64,000 nucleotides of DNA from positions 579 through 64,578 of the forward strand of contig CANIID010000001.1 of assembly GCA_947467315.1 (NCBI GenBank). The letters run 5' to 3'. Source of the DNA: Betaproteobacteria bacterium. GTDB lineage: Bacteria > Pseudomonadota > Gammaproteobacteria > Burkholderiales > SG8-41. Shown in pieces: positions 1-64,000 of this stretch (the first letter of the stretch is position 1; each line of letters starts with the position of its first letter). Both the position numbers and the translations under genes were made by a program. The notes below the pieces were generated by a model, which was given only the letters and a program-made list of their open reading frames with translations, was not told the origin of the DNA and did not search any database.

Positions 1-2258
1 TAGATTTTTTTCTGCGCGCATTGGCATTGGATGCGCGCGATCAGGCTATCGGCGTCATTCTCTCCGGCATGGGCTCAGACGGCGCACTCGGCGCACGCGC
101 AATCCATGCGCAAGGCGGACTGGTGTTGGTGCAGACGCCGGACTCGGCCAAGTTCTACAGCATGCCGCGCAGCATTCTGGATGCGGGGCTGGCCGATATA
201 GCGGCGCCGGCGGCGGAATTGCCGAAAAGAATCATGGATTATCTTGGCCAGGTTGCGATGGGGAAAAGCCATGGTGACGCCAGCGACTCGCTGCACGATA
301 GCCCTGCCATGGATGCGCGGAGCAGTTTCGACAATATCGTTATTCTGTTGCGAGAGCGTAGCGGAAACGACTTTTCGCTTTACAAGAAAAGCACCGTTTA
401 CCGCCGTGTCGAACGGCGCATGGCGATCCATCGCGTCGCCACGATTGCCTTGTATGTGCGCTTTCTGCGCGAAAATCCGCAGGAGCTGGATCTGTTGTTC
501 AAGGAGCTATTGATCGGCGTCACGGCTTTCTTCCGCGACCCGGCGGCGTGGGTGGACGTGCAGGAGCAGGTGATGACGCCGCTGTTGAAAGCGGCGTCGA
601 AAAAAACAGGAAACCTGGCGTCAAAGGCGACGGTACTGCGTGCGTGGGTGGCGGGTTGCTCGACGGGCGAAGAGGCCTATACCCTGGCTATGGTTTTTCG
701 CGAGGCGCTCGACCGCGTAAAACCGCTGGGCCGCATCGCCTTGCAGATATTCGCTACCGATATCGATCCGGACGCCATTGATCAAGCGCGGCGCGGCTGC
801 TACCCGGCCAATATAGCCGCCGACGTTTCAGAAGCCCGCCTCGCGCGGTTTTTTGTCAAGGAAGGCGCGCAAGGCGTTTACCGCATCGTCAAGGATATCC
901 GCGAGATGGTGATATTTGCGCCGCATAACGTTTTCATGGATGCGCCGTTCACCAAGCTGGATATTTTGTGCTGCCGCAACCTGCTGATTTATTTCAATGC
1001 GGAATTGCAAGCGACAATATTGCCGCTGTTTCACTACAGTCTGAACGCGGGCGGCATACTGTTTCTGGGCAGCGCCGAGACCACAGGCGTGAATTCGCGC
1101 CTGTTTGATCCCCTGAAAAGCCGATGGCGGCTTTATCGCAATAGCGCCGGCGTGCAGCACAGGGTGGAATTGGATTTTCCCAGCCGTCAAAAACCGTTGC
1201 ACGCGCCTGCGTCCGACGTGATGCGCGCACGCCCTGCCGCCGCCAATTTGCAGACGTTGGCGGATCAAATGCTGCTGCAGCAGTTTTGTCCGTGTGCCGT
1301 GCTGGTCAGCCGCGAAGGCGATATTCTGTATATCAACGGACATACCGGCGATTACCTGGAGCCGGCCGCCGGCAAGGCCAACTGGAATATCTATGTGATG
1401 GCGCGCGGCGGGTTGCGTCAGGCGATTGCAGCGGCTATGCCCAAGGTCCTGCGCGGCACGCAAAGCGTGGTAGTGAGCGGCATCGAAGTGGGTGCGCGCC
1501 GCGTGGATATTACCGTGCAGCTGCTCGTTGAATCGCCGGCTTTGCAGGGCACGGTGATGATTGTATTCGCCGAGGTGATGCCATTGCCTGCGGCAACCGC
1601 CACGCGGGGACGTGCGCGCGCGGTAGAGCGGGAATTGCGGCAGGCGCACGCCCAACTGCAATCGATGGCGGAGGAAATGCAGGCCTCGAAGGAAGAGCTC
1701 AAGTCCGCCAACGAGGAACTGCAATCCACCAATGAGGAATTACAGTCCACCAACGAGGAATTGACCACCTCCAAGGAGGAGTTGCAGTCGCTGAATGAAG
1801 AGTTGCAGGCGGTGAATGCCGAGCTGCAAGCCAAGGTGGACGATTTGTCCAGCGCCAACAGCGATTTAAACAACCTGTTGAACAGCTCTGATATCGCCAC
1901 CGTCTTTCTCGACAACGCGCTGCACGTTCGGCGCTTCACGCCGCAGGCGACGCGGATTTTCAAACTGATCGCCGGCGATGCGGGCCGCCCCTTGTCGGAC
2001 ATCGTTACCGACCTGGATTACGCGGCGTTGCAAGACGACGCCCGCGAAGTGCTGCGCACCCTCTTGTACTGTGAAAAACAGATCACCACGCGCGACGGGC
2101 GCTGGTTCATGACGCGCATCATGCCCTATCGCACGGTGGAGAATGTCATCGACGGCGTGGTGATTACCTTCACCGATATTTCCGTGGCCAAACATCTGGA
2201 AGCGGAATTGCGCAAAGCGCGAGAGCTGGCGCCGCCCGCTGGAAACGATCTGCGATGA
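1..2258 (+). CDS. CheB-like methylesterase / CheR-type methyltransferase / PAS fusion protein, 5' end outside the window
   Basis: The frame is open to base 1. N-terminus has GVILSGMGSDG (CheB-like). A CheR-type SAM-methyltransferase region follows (AWVAGCSTGEEAYTLA). Then an EELQSTNEEL heptad coiled coil and a C-terminal PAS-like region. Confidence 0.85.
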   Translation, partial: DFFLRALALDARDQAIGVILSGMGSDGALGARAIHAQGGLVLVQTPDSAKFYSMPRSILDAGLADIAAPAAELPKRIMDYLGQVAMGKSHGDASDSLHDSPAMDARSSFDNIVILLRERSGNDFSLYKKSTVYRRVERRMAIHRVATIALYVRFLRENPQELDLLFKELLIGVTAFFRDPAAWVDVQEQVMTPLLKAASKKTGNLASKATVLRAWVAGCSTGEEAYTLAMVFREALDRVKPLGRIALQIFATDIDPDAIDQARRGCYPANIAADVSEARLARFFVKEGAQGVYRIVKDIREMVIFAPHNVFMDAPFTKLDILCCRNLLIYFNAELQATILPLFHYSLNAGGILFLGSAETTGVNSRLFDPLKSRWRLYRNSAGVQHRVELDFPSRQKPLHAPASDVMRARPAAANLQTLADQMLLQQFCPCAVLVSREGDILYINGHTGDYLEPAAGKANWNIYVMARGGLRQAIAAAMPKVLRGTQSVVVSGIEVGARRVDITVQLLVESPALQGTVMIVFAEVMPLPAATATRGRARAVERELRQAHAQLQSMAEEMQASKEELKSANEELQSTNEELQSTNEELTTSKEELQSLNEELQAVNAELQAKVDDLSSANSDLNNLLNSSDIATVFLDNALHVRRFTPQATRIFKLIAGDAGRPLSDIVTDLDYAALQDDAREVLRTLLYCEKQITTRDGRWFMTRIMPYRTVENVIDGVVITFTDISVAKHLEAELRKARELAPPAGNDLR

Positions 2259-3298
2259 AAGCGCCGGGAAGGCAGTCTGGATCCGGCACGTTGCGCCGCA
2301 GCGCCGAACGGCGCATCAAGGCAGGCGCCGCACCGCCGCTACCCGTGGCGGCGGACGACACCGTGAGGCTGCTGCATGAAATGAGCGTGTATCAGATCGA
2401 GCTGGAATTGCAAAACGAGGAACTGCGCCAGGCCCGGCATCAGGCCGAATTGGCGATCGCAAGATACAAACAGGAGGCCAAGGCTGCGCGTTTTGCCCGC
2501 GCCGAGGCCGAAGCCGCTAATCTCGCGAAGACCCTGTTCCTCGCCACCCTATCGCACGAGATACGTACGCCGCTATACGGCATACAGCTCGCGGCGGATG
2601 GCCTAAGGCGGCGCGATCTTGGCGAAGAGAAGCACCGCGAATTCGCGGACATGATCGCAGCCTTGGGGCGCCACTTGCGGACGCTGCTCGACAGCATTCT
2701 GGATTCGTCCAAAATCGAGGCCGGCAGAATGGAGCTTTATTGCCAGACGGTTGACCTAAAGGCGCTCGGCGAAGACGTCACTGCGCTGTTTGCCGAGGCG
2801 GCGCACGCCAAGGGTTTGCACATCGAGTTTGTGTGGCCGGGCGGTCGGGATCATTGTTATAGCACCGATGCCGTGCGTGTTCGGCAGATGCTGGCGAATC
2901 TGGTGAGCAATGCGATCAAATTCACGAACTCGGGATTCGTGCGCGTGGAGGCGCACGAAATCAGCCGCGCGGCGCGCGAAGCCGTGCTTGAATTCGCGGT
3001 GTCCGACAGCGGTATCGGCATAGCACCGGAGAAGCACGTTTTGCTGTTCAAGCGTTTTTCGCAGGTGGATGCATCGCACACACGCCGTCAGGATGGCGCG
3101 GGGTTGGGACTGTCCATTGTCAAGGGCATGGCCATTCGCATGGGTGGCGAGGCCGGGGTGGAAAGTGGCGCCGGTAAAGGCGCGCGATTCTGGTTTCGCA
3201 TACGCGCCGGCCTGGACGTGGCGCGCGACACCAAGTCTAGCGCCAAGCCGCGCAGAAACCAACCGCGCGGCAGCCCAGTGCTAACGGTGAAACCATGA
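2255..3298 (+). CDS. Sensor histidine kinase (HisKA + HATPase_c), no obvious TM or receiver domain
   Basis: ATGA overlap with the upstream stop. H-box LSHEIRTPL. G-boxes DSGIGI and GAGLGLSIV. N-terminal QIELELQNEEL coiled coil. Confidence 0.85.
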   Translation: MKAPGRQSGSGTLRRSAERRIKAGAAPPLPVAADDTVRLLHEMSVYQIELELQNEELRQARHQAELAIARYKQEAKAARFARAEAEAANLAKTLFLATLSHEIRTPLYGIQLAADGLRRRDLGEEKHREFADMIAALGRHLRTLLDSILDSSKIEAGRMELYCQTVDLKALGEDVTALFAEAAHAKGLHIEFVWPGGRDHCYSTDAVRVRQMLANLVSNAIKFTNSGFVRVEAHEISRAAREAVLEFAVSDSGIGIAPEKHVLLFKRFSQVDASHTRRQDGAGLGLSIVKGMAIRMGGEAGVESGAGKGARFWFRIRAGLDVARDTKSSAKPRRNQPRGSPVLTVKP

Positions 3299-3554
3299 AT
3301 CTATCAAAGTGCAGCGCCTTCCGCCGCGCTTCCCTTTAACGGACACTGCGAGCCGGTATGCGCAAGACTCCCAACGGCGCTTCGAGGTTGGCAGGAATGA
3401 TTTTCTTGCCACACCCATCGATTTGAACCGGCTGAAAGCGAGACGCGCCAAATGGTTGGAAAAGGCAAATCAAATTGGCCAGTCAGTGGCCAGTGATGGA
3501 CATCGCGCGATCCTTGCCACAAAATTCAGCCTCCTTACCGATGTGGAAAACATA

Positions 3555-4526
3555 GTGGCTACGACAGTTCGTATATTGGTTGGCGTTTTGGCGGCGCTCT
3601 CATGCTGTGCCGCTCCGGTGGCGGCGCAAGGTTATCCCGCGAAACCCATTCGCATCGTCGTGCCGTACCCGCCCGGCGGCGGCACGGATATCGTCGCGCG
3701 CACGCTGGCGCAGTTGATGACGCCGAGCATGGGCCAGCAGGTGGTGGTCGAAAACCGTGGTGGCGCGGGCGGCAATATCGGCATGGATGCGGTGGCGAAG
3801 GCGCCCCCCGATGGCTATACGCTGGTGTTCGCGATTACCGCGCAGTTGGCGGTGAATCCCAGTTTGTTTCCGAAGCTGCCGTTTGACTTGATACGCGACT
3901 ACGCGCCGATCACGCTGGCGGGCATTGCACCGTATCTGCTGGTGGTGCATCCGTCGTTGCCGGCGAAGTCGATGACGGATTTCCTCACGCTGGCACGCAA
4001 TGCGCCCAATGAATTACGCTATGGTTCGGCGGGAAACGGCAGCGGCTCGCACCTTGCGGGTGAAATGCTGAATTCGCTGGCGCGCGTGAAGACGATGCAT
4101 ATTCCGTACAAGGGCGGCGCGCCGGCGATGACGGATTTGATCGCGGGGCAGGTGCAAATCAGTTATCTCACGTACACCTCGACCAGTGCTTTTCTGCGCA
4201 ATGGCCGCTTGCGCGCACTGGGCGTCACCACGTTGAAACGTTCACCGGTGTTGCCCGATCTGCCGGCGATAGCGGAATCCGTGCCCGGCTACGACTCCTC
4301 GGTCTGGTACGGCGCGCTGGCGCCTGCGGGTACGCCGCCGGATATCGTGGCGCGCCTGAATCGCGAATTCGTCGCTGCGCTGAAGACGAATGAATTGCGC
4401 CAACGCCTGAGGCCAGAAGCGTTCGAGGCCCTCGGCAGCACGCCGGAGTATCTGGGCGACTACATGAAAAAAGAAATTGCCCGCTGGGCGAAGCTGGTGA
4501 AGGAAACCGGCGCGAAAATAGATTAA
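3555..4526 (+). CDS. Bug/TctC-family tripartite tricarboxylate transporter substrate-binding protein
   Basis: Signal peptide ends AAQ, followed by GYPAKPIRIVVPYPPGGGTD. Start is probably GTG 3555 or 3543. The ORF-track extension back to 3309 looks non-coding. Confidence 0.85.
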   Translation: MATTVRILVGVLAALSCCAAPVAAQGYPAKPIRIVVPYPPGGGTDIVARTLAQLMTPSMGQQVVVENRGGAGGNIGMDAVAKAPPDGYTLVFAITAQLAVNPSLFPKLPFDLIRDYAPITLAGIAPYLLVVHPSLPAKSMTDFLTLARNAPNELRYGSAGNGSGSHLAGEMLNSLARVKTMHIPYKGGAPAMTDLIAGQVQISYLTYTSTSAFLRNGRLRALGVTTLKRSPVLPDLPAIAESVPGYDSSVWYGALAPAGTPPDIVARLNREFVAALKTNELRQRLRPEAFEALGSTPEYLGDYMKKEIARWAKLVKETGAKID

Positions 4527-4560
4527 TTCAAGATCGTTGAACTCAAGGAAAGAAAGTACG

Positions 4561-5430
4561 ATGTCCGCACAACTGAACAGCAAAGCCGAGTTCAAACCCG
4601 CTCCCTACACCGATCAATACATCGAAGTCGCAGGCCTCAAACTGCATGTGCAGGACTACGGCACGGCCGGCAAGCCTGCAATACTGTGCGTGCATGGCGG
4701 CGCCGCGCATGCGCACTGGTTTGATTTCATCGCGAGCGGTTTTACCGCCGATTACCATGTGCGCGCCATCGATCAGCGCGGCCACGGCGACAGCGCGTGG
4801 GATACCTCATCGACGCCGGATTATTCGTATCAGCGCTACGCCGCAGATCTCAACGCGGCGGTTGAACAGCTTGATCTGCGCGACTTCATTTTGGTCGGAC
4901 ATTCGATGGGCGGTGTGGTTTCCACCGTGTATACCGCCACTTATCCGGGGCGCGTGAAGGCGTTCATTCTGATCGACTCCACCATTTGTATGCCGCCGGA
5001 GCGCATCGCCAGCATGCAGGCGGTGGGCAATCGCGAAGGGCGTCACTACGCGACCCAGGAAGAATTCCTCGCGAATTACAAAGTGCGTCCCGCAGGCAGT
5101 GTGGCCGCGCCCGAGGTGATACGGCACATCGCGCAACACAGCGGACGCTTGTTCGAGGATGGCCGCTGGCGTTACAAAGTGGATCGCAGAATTTACGCCA
5201 TGCGTCAACGCATGGACAGTTTCCCGTACTGGAACAACATCAAAATTCCCGCGCTGCTGATGAGAGGCGGACTTAGTGCGCGCATCACGCCGGACGTGAT
5301 CGGCGAAGTAAAGTCGCGCGCGCCGCAGGTGCAGGTCGCCGAGGTTGCCAACAGCGATCACCACGTGACGCTCGACAATCCGGCGGGATTCATTCAGGCA
5401 ATGCAGGAATTTATCAATAAAAACAAATAG
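4561..5430 (+). CDS. Alpha/beta-fold hydrolase
   Basis: HGGAAH oxyanion region, nucleophile elbow GHSMGG, C-terminal DH. AAGGAAAG RBS precedes ATG 4561. Confidence 0.8.
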   Translation: MSAQLNSKAEFKPAPYTDQYIEVAGLKLHVQDYGTAGKPAILCVHGGAAHAHWFDFIASGFTADYHVRAIDQRGHGDSAWDTSSTPDYSYQRYAADLNAAVEQLDLRDFILVGHSMGGVVSTVYTATYPGRVKAFILIDSTICMPPERIASMQAVGNREGRHYATQEEFLANYKVRPAGSVAAPEVIRHIAQHSGRLFEDGRWRYKVDRRIYAMRQRMDSFPYWNNIKIPALLMRGGLSARITPDVIGEVKSRAPQVQVAEVANSDHHVTLDNPAGFIQAMQEFINKNK

Positions 5431-5576
5431 TTGCGCACTGGGTCGCGCGCATCGCGTTTCATAGTTCGTGTGCGCAACGGTAATTTCTGGCATACGCAAT
5501 GTGTATTACTCGTCGCGGCCTGCGCCCTGTGTTTGCTACCATAGGCTCGTCGATATTGTTCTGCGAAGGAATCATC

Positions 5577-5798
5577 ATGCACACTGCGGACCTCATAGCG
5601 CTACCCTTGGCTGAACGCCTTCAAGCGATGGAAGCGTTATGGGAATCGTTGTGCCGTGACGCGCCCGATAGCCTGCTGTCGCCCGCGTGGCATGCGGATG
5701 TGTTGGCGGCGCGCGCGAAGGCGCTGGATAGCGGTGCAGACCCCACCAGCGCATGGGTTGATGTGAAGCAGCGCATACACGCGAAGACGAATACGTAA
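5577..5798 (+). CDS. Putative addiction-module antitoxin component (small acidic protein)
   Basis: 73 aa, LPLAERLQAMEALWESL motif. GAAGGA RBS before ATG 5577. Lies directly upstream of a ParE/RelE-like ORF. Confidence 0.6.
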   Translation: MHTADLIALPLAERLQAMEALWESLCRDAPDSLLSPAWHADVLAARAKALDSGADPTSAWVDVKQRIHAKTNT

Positions 5799-5809
5799 CG
5801 CGCGCGCCG

Positions 5810-6106
5810 TTGATGGAAATCCGACTCACGCGCTCGGCCGAAGAGGACTTAGTGCGTGGATTCGCGTTTTATGAGGTGCAGCAGCAGTCGCTCGGGACTT
5901 ACTTCCTGGACAGCCTGTACGCCGACATCGATTCATTGATGCTGTATGCGGGAATCCATGCCAAGCCTTTGGGCAGATTTCATCGTGCGCTATCCAAACG
6001 GTTTCCGTTTGCCATTTATTACGAAATCAAGATTGACGTGGTTACCGTCGTGGCAATTCTTGATTGCAGACAGAATCCCGGCGCGACAAAAGCCCGTCTG
6101 GCTTGA
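5810..6106 (+). CDS. ParE/RelE-family toxin (plasmid stabilisation system protein)
   Basis: 98 aa with the typical pattern: A..DL..I..Y at the N-terminus, then FPFAIYYEI....V.VVAILD.RQNP. Confidence 0.65.
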   Translation: MMEIRLTRSAEEDLVRGFAFYEVQQQSLGTYFLDSLYADIDSLMLYAGIHAKPLGRFHRALSKRFPFAIYYEIKIDVVTVVAILDCRQNPGATKARLA

Positions 6107-6233
6107 CCTTGCAAGGCGTGTTCTGTGTGGCTAAGGCAACAGGAATCAAAGTCGAATAGGTTGTTGAATTACCGCCTTCTGGCAATGCGGATGGCGCAGC
6201 GGCGCGTGAGCCTATCGAGCGGGCCTATTCGCG

Positions 6234-7275
6234 CTAGCGCGCCGAGCGATATTGTGGGTTCGTGGTGAGCCCTTCGACAGGCTCAGGATAGGCACAGTGA
6301 ATGCCAATATTCGTGTTCGCCGTACCGGGGATATTGGGATTGCCAGTCCAACCTACACGGGCTAGCTCAGTCAACGTGCTGGGATATACGAATCTGCGTT
6401 CCTCCCTTCTCAAACACGCCGCACGTAACAATAAATCGTTTGCTATCCGGATGCCACGAACTGAAGTGGCAATGCGTTGACTCGACTACTCGTTTTACAA
6501 TTTCTCCCGATGTTGTGTCTATCACAGTCACCGAACTGTACCCTCCGAGGCCTTTGTCTGAATAACTATATGCGCCGACGGCAATTAGATTGTCGTCTGG
6601 TGCGAAATGCAAATGTACAGTTGAAGGATCTTCCATTAACGTTGCAATATGCCGCTCTCGCTGAGAGCCGAAATCGTAAAATTATATTACTGTGCTATAG
6701 AATGAAGAGCTTCTGTCGCTCAATACAGGCACTTCGATTTGTTGATTCTTGGACAAGTTTGGCCGCTCTCAAGGGGAATACGACACTTGAATGGGCGATT
6801 GAATCTTGCCAGCAGCCTTTCCGTCGGTCAGCCGATACATGGTGTCCCCGGCAATCACTACATCGCCTCCTGCCCATCGCAATCCGCCGTAACCAGCATT
6901 CTCTAATGTAACCACCTTTATGCCATCGTTCACACGCCAAGCTCCCAAATTCGAATGGTCACTTGGCCTAACCACGAAGTAATTGCCGTCTGGCGAGACA
7001 TTGGGGTTGCTGTCCCATGCAATGGTTACAGGCAAGGTATAACTTTTAAGAAGCTCTAACGTATTGCTGTCAACTAACGCAACCGCGACATTTCGGCCGC
7101 TGTTAGAAGCGCTGCGATATCCCACAATAACAGCGACGGGCGAGTCGTTCTTGAATCCCATACTTGCGCTGTTCAGCCCTTCTAACGACAAGGAGGGCTG
7201 AGGTAATTGGACGCATCCCACTAGACCGAGGATCATTGTGATCAAAATGAAAAACTGAATCTTCGAATTGTGCAT
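6234..7275 (-). pseudogene. Decayed lipoprotein gene with PD40/TolB-like beta-propeller repeats
   Basis: Lipobox LVGC at the N-terminus. One frame runs from 7275 to 6367 but is broken by in-frame TGA (6769-6771) and TAA (6682-6684). Similarity then continues in another frame to 6234. The region is clearly lower in GC than its flanks. Confidence 0.6.
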
Positions 7276-7313
7276 GCTATTCTTTATGTCGATAGATTCT
7301 TTGCCGTACCTGC

Positions 7314-8774
7314 TCAGGCGGTCGCCACCGCCGCCGCCACCGTCAACCCCAGCTCATCCGCCACCGCCTTCTCAACCACCGTGCCCTTGAAAAACCCCGG
7401 ATTATTCCGTGTATGTAATAGCGCAGCATTGGTAAACGTGAACTCACGGAAATCCTGATCGGTGATGAAGCCCTTTTCCACGTTTTCATAGGCTTCGGGA
7501 ATCACGTCGTTGAAATCCGGCACATCGAAATGCGTGAAGTCGGAGCTGAACACCGGGCGTAGCCGCACGCCCATGCGCGGATCGAAGGCCCACATCGTTG
7601 CGCGGTCATCGGCTTCGCAGCCGAAGAAAAAGTTCCCGGAAAACACCGCGCGGATATCGGCTTTGGAGTTAACACCCGCCGCTTCAAAATCATCGGTGAC
7701 ATGCTCGGGCTGCGAGAGTTCTTCGAGGCTGCACTCGGGGCGGAACGCATCCAGATTATTCACGATCGCGTCGGTGTGGGCTTTCAGGCGCGCGTCGCCG
7801 TAACGGGCGATGAATTGTCTTAGTTCGGCGACGTGGGTGGTGTTCGGATATTGCAAGCCGGCGCGGCGGCGTTTTTCCCAGTGCTCGATCATGTCGCCGA
7901 CCATCTGGCAGGCCCAGCTGACGCCGCCTTCCATGAAGCCAAAATTCAGGCTGGGGAAGCGGCGCGCGACACCACCGAGAAATACGCCGCGCGCGAAAGC
8001 ATGATTCGATTCAGCGAAGTGGCCGACGTGGTTGTAAGTGAAGTTGCTGATCGAGGCGCGATCCGACCAGCGCGGGCTACCCGAATGTTGCGTCACGGCC
8101 ACGCCGAGTTCGACGCAGCGCCGCCAGAACGGATCGTAGTCATAAGGGCTGTCGAGCGCGATGGTGTCGCAATACCACGCGGCTTTTTGCGGGTCGATGC
8201 CTTCGGCGGCGCCGGGAATCACGCGCTCCTGATTGCCACGCAGCATGATTGCCCTGAACCCCAATGTCCCCACCGCGTATTCCAGCTCGTCGATAGCCTG
8301 CCGAGGCGTGCGTGCGGGCAACACGGCGACGGGGGCGAAGCGCGAACGAAATGGCGCAAACATATCCGCCGTCATGCGGTTGTAGGCGCGTGCCGACGCA
8401 TGGTGCAGCTCGTCATCGAGCATCGCATTGATGGTGAGGCCGAAGCTCGGATACATGATCGCAAAATCGATGCCCAATTCCGGCAGGCGTTCGTTGAGCA
8501 GGGCAGGCAGCAGCGCCGTTGCCTTGTCCAGCGTATGACTGGTGACACCCCACCAGATGGCACGGCGCAGGCGATGGTGCTGGCGTTCCTCGACGGTGGA
8601 GCGATACCACGCGTTGTTGCGATGCCACAGCGCGCGGATTTTATCGACGCACGCAGGGCCGCCGACTTCGCTCAGGTATTCCAGAAAGACCGGGATCGGC
8701 TCCATCCAGTGTCCGTCGCCGTCGATGACCGGGTGTTTCAACCCGGCGCGTATCTGTGTTGCGCGATTGCCCAT
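7314..8774 (-). CDS. Amidohydrolase-2 family metal-dependent hydrolase/decarboxylase-like protein
   Basis: N-terminal VIDGDGHWMEP motif typical of amidohydrolase_2. Start taken at MGNRAT (8774). Confidence 0.8.
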   Translation of the reverse strand: MGNRATQIRAGLKHPVIDGDGHWMEPIPVFLEYLSEVGGPACVDKIRALWHRNNAWYRSTVEERQHHRLRRAIWWGVTSHTLDKATALLPALLNERLPELGIDFAIMYPSFGLTINAMLDDELHHASARAYNRMTADMFAPFRSRFAPVAVLPARTPRQAIDELEYAVGTLGFRAIMLRGNQERVIPGAAEGIDPQKAAWYCDTIALDSPYDYDPFWRRCVELGVAVTQHSGSPRWSDRASISNFTYNHVGHFAESNHAFARGVFLGGVARRFPSLNFGFMEGGVSWACQMVGDMIEHWEKRRRAGLQYPNTTHVAELRQFIARYGDARLKAHTDAIVNNLDAFRPECSLEELSQPEHVTDDFEAAGVNSKADIRAVFSGNFFFGCEADDRATMWAFDPRMGVRLRPVFSSDFTHFDVPDFNDVIPEAYENVEKGFITDQDFREFTFTNAALLHTRNNPGFFKGTVVEKAVADELGLTVAAAVATA

Positions 8775-9028
8775 GGTCACTGCTCCTTTCGCGAGTTTAA
8801 AGAACACTAGCCTCAAGCCGGTGAGTCGTCAATTATCGGCAACCCGCATGTCGGCAACCCGCATCGTGCCGGACGTACCGCAGGTCGAATCCACTAAATG
8901 GGCCAATGCGCTGAAACGTAGAGAATTTCACCCGGCGCAGTAGCGCGTAGTAGCTTTATGGCGGGCACCGGGGTTAAAGTAATGCGGTTGCGTATCGCCA
9001 TCCGTACCATCCAATGAAGGGGGAGATC

Positions 9029-10696
9029 ATGAAGCAGATACTGGCCGCGGCCTTGCTGTCGTCCGCATGCGCGTTGTCATGGGCGCAAACCGCCGATGAA
9101 TTGATTAACAGCGGGAAAAATCCGGACAACGTCACCACGTTCGGCATGGGCTATGACTTAAAACAATACAGCCCGCTGAAGCAAATCAACAAGTCGAACG
9201 TCAAACGGCTGGTGCCGGTGTGGAGCGCGAGCCTCGCCAACGAGTCTGGCGAACACGCGCAGCCCTCCATATACAACGGCGTGATGTATGTGGTGAACGG
9301 TAACAATACCTTCGCTTTCGATGTTGCCACCGGCAAACAACTGTGGCGCACGCCGGCCAACTACGACCGCGCGGCCTTGCGCGTGGCAGGCGGCGGCGCG
9401 CTGATGCGCGGCACCGCCACGATTTACAACGGCAAGCTGTTTCGCACGTACGTCGACGCGCATGTGGCCGCGCTCGACATGAAGACCGGCAAGGAACTTT
9501 GGAAAACCAAATTCGCCGAATGGAAAGAGGGATACAAAGGCGTGGTGGCGCCGATCATCGCCAACGGCGTGCTGGTGTCGGGCATGGGTGGCGGCGACAG
9601 CACCACGCGCGGATTTATCGAGGGCTACGATCCGGAGACCGGCAAGCGGCTGTGGCGTACGCACACCGTTCCTGCGCCGGGCGAAAAAGGTTCAGAGACC
9701 TGGCCCAATGCCAACAAGCCCGATGCCTGGAAATACGGCGGCGGCGCGACCTGGCAATATGCCAACTACGATCCGCAGCTCGACCTGATTTACGTCGGCA
9801 CCGGCAATGCCGAGCCGTACAACCCGTCGTATCGCGAAGGACAGGATTCGCTCTACACCGCAAGCATCATTGCGCTGCGGCCCAAGACCGGCGAGATGGT
9901 GTGGCACTACCAGTATGTGCCCAACGACAGCTATGACTACGATGCCACGGCGGAAAGCATCCTCGCCGACATCAACGTCGAAGGCAAACCGCGCAAGGTG
10001 CTGATCAATCCGCACAAGAACGGATTCTTGTATGTGCTGGATCGCACCAACGGCCAGTTGATCGCCGCCAACCCGTATGTGAAGGTGACGTGGGCGACGC
10101 ATATCGACATGAAAACCGGCCGGCCGGTGCTGACCGACATTCTGCAAAAAGCGATGGCTGGCGAGCAGGTTACTTTTTGGCCGGCGCGAGGCACCAATGC
10201 CACGCTGGGGGCGTTTAACCCGAACACCGGGCTGGTGTATCTGAATGCGTGGCACAAGGCGCGCATCATGAAGTTTGTCGAGGCCAAGCTGAATTTGGGT
10301 TCTGGTTACACCGGCGTCGAAACCACCTTCACCACGCCCGAGGGCGAGCCGCAGGGCCACCACAAGGCGATCAATCCGCTGACCGGCAAAGAGGTGTGGA
10401 GTGTTCCGTTTTACGACGCGGTGAACTCGGCGGGCATGCTGGCCACAGACGGCGGCTTACTGTTCACTGGCAAACTGACCGGCGAAGTCATCGCGTTGGA
10501 CATGGAAAACGGCAAGCAACTGTGGCACTTCAAAACCGGCTCCGGCATCAACGCCGCGCCGATTACCTACACGCACAAAGGCGTACAGTACGTGACGATA
10601 GTGTCGGGTATCGGTGGCAGCAATCCGCTGCGCTTCGCGGGCCGCATGATTGCGCCGGGCGGATCGGTGTGGACGTTTGCGTTAATGCCGGAATAA
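9029..10696 (+). CDS. PQQ-dependent dehydrogenase, methanol/ethanol-family-like, divergent (paralog 1)
   Basis: Signal peptide. YSPLKQINKSNVKRLVPVW entry motif and propeller repeats throughout. DSYDYDA around the presumed catalytic Asp. AAGGGGGA RBS before ATG 9029. Confidence 0.85.
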   Translation: MKQILAAALLSSACALSWAQTADELINSGKNPDNVTTFGMGYDLKQYSPLKQINKSNVKRLVPVWSASLANESGEHAQPSIYNGVMYVVNGNNTFAFDVATGKQLWRTPANYDRAALRVAGGGALMRGTATIYNGKLFRTYVDAHVAALDMKTGKELWKTKFAEWKEGYKGVVAPIIANGVLVSGMGGGDSTTRGFIEGYDPETGKRLWRTHTVPAPGEKGSETWPNANKPDAWKYGGGATWQYANYDPQLDLIYVGTGNAEPYNPSYREGQDSLYTASIIALRPKTGEMVWHYQYVPNDSYDYDATAESILADINVEGKPRKVLINPHKNGFLYVLDRTNGQLIAANPYVKVTWATHIDMKTGRPVLTDILQKAMAGEQVTFWPARGTNATLGAFNPNTGLVYLNAWHKARIMKFVEAKLNLGSGYTGVETTFTTPEGEPQGHHKAINPLTGKEVWSVPFYDAVNSAGMLATDGGLLFTGKLTGEVIALDMENGKQLWHFKTGSGINAAPITYTHKGVQYVTIVSGIGGSNPLRFAGRMIAPGGSVWTFALMPE

Positions 10697-10708
10697 TCAG
10701 GAAAAATA

Positions 10709-12388
10709 ATGAATAAATTCAAATATTTACGGTTTATTTTTGCGGCGGCGGTGCTGGTTGCCACCGGCGGCGCACACGCGCAATCCGTCGACGAACTGCG
10801 CAACAACAAAAACACCGACAACGTGCTGAGTTTCGGCATGGGCAACGACCTGAAGATGTGGAGCCCGCTGAACAAGATCAACAAATCCAACGTCAAGCGC
10901 CTGGTGCCGGTATGGCATTTCAGTACCGCCAATAACGGTGGCGAGCTGTCGCAGCCGACCGTGTACAACGGCGTGATGTACGTGGTGAACGCCGAATGGA
11001 CGTTCGCCATCGATGTGGCCACCGGTAAGCAAATCTGGCGCACGCCGGTGAATTTCGACCGCGGCGTGATGCGCGTGGCAAGTACCGGTGCGATCATGCG
11101 CGGCGCCGCGACCATCTATGACGGCAAGCTCTTTCGCCAGACGCTCGATGCGCACGTGATGGCGCTCGACATGAAAACCGGCAAGGAAATCTGGAAAACC
11201 AAATTCTGCGAAACCTATGCCGCAGGTTGCCGCGGCGTGATCGCCCCGCAGATTTTTAACGGCGTGCTGGTGTCCGGCATGGCTGGCGGCGACAGCACCA
11301 ATCGCGGCTTCGTCGATGGCTACGACCCCAACACCGGCAAACGGCTGTGGCGCACCTGGACCATACCCGAGCCGGGCGAAAAAGGCTCGGAAACCTGGCC
11401 GCACAAAACCTGGCCGGATGCCTGGAAATACGGCGGCGGCGCGACATGGCAATCGTCGTCGTACGATCCGGAACTCGATTTACTCTACATCGGCACCGGC
11501 AACGCGCAGCCCTATAACCCGAAGTACCGCGACGGCATGGACAGCCTGTGTACCACCTGTGTGCTCGCGCTGCGGCCCAAGACCGGCGAGGTGGTGTGGT
11601 TCTACCAGACCATACCCAATGATGCGTTTGACTTTGACGCCAACGCGGAATGGATGATCGCGGACCTGCGCGTCGAAGGGCAGATGCGCAAGGTGCTGAT
11701 CAGCGCGCACAAGGGCGGGTTTCTCTACGTGATTGACCGCACCAATGGCAAGCTGATCGCGGCCAATCCTTATGTGCGCGTCAACTGGGCGAGCCGCATC
11801 GATCTGAAGACCGGCCGCCCGGTCATGACCGACCTTCTGGATCGTGCGTTGAAGGGCGAAACCGTGGAAGTGTTTCCGTCGCGCGGTACCAATGCCACGT
11901 TGATTGCGTTCAACCCGAAAACCAGTCTGATTTATGCGAACACCTGGAACCTTGCGCGCGTGTTGAAATACATCGACGTCAAGCACATACCGGGCGGCAA
12001 CACGACCGGGATCGAGTCCACCGCCATGACGCCCAAGGGCGAGCCGGTCGGCCATCACCGTGCCATCGAACCGCTGACCGGCAAGGTAGTTTGGGAAACG
12101 CCGCTGATGGAAACGCCAAGCTCGGCGGGCATGCTGGCGACCGATGGCGGGCTGCTGTTTACCGGCATACTGACCGGCGAAATGGTCGCGCTCGATATCG
12201 ATAGCGGCAAACGGCTGTGGCAGTTTCAAACGGGATCCAGCATCAACGCGCCGCCTATCACCTACACGCACAAGGGTGTGCAATATGTCTCGGTGCAGTC
12301 GGGCAAGGCCGGCGCTTCGGCGTCCCGCTACAATCAGAATGTGCCGGCGGGCGGATCGGTGTGGACATTCGCCGTGATGCAGGATTGA
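10709..12388 (+). CDS. PQQ-dependent dehydrogenase, divergent (paralog 2)
   Basis: Aligns end to end with paralogs 1 and 3 by eye. Signal peptide present. DAFDFDA motif. Confidence 0.85.
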   Translation: MNKFKYLRFIFAAAVLVATGGAHAQSVDELRNNKNTDNVLSFGMGNDLKMWSPLNKINKSNVKRLVPVWHFSTANNGGELSQPTVYNGVMYVVNAEWTFAIDVATGKQIWRTPVNFDRGVMRVASTGAIMRGAATIYDGKLFRQTLDAHVMALDMKTGKEIWKTKFCETYAAGCRGVIAPQIFNGVLVSGMAGGDSTNRGFVDGYDPNTGKRLWRTWTIPEPGEKGSETWPHKTWPDAWKYGGGATWQSSSYDPELDLLYIGTGNAQPYNPKYRDGMDSLCTTCVLALRPKTGEVVWFYQTIPNDAFDFDANAEWMIADLRVEGQMRKVLISAHKGGFLYVIDRTNGKLIAANPYVRVNWASRIDLKTGRPVMTDLLDRALKGETVEVFPSRGTNATLIAFNPKTSLIYANTWNLARVLKYIDVKHIPGGNTTGIESTAMTPKGEPVGHHRAIEPLTGKVVWETPLMETPSSAGMLATDGGLLFTGILTGEMVALDIDSGKRLWQFQTGSSINAPPITYTHKGVQYVSVQSGKAGASASRYNQNVPAGGSVWTFAVMQD

Positions 12389-12396
12389 AAAGAAAC

Positions 12397-12720
12397 ATGA
12401 GCCTGGTGATGATGAAGACTGTTTTTTGTGGGGCGCTCGTGCTGGTGTGTGCAAGTGCCGTGGCGCAGAACGCGGTGGTGACGCCGGAGCAGATCAAGAC
12501 TGGCGCCGAAATTTATGCCGCCAATTGCGCCACCTGCCACGGCAATCGCATGAAAAATCCGGAGTGGGCGATTGATCTGGCGACCATCCCCAAGGATGAC
12601 CGCCAGCGGTTTGTTCAGTCGGTGACCAATGGCAAGGGCAACATGCCGCCGTGGGGTGATGTGTTGAAGCCCGATGATATCGCGGCGCTGTGGGCTTATT
12701 TTTCGACGGGTGAAAAGTAG
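12397..12720 (+). CDS. Monohaem c-type cytochrome, likely electron acceptor of the adjacent dehydrogenases
   Basis: 107 aa, signal peptide, single CATCH haem site, distal NMPPWG methionine region. Starts 8 nt after the paralog 2 stop. Confidence 0.8.
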   Translation: MSLVMMKTVFCGALVLVCASAVAQNAVVTPEQIKTGAEIYAANCATCHGNRMKNPEWAIDLATIPKDDRQRFVQSVTNGKGNMPPWGDVLKPDDIAALWAYFSTGEK

Positions 12721-12748
12721 TTTCAGTTTGACCAACGGGAGAGTGACA

Positions 12749-14428
12749 ATGAAAAAGCTGTTAGTAACGATGCTGTTAAGCGCAAGCTGCGCCCTGAGCA
12801 CCATAAGTACCATGGGCCACGCGCAAACCGCGGAAGAAATACTCAACAAGGGCAATAACACCGAAAATGTGCTGAGTCACGGCATGGGCTACGACGCGCG
12901 TAGCTGGAGCACGCTGTCGCAAATCAATAAGTCGAATGTGAAGCGCCTGGTGCCGGTGTGGAACTTCAGTCTCGCCAACGACATGGGCGAGCTGTCACAG
13001 CCTACGGTCTACAACGGTGTGATGTACGTGGTGAACGGCAGCTGGACCTTCGCCATTGACATCGCCACCGGCCGGCAAATCTGGCGCACGCCGGTGAACT
13101 ATGATCGTGCGGCGCTGCGTGTCACCACCGGCGGCGCGTATCTGCGCGGCCACGCAACGATCTACAACGGCAAGTTGTTCCGCCAGACTATTGATGCGCA
13201 CGTCGTCGCGCTCGACATGAAAACCGGCAAGGAAATCTGGAAAACCAAGATTGCCGAGTGGAAAGAAAGTTACGGCGGCATCGTGCAACCGATGATCGCC
13301 AACGGCGTGCTGATTTCCGGTATCGCGGGCGGCGACCGCACCGCGCGCGGTTTTGTCGATGGCTACGATCCGGAAACCGGCAAGCAGTTGTGGCGCCGCT
13401 GGACCGTGCCCGCGCCGGGCGAGCCGGGATCGGAGACGTGGCCGAACAAGGACAAGCCTGACGCCTGGAAATACGGCGGCGGCGCGCCATGGCAGCCGGC
13501 CACGTATGATCCGGAGACGGATCTGGTGTTTGTCGGCACCGGCAACGCCGAGCCGTACAACCCGAAATACCGCATGGGCATGGATAGCCTGTTTACCGCC
13601 AGTGTGATCGCGCTACGCCCCAAGACCGGCGAGTTGGCGTGGTACTACCAGTTTCTGCCCAACGACAGCTTCGATTTCGACGCCACGGCGGAAAACATCG
13701 TTGCCGAGATTCAGATCGACGGCAAGCCGCGCAAGGTACTGATCAACGTCAACAAGAACGGCTTTGTATATGTGCTTGATCGCACCAATGGCAAGCCTAT
13801 CGCCGCGCATCCGTTTACCAATCAAAACTGGGCGAAGCATATTGATCTGAAAACGGGGCGTCCCGTATTGACCGATCTGCTCGATCGCGCGATCAAGGGC
13901 GAAACCATCGATCTGAATCCGCGGCTCGGTACCAACGCCACGTTGTCGGCGTTTAACCAGAAAACCGGCATGCTGTATCTGAACTCGTGGGAAATTTTCC
14001 GCGTGATGAAATTCGTCGATGAAAAGCTGGTCGTCGGTTCGGGTTACACCGGGGTTGAAGGCGGCGCCAAGGTTCCCGAAATTACGGGCTACCACGTGGC
14101 GATGAATCCGCTCACCGGAAAAGCCGCGTGGAAGATTCCGCTGCGCGACTTTGCGGTGTCGGCCGGCACGCTGGGCACCGACGGCGGATTGTTGTTCACC
14201 GGCAAGCTCACTGGCGAAGTGATCGCGCTCGATCAGGCCGACGGTAAGCAGTTGTGGCAGTTCAAAACCGGCTCCAGCATCAACGCCCCACCCATCACCT
14301 ACACGCACAAAGGCCAGCAGTACGTGACGGTGTTGTCGGGACGCGGCGGCAGCAACCCCAGCCGTTCGGCGGGTGCGGTAATACCCACCGGCGGTTCGGT
14401 GTGGACGTTTGCGTTGATGCAGGACTAA
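12749..14428 (+). CDS. PQQ-dependent dehydrogenase, divergent (paralog 3)
   Basis: GGGAGAG RBS before ATG 12749. Signal peptide. DSFDFDA motif. Aligns with paralogs 1 and 2. Confidence 0.85.
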   Translation: MKKLLVTMLLSASCALSTISTMGHAQTAEEILNKGNNTENVLSHGMGYDARSWSTLSQINKSNVKRLVPVWNFSLANDMGELSQPTVYNGVMYVVNGSWTFAIDIATGRQIWRTPVNYDRAALRVTTGGAYLRGHATIYNGKLFRQTIDAHVVALDMKTGKEIWKTKIAEWKESYGGIVQPMIANGVLISGIAGGDRTARGFVDGYDPETGKQLWRRWTVPAPGEPGSETWPNKDKPDAWKYGGGAPWQPATYDPETDLVFVGTGNAEPYNPKYRMGMDSLFTASVIALRPKTGELAWYYQFLPNDSFDFDATAENIVAEIQIDGKPRKVLINVNKNGFVYVLDRTNGKPIAAHPFTNQNWAKHIDLKTGRPVLTDLLDRAIKGETIDLNPRLGTNATLSAFNQKTGMLYLNSWEIFRVMKFVDEKLVVGSGYTGVEGGAKVPEITGYHVAMNPLTGKAAWKIPLRDFAVSAGTLGTDGGLLFTGKLTGEVIALDQADGKQLWQFKTGSSINAPPITYTHKGQQYVTVLSGRGGSNPSRSAGAVIPTGGSVWTFALMQD

Positions 14429-14522
14429 GTCACAAAGGGCGGCACACCGGCGCCGTCGTTCTGGCGTAGGCCAGAACCCAGTTCGTAATCATGCGGCGCT
14501 TTGCGCCGGAAGATAACGCGCT

Positions 14523-14549
14523 GGATACCGGCCTGCGCCGGTATGACGG
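14523..14549. repeat. REP-like palindrome, family A (GGATACCGGCCTGCGCCGGTATGACGG)
   Basis: 8-bp stem ATACCGGC/GCCGGTAT around CTGC. Near-identical copies at 26832 and 37169. Confidence 0.6.
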
Positions 14550-14601
14550 GTTCTGCGGAATCGCCTCGACTTTTCGCTCTTGCGTTTCGCGGCGCTATGT
14601 A

Positions 14602-15525
14602 TCAAGGCCCAATGCGCGGGTTGTAGAAGAATTCACGAATCATGAATTCTTCCAGACCCGCGTTGTCGCGCTCCCGCGCGGAGAGCGTCACGAATTTGTT
14701 CATGCGGTGCGAGCGCCACTGAAAATCGCCCTGCACGTTGGCGCGTATGATTTCGATCATTTTTCGCACCACCGCCAGTTCGATGTTCTCATTGTTGCCC
14801 TTGCGCACTTCAACCAGTTGCTGCAGGTTGCGGCGCGCATCCGTGTGCCAGCCGTTGAACATGAATTCGGCGTAATCGACGCCGCGGTTCTTCATTGTAA
14901 AAATACCACCGCTGCGATTAGGATCGCTGCGATTAGGATCGTAACCCACGCCCTGTGCTTTTTGCGTGGCCAGATTGGCCACCGCCAGCCGCGTGGCGCG
15001 CGCGTTTTCATCTTCGGCGGGTGGTGATGCCACTGCGGGAGATTCGCCACGCGCGCGGCGCTGCGCTTCCACGTAGGCCGCGAAGTCTTCTGCCGGTGGT
15101 GCGCGCATCGGCGGTGGCGCGGCTTCCTTGGGCGCCGGTGGCGTGATTGCGATTACTGGTGGCGGCGCGTTCCTGGGCGGTGTAGGGGGCGTTTGTGGCG
15201 CGCGCGCCACTGGCGGCGGCGTTGGCGCGGCCACGGGTGGTGCCGGCGGTACCGGTGGTACCGGTGGTACGATGGCGCGCCGCTGCGGCGGCGTGACCAC
15301 CGCTGGAGGCGGGCCGGGTATGGGTTGCAGCTTGACGGTTAGCGGCGGCGGCGAAGCATCATCCAGCGGCGGCTTTTGTATTTGCCACTGCCACAGCACG
15401 GCAACATGCAGCAGCACCGACAGTGCGATCGCGAGCTGGAAATTCGAGATGGTGATGCCATCGCGCCGCCGGTCAATGTTGCCGGCCTCGTCATGCATGG
15501 TGCAGAGGGAATGCAGAAAAACCAT
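14602..15525 (-). CDS. Proline-rich membrane-anchored protein with TonB-like architecture, function unknown
   Basis: One N-terminal TM helix, a long P/A/V-rich linker, and a C-terminal globular domain. Start is ATG 15525 or 15498. Confidence 0.6.
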   Translation of the reverse strand: MVFLHSLCTMHDEAGNIDRRRDGITISNFQLAIALSVLLHVAVLWQWQIQKPPLDDASPPPLTVKLQPIPGPPPAVVTPPQRRAIVPPVPPVPPAPPVAAPTPPPVARAPQTPPTPPRNAPPPVIAITPPAPKEAAPPPMRAPPAEDFAAYVEAQRRARGESPAVASPPAEDENARATRLAVANLATQKAQGVGYDPNRSDPNRSGGIFTMKNRGVDYAEFMFNGWHTDARRNLQQLVEVRKGNNENIELAVVRKMIEIIRANVQGDFQWRSHRMNKFVTLSARERDNAGLEEFMIREFFYNPRIGP

Positions 15526-15543
15526 TTAAAAACATATACTTAT
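15525..15543 (+). repeat. AT-rich 19-nt boundary motif, copy 1 (TTTAAAAACATATACTTAT)
   Basis: Matches consensus TTTAAAAACAWATASTTAC. Abuts the ATG at 15525. Confidence 0.6.
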
Positions 15544-15554
15544 AATATTGTCGC

Positions 15555-15881
15555 TCAATGCAGTGTGCGGATGTTGGGTACCACCAGCAAACCCACGTTG
15601 AGCAGCGTCACGCGTTTGCCCAGCATCACCACGCTGCCGTGGACGCGGTTGTTGCCGGTATCGCTGTATTCAAAATCGTAAGCGCGTTGCAATTTCAAGC
15701 GCCCTTCGCTGTCGCGCGCCGGTTTCAGGCTCGCGATGCCGACGGTGTCGTCGAGAAACAGCAATCCTTCCGCTTCGCATGCCGCGCGCGCCGCGCGCAC
15801 CGCCGCTTCACGCGCTTCTAGGCTGTCGTACCACAGCCAGCCCAACAATAGGAGGGCGATCAGGCCCAGGAGTTCCAGCAT
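15555..15881 (-). CDS. Small membrane-anchored protein, DUF3301-like
   Basis: N-terminal TM helix, then WYDSLEAREAA..AAR.AC and LLDDTV motifs remembered from DUF3301 proteins. Confidence 0.5.
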   Translation of the reverse strand: MLELLGLIALLLLGWLWYDSLEAREAAVRAARAACEAEGLLFLDDTVGIASLKPARDSEGRLKLQRAYDFEYSDTGNNRVHGSVVMLGKRVTLLNVGLLVVPNIRTLH

Positions 15882-16011
15882 AAAAGTTGCACTCGATTTT
15901 CAAAGCCCGATTTTTCCATGCATCGCGCGATGCGGATAGTATGCCGGTTCGTGTATTCTTCGTGAAATAAAAAGTGTGAGCAAACGTACGGACGTTCGCA
16001 AGGAAAGGACC

Positions 16012-17007
16012 ATGACTCTCCTCAAGACTACCCGGTATGGCTTCGTTGCCGCGCTGGTTTCAACGCTGCTAGTGCCGGCCTGCGCGTGGGCGCAAGGCTG
16101 GAAGCCCGATCAGCCGGTCGAAATCATTGTCAATTGCGCGCCGGGCTGCGGGCCGGATCGCATGTCGCGGCTGATGCAGGCGGTGTTCCAGAACCAAAAG
16201 TTTGTCGAAGCCGCGCTCTCGGTGCAAAACCGCACGGGCGGCGGCGGTGCGGTCGCGCAAACGTATCTCAATCAATTCGCCGGCAACGGCCATTACCTTT
16301 TTCACACCGGCAAATCGGTGCTGACCACGCACGCGATGGGGCGCAGTGTCGCGCCGTATACCGAGCTCACGCCGATCGCGAATTTATTCGGCGAGTACAT
16401 CGGCGTAGCGGTGAAAGCGGATTCGCCGATAAAGTCCGGCCGCGATTTGATCGAGCGTATGAAAAAAGACCCTGCCGCGGTGAGCTTCGGCATCGCCACC
16501 AGTATCGGCAACACCAATCACCAGGGTGTGGCGGGTGCGTTGAAGAGCGCCGGCGTTGACATCCGCAAGGCGCGCAACGTGGTGTTTCAGTCGGGCGCGC
16601 TGGCGATCGTCGCCATGCTCGGCGGCCACATCGACGCGGTGCCGGTTTCGGTGGGCAGTTGGGTGCCGCATATGAAAACTGGAGCGGTACGCGTGATCGC
16701 AGTGTCGTCGGCGGAAAGATTGCCGGGATTTTTTGCCGGCATCCCGACGTGGCGCGAGCAAGGCGCGAATGCGGTGGTGTCGAACTGGCGTGGCGTGTTC
16801 GGGCCAAAGGGCATGAGCGCCGCGCAAGTCGCGTACTGGGAAAATACGTTTCAACGTCTTGTCGAAACCCCGGAATGGAAAGCGGAGATGGTGACGTTAA
16901 ACGGACTCTCGGAATTCATGGGCGCCGCGCGTCTGAAAAAGTACATGGACGAAGATTACGCCGAGATCAAGGCGTTTCTGCTGGCGCTGGAGTTGGCGAA
17001 GAAATGA
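16012..17007 (+). CDS. Bug/TctC-family substrate-binding protein (variant N-terminal motif)
   Basis: Signal peptide ends AWAQ. VEIIVNCAPGCGPD replaces the usual PPGGGTD. AGGAAAGG RBS before ATG 16012. Confidence 0.8.
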   Translation: MTLLKTTRYGFVAALVSTLLVPACAWAQGWKPDQPVEIIVNCAPGCGPDRMSRLMQAVFQNQKFVEAALSVQNRTGGGGAVAQTYLNQFAGNGHYLFHTGKSVLTTHAMGRSVAPYTELTPIANLFGEYIGVAVKADSPIKSGRDLIERMKKDPAAVSFGIATSIGNTNHQGVAGALKSAGVDIRKARNVVFQSGALAIVAMLGGHIDAVPVSVGSWVPHMKTGAVRVIAVSSAERLPGFFAGIPTWREQGANAVVSNWRGVFGPKGMSAAQVAYWENTFQRLVETPEWKAEMVTLNGLSEFMGAARLKKYMDEDYAEIKAFLLALELAKK

Positions 17008-17978
17008 ACGCAGTAACGCGACTGATATTTGTGCTTGCGTGCGTTTCGGTTTGCGACCTCGCGTGGGCGGCCGCCGCCGGCTGGCGCCCCGAGCGCCCGG
17101 TGCGTCTGCTGGTGCCGCAAGCACCCGGCGGCGCCGCGGATGCCGCCGCGCGCGCCATTACGCCCAAGCTGCACGAGTCGCTGGGCCAGCCGTGGGTGCT
17201 CGACAATCGCGGTGGCGCGGCAGGCAATATCGCGTCTGAAATCGTCGCGCGTGCCAATCCCGATGGGCATACCGTGTTTCTCGGCCTAAACACCATGGTC
17301 ACCGTCAATCCCACGCTCTACAAGCTGCCGTTTGATGTGGCAACAGAGCTGATCCCGGTATGCCGCGTGACCTATGGGCAATACCTGTTGCTGATTCATC
17401 CCTCGGTTAAGGCCGAGAACCTCAAGTCGTTTATTGATCTGGGCAAGGCACGCAGCGCGCCGTTTAACTACTCGTCGGCAGGCATGGGTTCGCCGTCGAA
17501 TCTGGCGATGGAATTGTTTCGATTGCGCGCGGGCATTGCCATGACGCATATTCCGTACAAGGGCGGCGCGCCCGCGACCGCGGCTTTGCTCGGTGGCGAG
17601 GTGCAAACGCATTTCACCAATCTGGTGCTGGCGTTGCCGCACGTGCGATCAGGGCGTTTGAAGGGGCTGGGTATTTCCGGACCGAAACGCGTCGCGCTGG
17701 CGCCCGAGATGCCCACCATTGCCGAGCAGGGCTTTGCGGGCTTTGACGTGACATCCTGGTACGGATTGTTCTTACCCGCGAAAACGCCCATGGCCATTTT
17801 GCAGACGCTGGAAGCTGAAACCGCGAAGGCGCTGGCGGCTCCCGATGTGATTGAACTGATGTCGCGTCAGGGCATCGAGGCTGCGTTTCTTCCGCAGGGC
17901 GCGTTCGCCGAGCAAGTGAAACGCGAAACCGCGACGTGGGCGAAAGTCATTCGCGAAGCGAACATCAAGGCGCAATAA
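17004..17978 (+). CDS. Bug/TctC-family substrate-binding protein
   Basis: ATGA overlap with the upstream stop. Signal peptide, then RPVRLLVPQAPGGAAD. Confidence 0.85.
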   Translation: MNAVTRLIFVLACVSVCDLAWAAAAGWRPERPVRLLVPQAPGGAADAAARAITPKLHESLGQPWVLDNRGGAAGNIASEIVARANPDGHTVFLGLNTMVTVNPTLYKLPFDVATELIPVCRVTYGQYLLLIHPSVKAENLKSFIDLGKARSAPFNYSSAGMGSPSNLAMELFRLRAGIAMTHIPYKGGAPATAALLGGEVQTHFTNLVLALPHVRSGRLKGLGISGPKRVALAPEMPTIAEQGFAGFDVTSWYGLFLPAKTPMAILQTLEAETAKALAAPDVIELMSRQGIEAAFLPQGAFAEQVKRETATWAKVIREANIKAQ

Positions 17979-18007
17979 CGAATTACGGCGTGTAACTGTT
18001 CACGTTC

Positions 18008-18130
18008 CAAGGAAGGGGCGGTTCAAAGAAACTTCTTCCCCTTCAGGGGGAAGGCCGGGATGGAGGTGGGGTAAACATGGTCGAAACCCCCACCCCCATC
18101 CTAACCTTCCCCCTGAAGGGGAAGGGGCTG
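18008..18130. repeat. Composite palindromic repeat, family B
   Basis: Two CTTCCCCTTCAGGGGGAAGG-type hairpins flank the inverted pair GGGATGGAGGTGGGG / CCCCCACCCCCATCC. Related copies at 27884 and 30981. Confidence 0.6.
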
Positions 18131-18192
18131 AGCCGTATGTGCTTTCGCCAACACTTTCTGTCCCCCCTGAATAATTACGACGCCGTAACGAT

Positions 18193-18573
18193 TTATCGCG
18201 CGCGTCTTTTTTTCTTGCCGCTCAAATCCACTGTCGCGCCGCCCTTGATCATCGCCTTCAACACTGGCTCGAAAAACGAGGTGGTCTTCAGCACGCGTGT
18301 ATCCTGACTGACAATTTTGTCGGAGTTTTGGGTGCGATAGGCGTACCACGCCGGATCGGCAAACAGTTTTTTGCGCCGCCGCTCGCGATCATCCCAGTCC
18401 TTGTACGCCCACATGTGAACGATCATGTTCTGCATGCCGACTTCGCTCACGTAAAAGCCGACCATGTTGCCGAGGTGTTTGGTAATGATCGGCAGCGCTT
18501 CTTTTTCGTAGATTTTCAGAAAGTCGTGCAGTTGATGTACGCGCAGGGTGTACATGCGTTCTTCGAGTATCAT
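18193..18573 (-). CDS. NIPSNAP-family protein
   Basis: YTLRV..L..FLKIYEKEALPI..KHLGN.VGFY..E.G..N..VHMWAY pattern. Confidence 0.7.
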   Translation of the reverse strand: MILEERMYTLRVHQLHDFLKIYEKEALPIITKHLGNMVGFYVSEVGMQNMIVHMWAYKDWDDRERRRKKLFADPAWYAYRTQNSDKIVSQDTRVLKTTSFFEPVLKAMIKGGATVDLSGKKKRRAR

Positions 18574-19172
18574 TTTTCTTCTCCTTGATGTTCCTGTTTC
18601 ACAAAGGTTTGTTTGAGTTCAGCGTCGAATTCGCCGTCGATCAGCACAAACAGAATTTTGCACGGTTTGTCCGAGCGATTCGCCCATGAGTGGCTGGTGC
18701 CGCGCTGCACGACGATATCGCCTTGTTTGAGCGCCACATCTTCGTCGTCGAGGATCATCGTCAGCTCGCCTTCGAGTATCACCGCGTAATCAATGGTCTC
18801 GGTGCGATGCATGATCGGGTGGCGTCCGCCGCGCCCGTGCATGGAGGCATTCTCATTGCCCATGGCCTTGAAAATTTCGCGCGCCGCTTCCGGCGTGAGT
18901 TCTCGAATGGCCTTCGGTTCCGGCGCCCACTCGGCGACGCGGATCACCGTGCCGCGCGGCGCGGGGTGGATGGCGCCGGGGCCGGGCAGTGTCGGGTCCG
19001 GTTCCGTGGCCGTGATCGGCGCGGGCGTGGCACTGGTGCGCCACACCTCGGTGGATTGGTGGCCGGGCCGCAGCGGATTGGTTTTTAACGTCGGCGTGAG
19101 GCCGTCGGACAATACGATTGCTTTGCCGTTCTTATCATGGCCGGTGACGACTCTACGGATGAATCCTGTCAT
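18570..19172 (-). CDS. Cupin-domain protein
   Basis: C-terminal cupin barrel (HRTETIDYAVILEGEL...GDIVVQRGTSHSW). 4-nt overlap with the NIPSNAP gene start. Confidence 0.65.
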   Translation of the reverse strand: MTGFIRRVVTGHDKNGKAIVLSDGLTPTLKTNPLRPGHQSTEVWRTSATPAPITATEPDPTLPGPGAIHPAPRGTVIRVAEWAPEPKAIRELTPEAAREIFKAMGNENASMHGRGGRHPIMHRTETIDYAVILEGELTMILDDEDVALKQGDIVVQRGTSHSWANRSDKPCKILFVLIDGEFDAELKQTFVKQEHQGEEK

Positions 19173-19185
19173 GGGTTTCAGTAGG

Positions 19186-20346
19186 TTAGGCGCTCTGCGC
19201 GAGCAATTGTTCCGCGCCGGTAGCCGGCGCAACCTCAAAGGCATTCAGTGTGGCGGTGATCACGCGATAGTGACCGATGAGGGCAGTCAGTTCCACCAGC
19301 CACGGCACGCCATGGGCGTCGCGCAGACGGTCGAACAGCGTTTGTGTGACGCGGTGATTCCGCAGCACCTGCCTGGTGAAATCCACTGCGTCTGCTTCGT
19401 CCGGCGCGAGTGTCGCGGTGTCGCCGTGGTCACGCACCCGCGTAATGGTGGCGTCCGACACGCCCTCGCGACGCGCAGCGGCGGCATGAGAGGCCCACAC
19501 ATAAGGACAATCGTGTTCGCGCGCGGTGACGATGGTGACCAGCTCGCGTGTCCGCGCAGGTAGTGGCGATGCAAAGCGCAGGTGGTTGCTGACGTCGAAC
19601 ACGGTCTGGCACAGCGGCGGGCTGTGCATCAGCACCGCGAAAGGGCCGCGCACGCTCTTGCGTCCTTCGGCGATGGTGTCGAATACTGGCGGCGCAGCGG
19701 GGTCAGCCTGCATCGCCAGATCGCGCGAACTGATCAACGCAACGCGCGGCGCGCCGAGAGGTGCGCGGGCGCTCTTGCGCAGTGCCGGTACCGGCAGCCG
19801 ATCAGGCAGAGGCTCTTTGCCCGCAGCAGGCAGCACCTCGAACGTATTGAGCACAAACGACAACGCGCTGTAACGGCCAATCCATCCCGTCAGTTCGACC
19901 ATCCCGCGTACGCCGCGGGCCGCGAGCAGCGGATCGAACACCGCGCTATCGACACGGTTGTCGCGCAGCAGTTGGCGGGTGTAATTGACGATCGCTGCTT
20001 CTTCAGGCGGCAGGCCGACTAGCGTTTCGCCACGGGCCACTGCGGCAAACGTGGCCTTGCTGACACCCGCCTTGCGCGCCTGCGGCACGTGCGCGGCCCA
20101 CACGTAGGCGCAGTCGTATTCGCGCGCCGCCACGCTGACCGCCAGTTCCGCGTGTTGCGGTTTGACGATGCTCCGCCGGTGCAGGTATTCACCCACCTCG
20201 TTCCACGGCCTTGCAAGGGTCGGGCTGTGCAGCATGATGGTAGAAGGGCCGCTGATGCGGCCCCTCAATGCCGCCAATTCGGTAAACAGCGGGTAGTGCT
20301 CCGGCGCTATATCTTCTTTGTTTTGGATGAGTTCTACGCGAGCCAT
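19186..20346 (-). CDS. Carboxymuconolactone decarboxylase (AhpD-like) family protein, two tandem domains
   Basis: Two repeats of the ..E..I..VAREYDC.Y.W..H pattern. Confidence 0.75.
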   Translation of the reverse strand: MARVELIQNKEDIAPEHYPLFTELAALRGRISGPSTIMLHSPTLARPWNEVGEYLHRRSIVKPQHAELAVSVAAREYDCAYVWAAHVPQARKAGVSKATFAAVARGETLVGLPPEEAAIVNYTRQLLRDNRVDSAVFDPLLAARGVRGMVELTGWIGRYSALSFVLNTFEVLPAAGKEPLPDRLPVPALRKSARAPLGAPRVALISSRDLAMQADPAAPPVFDTIAEGRKSVRGPFAVLMHSPPLCQTVFDVSNHLRFASPLPARTRELVTIVTAREHDCPYVWASHAAAARREGVSDATITRVRDHGDTATLAPDEADAVDFTRQVLRNHRVTQTLFDRLRDAHGVPWLVELTALIGHYRVITATLNAFEVAPATGAEQLLAQSA

Positions 20347-20407
20347 GGCGTCTCCCTTGTTGTCATGTGGTGTGACGAAAGTAATCTCTTCGTCGCGTGC
20401 TGGCGTG

Positions 20408-21400
20408 CTATTCCGCCTGCAAGCCCGCCAGCTTTACCAGCTCTGCTGAACGCTTGATCGATGTCACGACAAACTCACGAAACGCGGCGGGCGTGTTGCC
20501 GACCGGTTCCATGCCGATGGCCGCGAGGCCGTCGCGCACCGCGGCAACACCAAGCGCCTTGCGGATTTCGGCGTGCAGTTTCGACACAATCGCAGCGGGT
20601 GTTTTCGCCGGCGCGAACACGCCGTACCAGCTTGAATCCATTTCCATGCCTTTGACGCCGGCTTCGATCATGGTGGGCACATTGGGCAGCAGCGGTGAAC
20701 GCGTAGGCGCGTTGTAGGCGAGCGCGCGGATGCGGCCTGCCTTCACTGCGCCGATCAGTGTGCCGGGGTTGGCGATGGCGATTTGAATTTCGCCACTGAT
20801 GAGCGCCACCGTGACCGGGCCGCCGCCTTTGTACGGCACATGCGTCAGATCAATGCCGGTGCGCGCCGCAAACAGCGCCGCCGCGAGGTGCGTGACATTG
20901 CCGACACCCGATGAACCGTAGGCGAATTTTGCGCCGGGGCGCTTCGCTTGTTGAACTAATTCCTGCACTGTTGTCGCGGCGACGGTGGGCGCAACCGTCA
21001 GCAGCAGCGCTTCCGACGAGGCGAGATTGGTAATGGGCTCGAAACTTTTCACCGCATCAAACGGCAGTTTGCGCGCGATGCTCGGGTTGATAGCGAAGGC
21101 CGCTGAGGTGATTAACAGCGTGTAGCCATCGGGATTGGATTTCGCAACGATATCCGCCGCCAGTATGCCGTTTGCGCCGGGACGATTGTCGAGCACCACG
21201 GATTGCCCCAACTGCGCGGTGAGTTGCGGCGTGATGACCCGTGCAACCGCATCCGGCGACCCGCCCGGCGCGAAGCCGAGCACCCAGCGCACTGGACGCG
21301 TGGGGTAATCCTGTGCGGCGGCGAGCACGGGCAGCGCGAGCGCGCAGGCGGCGAATAAGGTGCCGACAGTAGGCGTTAAAAAATTATGCAATAAAAACAT
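20408..21400 (-). CDS. Bug/TctC-family substrate-binding protein
   Basis: Signal peptide ends AAAQ, then DYPTRPVRWVLGFAPGGSPD. Confidence 0.85.
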   Translation of the reverse strand: MFLLHNFLTPTVGTLFAACALALPVLAAAQDYPTRPVRWVLGFAPGGSPDAVARVITPQLTAQLGQSVVLDNRPGANGILAADIVAKSNPDGYTLLITSAAFAINPSIARKLPFDAVKSFEPITNLASSEALLLTVAPTVAATTVQELVQQAKRPGAKFAYGSSGVGNVTHLAAALFAARTGIDLTHVPYKGGGPVTVALISGEIQIAIANPGTLIGAVKAGRIRALAYNAPTRSPLLPNVPTMIEAGVKGMEMDSSWYGVFAPAKTPAAIVSKLHAEIRKALGVAAVRDGLAAIGMEPVGNTPAAFREFVVTSIKRSAELVKLAGLQAE

Positions 21401-21408
21401 ATAGTTAC
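21390..21408 (+). repeat. AT-rich 19-nt boundary motif, copy 2 (AATAAAAACATATAGTTAC)
   Basis: Overlaps the start codon of the Bug gene at 21400. The CAT inside the motif is that gene's ATG on the minus strand. Confidence 0.6.
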
Positions 21409-21570
21409 ATGTATTCTGGGTGAGCGAGCAATGACGCGGCGCGGCGCTGTGGCATTGTAAAGTGAATTCCCGCTGGCGAGACGGCGAGAATTGAAGATAA
21501 TGGTGCGCGGTAAGGGGAGCGGCTGCTCACAACAGCGCGTGAGTACATTATTCAACCGACTGGAAAACCT

Positions 21571-23718
21571 ATGAACCGAAAACTAGGGTGGGCAGCAGCC
21601 CTCTGCGCGGCACTGCTGATGGCTATATTTCAAACCTCGGCACAAACGCCAACCGGCGCGGGCAGCGCGCTGCGCGGCACGGTCACCGGCCCTGGCGGGC
21701 CCGAGGCCGGCGTATGGGTGATCGCCGAGACCACCAGCTTGCCCACCAAGTTCGCAAAAATTGTGGTGACCGATGAACAGGGCCGTTACCTGATTCCCGA
21801 TCTGCCCAAGGGAAATTACAGCGTGTGGGTGCGCGGCTACGGTCTGGTGGATTCGGCCAAGGTCAACGCCACGCCGGGAAGCACGCTCGATCTGCGCGCC
21901 ACGGTAGCACCCAGCGCTGCTGCTGCCGCGGAATATTACCCCTCGATCTATTGGTACTCGCTGCTGACTATTCCGGACAAAAAAGAGTTTCCCGGTACCG
22001 GCGACGGCCCCAAGGGCAATGGCATTGAGCCCGCGATGTTGACGCAATATCACTGGCTGAATACCGTGAAGACCAACGGTTGCGTGGCGTGCCACGCGCT
22101 GGGCACCAAAGGCACGCGCACCATGCCTAAGGATTTCGCGCACTACACGAACGGCACTGACGCGTGGACGCGGCGCATAGTGTCGGGGCAGGCAATGACC
22201 AACATGGTCAGCGTGGCAAGCCGCATGGGCGCGCTGCGCGCGCTGAATCAGTTTGCCGACTGGACCGACCGCATCGCCAAGGGCGAGTTGCCGTTCGACA
22301 AGCCGCAGCGGCCACAGGGCGTCGAACGTAATCTGGTGGTGACGATGTGGGACTGGTCACGCAACACGGCCTATCTGCACGACATCATCGGCACCGACAA
22401 ACGCAAACCCACCGTCAACGCCAACGGCAAATTTTACGGCGCGACGGAGTTTTCAACCGACTGGTTGCCGATACTCGATCCGCAAACGCACACCGCGACG
22501 GAAGTGTTTCATCCGGTACGCGATCCGAAAACACCGTCGCATGCCAACGACCCGCTGTCGCCCTCGCCGTACTGGGGCGAAAAAGTGATCTGGGACGCGA
22601 AAACCAGCAATCACAATCCGATGATGGATCATCTGGGCCGCGTGTGGTACACCTCGCGCATACGTCCGCCGGAGAATCCGGCGTTCTGCCGCAAGGGTTC
22701 GGAACATCCGTCGGCGAAGGTGTTCCCGATGGATCGTTCGACGCGGCACACGTCGTTCTACGATCCCAAGTCCAACAAGTTTTCGCTGATCAGCACCTGC
22801 TTTCCGACGCATCACCTGAGTTTTGGTGAAGACGCCAATCACACGCTGTGGTTCTCCAGCGGCAGCGGCGGCAACAATGTGCTGGGCTGGGTCAACAGCG
22901 CGGTGTACGACAAGACCGGCAACGAAGAACTCGCGCAGGGCTGGACGCCGTTCATCATCGACGCCAACGGCAACGGCAAGCGCGACGAGTGGGTCGAGCC
23001 CAATCAAGCCACCGATCCGACCAAAGACAAGCGCGTCAACGTCAACCTCTACTCGGTGGCGTATAACCCCGTCGATGGCTCGATCTGGGGCACCGCGCCC
23101 GCCACCACGCCCGGCTACATCGTGCGCGTCGCGCCCGGAGCCGATCCGACAAACACCGCGCTCGCGGAGATTTATGAGCCACCGTTGCCCGGCTATGGCC
23201 CGCGCGGCGGCGACATTGATCGCAACGGCGTGTTCTGGGCGTCATTGGCGAGCGGACATCTCGGCGAATTCGACCGGCGCAAATGCAAAGGCCCGTTGAA
23301 CGGCCCCGCGGCCGTCACCGGCAAACACTGCCCCGAAGGCTGGACGCTGCATGTGATGCCCGGCCCAAATTTCAAAGGCATAACCGAATCGGGCAGCGCG
23401 GAAGCGAGCTACTACACCTGGGTCGATCAGTTCGATATTTTCGGCCTCGGCAAAAACGTGCCCATCGCCACCGGCAATCTGAACGATTCGATCATGGCGC
23501 TGGTCAACGGCAAATGGATCAACCTGCGTGTGCCGTACCCGGTGGGCTATTACACCAAGTGGGTCGAAGGCCGCATCGACGACGCGAACGGCGGCTGGAA
23601 AGGCAAATCGCTGTGGACAACAACGTCTACGCGCACCATGTTCCATCTCGAAGGCGGCACCGCCAACAAGCCGAAAGTGGTGCGCTTCCAATTGCGGCCT
23701 GATCCGCTGGCGCAGTAA
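21571..23718 (+). CDS. Secreted protein: carboxypeptidase-regulatory-like domain, one c-type haem site, and a putative beta-propeller
   Basis: Signal peptide. GTVTGP...VTDEQGRYLIPDLPKGNYSVWV (CarboxypepD_reg-like). Single CVACH. Later repeats such as GRVWYTS, HTLWFSS, GSIWGTA and NGVFWAS. Confidence 0.7.
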   Translation: MNRKLGWAAALCAALLMAIFQTSAQTPTGAGSALRGTVTGPGGPEAGVWVIAETTSLPTKFAKIVVTDEQGRYLIPDLPKGNYSVWVRGYGLVDSAKVNATPGSTLDLRATVAPSAAAAAEYYPSIYWYSLLTIPDKKEFPGTGDGPKGNGIEPAMLTQYHWLNTVKTNGCVACHALGTKGTRTMPKDFAHYTNGTDAWTRRIVSGQAMTNMVSVASRMGALRALNQFADWTDRIAKGELPFDKPQRPQGVERNLVVTMWDWSRNTAYLHDIIGTDKRKPTVNANGKFYGATEFSTDWLPILDPQTHTATEVFHPVRDPKTPSHANDPLSPSPYWGEKVIWDAKTSNHNPMMDHLGRVWYTSRIRPPENPAFCRKGSEHPSAKVFPMDRSTRHTSFYDPKSNKFSLISTCFPTHHLSFGEDANHTLWFSSGSGGNNVLGWVNSAVYDKTGNEELAQGWTPFIIDANGNGKRDEWVEPNQATDPTKDKRVNVNLYSVAYNPVDGSIWGTAPATTPGYIVRVAPGADPTNTALAEIYEPPLPGYGPRGGDIDRNGVFWASLASGHLGEFDRRKCKGPLNGPAAVTGKHCPEGWTLHVMPGPNFKGITESGSAEASYYTWVDQFDIFGLGKNVPIATGNLNDSIMALVNGKWINLRVPYPVGYYTKWVEGRIDDANGGWKGKSLWTTTSTRTMFHLEGGTANKPKVVRFQLRPDPLAQ

Positions 23719-24695
23719 TGCGCGCAATGCACGCGTGTATATGGAAGGGCGTGGCGCTGCTGGTGTTGGCGGCAGCGCCTGTGTGCGCTCATGCGCAAGA
23801 CTACCCCACGCGCCCCGTGCGCTTCATCGTCGGCTTCGTGCCCGGTGGCATTGCGGATTTGCTCGCGCGCGCGCTGGCGCAAAAACTTACCGACGCGTGG
23901 GGCCAGCAAGTGATCGTCGATAACCGCGCGGGCGGCGGCGGCGTCATCAGCATGCAACTCGTCGGCAAGGCCGCGCCCGACGGCTACACGCTGCTGATGG
24001 GTTCCTCGACGCAGTTTTCCATCAACCCCGCGCTGCGTCCCAATCTGCCGTACGACCCGGTGCGCGATTACACACCGATCTCCAATGCCGCGATCACGCC
24101 GGTGATACTCACGGTGCCGGCGGCCTCCGCCGCGCGCTCGTTGCAGGATTTAATTCAGTTGGCGAAGAAAGACACGCTGAGCTACGGCTCCACCGGGTAC
24201 GGCGGCGCACCGCACATCGCCGGCGAATTATTCAAGCGCGCCGCGGGCGTGCCGATGACGCATATACCGTTCAAGGGCGGCGGCGAATCCATCGTCGCCA
24301 TCATGGGCGGCCACGTGCAGGCCTCGTTCGGCGCGGTATCCACCGCGCAACCGCATCTGCGCGGCGGCCGCTTGCGCGCGCTCGGCGTGACCACGGTGAA
24401 ACGCATGAGCGCGATTCCCGACGTGCCGACCTTCGCGGAGCAAGGTTTGCCGGGATTTGAAGTGGTGCAATGGTACGGCGTGTTTGCGCCAGCGGGGTTG
24501 CCGCCGGCCGTGCTGCGCAAAACCAATGATACCCTGGTGCGTGCATTAGGCGCCGCCGACTTTCGCGAGCAGTTCAATGCGCAGGGCGTAGAGTTGATGC
24601 AATCCACGCCTGCGGTGTTTGGCGGCTATGTTAAGGGCGAGTTGGCGCGGTGGACCAAGGTGTTGAAGGAGATGGGGATTAACGAGGCGCCGTAG
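23718..24695 (+). CDS. Bug/TctC-family substrate-binding protein
   Basis: TAATG junction with the upstream gene. Signal peptide ends AHAQ, then DYPTRPVRFIVGFVPGGIAD. Confidence 0.85.
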   Translation: MRAMHACIWKGVALLVLAAAPVCAHAQDYPTRPVRFIVGFVPGGIADLLARALAQKLTDAWGQQVIVDNRAGGGGVISMQLVGKAAPDGYTLLMGSSTQFSINPALRPNLPYDPVRDYTPISNAAITPVILTVPAASAARSLQDLIQLAKKDTLSYGSTGYGGAPHIAGELFKRAAGVPMTHIPFKGGGESIVAIMGGHVQASFGAVSTAQPHLRGGRLRALGVTTVKRMSAIPDVPTFAEQGLPGFEVVQWYGVFAPAGLPPAVLRKTNDTLVRALGAADFREQFNAQGVELMQSTPAVFGGYVKGELARWTKVLKEMGINEAP

Positions 24696-24710
24696 TTGTA
24701 GGCCGCCTGG

Positions 24711-25133
24711 TTAAAGTGTGTAAGGCCCATAGGTTATGCCTATAGATTCAGGATCTCCGTAAGCTTTCGCAACCTCGGCAGTTGGAATGACCAGCCGAGT
24801 CTGCCCTTTGGGTTGCCAACAGTTCTTGCCGGAGTAATAGAAGGTTTGGCCTGCACCACTTAAGGTGTAAGTGTTTTCAGGTTGCACTTCAAAACGCCCC
24901 TTGCCAATACGGACAACCTTCGCGCGGACGTACTGGAGAAAGCCCGCCTGGCTGTTACGTATAGCTACGACAGTACCAAGCGCCACATTCGTTCTCAGCC
25001 ATTCTTCAACTTCTTCGATGGTCTGACCGAAACACGGAGGTTTCTTAGAGTGAATGGATGTGCTCATCGCTCGATTAAATGATGGCGATTTAGCTAGGCC
25101 AGAAGAAGGTTTCCCGGTCGCCGGCTTCCTCAC
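24711..25133 (-). CDS. Hypothetical protein in a lower-GC patch
   Basis: Open frame only, no recognised motif and no clear RBS. Alternative start ATG 25067. Confidence 0.35.
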   Translation of the reverse strand: MRKPATGKPSSGLAKSPSFNRAMSTSIHSKKPPCFGQTIEEVEEWLRTNVALGTVVAIRNSQAGFLQYVRAKVVRIGKGRFEVQPENTYTLSGAGQTFYYSGKNCWQPKGQTRLVIPTAEVAKAYGDPESIGITYGPYTL

Positions 25134-25139
25134 GAGTGC

Positions 25140-26033
25140 TTAAACCGTCGCCAACGTCGTCGCATCAAAAAACGGCTTGCACCCCTTGATCTGCGTGCGA
25201 TGCATCAGCCGCCGCGTGTTGGCGTCGAACGCATCGCGCCGGTGCATGGCGGCGCGGTTGTCCCACATGATCATGTCGCCGAGTTGCCACACTTGATACC
25301 ACTCGAATTCTTTTTGCGTGGCGTGCGCCCACAGGCGGTTTAGCAGGTCTTCGCTTTCGTCCAGCGGCAGGCCGATGATGTAGGCGGATTTGCGGCGGCC
25401 GAGAAACAGCGCATTACGCCGCGTTTCCGGGTGCGTGCGGATCAGCGGGTGAATCGCGCCCGGCGCTTCGCGCGGATCGATGGCATCTTTGAAGCCGACG
25501 CGCAGTTCGCCCGCGCTGTTGCGGCTGGAATCATGGCGACAGGTTTTGCCGATGATTTCGCGCTTTAATTCGGCGGGCAGGGTGTCGAACGCGCGATACA
25601 TATTGGCAAAACCGGTGTTGCCGCCGCTGGGTGGCACTTCAATCGCGTAAAGCGCGCTGCCCATCGGGCACAGCTCGTTGTAGCTCATGTCGGTGTGCCA
25701 CACGGCTTCGTAGTTGCCGAGGCTGCCGATGGGTTTGCCATCGACCTTGATGTTCGACATCACGGTGATTTCGGGATGGTGGTTCACCACGTCCTTGCTG
25801 GCATGTACCGGCGCTTTGTCGAGTTCGCCGAACAGGCGCGCGAAGGCCAGAAACGCCGGATCGCCGAGTTTCTGTCCACGAAAGCGCAGCACGAGATGGT
25901 CGTTCCAGGCTTGGCGGATTTGCGTGTAGACGTCCGTGCTGACGGGCTGTGATAAATCCACGCCGACGATATCGGCGCCCAGCGCCGCGCCGGTGGGGAT
26001 GACGGTGATTTTGGTGTGGGTGGCGGTGTCCAT
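25140..26033 (-). CDS. TauD/TfdA-family Fe(II)/2-oxoglutarate-dependent dioxygenase
   Basis: WHTDMSY (HxD iron motif), the family-typical N-terminus GA.I.GVDLS, and C-terminal WDNRA..HR. Confidence 0.85.
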   Translation of the reverse strand: MDTATHTKITVIPTGAALGADIVGVDLSQPVSTDVYTQIRQAWNDHLVLRFRGQKLGDPAFLAFARLFGELDKAPVHASKDVVNHHPEITVMSNIKVDGKPIGSLGNYEAVWHTDMSYNELCPMGSALYAIEVPPSGGNTGFANMYRAFDTLPAELKREIIGKTCRHDSSRNSAGELRVGFKDAIDPREAPGAIHPLIRTHPETRRNALFLGRRKSAYIIGLPLDESEDLLNRLWAHATQKEFEWYQVWQLGDMIMWDNRAAMHRRDAFDANTRRLMHRTQIKGCKPFFDATTLATV

Positions 26034-26040
26034 GATTTAT

Positions 26041-26059
26041 ATAAGTAGATGTTTTTAAA
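26041..26059 (-). repeat. AT-rich 19-nt boundary motif, copy 3 (reverse complement TTTAAAAACATCTACTTAT)
   Basis: Lies 8 nt upstream of the TauD-type gene ATG (26033). No SD sequence between them. Confidence 0.55.
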
Positions 26060-26118
26060 GGGATTTATAATGGCTGTCGCGCGCAGTGCACGGCGCTGCT
26101 GGAATCATACACCGCGCC

Positions 26119-26784
26119 TTAGTGCCGCGGTGAATCGGTGCCGCGCAGGGTGTGCAGCGTCTCGCGCACCTCTGCCAGATGCGGATGCACGCGCAACGCC
26201 CGGCTGAACGCGAGGCAGGCGGATTCATCCTCGCCGTGCGCGTGCAGAATTTCGCCCAGACCGCACATCGCGCCGAAATGGCGCGGCTCGATTTCGAGCG
26301 TGCGGTGGATGGCAGCGACACTTTCATCGTCGCGCTCCAGCACGTAGTAGAGCGTGGCGCGTTTGTTCCAGGCTTCGGCCCAGTTGGGGCGGCGGCGCAG
26401 CAAAATGGCGAGACGGGTCTCGGCGATATCAAAGCGCCGCGCGGCGATGTCGGCGGAGGCGCGTTCCAGCGCGAGCTCCGCGCCTTCATGATCGTCATAC
26501 ATCCACACGTCCCAAATCGCGTCTTCGATGCGGGTCGCGTCGGCGCGATGGGGGCAGGCCAGCAGTTTGTCGAACAATTCATCCAGACGCGAAGGTAACG
26601 CTGCCGCGGGCTGCCGTTGCGGCAGCCGGCTGACCAACTCAAGCGTCTCGGCGTAGAGCAAGGTGGTTGTGGATACCCCTGTTTGACTCTGCGACAGTAT
26701 AGCGCCGGGAAAATCGCGGTGTCTATCGAAAGCGGCACCACCATCACCGTCATACTGGCGAAAGCCAGTATCCAGGTCGTACAA
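26119..26784 (-). CDS. Tetratricopeptide-repeat protein
   Basis: The C-terminal half shows TPR-like A..W..RA..Y....D...A helix pairs. Start uncertain. Confidence 0.55.
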   Translation of the reverse strand: MYDLDTGFRQYDGDGGAAFDRHRDFPGAILSQSQTGVSTTTLLYAETLELVSRLPQRQPAAALPSRLDELFDKLLACPHRADATRIEDAIWDVWMYDDHEGAELALERASADIAARRFDIAETRLAILLRRRPNWAEAWNKRATLYYVLERDDESVAAIHRTLEIEPRHFGAMCGLGEILHAHGEDESACLAFSRALRVHPHLAEVRETLHTLRGTDSPRH

Positions 26785-26831
26785 ACAGGCGCAGCCTCTG
26801 AATTCAGCGCCTGCGGCGCGGGTTACGCACT

Positions 26832-26858
26832 GGATTCCGGCCTGCGCCGGAATGACGG
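26832..26858. repeat. REP-like palindrome, family A (GGATTCCGGCCTGCGCCGGAATGACGG)
   Basis: Same core as the copies at 14523 and 37169. Confidence 0.6.
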
Positions 26859-26877
26859 TAGGGGTAGATGGGCAGCT

Positions 26878-27789
26878 TCAGGCCACGATCTTGTTGCGCA
26901 GCAAGCCGATGCCTTCGACTTCGGTTTCCATGATGTCGCCGGGGTGCATGAACTCCGGCGGCGTGCGCGCGTGGCCCACGCCCGACGGCGTGCCGGTCAA
27001 GATGATGTCGCCGGCTTCGAGCGTGATGCCCGCCGACAGTTCGGCGATGATGCGCGGTAGTTTGAAATACAGATGCTTGGTGTTGGAATCCTGCTTCACC
27101 ACGCCGTTCACGCGGCATTGCAGGTTGAGGTTGTTCGGGTCTTTCACGTCGCCGGCGGTGACGATCCACGGCCCCATCGGCAGATGGCCGTCGAGGCTTT
27201 TGCCGCGAAACCATTGCTGGCCGTGATGGCGCTGCACTTCGCGTGCGGACACGTCGTTGGCCACGGTGTAGCCGAACACGTGTTTCATCGCGTTGGCTTC
27301 GGTGATGTTGGTGCCGCCCTTGCCGATGATGAGTGCGAGTTCCACTTCCCAATCGAGCTTTTCGGTGACATTGCCGTGCGCGGGCACGTTGCCGAAAGGC
27401 GTGTTTACCGTCAACGGCTGCTTGCTGAAAAACGCCGGATGCGTGGGCATTTCCTGCACATGCGGGCGGGCCTTCGCGCCTTCGTTGAAGTGGTCGAGAT
27501 AATTCCAGCCGACGCAGAACACGTTTTTGCGCGGGCGCGGTATCGGCGCGTGCAGCTTCACCTTCGCCAGTGTGAAGTGACTGGCCTTGACTTTGGCGAC
27601 CGCGTTCTTGATCGCGGCCAAGCCTTTGGTGCCGCTGGCCACCAGCGAAATCATGCAGTTCGCGTCGAACGGCAGCGCCACGCGCGCCGCCTTGGCTGCG
27701 CGCGCGATGTCGATCACGCCGCCGTCGGCGCCGATGACGCCGGTTTTCGTGGGCTGCTTTGCGGATTCAGAAAAAGTGACCAGTTTCAA
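26878..27789 (-). CDS. Fumarylacetoacetate hydrolase (FAH) family protein
   Basis: DWEVELALIIGK, then VANDVSARE, then GD.I.TGTPSGVG. Confidence 0.85.
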   Translation of the reverse strand: MKLVTFSESAKQPTKTGVIGADGGVIDIARAAKAARVALPFDANCMISLVASGTKGLAAIKNAVAKVKASHFTLAKVKLHAPIPRPRKNVFCVGWNYLDHFNEGAKARPHVQEMPTHPAFFSKQPLTVNTPFGNVPAHGNVTEKLDWEVELALIIGKGGTNITEANAMKHVFGYTVANDVSAREVQRHHGQQWFRGKSLDGHLPMGPWIVTAGDVKDPNNLNLQCRVNGVVKQDSNTKHLYFKLPRIIAELSAGITLEAGDIILTGTPSGVGHARTPPEFMHPGDIMETEVEGIGLLRNKIVA

Positions 27790-27883
27790 GTGATGCTCCT
27801 CGATGAAATTAAACGAAATTAAGTGGCCTTGTAACTATCCAGGTTCGACAGAAAGCATTGGGCGAATTTCCTACGGACTAGTT

Positions 27884-27905
27884 CCTTCCCCTTCCAGGGG
27901 GAAGG
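27884..27905. repeat. Family B hairpin, solo copy (CCTTCCCCTTCCAGGGGGAAGG)
   Basis: 8-bp stem. Sits between the pip stop and the FAH gene start and may also act as a terminator. Confidence 0.5.
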
Positions 27906-27943
27906 AGTTTCTTGGAAGTGCCTTTTCATTGGAACCTGAAGAA

Positions 27944-28909
27944 TTAAACGAATTTGAACTTTTCGCAGGCTGCGACGAGTTGTTTGCAAATGCCGGGCTC
28001 CCATGCGGCGTGGCCCGCGTCGGGGACGATATGGTAGTCGGCTTCCGGCCACGCGCGATGCAGATCGTCGGCGCTGATGATCGGGCACACGGCGTCGTAG
28101 CGGCCCTGCACGATCACACCGGGGAGGTGGCGTATGCGGTCAACGCGTTCCAGCAGCGAATTGATCGGCAGAAAAATATCGTTCGTGAAGTAATGCGCCT
28201 CGATGCGCGCCAGCCCCAGCGCCACCACGTCGCCGCCGAAATACGCCACGGTCTCCGGGCTGGGCAACAGCGTCGAACACGAGCCCTCGTAGCGGCCCCA
28301 CGCGCGCGCGGCGGGCATGTGGATTGCCGGATCGGGGTCGGTGAGACGCTGGTAATACGCTTTGAGCAAATCGCCGCGCTCGGCTTCGGGAATGTAGCCC
28401 GCGAACGCGCGCCAGGCTTCCGGAAATATATTTTTCAGCTCGTAGAGAAACCAGTCGATCTCGCTTTTGCGGCACAGAAAAATGCCACGCAGAATTAACC
28501 CGGTGCAGTGCTCCGGATGCGCTTCGGCGTAGGCCAGCGCCAGCGTGCTGCCCCACGAGCCGCCGAACACCAGCCAGCGTTCGATGTGCAGGTGCTGGCG
28601 CAGCATTTCCATATCCGCGATCAGGTGCGGCGTGGTGTTGTTTTGCAGCGCACCCAGCGGCGTGGAGCGTCCTGCGCCGCGCTGATCGCAAATCACGATG
28701 CGGTAGTGCTTAGGATCAAAAAAACGCCGGTGTGCCGGAGACGCACCCGCACCGGGGCCGCCGTGCAGAAATATCACCGGCTTGCCATGCGGATTGCCGG
28801 AGACTTCCCAATACATATGATGCAAACCATCGAGTGCCAGCATGCCGGCTTCGTAGGGTTCGATTTCGGGGTACAACTCGGCGCGCAGGGTGGGAGCGTA
28901 ATCAGCCAC
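27944..28909 (-). CDS. pip: Prolyl aminopeptidase (proline iminopeptidase)
   Basis: LYPEIEPY, then HGGPGAG, DQRGAGRS and GGSWGSTLALAYA. GTG 28909 is preceded by AAGGA. Confidence 0.85.
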   Translation of the reverse strand: MADYAPTLRAELYPEIEPYEAGMLALDGLHHMYWEVSGNPHGKPVIFLHGGPGAGASPAHRRFFDPKHYRIVICDQRGAGRSTPLGALQNNTTPHLIADMEMLRQHLHIERWLVFGGSWGSTLALAYAEAHPEHCTGLILRGIFLCRKSEIDWFLYELKNIFPEAWRAFAGYIPEAERGDLLKAYYQRLTDPDPAIHMPAARAWGRYEGSCSTLLPSPETVAYFGGDVVALGLARIEAHYFTNDIFLPINSLLERVDRIRHLPGVIVQGRYDAVCPIISADDLHRAWPEADYHIVPDAGHAAWEPGICKQLVAACEKFKFV

Positions 28910-29000
28910 GGAAAGTCCTTCGGAAACAGGCGTAAAAATAACACAAGTTGCGCGCGGGCTGTACACCGTAAGGATAACCGCCCGCACGTGCTACGATGGC

Positions 29001-29981
29001 GTGATGAAAAAATCGTTCCTGTTGACTAGGGTTCCTGCGGTCCTTACCGCAGCGGTCTTCGCCTTGCCGGTTGCCGCTTTCGCGCAATCGTACCCCACTA
29101 AATCCGTGCGCATTCTCGTCGGCTTCGCGCCCGGCGGCGGCACCGACATCATGGCGCGTTCGGTGGGCGCGAAGTTGAGCGAGTCATTCAAACAACAGTT
29201 CATCGTCGAAAACCGTCCCGGTGCGAACGCCAATCTGGCGGCCAAGGTGGCTTCCGAAGCGGCGGGTGACGGTTACACGCTGCTGTTCATGTCGGTAGCG
29301 CATATCATGAGCAAGCCCGTTTACAAAAATCTTGGTTACGACATCGAGCGTGATTTTGCCCCGATCACCGTGGTGTCGGACGTGCCGAACGTGATCGCGG
29401 CCAATCCCGCGCTGCCGGCGCGCACGGTGAAAGACCTGATCGCGCTGGCAAAGGCCAAGCCGGGTGATATGACCTATGGCACCTCCGGCGTCGCCAGCCC
29501 GGAGCATTTCGCCGGTGAAATGTTCAAGACCATGACCAAAACCAATCTGCTGATGGTGCCGTACAAAGGCGGCGGCCCGCTGGCGATTGATCTGGCCGCC
29601 GGGCAGTTGATGACCAGCTTTTCGACCATGCCGCCGATTATTCCGCACATACGTTCGGGCCGCGTGCGTGCGATTGCCGTCACCACCGAAAAGCGCGCGG
29701 CGGTATTGCCTGATGTGCCCACCGTCGGCGAAACCGTGCCGGGTTACACGATCACCACCTGGTACGGCGCGGTAGCGCCGGCCAAAGTGCCGCGCGAGAT
29801 TATCGTGCGGTTGAATCAGGAGATGTTAAAAGCGCTGCAACTGCCCGACATCAAGGAACGCATGGCCTCGCTGGGTGCGGATATCGTCGGCAGCGGCGTG
29901 GACGCCACCACGAAGTTTTTTGCCTCGGAAGTCGCAAAATACACCGTGGTTGCGCGCGAGGCGAAAATTCAGGCGGAGTAA
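29001..29981 (+). CDS. Bug/TctC-family substrate-binding protein
   Basis: Signal peptide ends AFAQ, then SYPTKSVRILVGFAPGGGTD. Start is GTG 29001 or ATG 29004. Confidence 0.85.
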   Translation: MMKKSFLLTRVPAVLTAAVFALPVAAFAQSYPTKSVRILVGFAPGGGTDIMARSVGAKLSESFKQQFIVENRPGANANLAAKVASEAAGDGYTLLFMSVAHIMSKPVYKNLGYDIERDFAPITVVSDVPNVIAANPALPARTVKDLIALAKAKPGDMTYGTSGVASPEHFAGEMFKTMTKTNLLMVPYKGGGPLAIDLAAGQLMTSFSTMPPIIPHIRSGRVRAIAVTTEKRAAVLPDVPTVGETVPGYTITTWYGAVAPAKVPREIIVRLNQEMLKALQLPDIKERMASLGADIVGSGVDATTKFFASEVAKYTVVAREAKIQAE

Positions 29982-29986
29982 TACGT

Positions 29987-30943
29987 ATGAAGCACGTAAT
30001 TCTAATTTTTGTGACACTGTGCAGCCCGCTGGCGCACGCTCAAAGCGACTATCCCACCAAACCCATCCGCGTCGTCATCGGCACGCCGGTGGGCGGCGGC
30101 AGCGAACTGATGGGCCGCTATGTCGGCCAGCCGCTCACCGCCGCGTGGGGCCAGCCGGTGGTGATCGACGCGCGCCCCGGCGCCAGCGGCAACATCGCGG
30201 CGGAGTATGTGGCGAAATCCGCGCCCGATGGCTACACCTTGTATGTGCCCTATGGCACGCACACCACCAACCCCAGCTTGCAGGCGAAAGTGCCGTACGA
30301 TCCGATCAAGGATTTCACGCCGATCACGCTGATTTCCAAGCAGTACAACGCACTGGTGATACATCCGTCGATACCGGCGAAATCGGTGAAGGAGCTGATC
30401 GCGCTGGCGCGCGCCGCGCCGAAGAAACTCAGTTACGCCTCGTCGGGCACCGGCGCCGCAGGTCATCTGGGCGCGGAGCTGTTGAAACAACTCGCTGGCG
30501 TGGACATGGTGCATGTGCCGTACAAAGGCTCAGCGCCGTCGCGTATTGATTTGCTCGGCGGGCACGTAGACCTGATGTTCGACGTGCTGCGCACCGCGCT
30601 GCCGTTTCGGGAATCCGGCCGCGTGCGGATGCTGGCGGTGGCGGCGTTAAGCCGGCAATCCATTGCGCCCGATGTGCCGACGATGGATGAAGTGGGCTAC
30701 AAGGGATTGGAAGTCATCACATGGCACGCGCTGCTCGCGCCCGCAGGTTTTAACAAGGCGCTCGCCGACAAAATACATGGCGAAATCCGCCGCGCGCTGC
30801 TGGCTCCGGCGATGAAGGAAAAACTCACGCGCGACGGCGTGGATGCCATTGCCGGCACGCCAGCCGAGTTGGATGCCTTCATGCGCGCCGACATTGAAAA
30901 GTGGCGCAAAGTGATACAGGCTGCGAAAATACGCAACGAATAG
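29987..30943 (+). CDS. Bug/TctC-family substrate-binding protein
   Basis: Signal peptide ends AHAQ, then SDYPTKPIRVVIGTPVGGGSE. Confidence 0.85.
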   Translation: MKHVILIFVTLCSPLAHAQSDYPTKPIRVVIGTPVGGGSELMGRYVGQPLTAAWGQPVVIDARPGASGNIAAEYVAKSAPDGYTLYVPYGTHTTNPSLQAKVPYDPIKDFTPITLISKQYNALVIHPSIPAKSVKELIALARAAPKKLSYASSGTGAAGHLGAELLKQLAGVDMVHVPYKGSAPSRIDLLGGHVDLMFDVLRTALPFRESGRVRMLAVAALSRQSIAPDVPTMDEVGYKGLEVITWHALLAPAGFNKALADKIHGEIRRALLAPAMKEKLTRDGVDAIAGTPAELDAFMRADIEKWRKVIQAAKIRNE

Positions 30944-30980
30944 TGGCGCGTCGTGTTTAAGTTGAAGCTCCACGAACACG

Positions 30981-31094
30981 CCTTCCCCTTCAGGGGCAAG
31001 GGCACACTTGAAACGGAGTAGAAGGTTGGGATGGGGGTGGGGTTTGCCCCGATATACCCCATCCCCACCCTAGCCCTCCTCTTGAAGGGGAGGG
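30981..31094. repeat. Composite palindromic repeat, family B
   Basis: CCTTCCCCTTCAGGGGCAAGGG hairpin, then GGGATGGGGGTGGGG ... CCCCATCCCCACCC, then CCCTCCTCTTGAAGGGGAGGG hairpin. Confidence 0.6.
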
Positions 31095-31134
31095 AATTTG
31101 TTACTTGCGAAACTGCGCAAAAGGAGACTGAGTA

Positions 31135-31992
31135 ATGGCAATCCCCAGACTAAACGGCATTATCAAAGCACTCGAATCCGGTAAAAACGCGTTCGTATGT
31201 TTCCAGCCCGGCGACACCGCCAGCGCGCAAGCCGTCGCCACCGAAAAATACGACGGCGTGGTGTTTGAAATGGAGCATGGCGCTTACGATATCAAGTCGC
31301 TGCGCGATTGCCTGCAATACATGCTGAACCGCCAGCAGATCGTGGCTGGCGGCACGCTCGCGCCGCAGGTCACGCCGATGGTGCGTATACCGCCCAACGG
31401 CGCGGAAATGAATCAGTGGATCGCCAAGCAGGTGCTCGATCAGGGCGTGTTCGGCATCGTGTGGCCGCATATCAGCACCGTGGAAGAAGCGCGCAACGCC
31501 GTGGCCTCGTGCCGCTACGCACGCCCTGCCGGTGCGCCGCGCTACGAGCCTGCAGGCCAGCGGGGTGACGCGCCCACCAATGCCGCGCGCTTCTGGGGCA
31601 TATCCGCGCAGGACTATTACGACCGTGCCGACGTATGGCCACTCGATCCCAAGGGCGAAATTCTCGTCGCGATTATGTGCGAAGACGTGGTGGGCATGAA
31701 AAACCTGCCGCAGATTCTGAAAGAAGTGCCGGGCATCGGCGCGGTCATCATCGGCGAAGGCGATCTGTCGCAGAACCTCGGCTTCCCGCGTCAGTACAAA
31801 CACCCGGTGGTGGTGGCGGCGATCAACGAAATTTTGTCCGCGTGCAAAGCCGCCAATGTCGCTTGCGGCCATCCGCACGTCGAAGCCGATAACGTCGATG
31901 AAGTGGTGGCGCAGGGCTTCAAGTGGCTGATGCCACGGCCCGCGCGCTCGAACGCGGTGCTGGATAAGGCGTTGAAGTTGTCGGGGCGGTGA
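31135..31992 (+). CDS. HpcH/HpaI-family aldolase (or citrate-lyase-beta-like)
   Basis: DGVVFEMEHG, then VRIP and IMCE, the family pattern. GGAGA RBS. Confidence 0.75.
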   Translation: MAIPRLNGIIKALESGKNAFVCFQPGDTASAQAVATEKYDGVVFEMEHGAYDIKSLRDCLQYMLNRQQIVAGGTLAPQVTPMVRIPPNGAEMNQWIAKQVLDQGVFGIVWPHISTVEEARNAVASCRYARPAGAPRYEPAGQRGDAPTNAARFWGISAQDYYDRADVWPLDPKGEILVAIMCEDVVGMKNLPQILKEVPGIGAVIIGEGDLSQNLGFPRQYKHPVVVAAINEILSACKAANVACGHPHVEADNVDEVVAQGFKWLMPRPARSNAVLDKALKLSGR

Positions 31993-31996
31993 TATT

Positions 31997-32015
31997 GTAA
32001 GTATATGTTTTTATT
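31997..32015 (-). repeat. AT-rich 19-nt boundary motif, copy 4 (reverse complement AATAAAAACATATACTTAC)
   Basis: Lies 10 nt upstream of ATG 32025. No SD sequence. Confidence 0.6.
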
Positions 32016-32024
32016 GGGTATTTT

Positions 32025-32459
32025 ATGACCGAAAAAGCCGCAACGCTGCGCGATCATCTCGACGATTTCATCGCCGATACGTTGTCGCGCTGCACGCGCT
32101 GCGGCAAGTGTTTTGAAGCGTGCCCGATGACGCGCTACAGCGACGGCCTGTCGCAAGCCGAGCCGAAAGCCGTGGTGTCGGGCGTGCTCGATTGGTTGCA
32201 GCAAACGCCGGGCAATGCGGAAAGTGTGGCGTGGCTCAAGGTATGCACGCAATCCTCGCGCTGCATCGAGGCCTGCCCTGAAGGCATCAACGCCATGAAA
32301 ATGGTGCGCGTGGGGCAGATGAGTGCGATGGGTTCCCTTGGCGTACCGGCTGCGCATGCGGCGATGAGCGGGCGCGAGGCGAAGGATTTTTTCCGCGTCA
32401 TCAATGCGTTTTCCGAAACGCAGATGACGTCCGACGAAATTGATCGTTGGCAGCGATAA
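32025..32459 (+). CDS. 4Fe-4S dicluster protein, HdrC / GlcF-N-terminal-like
   Basis: CTRCGKCFEACP and CTQSSRCIEACP cluster motifs. Confidence 0.7.
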   Translation: MTEKAATLRDHLDDFIADTLSRCTRCGKCFEACPMTRYSDGLSQAEPKAVVSGVLDWLQQTPGNAESVAWLKVCTQSSRCIEACPEGINAMKMVRVGQMSAMGSLGVPAAHAAMSGREAKDFFRVINAFSETQMTSDEIDRWQR

Positions 32460-32463
32460 CACC

Positions 32464-33315
32464 ATGGCCGACAAAGTCACCTTCTGGTACGGCTGCAACG
32501 TGGTGCGCCACGGCGACATCATCCACAGCGCCATCACGCTGCTCGAAGCCGTCGGCATCGAAGTTACTCCTGCAGGTGGCGCGGGCTACTGTTGCGGCAC
32601 CGCGAAAGACGGCAACCTGCGTGCCGCCGAGGGCATGGGCAAACGCACGGTGGAAAAATTCAATGCCCACGGCACCGGGCAGGTGGTGTCGTGGTGCCCG
32701 TCGTGCTATCGCCACATGAATGCGTTCATGGGCGAATACACCGATGCGCAGTTTGAATTGTCGAGCTTCGCGCAACTGCTGCATGCGCGCCGCGACGTGC
32801 TGGCCGCCAAACTGACGCATCGCGCATCAAACGGTAATAAGCGCAAAGTGATGCTGCACAAGCATTTTGGCTTCCACGAAGTCGATGTTAATCCGCTGGT
32901 GGAAGATTTGCTGCGCTTGATTCCGGGTGTGGAGTTGGTCGAGACGGCGGTTTCCTCGCCGGGCCATATGTGTTCGGCGCTCGCGCGCGTGCCGGCGTCG
33001 CTGAAAGACGCCACGCGCGCGGTGTGCGACGCGGCGGCCAGCACCAAAGCGCACACCGTAGCGACGGTGTTCCATTCCTGCCAGCGCCTGCTGTGCGCGC
33101 TGGAAGGCAGCGAGCCGTTCAAGGTGGTGAACTACGTTAACTTATTGACCGAAGCGATGGGCTTGCCGTCGCAAGACGATTACAAGGACTGGAAACTCGC
33201 CGGTTCCGAAGATGCCGTCATCGCCAAGGTGGGTGAAGCGCGCATCGCCGCGATGGGCGAAAAACTATTCCGCGAATCCATACTTCCCGAGCTGCTGCGC
33301 CGACCATCGAAGTAG
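32464..33315 (+). CDS. CCG-domain (cysteine-rich) protein, HdrB / GlcF-C-terminal-like
   Basis: WYGC...GYCCG...WCPSC pattern, with a second degenerate CCG-like half. Confidence 0.7.
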   Translation: MADKVTFWYGCNVVRHGDIIHSAITLLEAVGIEVTPAGGAGYCCGTAKDGNLRAAEGMGKRTVEKFNAHGTGQVVSWCPSCYRHMNAFMGEYTDAQFELSSFAQLLHARRDVLAAKLTHRASNGNKRKVMLHKHFGFHEVDVNPLVEDLLRLIPGVELVETAVSSPGHMCSALARVPASLKDATRAVCDAAASTKAHTVATVFHSCQRLLCALEGSEPFKVVNYVNLLTEAMGLPSQDDYKDWKLAGSEDAVIAKVGEARIAAMGEKLFRESILPELLRRPSK

Positions 33316-33381
33316 CCGTTCTACCGTGTGAGCCGCACAGGCGCTGCGCTATAATCCGCGCTCACCCGAGGTTCACTGTAC

Positions 33382-35676
33382 ATGGACGAACAACTGCGCA
33401 AAGCTGCGCTCGATTACCACCGCTTGCCCACGCCAGGCAAGATTTCCATCGCGCCCACCAAGAGCCTGATTAATCAGCGCGATCTGGCGCTGGCGTATAC
33501 GCCGGGTGTCGCGGCGGCGTGCGAGGCTATCGTCGCTGACCCCGCCGAAGCGCGTAACCTCACCTCGCGCGGCAATCTGGTGGCGGTGATTACCAATGGT
33601 ACGGCGGTGCTCGGTCTCGGCCCCATCGGTCCGCTGGCGGCCAAGCCGGTGATGGAAGGCAAGTCAGTGCTGTTCAAGAAATTCGCCGGCATCGATGTGT
33701 TTGATCTCGAAATCAACGAACGTGATCCGCATAAACTGGTGGAGATCATTGCTTCGCTGGAGCCGACGTTCGGCGGCATTAACCTCGAAGACATCAAGGC
33801 GCCGGAGTGTTTTATCGTCGAGCGCGCCTTGCGTTCGCGCATGAAAATCCCGGTATTCCACGACGATCAGCACGGCACGGCGATTACCGTGGGTGCGGCG
33901 ATCTACAACGGCCTGAAAGTGGTCGGCAAAAATATCGGCGACGTGAAGTTGGTGGTGTCGGGCGCGGGCGCGGCGGCGCTGGCGTGCCTGGGTTTGCTGG
34001 TGAAGTTGGGGATACGCAAAGAAAACATCGTCGTTACCGATATCGCTGGCGTGGTCTACAAAGGCCGCAAGGCGTTGATGGACCCGGACAAGGATGTTTA
34101 CGCGATTGAAACCAGCGCACGCACGCTGGGGGATGTGATCGCGGGCGCGGATGTGTTCCTCGGCGTATCGGCGGGCGGTGTGTTGAAGCAGGACATGGTT
34201 AAGAAAATGGCGAACAAGCCGTTGATATTGGCGCTCGCCAATCCCGAACCTGAAATATTGCCGGAGCTGGTGCGCGCAGTGCGCCCCGACGCGGTGATCG
34301 CCACCGGGCGTTCGGATTACCCGAATCAGGTCAACAACGTGTTGTGTTTTCCGTTTGTGTTTCGCGGCGCGCTGGATGCGGGCGCGACCACGATTACCAG
34401 CGAGATGGAGCTGGCGGCGGTGCGCGCGATTGCCGAACTGGCGCAGGCCGAGCAATCCGATGTGGTGACGGCGGCCTATGGCGAGCAGCAGCAGCCGTTC
34501 GGCCCCGAATACATCATTCCGCGCCCATTCGATCCGCGGCTGATTGCACAAATTGCGCCCGCAGTGGCCAAGGCCGCGATGGACAGCGGCGTGGCGACAC
34601 GGCCCATCCTGGATTTTGACGCGTATCGGGATCGCCTCAACCAATTCGTGTATCAATCCGGGCAGATCATGCGCTCGGTATATGCGGCGGCGAAAAAGGC
34701 GCCCAAGCGCGTGGTGTATGCCGAGGGCGAGGAAGAACGTTTCCTGCGCGCCGCGCAGCAGGTGGTGGATGACGGCATTGCGCGGCCAGTGCTGATCGGC
34801 CGCCCGGATGTGATCGAGGCGCGCATCGAACGGTTGGGCTTGCGCTTGCAGCGCGACAAACATTTTGATCTGGTCGATCCGGGCAACGACGCGCGCTATC
34901 GCGAATACTGGGGTGAGTATTACCGGCTGACCAGGCGCCGTGGCGTATCACAGGAACTCGCCAAGCTCGATATGCGGCGGTTGCCGACGCTGATCGGCGC
35001 GATGCTGGTTCACATGGGCGCGGCGGACGCGATGCTGTGCGGCATTCTTGGCCAGTACAGCCGCCACCTGCGCTACATCGACCGCGTGATCGGCAAACGC
35101 GCGGGCGTGAACCATTACTCGGCGATGAATGCGCTGCTGTTGCCCAAAGGTACGGTATTCATTTGCGACACCTATGTAACGTTCGATCCAACCGCCGAGC
35201 AGATTGCTGAATCGACGGTGCTGGCGGCGGAGGAGATCCGCCGCTTCGGCATCACGCCCAAGGCGGCGATGCTGTCGCATTCGAGCTTTGGCGGCGGCGA
35301 TACGCCCACCGCGAACAAGATGCGCGCGGCGCTGGAGCTGGTAAATCAATTCGCACCCAACCTCGAAATCGATGGCGAAATGCAGGGCGATATGGCGTTG
35401 TCGGAAGAAATCCGCAGCCGCGCGTTGCCGGAAAATCGGCTCAAGGGCGCGGCCAATCTGCTGGTGATGCCCAATCTCGATGCTGCGAATATTTCGTTTA
35501 ACCTGCTCAAAGCGGCGTCGGGTGACGGCATCACCGTCGGGCCGATCCTGCTGGGCGCGGCCAAGCCGGTGCATATCATCACGCCTTCATCGACCGTGCG
35601 GCGCATCGTCAACATGACCGCGCTGGTCGTGGTGGATGCCGGGGCGCAGCGCGGCGAGCAAAAAAGTCTTTTGTAA
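33382..35676 (+). CDS. maeB: NADP-dependent malic enzyme with C-terminal phosphotransacetylase-like domain
   Basis: LDYHR.PTPGKI, then [18 protein letters not shown], and a 330-aa PTA-like tail. Confidence 0.9.
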
Positions 35677-35709
35677 CTACTCTTCGCTATTCATATAGCC
35701 GGAAAAATC

Positions 35710-37128
35710 ATGAGCAAAAACACACGCATAGAACACGACACCATGGGCGACATCGAAGTCGCCAACGACAAATTGTGGGGCGCACAAACCGAGCGCAGCC
35801 TGCACCATTTTCATTTTCCCGGCGAGACCATGCCGCATGCGGTGGTGATGGCGCAGGTGATGGTGAAAAAAGCCGCCGCGCTGACTAACATGGCGTTGGG
35901 TGTGCTCGACAAGAAAAAGGGCGCGGCCATCGTCAAGGCAGCGGATGAGGCGCTGGCGGGCAAGCTCGATGCGCATTTTCCGCTGGTGGTGTGGCAGACC
36001 GGTTCCGGCACGCAAACCAATATGAACGTGAACGAGGTGCTGGCCAATCGCGCCTCTGAAATTCTCGGCGGCAAACGTGGCATGGATCGCCTGGTACACG
36101 AGAATGACGACGTGAACAAAGGCCAGTCATCGAACGATACGTTCCCGACGGCGATGCACGTCGGCGCAGTGATCGCGCTGCAAAAGCAACTGATCCCCGC
36201 AGTCTGGAAGCTGCGCGAGACACTCAATAAAAAAGCCAATAAATTCATGGGGATAGTGAAGATTGGCCGCACCCATCTGCAAGACGCCACACCGCTGACA
36301 CTCGGTCAGGAATTCTCCGGATACGTCGCGCAACTCGATCACGGCTTAAAGCATATGCAGGCATCACTGCCGCATTTGTGCGAGCTCGCGCTCGGCGGCA
36401 CGGCGGTGGGCACGGGGTTAAATGCCCATCCGAAATTCGCCAAAGACGTGGCCGCGCAACTGAAAAAACTCACTGGCCAGCCGTTTGTCACCGCGCCCAA
36501 CAAGTTCGAGGCGCTGGGTTCGTGCGACGGCGTGGTGCATGCGCACGGCGCGTTAAAAACCCTGGCCGCCTCGCTGATGAAAATCGCCAACGACATCCGC
36601 TGGCTGTCGTGCGGCCCGCGTTGCGGCATTGCCGAGATCATCATTCCCGAAAACGAGCCGGGCAGTTCCATCATGCCGGGCAAGGTGAATCCGACACAAT
36701 CCGAGTCGATGACCATGGTGTGCTGTCAGGTGTTCGGCAACGATACCGCCATCAACGTTGGCGGTTCGATGGGCAACTTCGAGCTGAACGTGTTTCGTCC
36801 GATGGTGATCCGTAACTTCCTGCACAGCGCGAGTTTGCTGGCGCACGCCTGTGAAAACTTCGACGAGCATTGCGCGCAGGGTATCGAGCCTGATCTGGAT
36901 CGCATCGACAAGCTGATGCGCGAATCGCTGATGCTGGTGACGGCGTTGAATCCGCACATCGGCTACGCCAATGCAGCGGCGATTGCCAAGAATGCGCATA
37001 AAAAAGGACTCACGCTCAAAGCGTCGGCGATGGCGATGGGGCATGTTACCTCCGAGCAGTTTGATAAGTGGGTGCGCCCGGAGGATATGGTGGGGATTAA
37101 GTTGAAGGCAGGCAAGGGCAGGAAGTAA
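35710..37128 (+). CDS. fumC: Class II fumarate hydratase
   Basis: [15 protein letters not shown] signature. The N-terminus [10 protein letters not shown] is typical. A short Lys-rich C-terminal tail is present. Confidence 0.92.
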
Positions 37129-37137
37129 CTCGAAGAG

Positions 37138-38133
37138 TTGCGTGTGTCGTTGCTGCGTGTCGCCTCATGGATTCCCGCCTGCGCGGGAATGACGGTTTCG
37201 TTGGGTGTTGCGCCGACTTTTGCGCAGCAAGCCGACCTCTACCCATCCAAACCCGTGCGCGTCATCGTGGGCCTCGCGCCCGGCGGCGGCACGGACATCA
37301 TCGCGCGCTTGCTGACGCAAAAAATGAGCGACAACTTGAAGCGCTCGTTCATCGTCGAAAACCGCACTGGTGCAGGCGGTACGGTGGCGTATGCCACCGT
37401 GGCGAAGGCAGCGCCGGATGGCTACACCTTGCTCGCGGTGGCCAGTGGTTACTCGATTACGCCGGCGGTTTATCCCAAATTAAGTTACGACCCGATCAAG
37501 GATTTCACGCCGATTTCGGTGGTGGTGCAGGCGCCCATCGTGCTGATGGTGCATCCCGCGCTGCCGGCGCGCTCGGTGAAGGATTTGCTGGCACTCGCAC
37601 GCAGCCCGCGTGCGCATCTGGATGCGGCTTCCGCCGGGCACGGCACGTCGAACCATCTTGCGTTGGAATTGTTCAACAGCCTCGCCGGGGTGAAGATCGC
37701 GCATGTGCCGTACAAGGGCACGGGGCAGGCGCTGGTCGATCTGATGGCGGGGCAGGTGCAGGTGATGTTCGGCAATATACTGTCGTCGTTGCAGTACGTG
37801 AAAATCGGAAAAATACGCGCGCTGGCGGTAACCAGCGCCAAGCGTTCGAGTGCGATGCCCGAGTTGCCGACGGTGATGGAATCCGGCGTGCCCGGCTATG
37901 AAACGACGACGTGGCACGGCTGGTTGGCGCCCGCCGGTCTGCCGCATGACATCGTTGCAAAACTCAATACAGAACTCGCGCGTGCGGTGCGCTCGCGCGA
38001 GGTGCTGGATAAATTAAGCGACGACGGTGGTGAGGCGGTGGCGGGCACGCCAGAACATTTCAGAAATCACATCGCCACTGAAATCGCGCGCTGGCGCAAG
38101 GTGGTGCGCGATGCGGGGATAAAGGCGGAGTAA
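37138..38133 (+). CDS. Bug/TctC-family substrate-binding protein; a REP element forms part of the signal-peptide coding region
   Basis: Mature part begins QQADLYPSKPVRVIVGLAPGGGTD. Start is TTG 37138 or GTG 37144 (GAAGAG RBS). WIPACAGMT is encoded by the family A REP. Confidence 0.8.
   Translation: MRVSLLRVASWIPACAGMTVSLGVAPTFAQQADLYPSKPVRVIVGLAPGGGTDIIARLLTQKMSDNLKRSFIVENRTGAGGTVAYATVAKAAPDGYTLLAVASGYSITPAVYPKLSYDPIKDFTPISVVVQAPIVLMVHPALPARSVKDLLALARSPRAHLDAASAGHGTSNHLALELFNSLAGVKIAHVPYKGTGQALVDLMAGQVQVMFGNILSSLQYVKIGKIRALAVTSAKRSSAMPELPTVMESGVPGYETTTWHGWLAPAGLPHDIVAKLNTELARAVRSREVLDKLSDDGGEAVAGTPEHFRNHIATEIARWRKVVRDAGIKAE
37169..37195. repeat. REP-like palindrome, family A (GGATTCCCGCCTGCGCGGGAATGACGG), inside a CDS
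   Basis: Same core as the copies at 14523 and 26832. Confidence 0.6.
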
Positions 38134-38142
38134 CCGACGGGT

Positions 38143-38571
38143 TTATCGCGCCAACCGTCGCACCGCATCCGGCAAGGCGATTGACTTCTGTGTTTGCGGA
38201 TCAACCCACACCGATACGCCAAAACCTTCCGCAGCAATAGCACCGCCGCTCTTCAAGAGATAGTGCGTGCGCACGCTGCTGTTGCCCATTTTTCCCAGAT
38301 AGACTTCCACTGTGATCGTGCCGGGATAGTGCAGTGGCGCACGAAACGAACACGCCGAGGCGGCGAGTACCGGTATGGGTGCGGGTGGCGTCATCGCCAG
38401 CCCCAGCGACTGCACCCAGCGCATGCGCGCTTCTTCCATGTAGCGGTAGTACTCCGCGTTATTCACGTGGTTGTCTGCGTCCATGTCGGCGAAGCGCAGC
38501 GGCAGTTGGTATTCAAAGACCTTGAGCAGCGTAGCGGCCACGTCGATGTCGGTACTGGTGATTTCAATCAT
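38143..38571 (-). CDS. 4HBT/YbgC-type acyl-CoA thioesterase
   Basis: RFADMDADNHVNNAEYYRYMEEAR hotdog-fold motif. Start at MIEITS (38571). Confidence 0.75.
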   Translation of the reverse strand: MIEITSTDIDVAATLLKVFEYQLPLRFADMDADNHVNNAEYYRYMEEARMRWVQSLGLAMTPPAPIPVLAASACSFRAPLHYPGTITVEVYLGKMGNSSVRTHYLLKSGGAIAAEGFGVSVWVDPQTQKSIALPDAVRRLAR

Positions 38572-38594
38572 AGAGGGCGGATTTAAAATAAATG

Positions 38595-38613
38595 AATAAA
38601 AACAATTGGTTAC
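38595..38613 (+). repeat. AT-rich 19-nt boundary motif, copy 9, degenerate (AATAAAAACAATTGGTTAC)
   Basis: Two mismatches to the consensus core. Lies 24 nt upstream of the thioesterase ATG, which has no SD. Confidence 0.45.
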
Positions 38614-38789
38614 GTTATTTTCGCGCGCACTAGTTCCTGCGCGTGGAGAGGCACGCATTGTACTCGTGGCCATGCGTTGCTTGAGGTCGAGATTTTATTT
38701 ATCCACCCGACGGTGAAACGCCGCGGTTGCGCGGCTTGTTGGCGCGAACGCGAATACCGTTCTGCTTGAACGGCGCGGGTTAAAATCGC

Positions 38790-39449
38790 ATGAATTCAAA
38801 TGATTATGCGACTGCTACAGGAGTCTTGTTGATTAGCGCTCCCGAACGATTGTTCGATCCTGCCACGATCTCGGCATTGCTGCGTTTGCCGCCACCGACT
38901 GCAGACCCGCTGGATTTGCATATCGGCGAGATCACCGAGGGCACGAAGGTGAACGATGCTGCGGTGCTGGTGCCGATGGTCGCGCGCGACGGCGGCGTCA
39001 ATCTGCTGTTTACCCAGCGCACGCCGCATCTGACGGCCCATGCCGGACAAATCAGTTTTCCCGGCGGGCGTGTCGAGGCCACCGATGCCGGACGCGAAGA
39101 CACCGCCTTGCGCGAAACCGAAGAAGAGATCGGCCTCGCGCGGCGCCATGTCCGGGTGCTCGGCACGCTGCCGGTGTATCCGCTGCCTTCCGGCTTTCGC
39201 ATTACGCCGGTGGTGGGCTGGATCGAAGCGCCGTTCGAGACGCAGCCTGATCCGTTCGAAGTCGCGGATATTTTTGAAATTCCGTTGGCGCATTTTTTGC
39301 ATCCGACGCGCTACCAGCGCCACGAATACGATTTCAACGGGCGGCATCGTCATTACCTGGCGATACCGTATGAAGGCCGTTACATCTGGGGCGCCACGGC
39401 CGGCATGCTGATGGTGCTGGCGCGCGTGTTGGCAGCGCGCGGTGCGTGA
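38790..39449 (+). CDS. NUDIX hydrolase, CoA-pyrophosphatase-like
   Basis: Nudix box GQISFPGGRVE....E.TALRETEEEIGL. Confidence 0.8.
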   Translation: MNSNDYATATGVLLISAPERLFDPATISALLRLPPPTADPLDLHIGEITEGTKVNDAAVLVPMVARDGGVNLLFTQRTPHLTAHAGQISFPGGRVEATDAGREDTALRETEEEIGLARRHVRVLGTLPVYPLPSGFRITPVVGWIEAPFETQPDPFEVADIFEIPLAHFLHPTRYQRHEYDFNGRHRHYLAIPYEGRYIWGATAGMLMVLARVLAARGA

Positions 39450-39455
39450 CCCCGC

Positions 39456-39944
39456 ATGAGCAGCGAGCGCGTGCCTTCGACCCCGGCGGTGCTGGCGTTA
39501 CGCGCCGCGAAAGTCGAGTTCACGCCGCATTTTTACACGTATGAAGAAAAAGGCGGCACCGCAGTATCGGCACGCGAGTTGGGCGTGGAGGAACATGCGG
39601 TGGTGAAAACGCTGGTGATGGCGGACGATAAAGCGGCGCCGCTGATTGTGTTGATGCATGGCGACCGCAAGGTATCGACCAAGGCGCTGGCGCGCGTGAT
39701 CGGCGTGAAATCCATCGAATCCTGCGCGCCGGACGTGGCGCAGCGCCACAGCGGCTATCGCGTCGGCGGCACCTCGCCCTTCGGCACGCGCAAGCCCATG
39801 CCGGTGTACGTGGAGCGCTCGGTGCTGGCGCTGCCGGCGATCTACATCAACGGCGGCAGCCGCGGGTTTTTGGTGCGTGTCGCGCCGGAGGTTGTGGTGC
39901 GGCTGTTGGCGGCGCAGCCAGTGGACGTGGCGATTGCGCTGTAG
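39456..39944 (+). CDS. ybaK: YbaK/EbsC-type Cys-tRNA(Pro) deacylase
   Basis: VKTLV, then GDRKVS.K and GY..GGTSPFG motifs. Confidence 0.8.
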   Translation: MSSERVPSTPAVLALRAAKVEFTPHFYTYEEKGGTAVSARELGVEEHAVVKTLVMADDKAAPLIVLMHGDRKVSTKALARVIGVKSIESCAPDVAQRHSGYRVGGTSPFGTRKPMPVYVERSVLALPAIYINGGSRGFLVRVAPEVVVRLLAAQPVDVAIAL

Positions 39945-40002
39945 CGACGCGGCGTGTACTGTGATGGCGCACGCATCGTAGTTTGAATGCGTCGGGAGGA
40001 GC

Positions 40003-41178
40003 ATGCAAAACCATAATAACGTGAAGCGGCCCAAGGTTGCGCTGATACTGACCGGCGGCGGCGCCCGCGCGGCGTATCAGGTCGGTGTGCTGCGCGCGTT
40101 GTCGGAGTTGCTGCCCAAGGACGCGCACACGCCGTTTCCGATTATCTGCGGCACGTCGGCGGGATCGATCAACTCCACCATACTGGCGGTGGATGCGGGG
40201 AATTTTCGCCATGCCGTGCGCCGCCTGATTACGGTATGGAAGAATTTTCACGTGCATCACGTGTATCGCGCGGATATGTTTGGCGCCTTTCGCCATAGCG
40301 CGCGCTGGCTGCTGGCGGCGTTATCCGGCGGGCGGCTGCGCACTTTGAGTGGCAATGCGCATCCGGTATCGCTACTGGATAATGCGCCGCTGGCCGCGTT
40401 GCTGAAGCGGTACGTGGATTTCAGCGCCATTCAGCGCAATATCGACAATGGCGATTTGACCGCGCTCAGCATCACGTGCTCTGGCTATTCCTCCGGCCAG
40501 TCGGTGACGTTCTATCAAGGGCATCCCGATTTGCAAAATTGGCAGCGCGCACGCCGCATCGGCGTGGCGATGCCAATCGAAATCGATCATCTGTTGGCGT
40601 CGAGCGCGCTGCCGTTTATCTTTCCGCCGATGCGCGTGCATCGCGAATACTTTGGCGACGGCTCGATGCGTCAGATTGCGCCGGTGAGCCCCGCCCTGCA
40701 TCTGGGCGCGGATCGCTTGCTGGTGATCGGCGTGGGCCGTCAACTACAGCCCGGTGCCGAGCGCATATCCAGCAGCGCGTTCCCGACGTTGGCGCAAATT
40801 GCGGGCCATGCGCTGAACAGTATTTTTCTCGACAGTCTTGAAGTGGATTTGGAGCGATTGCAGCGCATCAACCGCACCATAGAGTTGATTCCGGAAGCCG
40901 TGCGCAAGCAGGCCAACTATCCGCTGCACAAGGTGGAGTTCCGCGTGATTACGCCCAGCGAGGAGCTGGAAAAAATCGCCGCGGAATTCGCGCATGAATT
41001 GCCGCGCACTATCCGTACGTTGTTGTCGACCGTGGGCGGTACGCGCCGCAGCGGCTCGAATCTCTTGTCGTATTTGTTGTTTGAAAAATCGTATTGCCGC
41101 GCGCTGATCAAGCTCGGTTACAAAGACACCATGGCGCGCAAGGATGATCTGCTGCCGTTCCTGGGCTGGTCAACGTGA
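40003..41178 (+). CDS. Patatin-like phospholipase
   Basis: GGGARAAYQVGVL oxyanion motif, GTSAGS lipase serine, and a later DG. Confidence 0.8.
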   Translation: MQNHNNVKRPKVALILTGGGARAAYQVGVLRALSELLPKDAHTPFPIICGTSAGSINSTILAVDAGNFRHAVRRLITVWKNFHVHHVYRADMFGAFRHSARWLLAALSGGRLRTLSGNAHPVSLLDNAPLAALLKRYVDFSAIQRNIDNGDLTALSITCSGYSSGQSVTFYQGHPDLQNWQRARRIGVAMPIEIDHLLASSALPFIFPPMRVHREYFGDGSMRQIAPVSPALHLGADRLLVIGVGRQLQPGAERISSSAFPTLAQIAGHALNSIFLDSLEVDLERLQRINRTIELIPEAVRKQANYPLHKVEFRVITPSEELEKIAAEFAHELPRTIRTLLSTVGGTRRSGSNLLSYLLFEKSYCRALIKLGYKDTMARKDDLLPFLGWST

Positions 41179-41834
41179 CCGCCGAAAAGCCCTGGTCGGA
41201 AGCCTGCGAGCGCAATCGCGAGCCGATACTGGCGGTGTTGCGCGAGGCTTTCGCGGCGGCACGCGACGCGCTCGAAATCGGTTCCGGCACCGGACAGCAC
41301 GCGGTGTATTTCGCGCGGCATTTGCCGCATGCCGTATGGCACGCCAGTGATAGACCCGAACATCATGCGGGTATTCAGGCGTGGATCGACGAGGCGGTGG
41401 CACTGCATGCATTGGCCAACGTGCGCGCGCCGGTGGCGCTTGATGTGCGCGACACGCAATGGCCGGTCACAGCGGTGGATGCTGTGTTCAGCGCCAATAC
41501 GCTGCACATCATGGATTGGGAATCGGTGCAGGCGCTGTTTCGTGGCGTGGCGCGCGTGTTGAATGCGGGCGGCGTGCTGGTGGTCTACGGCCCGTTTAAT
41601 TATGGCGGGCAGTTTACGTCGGAGAGCAATGCGCGTTTTGATGCCAGCTTGCGCGCGCGCGGCGTCGGCAGCGGCTTGCGCGATTTCGAAGCGGTGAACG
41701 CGTTGGCGCTGGATATCGGTCTGGAATTGATGCGCGATGTGGCGATGCCGGCGAACAATCGCACGCTGGTGTGGCGGCGGGTGAGCGGCGCGGGAACTAT
41801 CGCGAAGCACGCGCATCCCACGCGTAAATCATGA
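41175..41834 (+). CDS. DUF938-type class I SAM-dependent methyltransferase
   Basis: RN.EPIL.VL, then LEIGSGTGQHAVYFA. GTGA overlap with the patatin gene stop. Confidence 0.7.
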   Translation: MTAEKPWSEACERNREPILAVLREAFAAARDALEIGSGTGQHAVYFARHLPHAVWHASDRPEHHAGIQAWIDEAVALHALANVRAPVALDVRDTQWPVTAVDAVFSANTLHIMDWESVQALFRGVARVLNAGGVLVVYGPFNYGGQFTSESNARFDASLRARGVGSGLRDFEAVNALALDIGLELMRDVAMPANNRTLVWRRVSGAGTIAKHAHPTRKS

Positions 41835-42769
41835 AAATAATTGCGCTATTGTTGGCGTTGCTGATTGAGCAGGTGCGGCCATTGCGCCGCGACAACGTGC
41901 TGCACGGTAGCTACGATGCGCTCGCGCACTGGTTGCGTCGGCAGTTCGATGCGGGCGAATACCGGCACGGCGTAGTGGCATGGGTGATCGCCGTCGTGCC
42001 GCTGACGCTGACGGTGTTCGTGGCCGACTGGTGGCTGCATCGCGTGAGTGCGCCGCTGGCGTTGTTGTGCGGCGTCGGCGTGTTGTATGCCACGGTTGGG
42101 TTTCGGCAGTTTAGTAATTTCTATAATGAAATCAATAGTTTACTGAAGGATGGCGAGATTGCGGCGGCGCGTGTGCAACTGGGCCGATGGCGTGGCGAGG
42201 AGGCCAGCGAACTCACCGCCGGCGAAGTCGCGCGCGTGTGCATTGAACGGGGATTGCTGGAATCGCATCGCAACGTGTTCGGGCCGGTCGCGTGGTTTGT
42301 CGTGCTCGGTCCGGCGGGTGCGCTGCTGTATCGCGCCGCTGCGGCGCTGCGGACTCAGTGGCCGGGTCACGCGACAGACGCCACGGCGGAATCCGCGCCA
42401 TCGGAAGCCTTTGCCCAATTCGCAGTGCATGCGTTTGAAATTATTGATTGGGTCCCCGCGCGGCTGACGGCGGTGACGTTTGCGGTGGCGGGCAATTTTC
42501 AGGATGCCGCCGATTGCTGGCGCACGCAGGCGCGCAGCTGGGCGAATCACGCCGAAGGCATCCTCCTCGCGGCGGGTGGCGGCGCGCTGGGCGTGAAGCT
42601 TGGCGGCGAACTGCATGAGTACGGGCGCGTGCGCTACCGGCCCGAATTGGGCGCCGGCGACGATGCCGACGTGGATTATTTATCGAGCGCGGTGGGGTTG
42701 ATCTGGCGCGCGCTGGTGATGTGGCTGTTTTTGATCGGCATCGTGACGCTGGCGCATTCGCTGGGTTGA
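41831..42769 (+). CDS. CobD/CbiB-family (AmpE-like) integral membrane protein
   Basis: Multi-TM protein. IDWVPARLTA...G motif. ATGA overlap with the upstream gene. Confidence 0.55.
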   Translation: MKIIALLLALLIEQVRPLRRDNVLHGSYDALAHWLRRQFDAGEYRHGVVAWVIAVVPLTLTVFVADWWLHRVSAPLALLCGVGVLYATVGFRQFSNFYNEINSLLKDGEIAAARVQLGRWRGEEASELTAGEVARVCIERGLLESHRNVFGPVAWFVVLGPAGALLYRAAAALRTQWPGHATDATAESAPSEAFAQFAVHAFEIIDWVPARLTAVTFAVAGNFQDAADCWRTQARSWANHAEGILLAAGGGALGVKLGGELHEYGRVRYRPELGAGDDADVDYLSSAVGLIWRALVMWLFLIGIVTLAHSLG

Positions 42770-42812
42770 GTCAGCGGGATGTGAAGCGCCAAGTCCCGCT
42801 GCACGGGGGACG

Positions 42813-43739
42813 CTAGTCGTAGCGCCGCGCCTGCGCGCGCAGCCGGTCTTCCGTCAGCGTGCGGTACGACGCGAGCCGTGTCGCGGCGATTTTCCCGGCG
42901 GCGGCCGCGTGTGTGATCGCGCAGCCCGGTTCCGTTCGGTGGGTGCAATCGCGAAAGCGGCACTGCCCGAGCCAGGTGCGAAACTCGATAAACGCGTGCG
43001 CGATGTCTTCGGCGCTGATGTGGTGCAGGCCAAACGATTGCAGGCCCGGCGAATCGATCAGGTGGCTGCTGGCGTTGATGTGCAGCAGGCGCGCGCCGGT
43101 GGTAGTGTGCTTGCCGGAGTCGAGCGCGACGGACGTTTCCGCCACGGCCATCATGGCGTCGGGCACGAGCTTATTGACCACGGTGGATTTGCCCATGCCG
43201 GATTGCCCCACCAGCACGCTGGTGTGGCCTTCGAGCAATGCGCCCAGCGGCGCGATATCCTGTTTGGCACAGATACCCTCGACGCGATAGCCGAGTGAGC
43301 GATATACCGCGAGCGCGTCCCACGCGGCGGCGAATTGAGGCAGATCATTTTTGTTGAGCACGATCAGCGGCGCGATGCCGCCATGCTCACAGGCGGCGAG
43401 GCAGCGGTTGATCAGATCATCGTAGAAGCTCGGCACCGGCGCGATCACGATCACCACTTGCGTGACATTGGCGGCGATGAGTTTTTGCTTGTGGGCGTCG
43501 GAGCGGTAGAGCAGGGTGGTGCGCGGCAGTACCACTTCGATGACGCCGCTGTTGTCGCCGCTGTGCTGAATGTTGACCCGGTCACCGCAGGCGATGTCGC
43601 TGCGTTTGCCGCGCGTCGCGCATTCGATCAGCGTGCCGTCGGCAAGTTCGACGCGATAACGGCGGCCGAAGCTGGCGACAACTTGACCGGCGAGTTGCCC
43701 CGATGGTGCTGCTGGTGCACGCGTTTTATGGTCCGTCAC
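42813..43739 (-). CDS. rsgA: Ribosome small-subunit-dependent GTPase A
   Basis: VLNK.D, then GQSGMGKST, and the C-terminal zinc knuckle CRFRDCTHRTEPGC. Confidence 0.88.
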   Translation of the reverse strand: MTDHKTRAPAAPSGQLAGQVVASFGRRYRVELADGTLIECATRGKRSDIACGDRVNIQHSGDNSGVIEVVLPRTTLLYRSDAHKQKLIAANVTQVVIVIAPVPSFYDDLINRCLAACEHGGIAPLIVLNKNDLPQFAAAWDALAVYRSLGYRVEGICAKQDIAPLGALLEGHTSVLVGQSGMGKSTVVNKLVPDAMMAVAETSVALDSGKHTTTGARLLHINASSHLIDSPGLQSFGLHHISAEDIAHAFIEFRTWLGQCRFRDCTHRTEPGCAITHAAAAGKIAATRLASYRTLTEDRLRAQARRYD

Positions 43740-44074
43740 AAATCAAATAACGCATCGAGCTTGGCCGCGCAAATAAAATCGTTCTCGGACAAACCCTTGA
43801 TCGCATGCGTGACATACGACACGCGGCACTGGTTATAACCCACCGTGATGTCGGGATGATGGTCTTCGCGGTGCGAAATCCACGCGGCGGCGTTGACGAA
43901 CGCCATCGCCTGATAATAGTTTTTGAAGGCATACGTTTTGGCGATCACGCCGCCGGTGTGCTCCCAGTCCTTGAGCTGCTTCAACAGCTTGGTGATTTCA
44001 TCGCTGCTCAGGGGCGACACACCGCCTTCGCAGGGTTTGCATTTACTTTTGGCGAGATCGATGGCGGCAGTCAT
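43736..44074 (-). CDS. phhB: 4a-hydroxytetrahydrobiopterin dehydratase
   Basis: HHPD....Y..V.......GL..ND motif. ATG 44074 (TTG 44080 is also possible). 4-nt overlap with the rsgA start. Confidence 0.85.
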   Translation of the reverse strand: MTAAIDLAKSKCKPCEGGVSPLSSDEITKLLKQLKDWEHTGGVIAKTYAFKNYYQAMAFVNAAAWISHREDHHPDITVGYNQCRVSYVTHAIKGLSENDFICAAKLDALFDL

Positions 44075-44090
44075 AGTCAATTAAATATCG

Positions 44091-44109
44091 TTTAAAAACA
44101 TATAGTTAC
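44091..44109 (+). repeat. AT-rich 19-nt boundary motif, copy 5 (TTTAAAAACATATAGTTAC)
   Basis: Exact consensus. Lies 16 nt upstream of the phhB-like ATG, which has no SD. Confidence 0.6.
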
Positions 44110-44116
44110 GAATAAA

Positions 44117-45358
44117 TCACGACTGTCCCTGCAAGCGACTGATGCGCGCCAGCGCCGGCGGATGGGAGTCATAGAACATTGAATGCAGCGGGTCGGGCGT
44201 GAGTGTCGAGGCATTGTCTTTGTAGAGCTTGGTGAGCGCGGACACCAGGTCGGCGGCGGAGGCATGTTGCGCGGCATAGTGATCGGCTTCGAACTCATGT
44301 TTGCGTGAGTACATCGCCAGCAACGGTTGCAGCAAAAACGTGAAATTCGGAATCACCAGGAAAAACAGCAACAACGCCATCGCCGTGGAAGGTGTGGTCA
44401 CATTCAGCCCCGCGTAAAACCACGCCTCGCCCATCACCGCGCCGAGCAGCCACAGAAAAAAGAAACTCGCGGCGAAGGTCCAGGCGATACGCTTCACCAC
44501 GTGTTTCAGTTTGAAGTGGCCGAGTTCATGCGCCAGCACCGCTTCTACCTCGGTCGGGTTCAGGCGCTCTAACAGCGTGTCGAAAAACACGATGCGTTTG
44601 GTTTTGCCGAAGCCGGTGAAATACGCATTGCCGTGACTGCTGCGTATCGAACCATCCATCACCATCAGCCCCTTGACCTTGAAGCCGCAGCGCGCGAGCA
44701 GGCTGTCCACCCGCTCTTTCACCGCCGGGTTGTCCATCGGCGTGAATTTATTGAACAGCGGCGCGATCCACAGCGGGTAAATCGCCAGCAGCAGAATATT
44801 GAAGCCCATCCACGTGAACCAGGTGTAAAGCCACCAGTACTCGCCCATCTGCGCCATCAGCCACAACACGGCGGCGGCCAGCGGCAGACCAAACGCCGCG
44901 CCGACCAGCAGGCCTTTGAAAAAATCTTTCCAGAACAGCGCGGGCGTTATTTTATTAAAGCCGAAGCGCGCCTCAACGCGAAACGTGCTGTAGAGGCTGA
45001 ACGGCAGTTCGGCCAGTGTCATCACCACCACGGTCAGCACGATCAAGGTCAGGCCGCGCGCGATGCCATCAGGGAGCAACGAGGCGGATGCCTGATGCAG
45101 CCATTCCAATCCGCCGCCAAAGGTGAGGCCAAGCGCGAGTGCCACTTCAAGCGCACCCGACGCCAGCGCCAGACGCGTTTTGGCGCAGGTGTAATCCGCG
45201 GCGCGCTGGTGAGACTCAAGATTGATCTGGCCGGTGAACTCGGCGGGCACCGCGCCGCGGTGCGCCGCGACATGGCGCATATGCCGTGTGCCGAGCCAGA
45301 AGCGCAGGCTCGCCGCCGCCAATATCGCCGCGAGAAACGCCATTCCAAATGCGTTCAT
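44117..45358 (-). CDS. M48-family (Ste24/HtpX-like) membrane zinc metalloprotease
   Basis: [10 protein letters not shown] zinc motif, multiple TM helices, and a distal E.EAD. Confidence 0.8.
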
Positions 45359-45405
45359 GGATAAACTATGCGAGAATGAAACTTGATCACTTTCATTCGC
45401 GGATT

Positions 45406-45951
45406 ATGGCACAAGACCCCAATAACCTCATCTGGATTGACATCGAGATGAGCGGCCTGGAACCGGAAACCGACAGGATTCTCGAACTTGCCGTACTCAT
45501 CACCAATTCGCAATTGGAGTTGGTGGCGGAGGGGCCGGTGCTGGTGGTACATCAACCGCAGCCGGTGCTCGACGCGATGGATGCTTGGAACAAGGCCGCG
45601 CACGGCAAAAGCGGCCTGATCGAGCGCGTGAAAGCCTCGACGCTGTCGGAAGCCGAGGCCGAAAACCAGTTGCTGGATTTCATATCGCAGCATGTGCCCA
45701 AGCGTATTTCACCGATCTGCGGCAACTCAGTGCATCAGGATCGGCGCTTTTTGGTCAAGTACATGCCCAAGCTGGAAGAATATTTTCTGTATCGCAATCT
45801 CGATGTCAGCACGCTCAAAGAACTGGTGAAACGCTGGAAACCCGAACTTCTCGCAGGCATGACCAAGCACGGCAAACACGAAGCGCTGGCCGATATCCAG
45901 GAATCGATCGCCGAGCTGCGCTACTACCGCGAGCACGCGCTGAAAATTTGA
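45406..45951 (+). CDS. orn: Oligoribonuclease
   Basis: [12 protein letters not shown] (DEDD exo I), then GNSV.QDRRFL and H.A..DI.ESI.EL.YY. Confidence 0.9.
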
Positions 45952-46502
45952 TGTCGGGCCGCGTGCGCCGTACGTGTTTTGCCGGCGGCAATACCCACAT
46001 GATCGCGCTGGGGTGGGTGCTGTTGCTGGGCGCGATGTTCTGGTTTTTCTTTGACTGGAGCGAGCGCGAGGCGAATCCGAATCGCAACCTCAAGGCCAGC
46101 GCGTCCGCCGAGATCGTGTTGCAACGCAGCCGCGACGGCCACTACTACGCCGACGGCGAAATCAACGGCCGCGCGGTCAAGTTTTTACTCGATACCGGCG
46201 CCACGCAAATCGCCTTGCCGCGCGCGCTGGCGAATGACTTGGGACTCAAGCTCGGGCCATCCATCACCCTGCAAACCGCCGCCGGCCCGGCAGCCGGTTA
46301 CCCCACGCGTCTGGCGAGCGTGCGTCTGGGCGCGATAGAAATGTCAGACCTCGGCGCCGTGGTGTCCGAGGGCTTGGGCAACGATTCGGTGCTGCTGGGG
46401 ATGAATTTTTTGCGGCGTCTGGAGATGGTGCAGCGGGGCGAGCAGTTGATGTTGCGGGCACACGCGGCGGGGGCTGCGGATGCCGGCGCGACGCAGCGAT
46501 GA
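45951..46502 (+). CDS. Membrane-anchored retropepsin-like (clan AA) aspartic protease
   Basis: TM helix, then FLLDTGATQIALP active-site motif. TGATG junction with orn. Confidence 0.65.
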   Translation: MSGRVRRTCFAGGNTHMIALGWVLLLGAMFWFFFDWSEREANPNRNLKASASAEIVLQRSRDGHYYADGEINGRAVKFLLDTGATQIALPRALANDLGLKLGPSITLQTAAGPAAGYPTRLASVRLGAIEMSDLGAVVSEGLGNDSVLLGMNFLRRLEMVQRGEQLMLRAHAAGAADAGATQR

Positions 46503-46514
46503 CCTCGCTTGCGT

Positions 46515-48122
46515 TTAACTTCTGCCGTGCGTCCTGATGTAATGGATCAGCGCCGCCGTTGACGCGTCGTGCGGCCCCACCGGCGCGTGCGGCGCCAGCT
46601 CGGGCAATAGGCGCCCGGCGAGCTGCTTGCCGAGTTCCACGCCCCATTGATCGAAGGCGTTGATGTCCAAGATCACGCTCGCGGCATACACTTTGTGTTC
46701 ATACAGCGCGATCAGAAACCCCAGATGAAACGCATCGGCTTCAGGCAACACCAGCAGGGTGCTGGGGCGATTGCCCGGATAGGTGCGGTGTGGTTCGCTG
46801 GCCGCGTTACCCAGCATCAGCGCTTCGGCTTGCGCCAGTGCGTTCGCCAGCAGCATGTCGTGAAAACCGGGGTAGTCATGACGTGCGCGGCAGGCAATGA
46901 TGAACTCGGCAGGAACGAGGCGCGTGCCTTGATGCAGCAATTGATGAAACGCATGCTGACCGTTGGTGCCGGATTCGCCCCACGCCACCAGCCCCGTGTC
47001 GTAATCCACGGGCGCGCCGCCGCGGGTGACGCGTTTGCCGAGACTTTCCATTTCGAGTTGCTGCAAGTAGGCGGGAAAACGCGCGAATCCCGACAGATAC
47101 GGCAGCACCACGCGCGATGCGGCGTCGTGAAAGTTCGCGTTCCACACATCGAGTAACGCCAGAAGGACGGGAATATTCTGACCGAATTCGGTGGTTTTGA
47201 AGTGCTCATCCGCGGCGCGCGCACCGGCGAGCAGCGCATCAAACGGCGCCATGCCAACCTGCAACGCCAGCGGTAGCGCCATCGCCGAGCACATCGAGTA
47301 TCGTCCGCCCACCCAATCCCACACCTCGAAAACGCGGTCGCGCGGGATACCAAACGAAACCGCCTGCTCGGGCCGCGCCGTAATGGCCGCGAACTGCGCC
47401 AGCGCTGCCTGTTCGCCGCCTAATTGCGCCGCCAGCCAGCCCAGCACGGCGCGTGCATTAACCAAGGTTTCAGCCGTGGTAAAAGTCTTCGTGGCCACGA
47501 TCACCAGCGTGGCGCGCGCGTCGAGCCGGGTGAGCAATTGTTGCAGCACGCCGCCATCGACCGTGGACAAATAATGGACGCGTAGCGGCTTTTCGGCATA
47601 GGCGAGTAACGCGTCGCCGGCGAAGGCCGGGCCCAGGTAAGAGCCGCCGATGCCGATGTGTATGATGTCGGTGATCTTGTGTTCGCCGCGCACAGTCTCG
47701 ACAAAGGCGCGCATGCGATCCCGTTCGCGGCGCACGTCGGTCGTGACATCATGACCATCAAGGGGCACCGGCGTTTGCGCGCGCAGCGCGGTATGCAAGG
47801 CGGGGCGGTTTTCACTGACGTTGACAGCGGCGCCGCTGAACAGATGCGTGATGGCATTCGCCATGTCGCGATCGCGCGCGAGGTTTAGCAGCAAATGCAG
47901 CGTGTTGGGGTTGAGCAACTGCTTGGAGAAATCCAGCAGCACATCGCCGCAGCGCGCGGAAAAGGTCTGGACGCGTTGCGGGTCGGCGGCGAACAGGCGC
48001 GAGAGATTAAAGCCATTTGCGCCACCGCAGCCGCGGTGGTGCGCGGCAAGCGCTTGCCATGCGGGCATTTCCGTTAGTTTTCCAGCCATGGGCCGTAATG
48101 TGCAGGATGTCGGGTTGTTCAC
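46515..48122 (-). CDS. pgi: Glucose-6-phosphate isomerase
   Basis: WQALAAH at the N-terminus, IGIGGSYLGP, and GQHAFHQLLHQG. Start is GTG 48122 or ATG 48089. Confidence 0.9.
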   Translation of the reverse strand: MNNPTSCTLRPMAGKLTEMPAWQALAAHHRGCGGANGFNLSRLFAADPQRVQTFSARCGDVLLDFSKQLLNPNTLHLLLNLARDRDMANAITHLFSGAAVNVSENRPALHTALRAQTPVPLDGHDVTTDVRRERDRMRAFVETVRGEHKITDIIHIGIGGSYLGPAFAGDALLAYAEKPLRVHYLSTVDGGVLQQLLTRLDARATLVIVATKTFTTAETLVNARAVLGWLAAQLGGEQAALAQFAAITARPEQAVSFGIPRDRVFEVWDWVGGRYSMCSAMALPLALQVGMAPFDALLAGARAADEHFKTTEFGQNIPVLLALLDVWNANFHDAASRVVLPYLSGFARFPAYLQQLEMESLGKRVTRGGAPVDYDTGLVAWGESGTNGQHAFHQLLHQGTRLVPAEFIIACRARHDYPGFHDMLLANALAQAEALMLGNAASEPHRTYPGNRPSTLLVLPEADAFHLGFLIALYEHKVYAASVILDINAFDQWGVELGKQLAGRLLPELAPHAPVGPHDASTAALIHYIRTHGRS

Positions 48123-48181
48123 GGCAGTATTGTACTCTGGTGAACGGGGTGCTTAAAATAACAAGATAAAATGGCGATCTT

Positions 48182-48925
48182 ATGAAGACCGTGTTTTCCG
48201 CTTGTCTGCGCGCGCTACGCGACCTCAAACAGCCGCGTGTGCTGGCCGTTATGGTGCTGCCGGTGCTGGTGTCGCTCGCCCTCTGGTTGTTGATTGCGGT
48301 GTTTTTCTGGCATAGCTGGGTGACGGTATTGGGCGATGCTATCGGCTCCACGCAAGTGGCGCGCTGGCTGCGCGATTGGGGCGCGCAGTGGCTGGTGAAC
48401 GGCATGGGCGCATTGGCGCTGGTCACTATGATGATACCGGCGCTGCTCATCACCAACGTGGTGATTACCGAGATTTTCGCTATGCCGGTGATGGTGAAAC
48501 TGGTGTCGGAGCGCGATTTCCCGGCGCTCGAAAAGCGCGATGGCGGCAATGCCGTGGGCAGCGTGTTCAATGCCAGCATCGGCATCACGATTTTTCTGCT
48601 GCTGTTTGTGCTGAGTCTGCCCTTGTGGCTGCTGGGGCCGGTCGGGCTGATGGCCGGCGCGCTGAATTCGGCGTATCTGGCGCAGCGGCTGTTTCGCTAC
48701 GACGCACTGTCGGACCACGCCAGCGCCGACGAATACCGCGCGCTGGTCAAACAGGCGCGCGGCCGCTTATTCCTGTTGGGGCTGGTGCTGGCGCCGCTGA
48801 ATTATGTGCCGTTGGTGAATCTGTTCGCACCAGTGCTGGGCGGACTCGCGTTTACGCATTTTTGTCTGCGCGAACTGGCGGTGGTGCGGGGAAAGTTGCC
48901 TTCACCCCTCACCCCTCACACTTAA
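48182..48925 (+). CDS. EI24/CysZ-like integral membrane protein
   Basis: Four or more TM helices. Resemblance to the EI24-domain family is from memory only. Confidence 0.5.
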   Translation: MKTVFSACLRALRDLKQPRVLAVMVLPVLVSLALWLLIAVFFWHSWVTVLGDAIGSTQVARWLRDWGAQWLVNGMGALALVTMMIPALLITNVVITEIFAMPVMVKLVSERDFPALEKRDGGNAVGSVFNASIGITIFLLLFVLSLPLWLLGPVGLMAGALNSAYLAQRLFRYDALSDHASADEYRALVKQARGRLFLLGLVLAPLNYVPLVNLFAPVLGGLAFTHFCLRELAVVRGKLPSPLTPHT

Positions 48926-48929
48926 CACC

Positions 48930-50117
48930 CTACATCCGCTCAAACACCGCCGCAATGCCCTGCCCGCCGCCGATACACATGGTCACCAGCGCGTAGCGTC
49001 CGCCGGTGCGCTGTAATTCGTACAGCGCTTTGACCGTAAGAATTGCGCCGGTGGCGCCGACGGGGTGTCCCAGACCGACCGCGCCGCCGTTGGGATTGGT
49101 TTTCTTAGGATCGAATTTCAGATCGCACGACACCGCGAGCGCCTGCACGGCAAAGGCTTCGTTCGATTCGATGACATCCATGTCGTCAACCGTGAGGCCG
49201 GCTCTTTTCAACGCATTGGTCACTGCCGGGACCGGACCGATGCCCATGATTTTAGGATCGACACCCGCGAGGCCATAAGCCACCAGCCGCGCCATCGGCT
49301 TGAGTCCCGCCTTGGCCGCTGCGCCTTGCTCCATCATCACAATCGCGGCTGCGCCGTCGTTGATGCCGGAGGCGTTGCCCGCCGTCACCGAGCCGTCTTT
49401 TTTGAACACTGCGCGCAGTTTCGCCATGCCTTCAAGCGTGGTGTCGGCGCGCGCGTGTTCGTCGCGGTCGAACAGGGTTACACCTTTGCGCGTTTTTAAT
49501 TCGATGGGCAGGATTTGATCCTTGAAGTAGCCCTTGTCGATGGCGTTGACCGCACGGCGATGGCTTTCGACAGCGAAGGCATCCTGCTGCGCGCGCGTGA
49601 TTTTCCATTTTTCCGCGATGTTCTCGGCGGTGATGCCCATATGCACAGCGTCAAACGGATCGGTGAGCGCGCCTACCATCATGTCCACCACGCCGCCGTC
49701 GTTCATGCGTTGGCCCCAGCGCAGCGTCGGCATCACGTAAGCGCTGCGGCTCATGGATTCCGCGCCGCCGCCGACCACCGCTTCGGCGTCACCGAGCTGG
49801 ATGCTCTGCGCTGCGCTGACAATCGCTTGCAGGCCGCTGCCACACAAGCGATTCACCGTTAGCGCGGTGGTTTCCTGCGGCAACCCGCCTTTGATGGCCG
49901 CCACGCGCGAGAAATACATATCCTTCGCTTCGGTGTGGATCACGTTGCCGAACACCACTTGCTGGATATGCTGCGCATCAATCTTGGCGCGCTTGACCGC
50001 CTCGCGAATCACTTGCGCTGCCAGTTCGGTGGGTGCGATGTCTTTGAGTGCGCCGCCATAATCACCGATGGCGGTGCGCACGCCGCTCAATACCACCACT
50101 TCACGTGGGTTGCTCAT
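48930..50117 (-). CDS. Acetyl-CoA C-acetyltransferase (thiolase II)
   Basis: VNRLCGSGLQA active-site Cys region, NEAFA, and GGAVGLGHPVGATG...CIGGGQG. GGAGA RBS. Confidence 0.9.
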   Translation of the reverse strand: MSNPREVVVLSGVRTAIGDYGGALKDIAPTELAAQVIREAVKRAKIDAQHIQQVVFGNVIHTEAKDMYFSRVAAIKGGLPQETTALTVNRLCGSGLQAIVSAAQSIQLGDAEAVVGGGAESMSRSAYVMPTLRWGQRMNDGGVVDMMVGALTDPFDAVHMGITAENIAEKWKITRAQQDAFAVESHRRAVNAIDKGYFKDQILPIELKTRKGVTLFDRDEHARADTTLEGMAKLRAVFKKDGSVTAGNASGINDGAAAIVMMEQGAAAKAGLKPMARLVAYGLAGVDPKIMGIGPVPAVTNALKRAGLTVDDMDVIESNEAFAVQALAVSCDLKFDPKKTNPNGGAVGLGHPVGATGAILTVKALYELQRTGGRYALVTMCIGGGQGIAAVFERM

Positions 50118-50128
50118 GGGGTTTCTCC

Positions 50129-50147
50129 GTAAGTATTTGTTTATAAA
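50129..50147 (-). repeat. AT-rich 19-nt boundary motif, copy 6 (reverse complement TTTATAAACAAATACTTAC)
   Basis: Immediately upstream of the GGAGA RBS of the thiolase gene. Confidence 0.55.
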
Positions 50148-50237
50148 GTAATTTTTTAAAATTTTCGGGCGGGATTTCAACTGAGTTTACGCGCCGCCAA
50201 TGCGCCTGTCGAGATGGATGCTGCAACGCGCAAAATA

Positions 50238-51884
50238 TCAGCGCGAGGTGCTGCCTGAAGGCAAGCGGCGATACAGCCGATAGCGCTCCACCTTATCGCC
50301 CGGTCGTGCGCCTTCCCAGATTTTTCGCCAACCCGGCGGCGCGACGGTTTCTTTGGCGACGCCCTGAATCACCAGCAGATCGCAGTCGCGGCGGCGGGTG
50401 GCGACTTCCTCGCGATGCGTCACGATGTTGCCGACGTAATGCAACATGGCGCGCTGTGATTCCGCAAGATTGCGGCTCGACACGCAACGGTACTGCGCCG
50501 GCAGACTTTGCTGCATGCTGGTGAACACCGAACGATAGCTCTTGCCGGTATCGATCCAGGGCAGAAAGAGAAAGTTAAGCAATCCCCAGATCACGGTGAC
50601 ACCGGCGGCCCACGCGATCACCGGACGTTCGGATTTCAGATGTTTGAGCTGCGTCAGCAATACAAACCACGCCAGCGTATAGCCAGCGGCGAGGGTAAAC
50701 GCCATCGCCTTGAAGCCTGGTGCGTAGCCGGGTTGTATGCGGTGCAGATGCGCGTGCAGGCGCGCGGGAACGCCCAGCTCCAGGCCCGACCAGTAAAACC
50801 AGCCGACGATGATAAAAAAGGTCGTGGCCATCACGCTGAACCATAACCACAAATTCGCCGAGCCACGCCGCAGACTGCCCACGCCGGGCGCCGCCAGCAG
50901 CGCCAGCGCCGGCAACAGCGGCAGCGCATACAGATCGCGCGCGTTGCTGCCGACCGAGAGTAGGGCCATGGTCAGTGCCAGTCCGGTCAGGGGCAGTGCG
51001 AGGGCGGGCGCAGTATAGGGGTGGGGTTGCACAGGTGCTTGTTTGCGGGCCATCCACAACGTCCACAGGCACACCACCCACACCGGGAAGGCGTACCACG
51101 GCAATACCCGCAGATAGTAAAAGAGTTCGCGGCCTTCGCCGGTGAACAGCGTAAGCAAATCGTGTTGCAGCCACGTATCCAGCAGCGCCGGCGATTGCAG
51201 ATGCAGCGCCAAGGGCCACGCGGCGACGGCGGGCACGGCGATCAGTGCGGCGATGCCCAGTGTTTGCGCGTAGCCACGGGTGCGCCACGCGGCGCTCACC
51301 AGCGGCAGCGTGACGGCGATCAAGACCAGGATTGCCGTTTCGAGCGTGCCCTGCGACAGGAACACCATGCCGATGGCGATGCCCAGTAGCAGTCCGCCGA
51401 TCCGCGGACTCCCGGATTTTTGTGACTGGGCGAGCGCCAGCGCGTAGTAGCCCATGGCAAAGCCCGCGAGCGGCGCGATGTCGGTGACGATCTGATGGCT
51501 GCGCACCACGAGACCGAAGCAGCCGAGCATCAGCAGCGCGGCAATCGCGCCTTTGCCGCGTCCGTGCAGCTCGCGCGACGCGAGTCCGCAGAACAAAAAC
51601 GTCAGCCCCATGTAAAAACCGGTGGCCAGACGCGCGCCGTCGTGCAGCGGGAGAATGGCAGAGGTCAGCCAGGCCGTGGCCGCCGCCGTCAGGTAATACA
51701 GCGGCGGTTCATCGAGAAACGTTTCGCCGGCCAGCGACGGCTTCAGCCACGAGCCGCCTTGCAGCAATTCATACACCACGCCGAAGGTATACGCCTCGTC
51801 GGATTTCCATGGGTCGTGACCGATCAGCCCCGGCAGGATCCAGGCAAAGCACAACACGACGATCAGGAGATGGCGCTGAGACAT
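50238..51884 (-). CDS. Glycosyltransferase family 39 (ArnT/PMT-like) membrane protein
   Basis: Roughly 12 TM helices. N-terminal DPWKSDEAYTF..V and DEPPLYY loop motifs. Confidence 0.7.
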   Translation of the reverse strand: MSQRHLLIVVLCFAWILPGLIGHDPWKSDEAYTFGVVYELLQGGSWLKPSLAGETFLDEPPLYYLTAAATAWLTSAILPLHDGARLATGFYMGLTFLFCGLASRELHGRGKGAIAALLMLGCFGLVVRSHQIVTDIAPLAGFAMGYYALALAQSQKSGSPRIGGLLLGIAIGMVFLSQGTLETAILVLIAVTLPLVSAAWRTRGYAQTLGIAALIAVPAVAAWPLALHLQSPALLDTWLQHDLLTLFTGEGRELFYYLRVLPWYAFPVWVVCLWTLWMARKQAPVQPHPYTAPALALPLTGLALTMALLSVGSNARDLYALPLLPALALLAAPGVGSLRRGSANLWLWFSVMATTFFIIVGWFYWSGLELGVPARLHAHLHRIQPGYAPGFKAMAFTLAAGYTLAWFVLLTQLKHLKSERPVIAWAAGVTVIWGLLNFLFLPWIDTGKSYRSVFTSMQQSLPAQYRCVSSRNLAESQRAMLHYVGNIVTHREEVATRRRDCDLLVIQGVAKETVAPPGWRKIWEGARPGDKVERYRLYRRLPSGSTSR

Positions 51885-52091
51885 GAAGGGGAGGTGTTTT
51901 CGCGCGGCGCTTTGATTTGTTGTTTTTGCGTGGTGCGATTATCCCACTTTTCGTACGAGCTCCTATGGGCCGACTTGACGGCGCACAACTATGGCGCACC
52001 ACGCACCACGCTGTTGCACCGATAGGGAGCGGCGCGTGGACGCGATGTCCAAAATTGTGCGCGCACGTGCTGGGAAGGTTACTAAAAACAC

Positions 52092-52110
52092 AATAAAAAC
52101 AAATAGTTAC
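52092..52110 (+). repeat. AT-rich 19-nt boundary motif, copy 7 (AATAAAAACAAATAGTTAC)
   Basis: Lies about 30 nt upstream of the sigma-54-like promoter. The core AAACAAATAGTTA matches the IHF consensus WATCAANNNNTTR at 12 of 13 positions. Confidence 0.55.
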
Positions 52111-52139
52111 ATTATTGCTGTGGCGACGGATCCGGACGT

Positions 52140-52155
52140 TGGCACGCAATCTGCT
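52140..52155 (+). promoter_or_regulatory. Candidate sigma-54 (-24/-12) promoter TGGCACGCAATCTGCT
   Basis: GG and GC elements are exactly 12 nt apart. Lies about 37 nt upstream of ATG 52191 of a nitrogen-related operon. Confidence 0.5.
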
Positions 52156-52190
52156 GCTAACCGCAGCACACCCTTAACCGGAGCGCGCCG

Positions 52191-53549
52191 ATGACCGATA
52201 TCACCAAGCTTTATGATGCCCACGCGGATTTATCCGCACCGTGTTCGTGCGGCCGGCATCGTTCACAACAGGAACATGAAACACACGCGGCGGTGGATCA
52301 CGAAACGCTGGGCCGCGAAGTTGTCGAGTCCGCGATGGTGCGCGCCTTGTTTCCCGACGACCGCGCACGGCGGCGCTTTCTCGGCGCGGTGGGCGCCAAC
52401 ACCGCGATGGCGGCGATTGCCAGCGTGCTGCCCATCGGGGCGATGCAGGCATTGGCGCAGGACAAGCGCCCGCTGGAAAAGAAAAATCTCAAAATCGGTT
52501 TCATTCCGATCACCTGCGCAACCCCTTTGATACTCGCGCACCCGCTGCGCTACTACGCCGCCGAAGGTCTGGAGGTGGAGGTGATCAAAACGGCGGGTTG
52601 GGCGCTGATCCGCGACAAGGTGCTGAACAAGGAATACGACGCCTCGCACTTGCTGGCGCCGATGCCGATTGCGATCTCGATGGGCATTGGTTCGTCACAA
52701 CAGGCGATGAATGTCGCCACCATACAAAACGTCAACGGGCAGGCGATCACGCTGGCGAACAAGCATAAGGCCAGCCGCGACCCAAAAACCTGGAAAGGTT
52801 TCAAATTCGCTGTGCCGTTCGAGTTTTCGATGCACAATTTTCTGCTGCGTTATTACGTCGCCGAGCATGGCCTTGATCCCGACAAAGACATCCAAATTCG
52901 CGTGCTGCCGCCGCCGGAGATGGTGGCGAATCTGCGCGCCGGCAACATCGACGGCTTTCTCGGTCCTGATCCGTTTAACCAGCGCGCGGTGTACGAGGAA
53001 GTGGGGTTCATTCACATATTGTCGAAAGAGTTGTGGGACGGACACCCGTGCTGCTCGTTCGGCGCACCGACGTCGTTTATTAAAGAAAATCCCAATTCCT
53101 TCGCGGCCTTGTTCCGCGCGGTGTTAAAGGGCGCGGCGCTGGCGCGCGACCCGGCCAATCGCAAGACCATCGCCGAATCGATAGCGCCGGCGAATTACCT
53201 GAATCAGCCGGTGGCGGTGCTCGAACAGGTGCTCACCGGCAAATACGCCGACGGCTTGGGCAACATTAAAAATGATCCGTCACGCGTGGATTTCGATCCC
53301 TTCCCCTGGTACTCAATGGCAACGTGGATTTTGTCGCAGATGAAACGCTGGGGTTACATCAAGGGCGACGTGCGCTGGAAAGATTTGAGCGAGCAAATTT
53401 ATTTGCTTACCGACGCGCGCAAACACATGACCGCGATGGGCTATAAGCCGCCGTCCGAGAACAACAAGAAAATTGTCGTCATGGGCAAGGTGTTCGACCA
53501 CACCGCGCCGGATGCGTACTTGGCTAGCTTCGCCATCAAGAGAACGTAG
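52191..53549 (+). CDS. NrtA/CmpA/CynA-family ABC transporter substrate-binding protein with Tat signal
   Basis: RRRFLGAVGANTAMAA twin-arginine signal after an N-terminal extension. GFIPITCATPL motif. Confidence 0.8.
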   Translation: MTDITKLYDAHADLSAPCSCGRHRSQQEHETHAAVDHETLGREVVESAMVRALFPDDRARRRFLGAVGANTAMAAIASVLPIGAMQALAQDKRPLEKKNLKIGFIPITCATPLILAHPLRYYAAEGLEVEVIKTAGWALIRDKVLNKEYDASHLLAPMPIAISMGIGSSQQAMNVATIQNVNGQAITLANKHKASRDPKTWKGFKFAVPFEFSMHNFLLRYYVAEHGLDPDKDIQIRVLPPPEMVANLRAGNIDGFLGPDPFNQRAVYEEVGFIHILSKELWDGHPCCSFGAPTSFIKENPNSFAALFRAVLKGAALARDPANRKTIAESIAPANYLNQPVAVLEQVLTGKYADGLGNIKNDPSRVDFDPFPWYSMATWILSQMKRWGYIKGDVRWKDLSEQIYLLTDARKHMTAMGYKPPSENNKKIVVMGKVFDHTAPDAYLASFAIKRT

Positions 53550-53571
53550 GCACAAAGGGAGGGCAATAAAC

Positions 53572-54408
53572 ATGGACAAGAGAATGGGCATCAAAGCCGG
53601 CGCGCTGTCTCTGGTTATCTTCTTGTTTTTATTGGGTATTTGGCAGGCGGCTACCTTGCCCGCCGAGAAGGCGGGCGGTGCGCTCACCGAGTACGAACAA
53701 CTGATGGGCAAGAGTGCGAAAAAAAGCGACGGCATGCCTACGCCCGCCCAGATGGGGCAGACAGTGATGAAGCATTTGTCTGACCCGTTTTACGACAAAG
53801 GGCCCAACGACAAAGGTATAGGCATCCAGCTCGCGTATTCGTTGGCGCGCGTGGGTGGTGGATTTTTCTTGGCCGCGCTGGTGGCGATACCGCTGGGCTT
53901 CATGATTGGCATGTCGCCGCTGTTGTATCGTGCGCTCGATCCGTTCATACAGGTGTTGAAACCCATCTCGCCTTTGGCGTGGATGCCGCTCGCGCTTTAC
54001 ACCATCAAGGATTCGGCCACCTCGTCGATCTTCGTGATCTTTATCTGCTCGATCTGGCCGATGCTGATCAACACCGCCTATGGCGTGGCCTCGGTGCGCA
54101 AGGATTGGCTCAACGTGGCGCGAACGCTCGAAGTGAGCATCATGCGCAAGGCGTTTCTGGTGATCCTGCCGGCGGCTGCGCCCACTATCATGACCGGCAT
54201 GCGTATTTCCATGGGCATTGCGTGGCTGGTGATCGTGGCGGCGGAGATGCTGGTGGGCGGCACCGGCATCGGCTACTTCGTGTGGAACGAGTGGAACAAC
54301 CTGTCGCTCACCAACGTGATCTTTGCGATTCTGATGATCGGCGTGGTGGGCATGGCGCTCGATCTCCTATTCGGGATGTTGCAAAAATTCGTTACCTACG
54401 TGGAGTAG
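53572..54408 (+). CDS. Nitrate/cyanate-type ABC transporter permease
   Basis: Six TM helices. EAA-like loop VARTLEVS....L.VILPAA.P. AAGGGAGGG RBS. Confidence 0.85.
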   Translation: MDKRMGIKAGALSLVIFLFLLGIWQAATLPAEKAGGALTEYEQLMGKSAKKSDGMPTPAQMGQTVMKHLSDPFYDKGPNDKGIGIQLAYSLARVGGGFFLAALVAIPLGFMIGMSPLLYRALDPFIQVLKPISPLAWMPLALYTIKDSATSSIFVIFICSIWPMLINTAYGVASVRKDWLNVARTLEVSIMRKAFLVILPAAAPTIMTGMRISMGIAWLVIVAAEMLVGGTGIGYFVWNEWNNLSLTNVIFAILMIGVVGMALDLLFGMLQKFVTYVE

Positions 54409-54411
54409 ATC

Positions 54412-55323
54412 ATGAGCACTTCATTCCTGATTGCAGAAGGGCTGTCGAAGAAATTTCCTGGCTCGCGCGGCAAGCCTGATCTCACGGTGTTCGATGATGT
54501 GCATTTCACCATCGACAAAGGCGAATTCGTGTGCATCATCGGCCACTCCGGCTGCGGCAAGACCACGATCTTGAACGTGCTGGCCGGACTCGATACCGCC
54601 AGCGGCGGCAACGTGCTGATGGACGAGCGCGAAGTGTCCGGCCCCAGTCTGGAGCGGGGCGTGGTGTTTCAGGGGCACGCGCTGATGCCGTGGCTGTCGG
54701 CGAAAAAGAACGTGGCCTTCGCCGTGCGTTCGCGCTGGCCCGACAAATCCAATAAGGAAATCGATGACCATTGCCAGCGTTACCTTGATCTGGTTGGATT
54801 GACCGGCTCCGAACACAAAAAACCATCGGAACTTTCCGGCGGCATGAAGCAGCGTGTGGGCATCGCGCGCGCGTTCGCCATCGAACCCAAGATGCTGCTG
54901 CTCGACGAACCGTTCGGCGCACTGGACGCACTCACGCGTGGCAATATTCAGGAAGAGCTCAAAAGAATCTGCGCGGCGACCAGTCAAACCGTGTTCATGA
55001 TTACGCATGATGTCGATGAAGCGATTTTGCTGTCTGACAAAATCATGTTGATGTCGAATGGTCCGCACGCCCGTATCGCCGAAATCGTGGTCAACACGCT
55101 GCCGAAAAACCGTTCGCGCGAAACGCTGCACAAGGAGCCGCGCTTTTACGCCATACGTAATCATTTGGTGGATTTTCTGGTAAGCCGCTCCAAGCGCTTC
55201 AGCGAAGCATTGCCCGAAGGTTATGACCCAAAAAATCCGCCGCTGGTAACGCCGGGTGTCGAGCCAACACCGCCTCCGGTGCCCCCCGTTGAATTCGCCA
55301 AAGTCGTCAATCTTAGAAACTAA
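54412..55323 (+). CDS. Nitrate/cyanate-type ABC transporter ATP-binding protein
   Basis: Walker [10 protein letters not shown], signature LSGGMKQRV, Walker [12 protein letters not shown]. Confidence 0.88.
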
Positions 55324-55343
55324 CCTGAACCCGAGAGGAGAGC

Positions 55344-55829
55344 ATGATGAAAAAAACCGCCGTCACTGCCAGCACACATAAACCCATGACCCGTTTTGAT
55401 GTCACCGAACTGGTGGTCGAAGCGCGGCTGAAAAAAGGCCTGAGCTGGGTAAAAATCGCCAAAGCCGTAGGCTCCAGCAAAGAATGGACCACCGCAGCGC
55501 TGCTCGGTCAAATGAAAATGACCAAGCCGCAAGCCGAGGCCGCCGGCAAATTGCTAGGCCTGCCGCCGTATGCGATTTTGTTGCTGCAGCAGGCGCCGTA
55601 CAAAGGCTCGCTGCCCACTGCGGTGCCGACCGATCCGTTGATCTACCGCTTTTACGAACTGGTGAGCGTTTACGGCACCACGTTCAAAGAGCTGATTCAC
55701 GAAGAGTTCGGCGACGGCATCATGAGCGCCATCGATTTTAAAATGGATATGCAACGTCAGGCCGATCCGAACGGGGATCGTGTGCAAATCGTGATGAGCG
55801 GTAAGTATTTGCAGTACAAGACGTATTAG
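55344..55829 (+). CDS. cynS: Cyanase (cyanate hydratase)
   Basis: C-terminal GDGIMSAIDF....R..DP.GDRV.I...GK.L.Y is the cyanase signature region. Confidence 0.9.
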   Translation: MMKKTAVTASTHKPMTRFDVTELVVEARLKKGLSWVKIAKAVGSSKEWTTAALLGQMKMTKPQAEAAGKLLGLPPYAILLLQQAPYKGSLPTAVPTDPLIYRFYELVSVYGTTFKELIHEEFGDGIMSAIDFKMDMQRQADPNGDRVQIVMSGKYLQYKTY

Positions 55830-55834
55830 TTTGG

Positions 55835-55860
55835 GTAGGGCGGGAGCCATCCCGCCCTAC
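55835..55860. terminator. Bidirectional hairpin between convergent cynS and the tartrate dehydrogenase gene
   Basis: Perfect 11-bp stem GTAGGGCGGGA / TCCCGCCCTAC with a 4-nt loop. Confidence 0.6.
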
Positions 55861-55866
55861 ATCTGA

Positions 55867-56931
55867 CTACTTCAGCATCTCCGCCACGGCCTTGCCCAAA
55901 TCAGCGGTATTGGCCTTGCCGCCCAAGTCGGGCGTCTTCGGGCCTTCCTGCAATACGTTTTCAATCGCTTTAACGATGGCAGCACCCGCTTCCGGGCAGC
56001 CGAGGTGATCGAGCATCATCGCGCCGGCCCAGATCATCCCCACGGGGTTGGCGACTTTGCGGCCATAGATGTCGGGCGCCGAGCCATGCACCGGCTCGAA
56101 CAGCGAGGGAAATAATTTCTCCGGATTCATGTTGGCCGACGGCGCAATGCCAATAGTGCCAGTGGCAGCCGGGCCTAAGTCGGAGAGGATATCGCCAAAC
56201 AAATTGGAGCCAACCACCACGTCGAACCAGTCCGGGTGCATGACGAAATGCGCGCACAGGATGTCGATGTGAAACTGATCGACCTTAATGCCAGGATATT
56301 TTTTCGACATCTCGGCCACGCGCTCGTCCCAATACGGCATCGAGATGGAGATGCCGTTGGATTTGGTGGCGGAGGTGAGGTGCTTTTTCGGGCGCGTGGC
56401 GGCAAGATCAAACGCGTATTTCAGTATGCGATCGGTGCCGGTGCGCGAGAACACGGCGTTTTGCGTCACAAACTCGCGTTCGGTGCCGGCATACATGCGT
56501 CCGCCGACCGATGAGTATTCGCCTTCGCTGTTTTCACGCACCACCCAGAAGTCGATGTCACCGGGCTTGCGGTCGGCGAGCGGGCATTTCATGCCCGGCA
56601 TCAGACGCACCGGGCGCAGATTGACGTATTGATCGTAGCCGCGGCGAAACGGGATTAGCAGCCCCCACAGGGAGATGTGATCGGGCACGGTGGCGGGCCA
56701 CCCTGCCGCGCCGAAGTACACCGCGTCGTGCTTCTTGAGTTGCTCCAGGCCATCCTCGGGCATCATCTTGCCGTGTTTGGCGTAGTAGTCGCAGCTCCAG
56801 TCGAATTCGTCGAACTGGAATTCGATGCCGAACTTGCGGCCCGCCGCTTCGAGCGCGCGCAAGCCTTCGGGCATGACTTCCTTGCCGATGCCGTCGCCGG
56901 GAATGACTGCGATACGAAATTTTTTCATCAT
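55867..56931 (-). CDS. Tartrate dehydrogenase/decarboxylase (isocitrate/isopropylmalate dehydrogenase family)
   Basis: IAVIPGDGIGKEV, then VRENSEGEYS and NLFGDILSDL. Overall resemblance to TtuC-type enzymes. Confidence 0.85.
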   Translation of the reverse strand: MMKKFRIAVIPGDGIGKEVMPEGLRALEAAGRKFGIEFQFDEFDWSCDYYAKHGKMMPEDGLEQLKKHDAVYFGAAGWPATVPDHISLWGLLIPFRRGYDQYVNLRPVRLMPGMKCPLADRKPGDIDFWVVRENSEGEYSSVGGRMYAGTEREFVTQNAVFSRTGTDRILKYAFDLAATRPKKHLTSATKSNGISISMPYWDERVAEMSKKYPGIKVDQFHIDILCAHFVMHPDWFDVVVGSNLFGDILSDLGPAATGTIGIAPSANMNPEKLFPSLFEPVHGSAPDIYGRKVANPVGMIWAGAMMLDHLGCPEAGAAIVKAIENVLQEGPKTPDLGGKANTADLGKAVAEMLK

Positions 56932-56991
56932 GCATGACTCCGGGTTGTTGCACGCGTACGCGGCGCGCGATTGTACGAATGTGCAAATGCA

Positions 56992-57023
56992 AAGGGCAGC
57001 CGGAGGTTACCCCGGCTGCCCTT
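56992..57023 (-). terminator. Hairpin downstream of rpmE
   Basis: 12-bp stem AAGGGCAGCCGG / CCGGCTGCCCTT with an 8-nt loop, 22 nt after the stop. The trailing sequence is only moderately U-rich. Confidence 0.5.
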
Positions 57024-57044
57024 GTAAACCTGCCAGCGAAAAAA

Positions 57045-57329
57045 CTACGCGGCGGCCTGCGGTTCAGCGGCGGCTGGAGCCGTGGTCGCAGCGGCAACAG
57101 CGGCCGGCGCGCCTTTAGTCGCGGGCGTGCGCGTGCCGTATTTCTGGTTGAAGCGCTCAACGCGACCGGCGGTATCGACGATCTTTTGCTTGCCGGTGTA
57201 GAACGGATGGCACGACGAGCAGACCTCGACATGCAGATCCTTACCCAGGGTCGAGCCGGTTTTCCACGTCGCGCCGCAACTGCACGCAACGCTCATCTCA
57301 TTGTATTCAGGGTGAATTTCGACTTTCAT
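57045..57329 (-). CDS. rpmE: 50S ribosomal protein L31 (Zn-ribbon type) with Ala/Pro-rich C-terminal tail
   Basis: IHPEY....CSCG.......[19 protein letters not shown]. Confidence 0.9.
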
Positions 57330-57399
57330 GGCATTATCCTGCCGGGTTGTCCCGGAGCAAATAGTAGACTAAAAGGGTGCGGATTATCGACGATTTTGG

Positions 57400-57843
57400 C
57401 TATCGAAGCAAGGGTCTTTGACCCGGCGCCCAGTTCTCCAGCAGGGCACAACAGCGCTGGATCGCTTTTTCGCCCGTTTCGCGCGGTACCGGCCAAAAAT
57501 GGGATTGCCCGGAAAGCACATAAAGCGACACGAAATAGAGCTCCCCATGCCGGGTTTCGATGCTTAAGGTGCCGTTGTCGTAGGCCATTCCGGCCAGGGT
57601 GTGTTTTCCGGGCTCAAGGTTCACGCGAAAGTAGGTTCTCGGAAGCGTGGCGCCGATGAGTCTGCCGTCTATCCACAGTACGGTATCTGTTTCTGGGGTG
57701 TCCGTGGTCGGACGATAGACGTAAAGGGTTGAACTGCCGGGATGACTGGAAAATTGCTTGGCTTCGGAGTCGCGCTCACCCGTGGCCTGCGGCGTGGACG
57801 CGCAGCCCGCGAGCAGCATCAACAGGAGAAGATATCTAAAAAT
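57400..57843 (-). CDS. DUF2846-like lipoprotein, probable non-canonical start
   Basis: Lipobox LLAGC. The only canonical in-frame start (TTG 57822) leaves 4 residues before the Cys (5 if the next-codon ATG, 57819, is used). An in-frame ATT at 57843 follows AAGGCGG and would give MFRYLLLLMLLAGC. Confidence 0.55.
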   Translation of the reverse strand: MFRYLLLLMLLAGCASTPQATGERDSEAKQFSSHPGSSTLYVYRPTTDTPETDTVLWIDGRLIGATLPRTYFRVNLEPGKHTLAGMAYDNGTLSIETRHGELYFVSLYVLSGQSHFWPVPRETGEKAIQRCCALLENWAPGQRPLLR

Positions 57844-57930
57844 AGAACCGCCTTATTGCGGAGGCAATGTAGATATCCTAGACCAGATTCGCCTGCCGTG
57901 CCTGCACGGAGGGTGCGGTATATAAATTAA

Positions 57931-57949
57931 TTTAAAAACAAATACTTAC
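57931..57949 (+). repeat. AT-rich 19-nt boundary motif, copy 8 (TTTAAAAACAAATACTTAC)
   Basis: Lies between the rho stop and the lipoprotein gene start, followed by GGAGAA as in copy 6. Confidence 0.6.
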
Positions 57950-57980
57950 GGAGAACCTGGCGTGCGACGGCGGGTATGGC

Positions 57981-59240
57981 TTAGCCGCGCCGCATCGAAT
58001 CGAAAAAGTCCGCGTTGGTCTTGGTGTCGCGCACTTTGCTGAGCAGGAATTCCGTGGCTTCGAGTTCGTCCATCGGGTAGAGCAGCTTGCGCAGCACCCA
58101 GATTTTTTGCAGCACGTCTTTGGGGATCAGCAATTCTTCGCGGCGCGTGCCGGAGCGATTGACGTTGATGGCCGGGAAGATGCGTTTTTCGTACATACGC
58201 CGGTCAAGATGGATTTCCATGTTGCCGGTGCCTTTGAATTCCTCGTAGATCACGTCGTCCATGCGGCTGCCAGTGTCGATCAGTGCGGTGGCTAATATCG
58301 TCAGCGAGCCGCCCTCTTCGACGTTACGCGCGGCGCCGAAGAAGCGCTTGGGGCGTTGTAGCGCGTTGGCATCCACACCGCCGGTCAGTACTTTGCCCGA
58401 CGCGGGCACCACGGTGTTGTAGGCGCGAGCGAGACGCGTGATCGAGTCGAGCAAAATCACCACGTCTTTTTTGTGTTCGACCAGGCGCTTGGCTTTTTCG
58501 ATCACCATCTCGGCAACCTGCACATGGCGCGAGGCCGGTTCGTCGAAGGTGGAGGACAGCACTTCGCCCTTGACCGAACGCTGCATCTCGGTGACTTCTT
58601 CCGGGCGCTCATCAATCAGCAGCACGATCAGCACCACTTCGGGATGATTCGCGGTAATCGCGTGCGCGATGTGCTGCATCAGTACGGTCTTGCCGGCTTT
58701 CGGCGGCGACACAATCAAGCCGCGCTGGCCTTTGCCGATGGGCGCAATGATGTCGATGATGCGCCCGGTGATGTTTTCTTCGGCCTTGATTTCACGCTCG
58801 AGCTTCAGGTGCTCGGTCGGGTGATAGGGCGTCAGGTTTTCAAACAGAATTTTGTGCTTGCCGTTTTCGGGCGGTTCGCCGTTGACGTTGTCTACCTTGA
58901 CTAGCGCGAAGTAACGCTCGCCGTCTTTAGGGGTGCGAATTTCGCCGTCAATGGTGTCGCCGGTATGCAGATTGAAGCGGCGAATTTGTGAGGGCGAGAC
59001 GTAAATGTCGTCGGTGCCCGCGAGATACGAGGTATCGGGTGAGCGCAAAAAGCCGAAGCCGTCGGGCAACACTTCGAGGGTGCCGGCGCCGGAAATCGAT
59101 TCGCCTTTTTTCGCCTGGTTTTTCAGCAGCGCAAAAATGAGTTCTTGTTTGCGCAGGCGGTTGGCGCCCTCCACTTCGTTGGTGACGGCCATTTCGACCA
59201 GTTCACCGATGGGAAGATTTTTCAGATCGGATAAATGCAT
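57981..59240 (-). CDS. rho: Transcription termination factor Rho
   Basis: 419 aa. Recognisable throughout: FGFLR, PPKAGKT Walker [10 protein letters not shown], and RKLLYPMD near the C-terminus. Confidence 0.95.
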
Positions 59241-59451
59241 GGAATTTGGGTACGGCTATTGAGTGTTACAAGGTGGAACGAAGGGAACGGGGAAAACCAA
59301 GGGTCGGGGAAGCAGAGCGGGTGGGAAGGAATCCTCACCCGCGCAAGAACCGCTGAAAATGGCGGGAAGCCAAGTTACAACAAGCGCGGTTCAAGCGCTG
59401 AGAGATAGGGTATAGCGATCAACTGGGGCTGTCAAATGTACCTATGGCCTG

Positions 59452-59778
59452 TCAGATGTGGCTGTCAATAAAAGCCTTGAGTTGCGATTTGGACAGGGCG
59501 CCGACCTTGGTGGCCTCAACGACGCCATTTTTGAAAATCATCAGCGTCGGGATGCCGCGCACGCCAAACTTGGACGGCGTGGCCTGGTTGTCGTCGATGT
59601 TGATTTTTGCCACTTTCAGTTTGCCGGCGTAATCCTTGGCAACCTCGTCCAAAATTGGCGCAATCATTTTGCAAGGGCCGCACCATTCGGCCCAGTAGTC
59701 CAGCAGCACCGGGGTGGTGGATTTAAGCACCTCGGCATCAAATGTGTCGTCCTTAACATGCTGAATATGCTCGCTCAT
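59452..59778 (-). CDS. trxA: Thioredoxin 1
   Basis: 108 aa with the WAEWCGPCK active site. Start at MSEHI. Confidence 0.92.
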
Positions 59779-60039
59779 TGCTGAAAAACCTCTCGAAGAA
59801 AATAGGGGGAAGGTGGAATCCGGGCGCCCGCAAGGCGCGGCAACAGACGGGGTGGAAACCATGCTAACCAAAAACCTTGCGTTTGGAAAGCAAAGCACCT
59901 GCGCCGCCACTGTTCACAACCCGCTGGCAACCCGGCAACAAGCCGTAAGCACTTGTTTCTGTTAGAATATGGGCTCATTTGCCGATTTCAAGATCGCGTT
60001 TAATTTTGCTTTAATATCGCCAGAGGGCGAGGAAATCCC

Positions 60040-60363
60040 ATGACCTATGTAGTGACTGAAACCTGCATCAAGTGCAAGTACACCGATTGCGTGGACGTAT
60101 GCCCTGTGGACTGCTTCCGCGAAGGCCCCAACATGCTGGTGATCGATCCGGATGAGTGCATCGATTGCACCTTGTGCGTCGCCGAATGCCCGGTTGAAGC
60201 CATTTTCGCCGAAGACGATGTGCCGGACGACCAGAAATCGTACACGGCGCTGAATGCCGAACTCGCCAAAGTCTGGAAGCCCATCATCGAGAAAAAAGCC
60301 GCGCCGGCGGATGCGGATGAGTGGGCCAAAGAGAAAAAGAAAGCGCACTTGCTCGAGAAGTAA
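60040..60363 (+). CDS. fdxA: 7Fe ferredoxin (Azotobacter type)
   Basis: [18 protein letters not shown] and [12 protein letters not shown] cluster motifs. Confidence 0.9.
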
Positions 60364-60408
60364 ATTCACGCCGTGCCGTCCTTGCCGGTTCACCCGGGAG
60401 CAGCCCAA

Positions 60409-61581
60409 ATGAAAAATATCCTGCTGACAGCTCTGGTGGCGTTGCCCTTCGCGGCGTTCGCCCAACAAAAACCGCCCGTCGCACAGTACTGGATGAGCGT
60501 CGAAACCGCCTCCGGCATGAGCATGCCGGGCATGGGTGCCACGGGTGGCATGGCCGGCATGATCGGCGGCATGATGGGCGGCGGGCAGCAGCAAAGCGGT
60601 CGCAAGATCAGTCTGCATCTGGGCTCGCAGCGTCCGGCGGATGCGCCGAACGCTGCGCACGATATACCCGCCGGCATGAACATGGGGTCGTCGTTGCCGC
60701 TGCTCACGCCGCGTGGCACTTCTGAGCGTCAACCGACCGAACGCGAGCGGTATGAGAGCGCGGAGCGCCCCAAAGGCCGCATGCTGATTTATTGGGGTTG
60801 CGGCGAGGCTACCCGCGCCGGGCAGCCGGTAGTCATCGATTTCGCGCGTGGCGGACAAATGCCCAATATGGTCGGGCGCAACGTCGCCAGCGGCGGGCCG
60901 GTATCCAATCGCACCAACGGCCTGTGGCCCAATCAGCAGGACAGCAAAGCCGTGCCGGATTCCGCCTCGCTGATCGGCGAGCACAAAATACGCGGCAACT
61001 ACACGCCAGACATTCCGTTCGCGCTCGGCGCCGGGCACGATTTCATGGAGCGCGTTGAACTGGCGACTTCCGCGCGCGGCGCGGGCGCCACCTCGGTTCA
61101 GTGGAACGCGCCGTCCGCGGCCACCGGCTACTTCGCCACCGCGATGGGTGGCGACGGCAACGACGTGGTGATGTGGAGCTCCAGCGAGGTGCAGGAGATG
61201 GGCGGCAGTTTGATGGATTACATACCGCCCGCCGAAGTCGCGCGCCTGATCCGCGAAAAAGTGGTGATGCCGCCGCAAACCACCGAATGCACGGTGCCTG
61301 CCGCAGTCGTCAAGCAAGCGCAGATGTTCAGCTTTATCGCTTACGGTCCCGAAGCCAATTTTGGTTTTCCGCCGCGCCCGCAGGATCCGCAGTGGTATGC
61401 GAAAGTACGCTTCAAATCCACCGCATCGACCTTCCTCGGCGACACCGGCGGTTCCGGACGCGCGCAGCGCGCACCCGCAGGCGCGCCGTCCGGAGATCAG
61501 TCGGCACAGCCCAGCGCGCCCGCCGCACCCGATCCGGTAAAAGACGGCATCAACATCCTGCGCGGCATCTTCGGGCGCTAA
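60409..61581 (+). CDS. Secreted protein of unknown function with an N-terminal Met/Gly-rich tract
   Basis: GGGAG RBS and a signal peptide ending AFAQ. SGMSMPGMGATGGMAGMIGGMMGGG tract. No motif recognised. Confidence 0.6.
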   Translation: MKNILLTALVALPFAAFAQQKPPVAQYWMSVETASGMSMPGMGATGGMAGMIGGMMGGGQQQSGRKISLHLGSQRPADAPNAAHDIPAGMNMGSSLPLLTPRGTSERQPTERERYESAERPKGRMLIYWGCGEATRAGQPVVIDFARGGQMPNMVGRNVASGGPVSNRTNGLWPNQQDSKAVPDSASLIGEHKIRGNYTPDIPFALGAGHDFMERVELATSARGAGATSVQWNAPSAATGYFATAMGGDGNDVVMWSSSEVQEMGGSLMDYIPPAEVARLIREKVVMPPQTTECTVPAAVVKQAQMFSFIAYGPEANFGFPPRPQDPQWYAKVRFKSTASTFLGDTGGSGRAQRAPAGAPSGDQSAQPSAPAAPDPVKDGINILRGIFGR

Positions 61582-61664
61582 ACGCCGTGCCGTAGCGGCG
61601 GCTGCGGTAACATCACGGTGGCCTCGCATCCACGCAGGGCCCCGTCAGAAATCGCCGTAGGAAC

Positions 61665-64000
61665 ATGCCCGTCGCCGACCATCCCAGTGTAGTCACACCA
61701 CCGGCAGGAATCGCCGCGCTGCAAGCGGGCGCAACCCTCATCACGCCCAACCGGCGGCTCGCCCTGTCGCTTAAAAACGCCTATGACACCGCGCAAGCCG
61801 CGAGCGGCAAATCTGTCTGGCCCAGCGCCGACGCACTGCCGTATGGCGCGTTTTTAGAGCGCACCTGGCAGGAGTTGGCGTTGGCTGAAAACGGCGCGCT
61901 GTTGTTATCGGTTCAGCAGGAAATCGCGCTGTGGGAAACCGTCATCGAAGGTTCGCGCTACTCGGGCCTCTTGCTTAACGCCACTGCCGCCGCACGCGCC
62001 GCGCGCGAAGCGTGGATCACGCAACACGCTTTCGGCATGGATCATCCGCGTCATCGCGCGGCGTGGGAATCCCTGAATGACGATGCCGCCGCCTACGGCG
62101 AATGGCTGCGCGCCTATGGCGAGCGGCTGCGCAGCGCGGGCTGGATCGACAGCGCGCAGTTGCCGCACGTTATCATCGATGTACTCAAAACCGGCGCGCG
62201 AGCGAGAACCACGCACATCATTCGCGCGGGCTACGACGTGTATACGCCGCAGCAACAAGCGCTGTTCGAGGCGTTGGCGCAAAGTGGCTGCGTGATCGGC
62301 GATGCGTCCGATGACGCGCGCGTCCGCGTGCCCGGCGCGCTCAGTGTAGTGTCGCTTGCATGTGACGACGCCGAAGCGGATCTGCATCAGGTGGCGCAAC
62401 GCGTGCGCGCGCTGCTGGTCGCGCACGCCGATCGGCTGCCACGTTTGCGCATCGGCGTGGTGGTACCCGATCTCGCCGCACGGCGCACGGCGGTGATGCG
62501 TGTGTTTGATGATGTGCTTGAACCGCCGCGCGCGCTGGCGCCCAACACGCCGGCGCCGCGACTGTTCAATTGCTCGCTGGGATTGCCGATGACGAGCTAT
62601 CCTATTGTTTTTACAGCGTTTTTAATCTTGAGGCTGGCGGGCGGCGAAGCCACGCTGGAAGACGCAGGGGCCTTGCTGCGCAGTCCCTACCTCGGCGGCG
62701 CCGATGTCGAATTCGCCGCGCGCGCGCTGGTCGATGCGCAGTTGCGCGCGCGGGGCCGCAAGCGCGTTGTGCCGGGCGCATTGTGGCAGGCGGCGCAAGG
62801 GGAGCGCGCCGCCCACGCCCCGCGGTTAGCGGCGATGCTCGAACCGTGGATCGCGCAAGCGCGCGATGCACGCCGTTTGCGCCAACCGCCGTCGGCGTGG
62901 AGCGCCACGTTTTTGGCGCTGCTCAAGGGTTTGGGCTGGCCGGGCGAACGCACGCTCGATTCCGCCGAGTTTCAAACCTTTGAAAAATTTCGCGACGCGG
63001 TGTCGAGCTTGTCCGCGCTCGATCCGTTACGCCCGCGCTTGACGCAGCCCGAAGCGCTCAATGTGTTTCGCCGCATCGTCGCCGACACCGTGTTTCAGCC
63101 CGAGGCGAATGACGCGCCGGTGCAAATTCTCGGCACTCTGGAGTCGATCGGCTTGTCGTTCGACGCCTTGTTTGTGCTGGGCCTGTCCGGTGAAGCGTGG
63201 CCCGCCGCGCCGCGTCCGAATCCGTTTTTGCCGGCGGCGTTGCAGCGCGCGCTGAACGTGCCGCATGCCTCCGCCGAGTGGGAACTGCATTTCGCGCGCC
63301 GCATGACCGACGCGTGGCGCGGCGCCGCCGCCTCGGTAACCTTGACCTGGCCCCGGCGCGACGGCGAGCGTGAGTTGACCATGAGTCCGTTGCTGGATGC
63401 CGTGGCGGTGGCTACTGAACCACCGGTGGTGCCCGCGCTGTTGCGTGACGCGCTGTACGCCGCGCGGTGCTTTGAAACCCTGGAAGACTCGCGCGCCCCC
63501 ACGTTGCCCGCAGGCAGCAGCGTGCGCGGCGGCGCGCAAGTGTTTCAAAATCAGGCGGCGTGTGCGTTCCGGGCTTATGCCATTCACCGGCTGGGCGCGG
63601 CGACGCTGGATGACGGCGTAGACGGCCTCGATGCGCGCGAGCGCGGCACGCTGGTGCATCAGGCGCTATCGGTGCTGTGGCGCGATCTCGGTTCACACGC
63701 GAATCTGCTCGCGCTCGAAGCAGCCGCGCTGGAACAAAAAACCCAGGCCGCCGTGAACACCGCGGTCGATGCCTTGTGCCGCGAACGCCCCGACATTATG
63801 ACCGATGCCTACGCCGCGCTCGAACGCCGGCGGCTGACCGCGTTGTTGCTGCGCTTGGCCGCGCTGGAAAAATCCCGCGCGCCGTTCGAGGTGGTGGCGT
63901 GCGAGCAGCAACGCGCGCTGGAGGTCGCCGGCGTGCGGTTAAACGCACGGCTCGACCGCGTGGATCAGTTGGCGGACGGCAGCCACGTCATCCTCGATTA
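61665..64000 (+). CDS. AddB-like / PD-(D/E)XK-nuclease-family DNA repair protein, 3' end outside the window
   Basis: Frame is open from ATG 61665 to the window edge, and it is absent from the ORF track because it has no stop. The N-terminus LITPNRRLA and the overall Ala/Leu/Arg-rich helical pattern resemble the proteobacterial probable-DNA-repair family. Confidence 0.6.
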   Translation, partial: MPVADHPSVVTPPAGIAALQAGATLITPNRRLALSLKNAYDTAQAASGKSVWPSADALPYGAFLERTWQELALAENGALLLSVQQEIALWETVIEGSRYSGLLLNATAAARAAREAWITQHAFGMDHPRHRAAWESLNDDAAAYGEWLRAYGERLRSAGWIDSAQLPHVIIDVLKTGARARTTHIIRAGYDVYTPQQQALFEALAQSGCVIGDASDDARVRVPGALSVVSLACDDAEADLHQVAQRVRALLVAHADRLPRLRIGVVVPDLAARRTAVMRVFDDVLEPPRALAPNTPAPRLFNCSLGLPMTSYPIVFTAFLILRLAGGEATLEDAGALLRSPYLGGADVEFAARALVDAQLRARGRKRVVPGALWQAAQGERAAHAPRLAAMLEPWIAQARDARRLRQPPSAWSATFLALLKGLGWPGERTLDSAEFQTFEKFRDAVSSLSALDPLRPRLTQPEALNVFRRIVADTVFQPEANDAPVQILGTLESIGLSFDALFVLGLSGEAWPAAPRPNPFLPAALQRALNVPHASAEWELHFARRMTDAWRGAAASVTLTWPRRDGERELTMSPLLDAVAVATEPPVVPALLRDALYAARCFETLEDSRAPTLPAGSSVRGGAQVFQNQAACAFRAYAIHRLGAATLDDGVDGLDARERGTLVHQALSVLWRDLGSHANLLALEAAALEQKTQAAVNTAVDALCRERPDIMTDAYAALERRRLTALLLRLAALEKSRAPFEVVACEQQRALEVAGVRLNARLDRVDQLADGSHVILD

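Follow-up and report, generated by a model that had tools for sequence, protein, structure and literature searches.

Can PQQ dehydrogenases of the methanol/ethanol family deliver electrons to cytochrome c when they lack the strained ring made by two adjacent cysteines (Cys-Cys)? This ring is usually held necessary for electron passage to cytochrome c, and ExaA without it is severely impaired in passing electrons to cytochrome c550. Its role has been debated for decades, with a cytochrome c relay, protection of the semiquinone and a purely structural function all under discussion. The locus described here bears on this question, as it encodes three Cys-Cys-less homologues of these enzymes together with a small cytochrome c. 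On balance, we favour the view that the products are cytochrome-c-linked, probably lanthanide-dependent PQQ dehydrogenases, in which three Sec-exported propellers and a small c6-like cytochrome are encoded by one operon.

Organization of the locus

Within the 64-kb stretch of DNA that was analysed (the window), one operon comprises three paralogous genes for PQQ-type dehydrogenases and a small gene for a cytochrome c. All lie on the + strand in the order P1-P2-cyt c-P3, with intergenic gaps of 12, 8 and 28 nt:

8817..9028, + strand: 5' intergenic region, common to a divergent amidohydrolase gene, with the ribosome-binding site GGGGGAG just before ATG 9029
9029..10696, + strand: copy 1, 555 aa, periplasmic eight-bladed PQQ-dehydrogenase homologue
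10709..12388, + strand: copy 2, 559 aa, paralog 65% identical to copy 1
12397..12720, + strand: cytochrome c, 107 aa, monohaem class I (c6-like), with signal peptide
12749..14428, + strand: copy 3, 559 aa, paralog 69% identical to copy 1

A sequence-only reading of this DNA had reported three co-directional paralogs with a 107-aa cytochrome c wedged among them, and that layout is indeed present, with dehydrogenases of 555, 559 and 559 aa. Pairwise identities among the three are 65–69%, and each has a signal peptide but no membrane anchor. For copy 1, ATG 9029 is preferred as the start codon, since relatives (L005–L008) keep the GGGGGAG element followed by ATG. Promoter-like sites in 8817..9028 did not exceed chance, and an Rfam search of the same region returned no match. 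The YSPL entry motif, attributed earlier to all three proteins, holds for copy 1, which reads YSPLKQINKSNVKRLVPVW, but not for copies 2 and 3, which read WSPLNKINK... and WSTLSQINK..., respectively. A search of the 64-kb window found no pqq biosynthesis, xoxJ, lanthanide-uptake or lanmodulin-like genes, in agreement with the previous statement on pqq and xoxJ. A histidine kinase and a CheB/CheR-PAS protein are encoded ∼6 kb upstream; nothing ties either to the operon.

Age and selection of the three copies

The copies had been viewed as an amplification to three. A recent amplification is not supported: dS between the copies is ∼0.85–0.89, each copy belongs to its own orthogroup (bootstrap support 100%), and other genomes show the same P-P-c-P order. 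For each dehydrogenase gene, dN/dS against the orthologs in L005, L007 and L008 is 0.06–0.14. Hence, each copy represents an old orthogroup that purifying selection maintains and, being old and separately conserved, the three probably differ in substrate or metal range.

Family membership and fold

In an NCBIfam search, the dehydrogenases scored 507, 490 and 482 bits against TIGR03075, marginally above the cut-off of 480, and all matched Pfam PQQ (PF01011) at 1e-63 to 1e-68. The best solved relatives found with HMMER are ADH-IIB (1.5e-101) and PedH (1.9e-95). An AlphaFold2 model (pTM 0.84) is an eight-bladed β-propeller, for which Foldseek gave TM-scores of 0.83–0.87 to PedH, XoxF, ExaA, ADH-IIB and MxaF, with PedH as top match (0.85). 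The proposal that these proteins form a distinct clade of methanol/ethanol-family homologues is thus upheld, with a predicted fold nearest PedH. A fused C-terminal cytochrome c domain is absent; the 555–559 aa proteins consist of the propeller only, and the homologous cytochrome is separately encoded.

The clade is large and mostly uncultured, and our search of the literature turned up neither an experiment on it nor a characterised member. It abounds in metagenomes from lakes, soils, groundwater and streams fed by glaciers, where its sequences number in the thousands.

Loss of the Cys-Cys

To locate the Cys-Cys position, each protein was aligned pairwise with HMMER to 1kv9 (ADH-IIB), 6zcv/6zcw (PedH), 1flg (ExaA) and 1yiq (ADH-IIG). 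Opposite ExaA C105-C106 lie G-G (G121-G122) in copy 1, S-T in copy 2 and T-G in copy 3, within the strings RVAGGGALMRG, RVASTGAIMRG and RVTTGGAYLRG, although the register of this loop is uncertain by one residue. This doubt is harmless: Cys is altogether absent from mature copies 1 and 3, and copy 2 has its four Cys (C167, C174, C281 and C284, the last two in a C281-T-T-C284 motif) at other positions. The alignments to solved structures therefore bear out the earlier claim that no vicinal Cys-Cys is present.

The Cys-Cys is missing from every clade member with window-type sequence. In the tree, it was lost at least two times inside a lineage whose nearest relatives retain it. Moreover, Cys-Cys and Cys-Cys-less paralogs occur ahead of one common cytochrome gene in six loci (L016, L031, L034, L035, L040 and L045), and close paralogs of the two kinds are 57–60% identical, sometimes sharing an operon and one cytochrome c. 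Given the repeated loss and these mixed operons, this lineage can dispense with the Cys-Cys. Among uncharacterised relatives in sequence space, many have lost the Cys-Cys and many carry the lanthanide-type motif D-x-D, and the two together have already been described for other lineages (PMC7300363). This makes the finding less exceptional than had been assumed.

Predicted metal site and PQQ pocket

The same alignments, with high posterior support at both sites, place GGGDSTTRG, AGGDSTNRG and AGGDRTARG (copies 1–3) opposite ExaA E179, and DSYDYDA, DAFDFDA and DSFDFDA opposite ExaA D316/S318 and the D-F-D of PedH. An Asp in place of the Glu makes one of the ligands shorter, which may affect the metal site. 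For copy 1, the roles given below follow those published for the corresponding MxaF and ExaA residues (stacking Trp; PQQ-binding Arg, Lys and Asn):

Copy 1: predicted metal ligands D190, N260, D303 (catalytic base) and D305; predicted PQQ contacts R127, W242, K330 and N390; R387 and R535 at the active-site entrance
Copy 2: predicted metal ligands D195, N265, D308 and D310
Copy 3: predicted metal ligands D196, N266, D309 and D311

The second Asp noticed earlier at the catalytic Asp is confirmed: the motifs DYD, DFD and DFD align to D-F-D of PedH, in contrast to D-F-S in ExaA and D-F-T in ADH-IIB, and D-x-D is invariant in 123 + 107 clade sequences. The substitution of Asp for the metal-ligand Glu fares differently. 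It is true of all three copies but is no feature of the clade, since Glu occurs in some relatives of 72–75% identity and in all basal members. A carboxylate is always present, and as close relatives and basal members carry Glu, the alignments indicate that this position is an interchangeable carboxylate that flips between close relatives and does not define the clade. We take the bidentate Glu to be equivalent to MxaF E177, ExaA E179 and XoxF1 E192.

Through the solved structures, D/E190, N260, D303 and D305 match the La ligands of XoxF1, namely Glu192, Asn276, Asp318 and Asp320 (bioRxiv 10.1101/2020.02.25.964783). It is from the D-x-D motif that we infer lanthanide dependence. In XoxF1 and ExaF, the second Asp is needed for lanthanide coordination and function, whereas Ca enzymes have Ala, Ser or Thr at this position (same source). 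D-x-D is not fully diagnostic, as it also occurs in membrane glucose dehydrogenase, a Ca/Mg enzyme (PMC11996626). The same enzyme type with the same cytochrome link might thus have a Ca2+ or promiscuous metal site, with D-x-D inherited without lanthanide specificity. We consider this a serious alternative, albeit a considerably less probable one. The shorter Asp in place of bidentate Glu in all three proteins would fit it, as would the lack of lanthanide-uptake or lanmodulin-like genes in the window; against it stand the invariance of the second Asp in every clade member examined, the requirement for that residue in XoxF1 and ExaF, and the nearest outgroups, all of which are D-x-D types.

In the numbering of copy 1, all of 47 clade members have R127, W242, N260, D303, D305, K330 and N390, and D303, N260, W242, R127, K330 and N390 align to their counterparts in ExaA, PedH and ADH-IIB. 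Several other residues are not conserved, including the equivalents of MxaF T159 and W476 and two further Trp residues, one preceding the catalytic Asp and the other following the N394 equivalent. PQQ binding is for this reason likely rather than proven. Could the proteins instead be "empty" propellers that hold no cofactor and serve, for example, in binding or as scaffolds rather than in redox chemistry, like the acidobacterial quinoprotein homologues of TIGR04528? That family (acido-empty-quinoprotein group A) ranks second among the NCBIfam matches, several Trp/Thr residues of the classical PQQ pocket are missing along with the Cys-Cys, and pqq genes are not nearby. Yet the TIGR04528 scores (353–391 bits) are far under the cut-off of 650; the metal ligands, catalytic Asp, stacking Trp and PQQ-carboxylate Arg/Lys/Asn are all invariant; and purifying selection is strong. 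In addition, the tight, conserved link to cytochrome c, and the cytochrome fusion in a close relative, fit only a redox enzyme. We therefore regard empty propellers as very improbable.

At several active-site positions where classical enzymes have a bulky Trp, the side chain here is smaller. The invariant R387 and R535 lie at or beside PedH F412 and W561, positions that differ between the two solved PedH sequences. These loop alignments hint at a pocket that is wider and positively charged, possibly suited to acidic hydroxy compounds.

The probable cytochrome c partner

The 107-aa protein has its haem-binding CATCH at aa 44–48 and its Met ligand in GNMPPW, and it matches Pfam Cytochrome_CBB3 at 2e-17. 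Orthology to PedF/ExaB, XoxG or MxaG is ruled out, as NCBIfam scores are 22–33 bits against cut-offs of 122–148 (PedF, 32.8 versus 122; MoxG, 22.3 versus 147.8). The nearest outgroups include P0124, a quinohaemoprotein of 676 aa, and the cytochrome shows 43% identity to its C-terminal haem domain (E 3e-22). It also matches the haem domain of ADH-IIB, at 2e-5. Of 80 related loci, 51 have a homologous cytochrome c gene next to the dehydrogenase genes and in the same direction, usually as the last gene of an array with one to four dehydrogenase genes.

On the basis of this adjacency and the likeness to the fused haem domain of P0124, all three dehydrogenases very probably pass their electrons to this cytochrome. 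The predicted hand-over of electrons to a cytochrome of their own without a Cys-Cys, as put forward in the sequence-only reading, is strengthened accordingly. In the Acidobacteria-type Cys-Cys-less sister lineage, none of the sampled loci has an adjacent cytochrome c, which would be expected if active PQQ dehydrogenases of this kind used another acceptor, as Cys-Cys-less membrane glucose dehydrogenases do, and the cytochrome gene were a passenger. Such an arrangement is improbable here, given gaps of 8–28 nt around the cytochrome gene, its same position in the 51 loci, the homology to the haem domains fused in P0124 and ADH-IIB, and dehydrogenases without a membrane anchor. The Cys-Cys-less Pseudogluconobacter ADH (4cvb), too, is said to pass its electrons directly to cytochrome c.

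Proposed mechanism

In the mechanism we favour, the three Sec-exported eight-bladed propellers would each bind PQQ and a metal ion. The ligands of the metal would be a carboxylate (Asp190 in copy 1, Glu in relatives), Asn260, Asp303, which is also the catalytic base, and the extra Asp305. The metal would most likely be a light lanthanide, because the extra Asp marks the lanthanide users XoxF, ExaF and PedH. A substrate of the alcohol, aldehyde or polyol type would be oxidised at PQQ C5. The two electrons would then exit singly, straight from reduced PQQ to the operon cytochrome c (monohaem, c6-like, ∼9 kDa when mature), and onward to a terminal oxidase. The vicinal Cys-Cys ring, which lies over PQQ in classical enzymes, would play no part.

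More tentatively, these proteins may represent a widespread natural lineage of lanthanide-PQQ dehydrogenases that reduce a dedicated c6-like cytochrome c without the vicinal disulfide, with an Arg-lined, Trp-depleted pocket that points to a new substrate class; we consider this possible but doubtful as a whole. If true, and with paralogs of both kinds in sister operons feeding one cytochrome, the Cys-Cys ring would not be mechanistically required for PQQ-to-haem electron transfer, and a new class of substrates, for example acidic hydroxy compounds, would be added for the periplasmic quinoproteins of abundant uncultured freshwater and soil Burkholderiales. A clade that always carries the lanthanide-type motif would also lend weight to the idea that many bacteria other than methylotrophs use rare earths for oxidation in the periplasm. 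With its matched close paralogs, one cytochrome and a fused quinohaemoprotein relative, the clade offers a natural comparison set on the role of the Cys-Cys, and the existence of these pairs and of the fused relative makes the question of the ring directly testable.

Comparison with known systems

PedH/ExaF, the lanthanide-dependent type I PQQ ethanol dehydrogenases (6zcw), are similar to the window proteins in being soluble periplasmic eight-bladed propellers (TM-score 0.85) with D-x-D, the Asn ligand, the stacking Trp, the PQQ-binding Arg and Lys, and a separately encoded cytochrome c partner. The window proteins differ in being only ∼35% identical, in lacking the Cys-Cys, in having Asp (Glu in some relatives) at the Glu ligand, in carrying Tyr/Phe for the Trp before the catalytic Asp, and in having Arg at or beside PedH W561 and F412. 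Their partner is c6-like and not of the PedF/ExaB type, and ped-type accessory genes are not nearby. The XoxF lanthanide methanol dehydrogenases (7o6z, 4mae, 6dam and 6oc5) share the fold, D-x-D, the Asn/Asp ligands and a cytochrome c acceptor (predicted here). However, identity is 30–34%, XoxF retains Cys-Cys and Glu and comes with xoxG and xoxJ, the latter absent here, and the Trp residues of its small methanol pocket are replaced in the window proteins.

Soluble eight-bladed PQQ enzymes without the vicinal disulfide are also represented by Pseudogluconobacter ADH (4cvb), Ketogulonicigenium sorbose dehydrogenase (4mh1) and the DON dehydrogenases (7wmd, 22vi and 9m2c), but these are much more distant (E 1e-50 to 1e-55, 25–27% identity). 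For 4cvb, Rozeboom reportedly proposed direct PQQ-to-cytochrome c electron transfer in 2015, and its metal ligands are said to come from different parts of the chain. Owing to this difference and to the great distance, the Cys-Cys loss in these enzymes is independent of that in the present clade. Uncharacterised quinoproteins of heterotrophic marine Thaumarchaeota, likened here by description and not by sequence, also combine absence of the Cys-Cys with DYD/D-x-D and many paralogs per genome, but they are archaeal, mostly membrane-anchored and found in hosts without cytochrome c (PMC7300363).

The type II quinohaemoprotein alcohol dehydrogenases include ADH-IIB (1kv9), the best sequence match among solved structures, and their fused haem domain is homologous to the operon cytochrome c. 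ADH-IIB differs in having the Cys-Cys, the Glu ligand and D-F-T (Ca type). The uncharacterised P0124 likewise has Cys-Cys and Glu, but its D-x-D is present as in the window proteins. What is a haem domain in both of these proteins is a separate gene here, a "split" arrangement.

Organization of the dehydrogenase operon

The three PQQ-type dehydrogenase paralogs (copies 1, 2 and 3) and their cytochrome c gene are co-directional, with intergenic gaps, in operon order, of 12, 8 and 28 nt.

Genes of the operon (window coordinates, strand, product)
9029-10696, +, copy 1, 555 aa
10709-12388, +, copy 2, 559 aa
12397-12720, +, cytochrome c, 107 aa, with one CATCH haem motif and a GNMPPW Met-ligand motif
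12749-14428, +, copy 3, 559 aa

For copy 1, the start at 9029 is preferred over the upstream ATG at 9014, because the GGGGGAG ribosome-binding site and the 9029 ATG are both kept in relatives. Each dehydrogenase carries a Sec-type signal peptide with an A-x-A end followed by Q, and pairwise identities among the copies are 65-69% for protein and ∼70% for DNA. Promoter and terminator scans gave signals at chance level only, and an Rfam search returned zero matches.

Active-site residues of the three copies

A sequence-only reading of this DNA had claimed that all three copies lack the Cys-Cys (the vicinal disulfide ring of classical PQQ dehydrogenases), carry Asp in place of the metal-ligand Glu, and contain a D-x-D motif, i.e. 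the catalytic Asp plus the second Asp typical of lanthanide enzymes. The motif strings quoted there were all found exactly in the translated ORFs, and the three residue claims are borne out by HMMER alignments to solved structures, namely ADH-IIB (1kv9), PedH (6zcv, 6zcw), ExaA (1flg) and ADH-IIG (1yiq). In these alignments, the loop in question lies opposite the Cys-Cys, with ExaA C105-C106 located there by counting along the alignment; the Asp of GG[GD]D...RG falls at the position of the metal-ligand Glu (E179 in ExaA); and the D-x-D pairs with D316-F-S318 of ExaA and with the D-F-D of PedH. The register of the Cys-Cys loop could be off by one residue, a doubt that is immaterial because mature copies 1 and 3 are devoid of cysteine. 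Copy 2 has four cysteines (C167, C174, C281 and C284), all away from the Cys-Cys site. These residues, which fall in FCETYAAGC (window 11204-11230, aa 166-174) and in the CxxC motif C281-T-T-C284 (window 11546-11560, aa 280-284), are all kept in the closest orthologs from related loci (L005.2, L006.2, L007.2, L008.2 and L048.1), and could form structural disulfides or a paralog-specific redox or metal motif.

All three copies are strong matches to Pfam PQQ (PF01011). Their scores against NCBIfam TIGR03075 (PQQ dehydrogenase, methanol/ethanol family) are 482-507 bits, marginally above the cut-off of 480, and the second match, TIGR04528 ('acido-empty-quinoprotein'), is far under its cut-off. Solved relatives are nearly equidistant from the copies (∼30-36% identity), with ADH-IIB and PedH at the top. 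An AlphaFold2 model of copy 1 (pLDDT 78.7, pTM 0.84) shows an 8-bladed propeller, for which the top Foldseek hit is lanthanide-dependent PedH (TM-score 0.85), followed by XoxF1, ADH-IIB and ExaA. The La3+ ligands given in the XoxF1 structure paper are Glu192, Asn276, Asp318 and Asp320; by alignment, their equivalents in copy 1 are D190, N260, D303 and D305.

Residues R127, W242, N260, D303, D305, K330 and N390 (copy 1 numbering) are invariant across the clade. By analogy to MxaF and ExaA, we take R127 as the arginine at the PQQ carboxylate, W242 as the stacking Trp, N260 as the Asn ligand, D303 as the catalytic Asp, D305 as the extra one, K330 as the Lys/Arg at PQQ O4/O5 and N390 as the Asn at O4. 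Besides the Cys-Cys, which the alignment shows is not conserved, several other residues of the classical enzymes are replaced in the copies: the Trp preceding the catalytic Asp by Tyr or Phe, the Trp of GNPxPWN by Tyr, the Trp following the N394 equivalent by Ala, the equivalent of MxaF W476 by Ser or Asn, and that of MxaF T159 by Val or Ile. R535 is invariant in a 47-sequence clade alignment, and R387 is kept in nearly all clade sequences displayed. The former aligns with PedH W561, and the latter adjoins PedH F412. These two PedH positions are the only differences between PDB sequences 6zcv and 6zcw, the specificity-engineering substitutions being F412V and W561A. The two arginines suggest a wider, positively charged active-site entrance, and could equally function in cytochrome docking or PQQ binding.

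Age and divergence of the paralogs

Amplification to three copies had been proposed, and a recent event of this kind is rejected by the data. Each copy clusters with orthologs of its own in other genomes (100% bootstrap), and dS between copies is ∼0.85-0.89, on which grounds gene conversion is rejected as well. Measured against orthologs, dN/dS is 0.06-0.14 in the dehydrogenases and 0.08-0.23 in the cytochrome. The copies are long-standing paralogs under purifying selection. Positions near the active site are variable between orthogroups and conserved inside each, examples being S-G-[I/K/R]-G-G at the Trp position of PedH SGWGG and the loop 462-469. Such orthogroup-specific positions would fit divergence in specificity.

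Extent of the clade

In a collection of 5.8 billion proteins, at least 7307 matches were obtained at E ≤ 1e-30 (8000 candidates scored), and the best 120 of these are each at least 69% identical to copy 1. The matches listed are metagenomic almost throughout, any names being generic labels, and the closest named organism among them is Polynucleobacter kasalickyi (71%). The window's own proteins were found in metagenome assemblies only. With one genome taken per species, relatives are encoded at 532 loci. The best 80 of these are from Betaproteobacteria/Burkholderiales MAGs of lakes, soils, groundwater and glacier streams, along with Xanthobacteraceae, Vicinamibacterales and other Acidobacteria, and one Gemmatimonadetes; the nearest of the 80 is UBA5216 (95%).

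Of the representatives of 50%-identity clusters, the closest at full length are 44-47% identical and have the Cys-Cys, Glu and D-x-D. Many other uncharacterised clusters of the superfamily lack the Cys-Cys or have Asp at the Glu site, and hence neither feature is unique in sequence space. Two homologs of 809-826 aa, P0044 and P0097, were considered as possible fusions and dismissed, as neither has a Pfam domain beyond the propeller; the N-terminal extension of P0044 resembles an Arg-rich over-called ORF.

Evolution of the Cys-Cys and Glu positions

The D-x-D is invariant throughout the clade. The Glu position holds Asp in proteins of the copy 1, 2 and 3 types. A Glu occurs there in the basal proteobacterial proteins (TGGEHATRG), in those of the Acidobacteria group, and in one copy-1-type sub-lineage (GGGESTTRG) that shares 72-75% identity with copy 1. 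Asp-for-Glu thus fails as a signature of the clade, and the position appears to be an interchangeable carboxylate.

In the window's lineage (98% bootstrap), every proteobacterial member lacks the Cys-Cys. The sister lineage (100% bootstrap) is mixed: Burkholderiales proteins from three loci (L068, L074 and L078) bear it ('AQACCGV'), and Acidobacteria-type proteins lack it, several of them missing 4 residues there. One step further out is a Cys-Cys-bearing group ('RVVCCG'). Because the sister lineage is mixed and the next group out retains the ring, at least two losses are indicated by these trees, which are neighbour-joining only. A single loss, as implied by the first tree (BLOSUM-distance NJ), was rejected, since the Cys-Cys-less proteins were monophyletic in just 1 of 100 bootstrap replicates with Kimura-distance NJ.

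Arrays of three or four dehydrogenase genes are found in Betaproteobacteria MAGs at L035 (10001-17124), L016, L031, L034, L040 and L045, each with one Cys-Cys paralog amid Cys-Cys-less ones. This paralog has 'RVVCCG', Glu and D-x-D, and its identity to copy 1 is 56-57%. In all six of these mixed arrays, a single cytochrome c gene follows the dehydrogenase genes; at L035, the Cys-Cys paralog is at 11732-13375 and the cytochrome gene at 16813-17124.

The linked cytochrome c

In 51 of the best 80 (of 532) loci, a homologous monohaem cytochrome c of ∼105 aa is encoded adjacent to and co-directional with the dehydrogenase genes, normally as the last gene after one to four of these in a row. The order seen in the window, P-P-c-P (P, dehydrogenase; c, cytochrome), also occurs at L005, L007 and L008, and P-c-P occurs at L009, L010, L027 and L037. 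Among sampled loci, the adjacent cytochrome is absent from Acidobacteria-type members. At L006 and L008, the array is directly preceded by an ORF of ∼410-440 aa that contains two CxxCH motifs; we guess that this dihaem protein could be MauG-like or a cytochrome c peroxidase.

The window cytochrome is class I and c6-like (top PDB match 1e-8), and NCBIfam and PDB comparison ruled it out as an ortholog of PedF/ExaB, XoxG or MxaG. With the C-terminal haem domain of P0124, a 676-aa quinohaemoprotein among the nearest outgroup representatives, it shares 43% identity (E 3e-22), and it also matches the haem domain of ADH-IIB. Given this homology to fused haem domains, the operon module can be viewed as the split form of a quinohaemoprotein, a likeness that provides the strongest available argument that electrons would pass directly from the PQQ domain to the cytochrome. 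P0124 itself has the Cys-Cys, Glu and D-x-D, making it a candidate lanthanide-type quinohaemoprotein.

Genomic surroundings

As had been noted from the sequence, pqq biosynthesis genes and xoxJ are absent from the 64-kb window, and neither lanmodulin nor lanthanide-uptake genes were found in it. When neighbours related to substrate, regulation or lanthanide handling were sought across the 80 related loci, only the cytochrome c was recurrent, and hence gene context cannot reveal the substrate. Two apparent neighbour 'families' were actually antisense ORFs of the dehydrogenase genes. An Amidohydro_2 gene lies immediately upstream of copy 1, divergently transcribed, and such a gene is likewise directly upstream at L006.

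Genes downstream of copy 3 (window coordinates, strand, product)
14602-15525, -, proline-rich protein, 307 aa, with a membrane helix at the N-terminus, a long stretch rich in proline and a conserved domain at the C-terminus; no Pfam match
15555-15881, -, DUF3301 gene, adjoining the proline-rich gene

In nine related loci, these two genes keep their place downstream of the dehydrogenase array, on the opposite strand. The proline-rich gene was rejected as part of the system on the basis of its strand, its lack of a Pfam match, and synteny in near relatives only.

At least eight TctC (Bug-family) solute-binding genes lie in the 64 kb (3309-4526, 15976-17007, about 17004-17978, 20408-21400, 23718-24695, 29001-29981, 29987-30943 and 37138-38133). 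This expansion is typical of Burkholderiales and marks the genome as Burkholderiales-like; as linked neighbours, the TctC genes were dismissed as common background of that order. Positions 21-3298 encode a CheB-methylesterase/CheR-methyltransferase/PAS fusion, cut short by the edge of the window, and then a HisKA/HATPase histidine kinase; no link was seen between this pair, ∼6 kb upstream, and the dehydrogenase operon. A ParE-like toxin gene (weak Pfam match) at 5810-6106 is directly preceded by a small ORF (about 5570-5800) annotated Unstab_antitox on related contigs, and the two are probably a type II toxin-antitoxin pair. Across 6001-8000, G+C drops to 53%, versus ∼60% elsewhere. An ORF at 6769-7275 (-), which is kept at the same location in near-identical contigs, encodes 168 aa with a hydrophobic N-terminus like a lipoprotein signal and has no Pfam match. 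Also without Pfam matches are long ORFs at 50238-51884 (-, 548 aa) and 59962-61629 (-, 555 aa). The latter overlaps a 402-aa ORF on the opposite strand, where the G+C of the window is highest, and may not be a real gene.

Comparison with known systems

In architecture, the module resembles a split version of a type II quinohaemoprotein. Its mode of action is most likely like that of PedH, ExaF or XoxF, with PQQ and a lanthanide, an Asp base, and cytochrome c as the acceptor; for this predicted enzyme, we infer cofactor, metal, electron acceptor and substrate alike. Compared to the methanol/ethanol family, the copies fail one classical defining feature, the Cys-Cys, and the specific cytochromes and accessory genes of that family are lacking here. 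The observations of the sequence-only reading were confirmed, and part of its interpretation found support.

Other soluble PQQ dehydrogenases also lack the Cys-Cys, namely Pseudogluconobacter ADH (4cvb), sorbose dehydrogenase (4mh1) and the DON dehydrogenases. Because these are far more distant (25-27% identity to the copies), the loss is convergent. Thaumarchaeal quinoproteins without the Cys-Cys and with a DYD motif have already been remarked upon (PMC7300363), and this was the only such mention found: the literature yielded no characterised member of the clade and no characterised Cys-Cys-less, cytochrome-linked, D-x-D enzyme. Later papers using the PQQ-ADH type scheme of Keltjens et al. 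2014 describe neither the clade nor its cysteines. In an ocean survey, 14 of 17 families were uncharacterised D-x-D proteins (PMC11996626), and 15 clades of eight-bladed PQQ proteins with the lanthanide motif were reported from weathered rock (bioRxiv 10.64898/2026.07.10.737718). The clade represents an abundant, unassigned and probably lanthanide-dependent activity in uncultured Burkholderiales, and offers a natural system for probing what the Cys-Cys ring does.

Follow-up and report, generated by a model that had tools for sequence, protein, structure and literature searches.

An AT-rich intergenic element repeated across an uncultured Burkholderiales lineage resembles IHF-family bending sites

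A stretch of 64,000 nucleotides from a betaproteobacterial assembly (GCA_947467315.1 CANIID010000001.1:579-64578), here called the window, carries an AT-rich motif that recurs at gene boundaries, which raises the question of what this sequence does and whether it acts on the genes beside it. A preliminary description had counted nine copies of a 19-nt motif, all next to gene starts, and had offered as explanations (a) a binding site for IHF or another bending protein, (b) a -10-like element giving short-leader or leaderless transcripts, (c) a translation-initiation enhancer, or (d) a dispersed repeat.

The AT-rich motif is real: a search of the window with TTTAAAAACAWATASTTAC, tolerating up to 3 mismatches, returned 9 matches compared to 0.00 expected from 100 dinucleotide-preserving shuffles, an excess that the preliminary description had proposed to check. 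A second scan with a 37-column weight matrix brought the total to 11 element copies (Table 1), and the matrix scores are bimodal, with 11 copies at 33 bits or above and none at 15-33 bits. Eight of the nine copies first described were re-found by the 3-mismatch search at the same coordinates and strands. The copy called degenerate (38595-38613) fails that search but is recovered by the matrix at 45 bits, and the original count was short by two copies, 5416-5434(+), found by the 3-mismatch search, and 10712-10730(+), found by the matrix. Furthermore, the element is longer than its 19-nt core. On a numbering that runs from T1 to C17 of a 17-mer core, with upstream positions 0, -1 ... -10, conservation extends over ~37 bp and takes in an A-rich box upstream (-10..-5), an AA/TT step at -1/0, and a tail of R-W5. 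All copies in the window lie at gene boundaries, as had been described, and their spacing of ~5-6 kb is unusually even (P between ~1e-5 and ~6e-5). No Rfam covariance model matched the window at the gathering threshold.

Table 1. Element copies and the sigma-54-like sequence in the window. For each copy, the extent, strand, 19-nt core, and matrix score or mode of detection are given together with the neighboring genes and the occurrence in relatives (L numbers).
Feature	Position	Strand	Core or sequence	Score or detection	Context
Copy 1	5405..5441	+	5416-5434 AATAAAAACAAATAGTTGC	33.5 bits	Overlaps TAG stop of alpha/beta-hydrolase gene (4561-5430)
Copy 2	10701..10737	+	10712-10730 AATAAATTCAAATATTTAC	39.0 bits	Overlaps ATG and first codons of second PQQ-dehydrogenase paralog (10709-12388); retained in 99%-identity strains
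Copy 3	15514..15550	+	15525-15543	3-mismatch search and matrix	Fills 29-bp gap between minus-strand genes DUF3301 (15555-15881) and 14602-15525; direction opposes their transcription
Copy 4	21379..21415	+	21390-21408	49.4 bits	Divergent gap; core contains ATG of TctC/Bug gene (20408-21400, minus strand)
Copy 5	26034..26070	-	26041-26059	3-mismatch search and matrix	7 nt upstream of tauD-like gene (25140-26033), co-oriented with transcription; orthologous site conserved in L124 and L125, absent in L127
Copy 6	31990..32026	-	31997-32015	50.6 bits	Fills 32-bp gap between HpcH aldolase gene (31135-31992) and ferredoxin gene (32025-32459); direction opposes transcription; conserved in L047, L124, and L125
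Copy 7	38584..38620	+	38595-38613, degenerate AATAAAAACAATTGGTTAC	45.2 bits	Divergent gap between thioesterase gene (38143-38571) and NUDIX gene (38790-39449); conserved in L125, absent in L124 and L126
Copy 8	44080..44116	+	44091-44109	49.1 bits	Fills 42-bp gap between M48 protease gene (44117-45358) and pterin-4a-carbinolamine dehydratase gene (43736-44074), both minus strand; conserved in L124 (as AATCAA), decayed in L125
Copy 9	50122..50158	-	50129-50147	3-mismatch search and matrix	Followed by GGAGAA, then ATG (50117) of thiolase gene; co-oriented with transcription
Copy 10	52081..52117	+	52092-52110	49.1 bits	306-bp divergent gap, 30 nt upstream of sigma-54-like -24/-12 match
Copy 11	57920..57956	+	57931-57949	46.0 bits	31 nt past stop of rho (57981-59240, minus strand); DUF2846 gene ~110 nt downstream
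Sigma-54-like -24/-12	52140..52155	+	TGGCACGCAATCTGCT	1 mismatch, single match	Upstream of NMT1_2 binding-protein / permease / ATPase / cyanase operon from 52191

MAGs of uncultured Burkholderiales from freshwater and soil contain the same element many times, with 137 copies in 575 kb of lineage DNA and 11 in the 64 kb of the window, which by extrapolation amounts to hundreds of near-identical copies per genome; viral contigs are essentially devoid of it. Copies are at least 864 nt apart, form no inverted pairs, and show no association with GC skew. Among 105 copies that were classified by gene context, those in co-directional gaps point in the same direction as the genes in 41 cases and in the opposite direction in 39, while 14 copies lie in divergent and 11 in convergent gaps. 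The share of gaps bearing a copy is nearly the same for co-directional (20%), divergent (22%), and convergent (19%) neighbors. Copy-bearing convergent gaps include some of 0-33 bp, and just left of the window, in the same species, one copy fills a convergent gap of 28 bp; other copies lie inside operons or at distances from the nearest start that reach hundreds of nt. While the occurrence of both orientations was correctly described, a positional bias toward gene starts is not borne out, as gaps with and without starts bear copies equally often. Within the window, all copies do lie next to a gene start, but this is uninformative in so compact a genome and does not hold beyond the window; the impression that the element is "always at gene starts" is created by the shortness of the intergenic regions. 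The element is independent of gene starts and behaves as a DNA-level, orientation-independent feature.

These distributions weigh heavily against both readings that tie the element to gene expression. A promoter element, be it a -10-like WATAST box (with leaderless or short-leader transcripts) or some other signal for the start of transcription, would be in line with the TATA-like hexamers of this AT-rich sequence, with the several copies 0-25 nt from start codons, and with a TTGAAA-18-AAAAAT match that overlaps the A-tract of the copy at 50129. However, the random orientation toward the downstream gene, the copies between convergent genes, and the equal share of copy-bearing gaps without gene starts make such an element highly improbable, and there is no conserved -35 column, in particular none at the right spacing. 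A scan of 20 kb for sigma-70-like sites was likewise at chance level (9 compared to 7.1 in shuffled sequence), a consensus sigma-70 match overlapping the element in only 1 of the 5 copies covered, and the promoter explanation was rejected on these grounds. AU-rich unstructured leaders can support initiation, and 6 of the 8 genes starting beside a copy indeed lack a Shine-Dalgarno (SD)-like sequence, as had been noted for several copies. This lack is not specific to them, however, since SD-like sequences precede 2/8 motif-adjacent and 20/49 other genes, a difference that is not significant and is based on crude start calls. Moreover, the two orientations would give unrelated RNAs yet are equally frequent, copies follow convergent stop codons or lie far from starts, and the AA/TT and C/G equivalences described below are features of a DNA duplex rather than of RNA. 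An A/U-rich enhancer replacing the SD sequence is thus extremely improbable and was rejected as well.

Conservation in related genomes, another of the checks initially proposed, was evident at orthologous intergenic positions: copies are kept in relatives with 90-93% MaeB identity, as well as in L047, with the remaining spacer unalignable, and retention holds even where the gap shrinks to 24 bp. This retention indicates that the sites are under selection. Presence and absence of copies vary between species, with lost copies decaying in place, and position 17, which is C here, is T in the sub-lineages L124 and L125. Only about 5-10% of copies lie in gene interiors, but near-copies are 27-fold enriched there (10 observed compared to 0.37 expected from synonymous shuffles). 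Those in IlvA, GGT, and AddA arose through substitutions in alignable coding sequence, via codon choice and without change in length, and these alignments indicate an origin of copies in situ.

This origin bears on the fourth suggestion, a dispersed repeat, if it is taken to mean a miniature element of the MITE, REP, or RIB type that spreads by moving or by copy-paste and carries an IHF site by chance. Small repeats with IHF sites are known from Correia elements (PMC2229807) and the L linker of BIME-1 (PMC3333891), the family is dispersed through intergenic DNA with differing presence between species, and copies 9 and 11 (50129 and 57931) share 30/32 nt, including the non-consensus GGAGAA flank, which hints at duplication or conversion. 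However, the copies have no terminal inverted repeats, hairpin, flanking REPs, or target duplication, and no imperfect palindromes or inverted repeats were found within or beside them. Their information fades gradually into W-type flanks without a sharp end, and ten strains of 99% identity contained no filled and empty sites with precise ~37-bp boundaries. Taken together with the substitution-born in-gene copies, the decay of lost copies in place, and the near absence from viral contigs, this makes a mobile repeat very unlikely; the explanation was rejected, while the notion of a dispersed family holds lineage-wide.

The explanation favored here is the bending site. For the comparison, column counts refer to the 137 copies of lineage DNA, and the exact kink steps and base-pair numbering of the protein-DNA complex follow the 1IHF crystal structure. 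The IHF site of lambda H' reads AAAAAA-GCA-TT-GCT-TATCAA-TTTG-TTG (PMC1807965), with its elements defined in PMC1874591 and bioRxiv 10.1101/382655; IHF introduces two kinks 9 bp apart, one of them inside the consensus, with a TT step on the A-tract side (PMC1874591 Fig. 1; bioRxiv 10.1101/382655). The present element reproduces all four components in exact register (the A-tract, a pair of AA/TT kink steps separated by 9 bp, WATCAR, and TTR), the sole deviation being T to A in WATCAR. When a 17-point template made from the four H' elements was scored at every offset, it reached 14.1 at exactly the predicted offset, compared to 10.0 at the next best offset and 10.5 at the best reverse-strand offset (over all offsets, mean 6.3 and sd 1.9). 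Thus, to the 12/13 core match already reported are added an A-tract and a second kink step at H' spacings.

The individual columns also vary as in IHF sites. Positions 4-9, in the place of WATCAR, read A A A C A A and match 5/6 in nearly all copies; position 6 is A in 125 copies and T, which restores canonical AATCAA, in 12, with G or C never found, and position 9 is a purine in 87%. Four bp after this block, TTR is represented by T14 (136/137), T15 (137/137), and position 16, a purine throughout (A in 128, G in 9), preceded by C or G at position 13. At -1/0, AA (74) and TT (48) replace each other, with other pairs in 15 copies and a mutual information of 0.62 bits, so that 122/137 copies have a kinkable step there, 9 bp from the one at A8pA9. 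The A-tract at -10..-5, which is optional in IHF sites generally, has four central columns restricted to A/T (mostly AAAATA or AAAAAA) at an offset identical to that in H', and the flanks are degenerate as W without fixed bases. T1-A3, A10 T11 A12 S13, and C17, all conserved here, are not known to belong to the IHF consensus, and other GC-rich proteobacteria with IHF are not known to have so sharply conserved a family. A tblastn search of ~1.5 Mb of DNA, with E. coli IhfA and IhfB as queries, gave no ihfA or ihfB gene.

At one copy, the surroundings resemble a known IHF arrangement: the center of copy 10 lies ~69 bp upstream of the start inferred for the sigma-54-like promoter, a classic position for IHF. 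This promoter-like sequence had been assigned to the copy at 50129, but adjoins that at 52092 instead. When up to 2 mismatches are allowed, sigma-54-like sequences occur no more often than in shuffled DNA.

On balance, we consider it somewhat probable that the copies are near-optimal binding sites for a bending protein of the IHF family (DNABII), as predicted from their sequence, which has all the parts of a high-affinity IHF site. Several observations count against this assignment, among them the conserved positions beyond the IHF consensus, the lack of comparable families known from other GC-rich proteobacteria, and the negative ihfA/ihfB search. The information content (Rsequence ~35 bits for the 11 window copies compared to an Rfrequency of 13.5 bits) is far above that of ordinary IHF sites, 91% of copies have A in place of the canonical T of WATCAR, and both in-gene near-copies and an even spacing typify uptake-signal sequences as well. 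An analogue of the latter (USS/DUS), favored when naturally competent cells take up DNA, would accumulate by molecular drive wherever tolerated, which in a 60% GC genome would mainly be intergenic DNA. It would account for a lineage-specific, abundant element with one consensus across species, equal orientation, and a strong core with AT-tract flanks degenerate as R-W5, as in the USS, and for USS an even distribution, such as that seen in the window, is described as an expected consequence of drive (PMC7811141). The in-gene near-copies parallel USS in coding regions (PMC2817400), and uptake sequences likewise hold more information than their frequency requires, the value for DUS being our own estimate. 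Nevertheless, we regard an uptake signal as quite unlikely: drive gives no reason for all four IHF elements to occur in exact register, the core comprises at least 17 nt compared to 9-12 nt in known uptake sequences, copies occupy conserved orthologous positions, inverted pairs are missing, and the in-gene share is far from the 35-65% of USS/DUS (PMC2817400).

Also unlikely, in our assessment, is a site for another DNA-binding protein peculiar to the lineage, e.g., a nucleoid protein of another kind, a specialized paralog within DNABII, or a reader involved in self-marking or defence, the resemblance to IHF sites then being partial or convergent. The ~35 bits and the invariant T1-A3 and A10-S13 suggest additional or different contacts, position 17 varies by sub-lineage, and the family is confined to one uncultured clade, whereas IHF is near-universal in proteobacteria. 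However, the exact register of A-tract, kinks, WATCAR, and TTR is most simply explained by a protein of the IHF/HU fold, and the alternatives at positions 6, 9, and 16 are of the IHF type.

Compared with known systems, the predicted IHF sites most closely follow the lambda attP H' type in the order and spacing of their parts, in a second ApA kink that ends the 6-bp WATCAR-like block, and in a degeneracy indicative of indirect readout (PMC1874591; bioRxiv 10.1101/382655). In both, the 6-bp A-tract is separated by 3 bp from an AA/TT kink step, this step by 3 bp from the WATCAR-like block, and the block by 4 bp from TTR. The predicted sites differ from the H' type in the third WATCAR base and in the near invariance of the N4 block and of the three bases between kink 1 and WATCAR; moreover, H'-type sites are individual regulatory or recombination sites, in contrast to the abundant family predicted here. 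The RIB/RIP (BIME-1) elements of E. coli likewise bring IHF sites to many extragenic places and are presumed to act in chromosome architecture (PMC3333891), although in RIBs, the IHF site lies between two inverted REP palindromes, whereas the present element has neither REPs nor palindromes and evolves in situ. To judge by the title of Boccard & Prentki (cited in PMC3333891), RIBs are located at 3' ends of transcription units, in contrast to the present copies in all gap types. The 155-bp form of the Neisseria Correia/NEMIS element is another dispersed intergenic betaproteobacterial repeat, with a functional IHF site (PMC2229807) where ours is predicted, but Correia elements are MITEs of 105-155 bp with terminal inverted repeats and both filled and empty sites, unlike the ~37-bp element without inverted ends or signs of insertion. 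With USS of Pasteurellaceae and DUS of Neisseriaceae, it has in common a lineage-specific high copy number (the genome count being extrapolated), equal orientation, a core with AT-tract flanks, fairly even spacing, the shaping of coding sequence, and a consensus common to related species (PMC2817400, PMC7811141). It is set apart by a much longer, AT-rich core with the anatomy of an IHF site and by its near confinement to intergenic DNA.

Because the sequence matches an IHF site base for base in register, the element most likely folds the chromosome rather than starting genes. From this match, we infer IHF as the binding protein and a physiological role as follows. Each ~37-bp copy would be bound at the DNA level by an IHF-family protein, with the A-tract at -10..-5 fitting the protein's clamp on one flank, AA/TT at -1/0 and A8pA9 being the two places kinked by its prolines, A4-A9 (AAACAA) taking the place of WATCAR, and T14 T15 R16 that of TTR. 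The bound DNA would thereby be folded into a U-turn. Such sites, spread through intergenic regions whatever the gene orientation and ~5-6 kb apart in this genome, would be held there by selection. Their role would most likely be architectural, in nucleoid folding or at the boundaries of loops or supercoil domains, with occasional help at single promoters, the sigma-54-like sequence at 52140 being an example.

A search of the window with the 19-mer, allowing up to three mismatches, yielded 9 matches, compared to 0.00 in 100 dinucleotide-preserving shuffles. Eight of the nine copies listed in the preliminary description were recovered in this way, the ninth match being a new copy that begins at 5416, and the degenerate copy at 38595 was found with a weight matrix (45 bits). 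Together with a further copy from the matrix scan, this raises the count from nine to 11. Alignment of the copies with their flanks, and the matrix then built from relatives, delimited a conserved unit of approximately 37 bp, which comprises an A-rich box (positions -10 to -5), a W-W step (-1/0), a 17-mer core (T1 A A A A A C7 A W A T A S13 T T A C17), and an R-W5 tail. In the window, with a GC content of about 60%, all 11 copies scored at least 33 bits and nothing scored between 15 and 33 bits; Rfam gave zero matches at gathering threshold across the whole window. Two copies resemble each other beyond the consensus (Table), and their shared GGAGAA flank serves as the Shine-Dalgarno (SD) sequence at the thiolase gene, while no gene is evident next to it downstream of rho; this likeness could stem from duplication, or from gene conversion between copies.

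Coordinates of copies, near-copies, and other features in the window and in homologous or motif-bearing loci from other contigs and MAGs (L numbers)
Feature	Locus	Position	Details
Loci of the spacing observation	window	5416-57949	all copies
	L128	3556-3572
	L115	3104-3120	in-gene near-copy, AddA helicase motif IV, all ten strains of the window's species
New copy, pattern search	window	5416-5434 (+)
Further copy, matrix scan	window	10712-10730	overlaps the start of a PQQ-dehydrogenase gene
Similar pair of copies	window	50123-50154 and 57924-57955	30/32 identical, non-consensus GGAGAA flank included
Sigma-54-like -24/-12 sequence	window	52140-52155	TGGCACGCAATCTGCT (TGGCAC-N5-CTGC)
In-gene copy	L067	6384-6400	IlvA, KNIEQKQRLTF
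In-gene copy	L053	1557-1573	ggt, gamma-glutamyltranspeptidase, EKNYIKQLVTS
In-gene copy	L026	3604-3620	FbiC linker
In-gene copy	L017	5664-5680
Position-17 variant copies	L124	4001, 8604, 20499
Position-17 variant copies	L125	2885, 8618, 14219
21-nt tandem repeat	window	1671-1817	EELQSxN-type heptads, within a CheB/CheR-PAS fusion gene
Region without a confident gene	window	5800-7313	1.5 kb, lower GC (0.53), beside a putative antitoxin gene (Unstab_antitox); gene content varies among 99%-identity strains (L128 vs L129)
PQQ-dependent dehydrogenase paralogs	window	9014-14428	three in tandem, DNA 67-77% identical; cytochrome c gene between second and third; motif copy exactly at the start of the second
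GC-rich inverted repeat	window	18035-18124	37-nt arms, 89% complementary, 16 nt between; in the convergent gap of genes 17004-17978 and 18193-18573; possible bidirectional terminator or REP-like element

Outside the window, which is 99-99.9% identical to lake-metagenome contigs and two NCBI MAG assemblies, a scan of one genome per species across bacteria and archaea revealed at least 113 loci matching TAAAAACAWATASTTAC. Among the matches listed, approximately 70 belong to uncultured Betaproteobacteria/Burkholderiales MAGs with 57-64% GC from lakes, glacier-fed streams, soil, and reactors, many of which carry several matches each with conserved flanking boxes. The listed matches in AT-rich genomes look like chance occurrences, since these flanks are missing. 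Several element-bearing lake MAGs of about 60% GC (the sources of L005, L011, L015, L017, L030, and others) have been deposited as 'Bordetella parapertussis', almost certainly a mislabeling of an uncultured Burkholderiales lineage. It should be noted that the closest other species use a different 'dialect', with T or A instead of C at core position 17 (Table); as the strict scan required C at this position, such relatives are under-sampled. A matrix scan of 575 kb of lineage DNA identified 137 copies, a set that is biased because every locus was picked for having one copy. The whole of IMG/VR contained no more than 94 single strict matches, 5 of them with the extended motif, and a full-text literature search with six forms of the motif string retrieved no paper.

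The preliminary description placed the motif always next to a gene start, in both orientations. The latter holds: in co-directional gaps, 41 copies lie along and 39 against transcription, with 14 further copies in divergent and 11 in convergent gaps, as classified with gene calls of our own, which rest on codon usage and are rough, above all at start codons. The former does not hold beyond the window, given this orientation, the occupied convergent gaps, and the equal share of gaps with a copy in each class (20% co-directional, 22% divergent, 19% convergent); the apparent association with gene starts arises because intergenic regions are short. Convergent-gap copies are flanked by long, well-scoring genes separated by 0-62 bp, and at two of these loci in relatives (L013 and L050) the two stop codons both fall on the element. 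In the same species, a copy of 50.6 bits located 1.9 kb leftward of the window takes up the 28-bp convergent gap between TctC and FMN-dehydrogenase genes, as called in the source annotation. Furthermore, no common trait unites the genes adjoining the window copies, which encode a hydrolase, an antitoxin, PQQ dehydrogenases, TctC, TauD, an aldolase, a ferredoxin, a thioesterase, a NUDIX protein, PhhB, an M48 protease, a thiolase, a binding protein, and Rho.

These results also bear on two proposed functions in gene expression, a -10-like promoter element and a translation enhancer replacing the SD sequence. A sigma-70 consensus scan of 38.1-58.05 kb returned 9 sites, only one of which touches a copy, compared to 7.1 in shuffles, and sigma-54 consensus matches with up to two mismatches were not enriched (34 vs 46 in shuffled sequence). 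SD-like sequences were no rarer beside the element (2/8 vs 20/49 elsewhere, not significant). Moreover, orientation is independent of GC skew (35/32 vs 27/24, P = 1), which excludes a KOPS- or Chi-like polarity. Taken together, orientation, gap classes, GC skew, SD sequences, and sigma-70 sites led us to reject both readings: a promoter is highly improbable, and a translation enhancer is barely conceivable. Where these AT-rich boxes adjoin start codons, annotation should not treat them as signals for promoters or ribosome binding. The 57% of copies with C13 break the symmetry expected of a palindrome, an operator, or a LysR-type site (AAC-N5-GTT). Resemblances to dif/XerD arms, Tus-Ter, and the yeast mitochondrial promoter were dismissed, as copy number, orientation, or spacing does not match.

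Conservation in related genomes, a check suggested in the preliminary description, was assessed by comparing the window with L047 and with four syntenic 22-kb loci, obtained via homologs of its NADP-malic enzyme (amino acid identity: L124, 93%; L125, 90%; L126, 86%; L127, 81%). Copies are held at four orthologous sites, with some losses. The copy in the aldolase-ferredoxin gap is shared by the window, L047, L124, and L125, and is retained even in a 24-bp gap with the stop codon within the element. The site upstream of tauD is present in the window, L124, and L125 and absent or decayed in L127; the thioesterase copy is present in the window and L125 and absent or decayed in L124 and L126; and the copy in the phhB-M48 gap is present in the window and L124 and decayed in L125. 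The spacer around retained copies is unalignable between relatives, and L047 contains three additional copies within 8 kb. Such a pattern suggests that individual sites are under purifying selection, with a degree of turnover.

A dispersed repeat family, another of the initial proposals, is borne out insofar as many copies occur across Burkholderiales MAGs, but not with respect to mobility. No inverted ends, hairpins, or flanking palindromes were found at the copies, information content tapers off little by little, and the flanks vary between A and T instead of having set bases. Neither did a comparison of ten strains at 99% identity, too close for measuring selection, reveal any filled versus empty sites, and where relatives lack a copy, the spacer resembles a decayed copy, not a clean excision. 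A mobile repeat thus seems very unlikely, the more so as near-copies within genes (Table), including one in a reductase-like protein, occupy alignable, conserved protein segments with zero length change and use unusual AT-rich rare codons. Gene interiors totaling 323 kb yielded 10 matches of at least 22 bits, compared to 0.37 in synonymous-codon shuffles (maximum 2 in 60 shuffles); 3 of the 10 are strict matches that had led to their loci being picked, 7 do not depend on how the loci were chosen, and a few may be miscalled starts. This excess without indels implies that the motif is made in place by substitution, under DNA-level selection or drive.

The degeneracy of the unit is itself informative. 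Positions -1/0 are AA in 74 copies, TT in 48, and other in 15 (mutual information 0.62 bits), AA and TT being one base-pair step seen from either strand; position 13 takes either C or G; position 16 has a purine, A or G, and never a pyrimidine; and position 6 is A, with T in all 12 exceptions. Judged from the aligned sequences, this is the pattern of duplex DNA read by shape.

As a template for the DNA-bending protein IHF (DNABII family), we used the H' site of lambda attP, whose kinks we take to lie at bp 28/29 and 37/38 in the 1IHF structure. These positions are consistent with the descriptions 'TT/TT mismatch at the kink site' and 'H'44A' (bioRxiv 10.1101/382655). The site reads AAAAAA GCA TT GCT TATCAA TTTG TTG (PMC1807965), and the elements of IHF sites and their 9-bp kink spacing have been described (PMC1874591, bioRxiv 10.1101/382655). 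With the first kink step of H' (TT) at element positions -1/0, its A-tract falls on -10 to -5, WATCAR on A4-A9, N4 on A10-S13, and TTR on T14 T15 R16, which places the second kink at A8pA9, exactly 9 bp from the first. The four-element template scored 14.1/17 at this predicted offset, compared to 10.0 at the runner-up offset, 10.5 for the best reverse-strand offset, and a mean of 6.3 (sd 1.9) over all offsets. The sole deviation is an A replacing the T of WATCAR, and the only alternative at that base, T, gives the canonical AATCAA-N4-TTR, as found in loci L124, L126, L041, and L060. The exact register of all four elements therefore favors the originally proposed IHF-type site, and its sequence architecture is of the H' type. 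The sigma-54-like sequence, a single well-placed site with one mismatch, precedes an operon for an NMT1_2 binding protein, a permease, an ATPase, and a cyanase; the divergent 548-aa protein has no Pfam match. The center of copy 52092 lies approximately 69 bp upstream of the transcription start inferred from the sigma-54-like sequence, which we take to be a classical IHF position.

The ten window intervals measure, in order, 5297, 4812, 5865, 4651, 5956, 6598, 5496, 6038, 1963, and 5839 bp; all but the one of 1.96 kb fall within 4.65-6.6 kb (coefficient of variation 0.25). When placement is uniform, equal-weight-gap, or length-weighted-gap, spacing this even has a P of approximately 1e-5 to 6e-5. 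One further interval on the left measures 7.3 kb, and on the right no intergenic copy was found for more than 11 kb, mostly addA and addB, where the only motif-like sequence is the in-gene addA near-copy, 8.2 kb from the last copy. Intervals of 5.7 and 5.6 kb in L125 are not independent evidence, because the sites are orthologous to those of the window. In other MAGs, copies are packed more densely, 0.9-7 kb apart (minimum 864 bp), and never form inverted pairs. The even spacing is significant for this stretch of this species cluster and breaks down in the denser relatives.

On balance, we lean toward a family of near-optimal IHF-family bending sites acting on DNA architecture. The main difficulty for this reading is excess information, Rsequence being about 35 bits compared to an Rfrequency of 13.5 bits; positions that do not vary yet lie outside the IHF consensus likewise count against it, as does the fact that no such family is known from other GC-rich proteobacteria, and tblastn with E. 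coli IhfA and IhfB sequences found neither ihfA nor ihfB in approximately 1.5 Mb of examined lineage DNA. A different, lineage-specific reader protein would leave the four-element IHF register unexplained, and we consider it unlikely. Excess information, in-gene copies, and even spacing are a signature of uptake-signal sequences (PMC2817400, PMC7811141), which the element resembles in population behavior, and they keep an origin by drive of a USS-like sequence viable. However, this offers no account of the register with IHF sites, and we rate it lower still.

IHF sites as usually described are degenerate and scattered. To our knowledge, the only repeated IHF sites ride on REP or MITE elements. 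The nearest relatives as a repeated family are E. coli RIB/RIP and the IHF site of the Correia element; in contrast to these, the present element has no REP or MITE carrier and evolves in situ. Its novelty would thus lie in being a stand-alone, highly conserved, dispersed IHF-type site, a description in which we infer binding, the protein's identity, and the physiological role. More tentatively, and with less confidence than the bending-site reading itself, the copies could form a sequence-encoded, evenly spaced array (about 1 per 5-6 kb in this genome) of near-optimal U-turn sites, kept up even at rare-codon cost within long genes, as either a hard-wired chromosome-folding or loop-boundary code or an uptake-spread self-DNA mark. 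If so, it would be a form of genome-wide punctuation with no counterpart described among bacterial IHF sites.

Judging by sequence comparison, approximately one-fifth of the intergenic regions in a whole clade of uncultured Burkholderiales seem to retain a near-invariant, stand-alone IHF-type site. If IHF does not bind, the family would mark either an undescribed DNA-binding system or the first sequence of the uptake-signal type beyond Pasteurellaceae and Neisseriaceae. If IHF binds, the element would provide a very high-information IHF site, useful in structural and synthetic work, and a natural system for studying how sequence-encoded bends organize loops, supercoil domains, and operon insulation.
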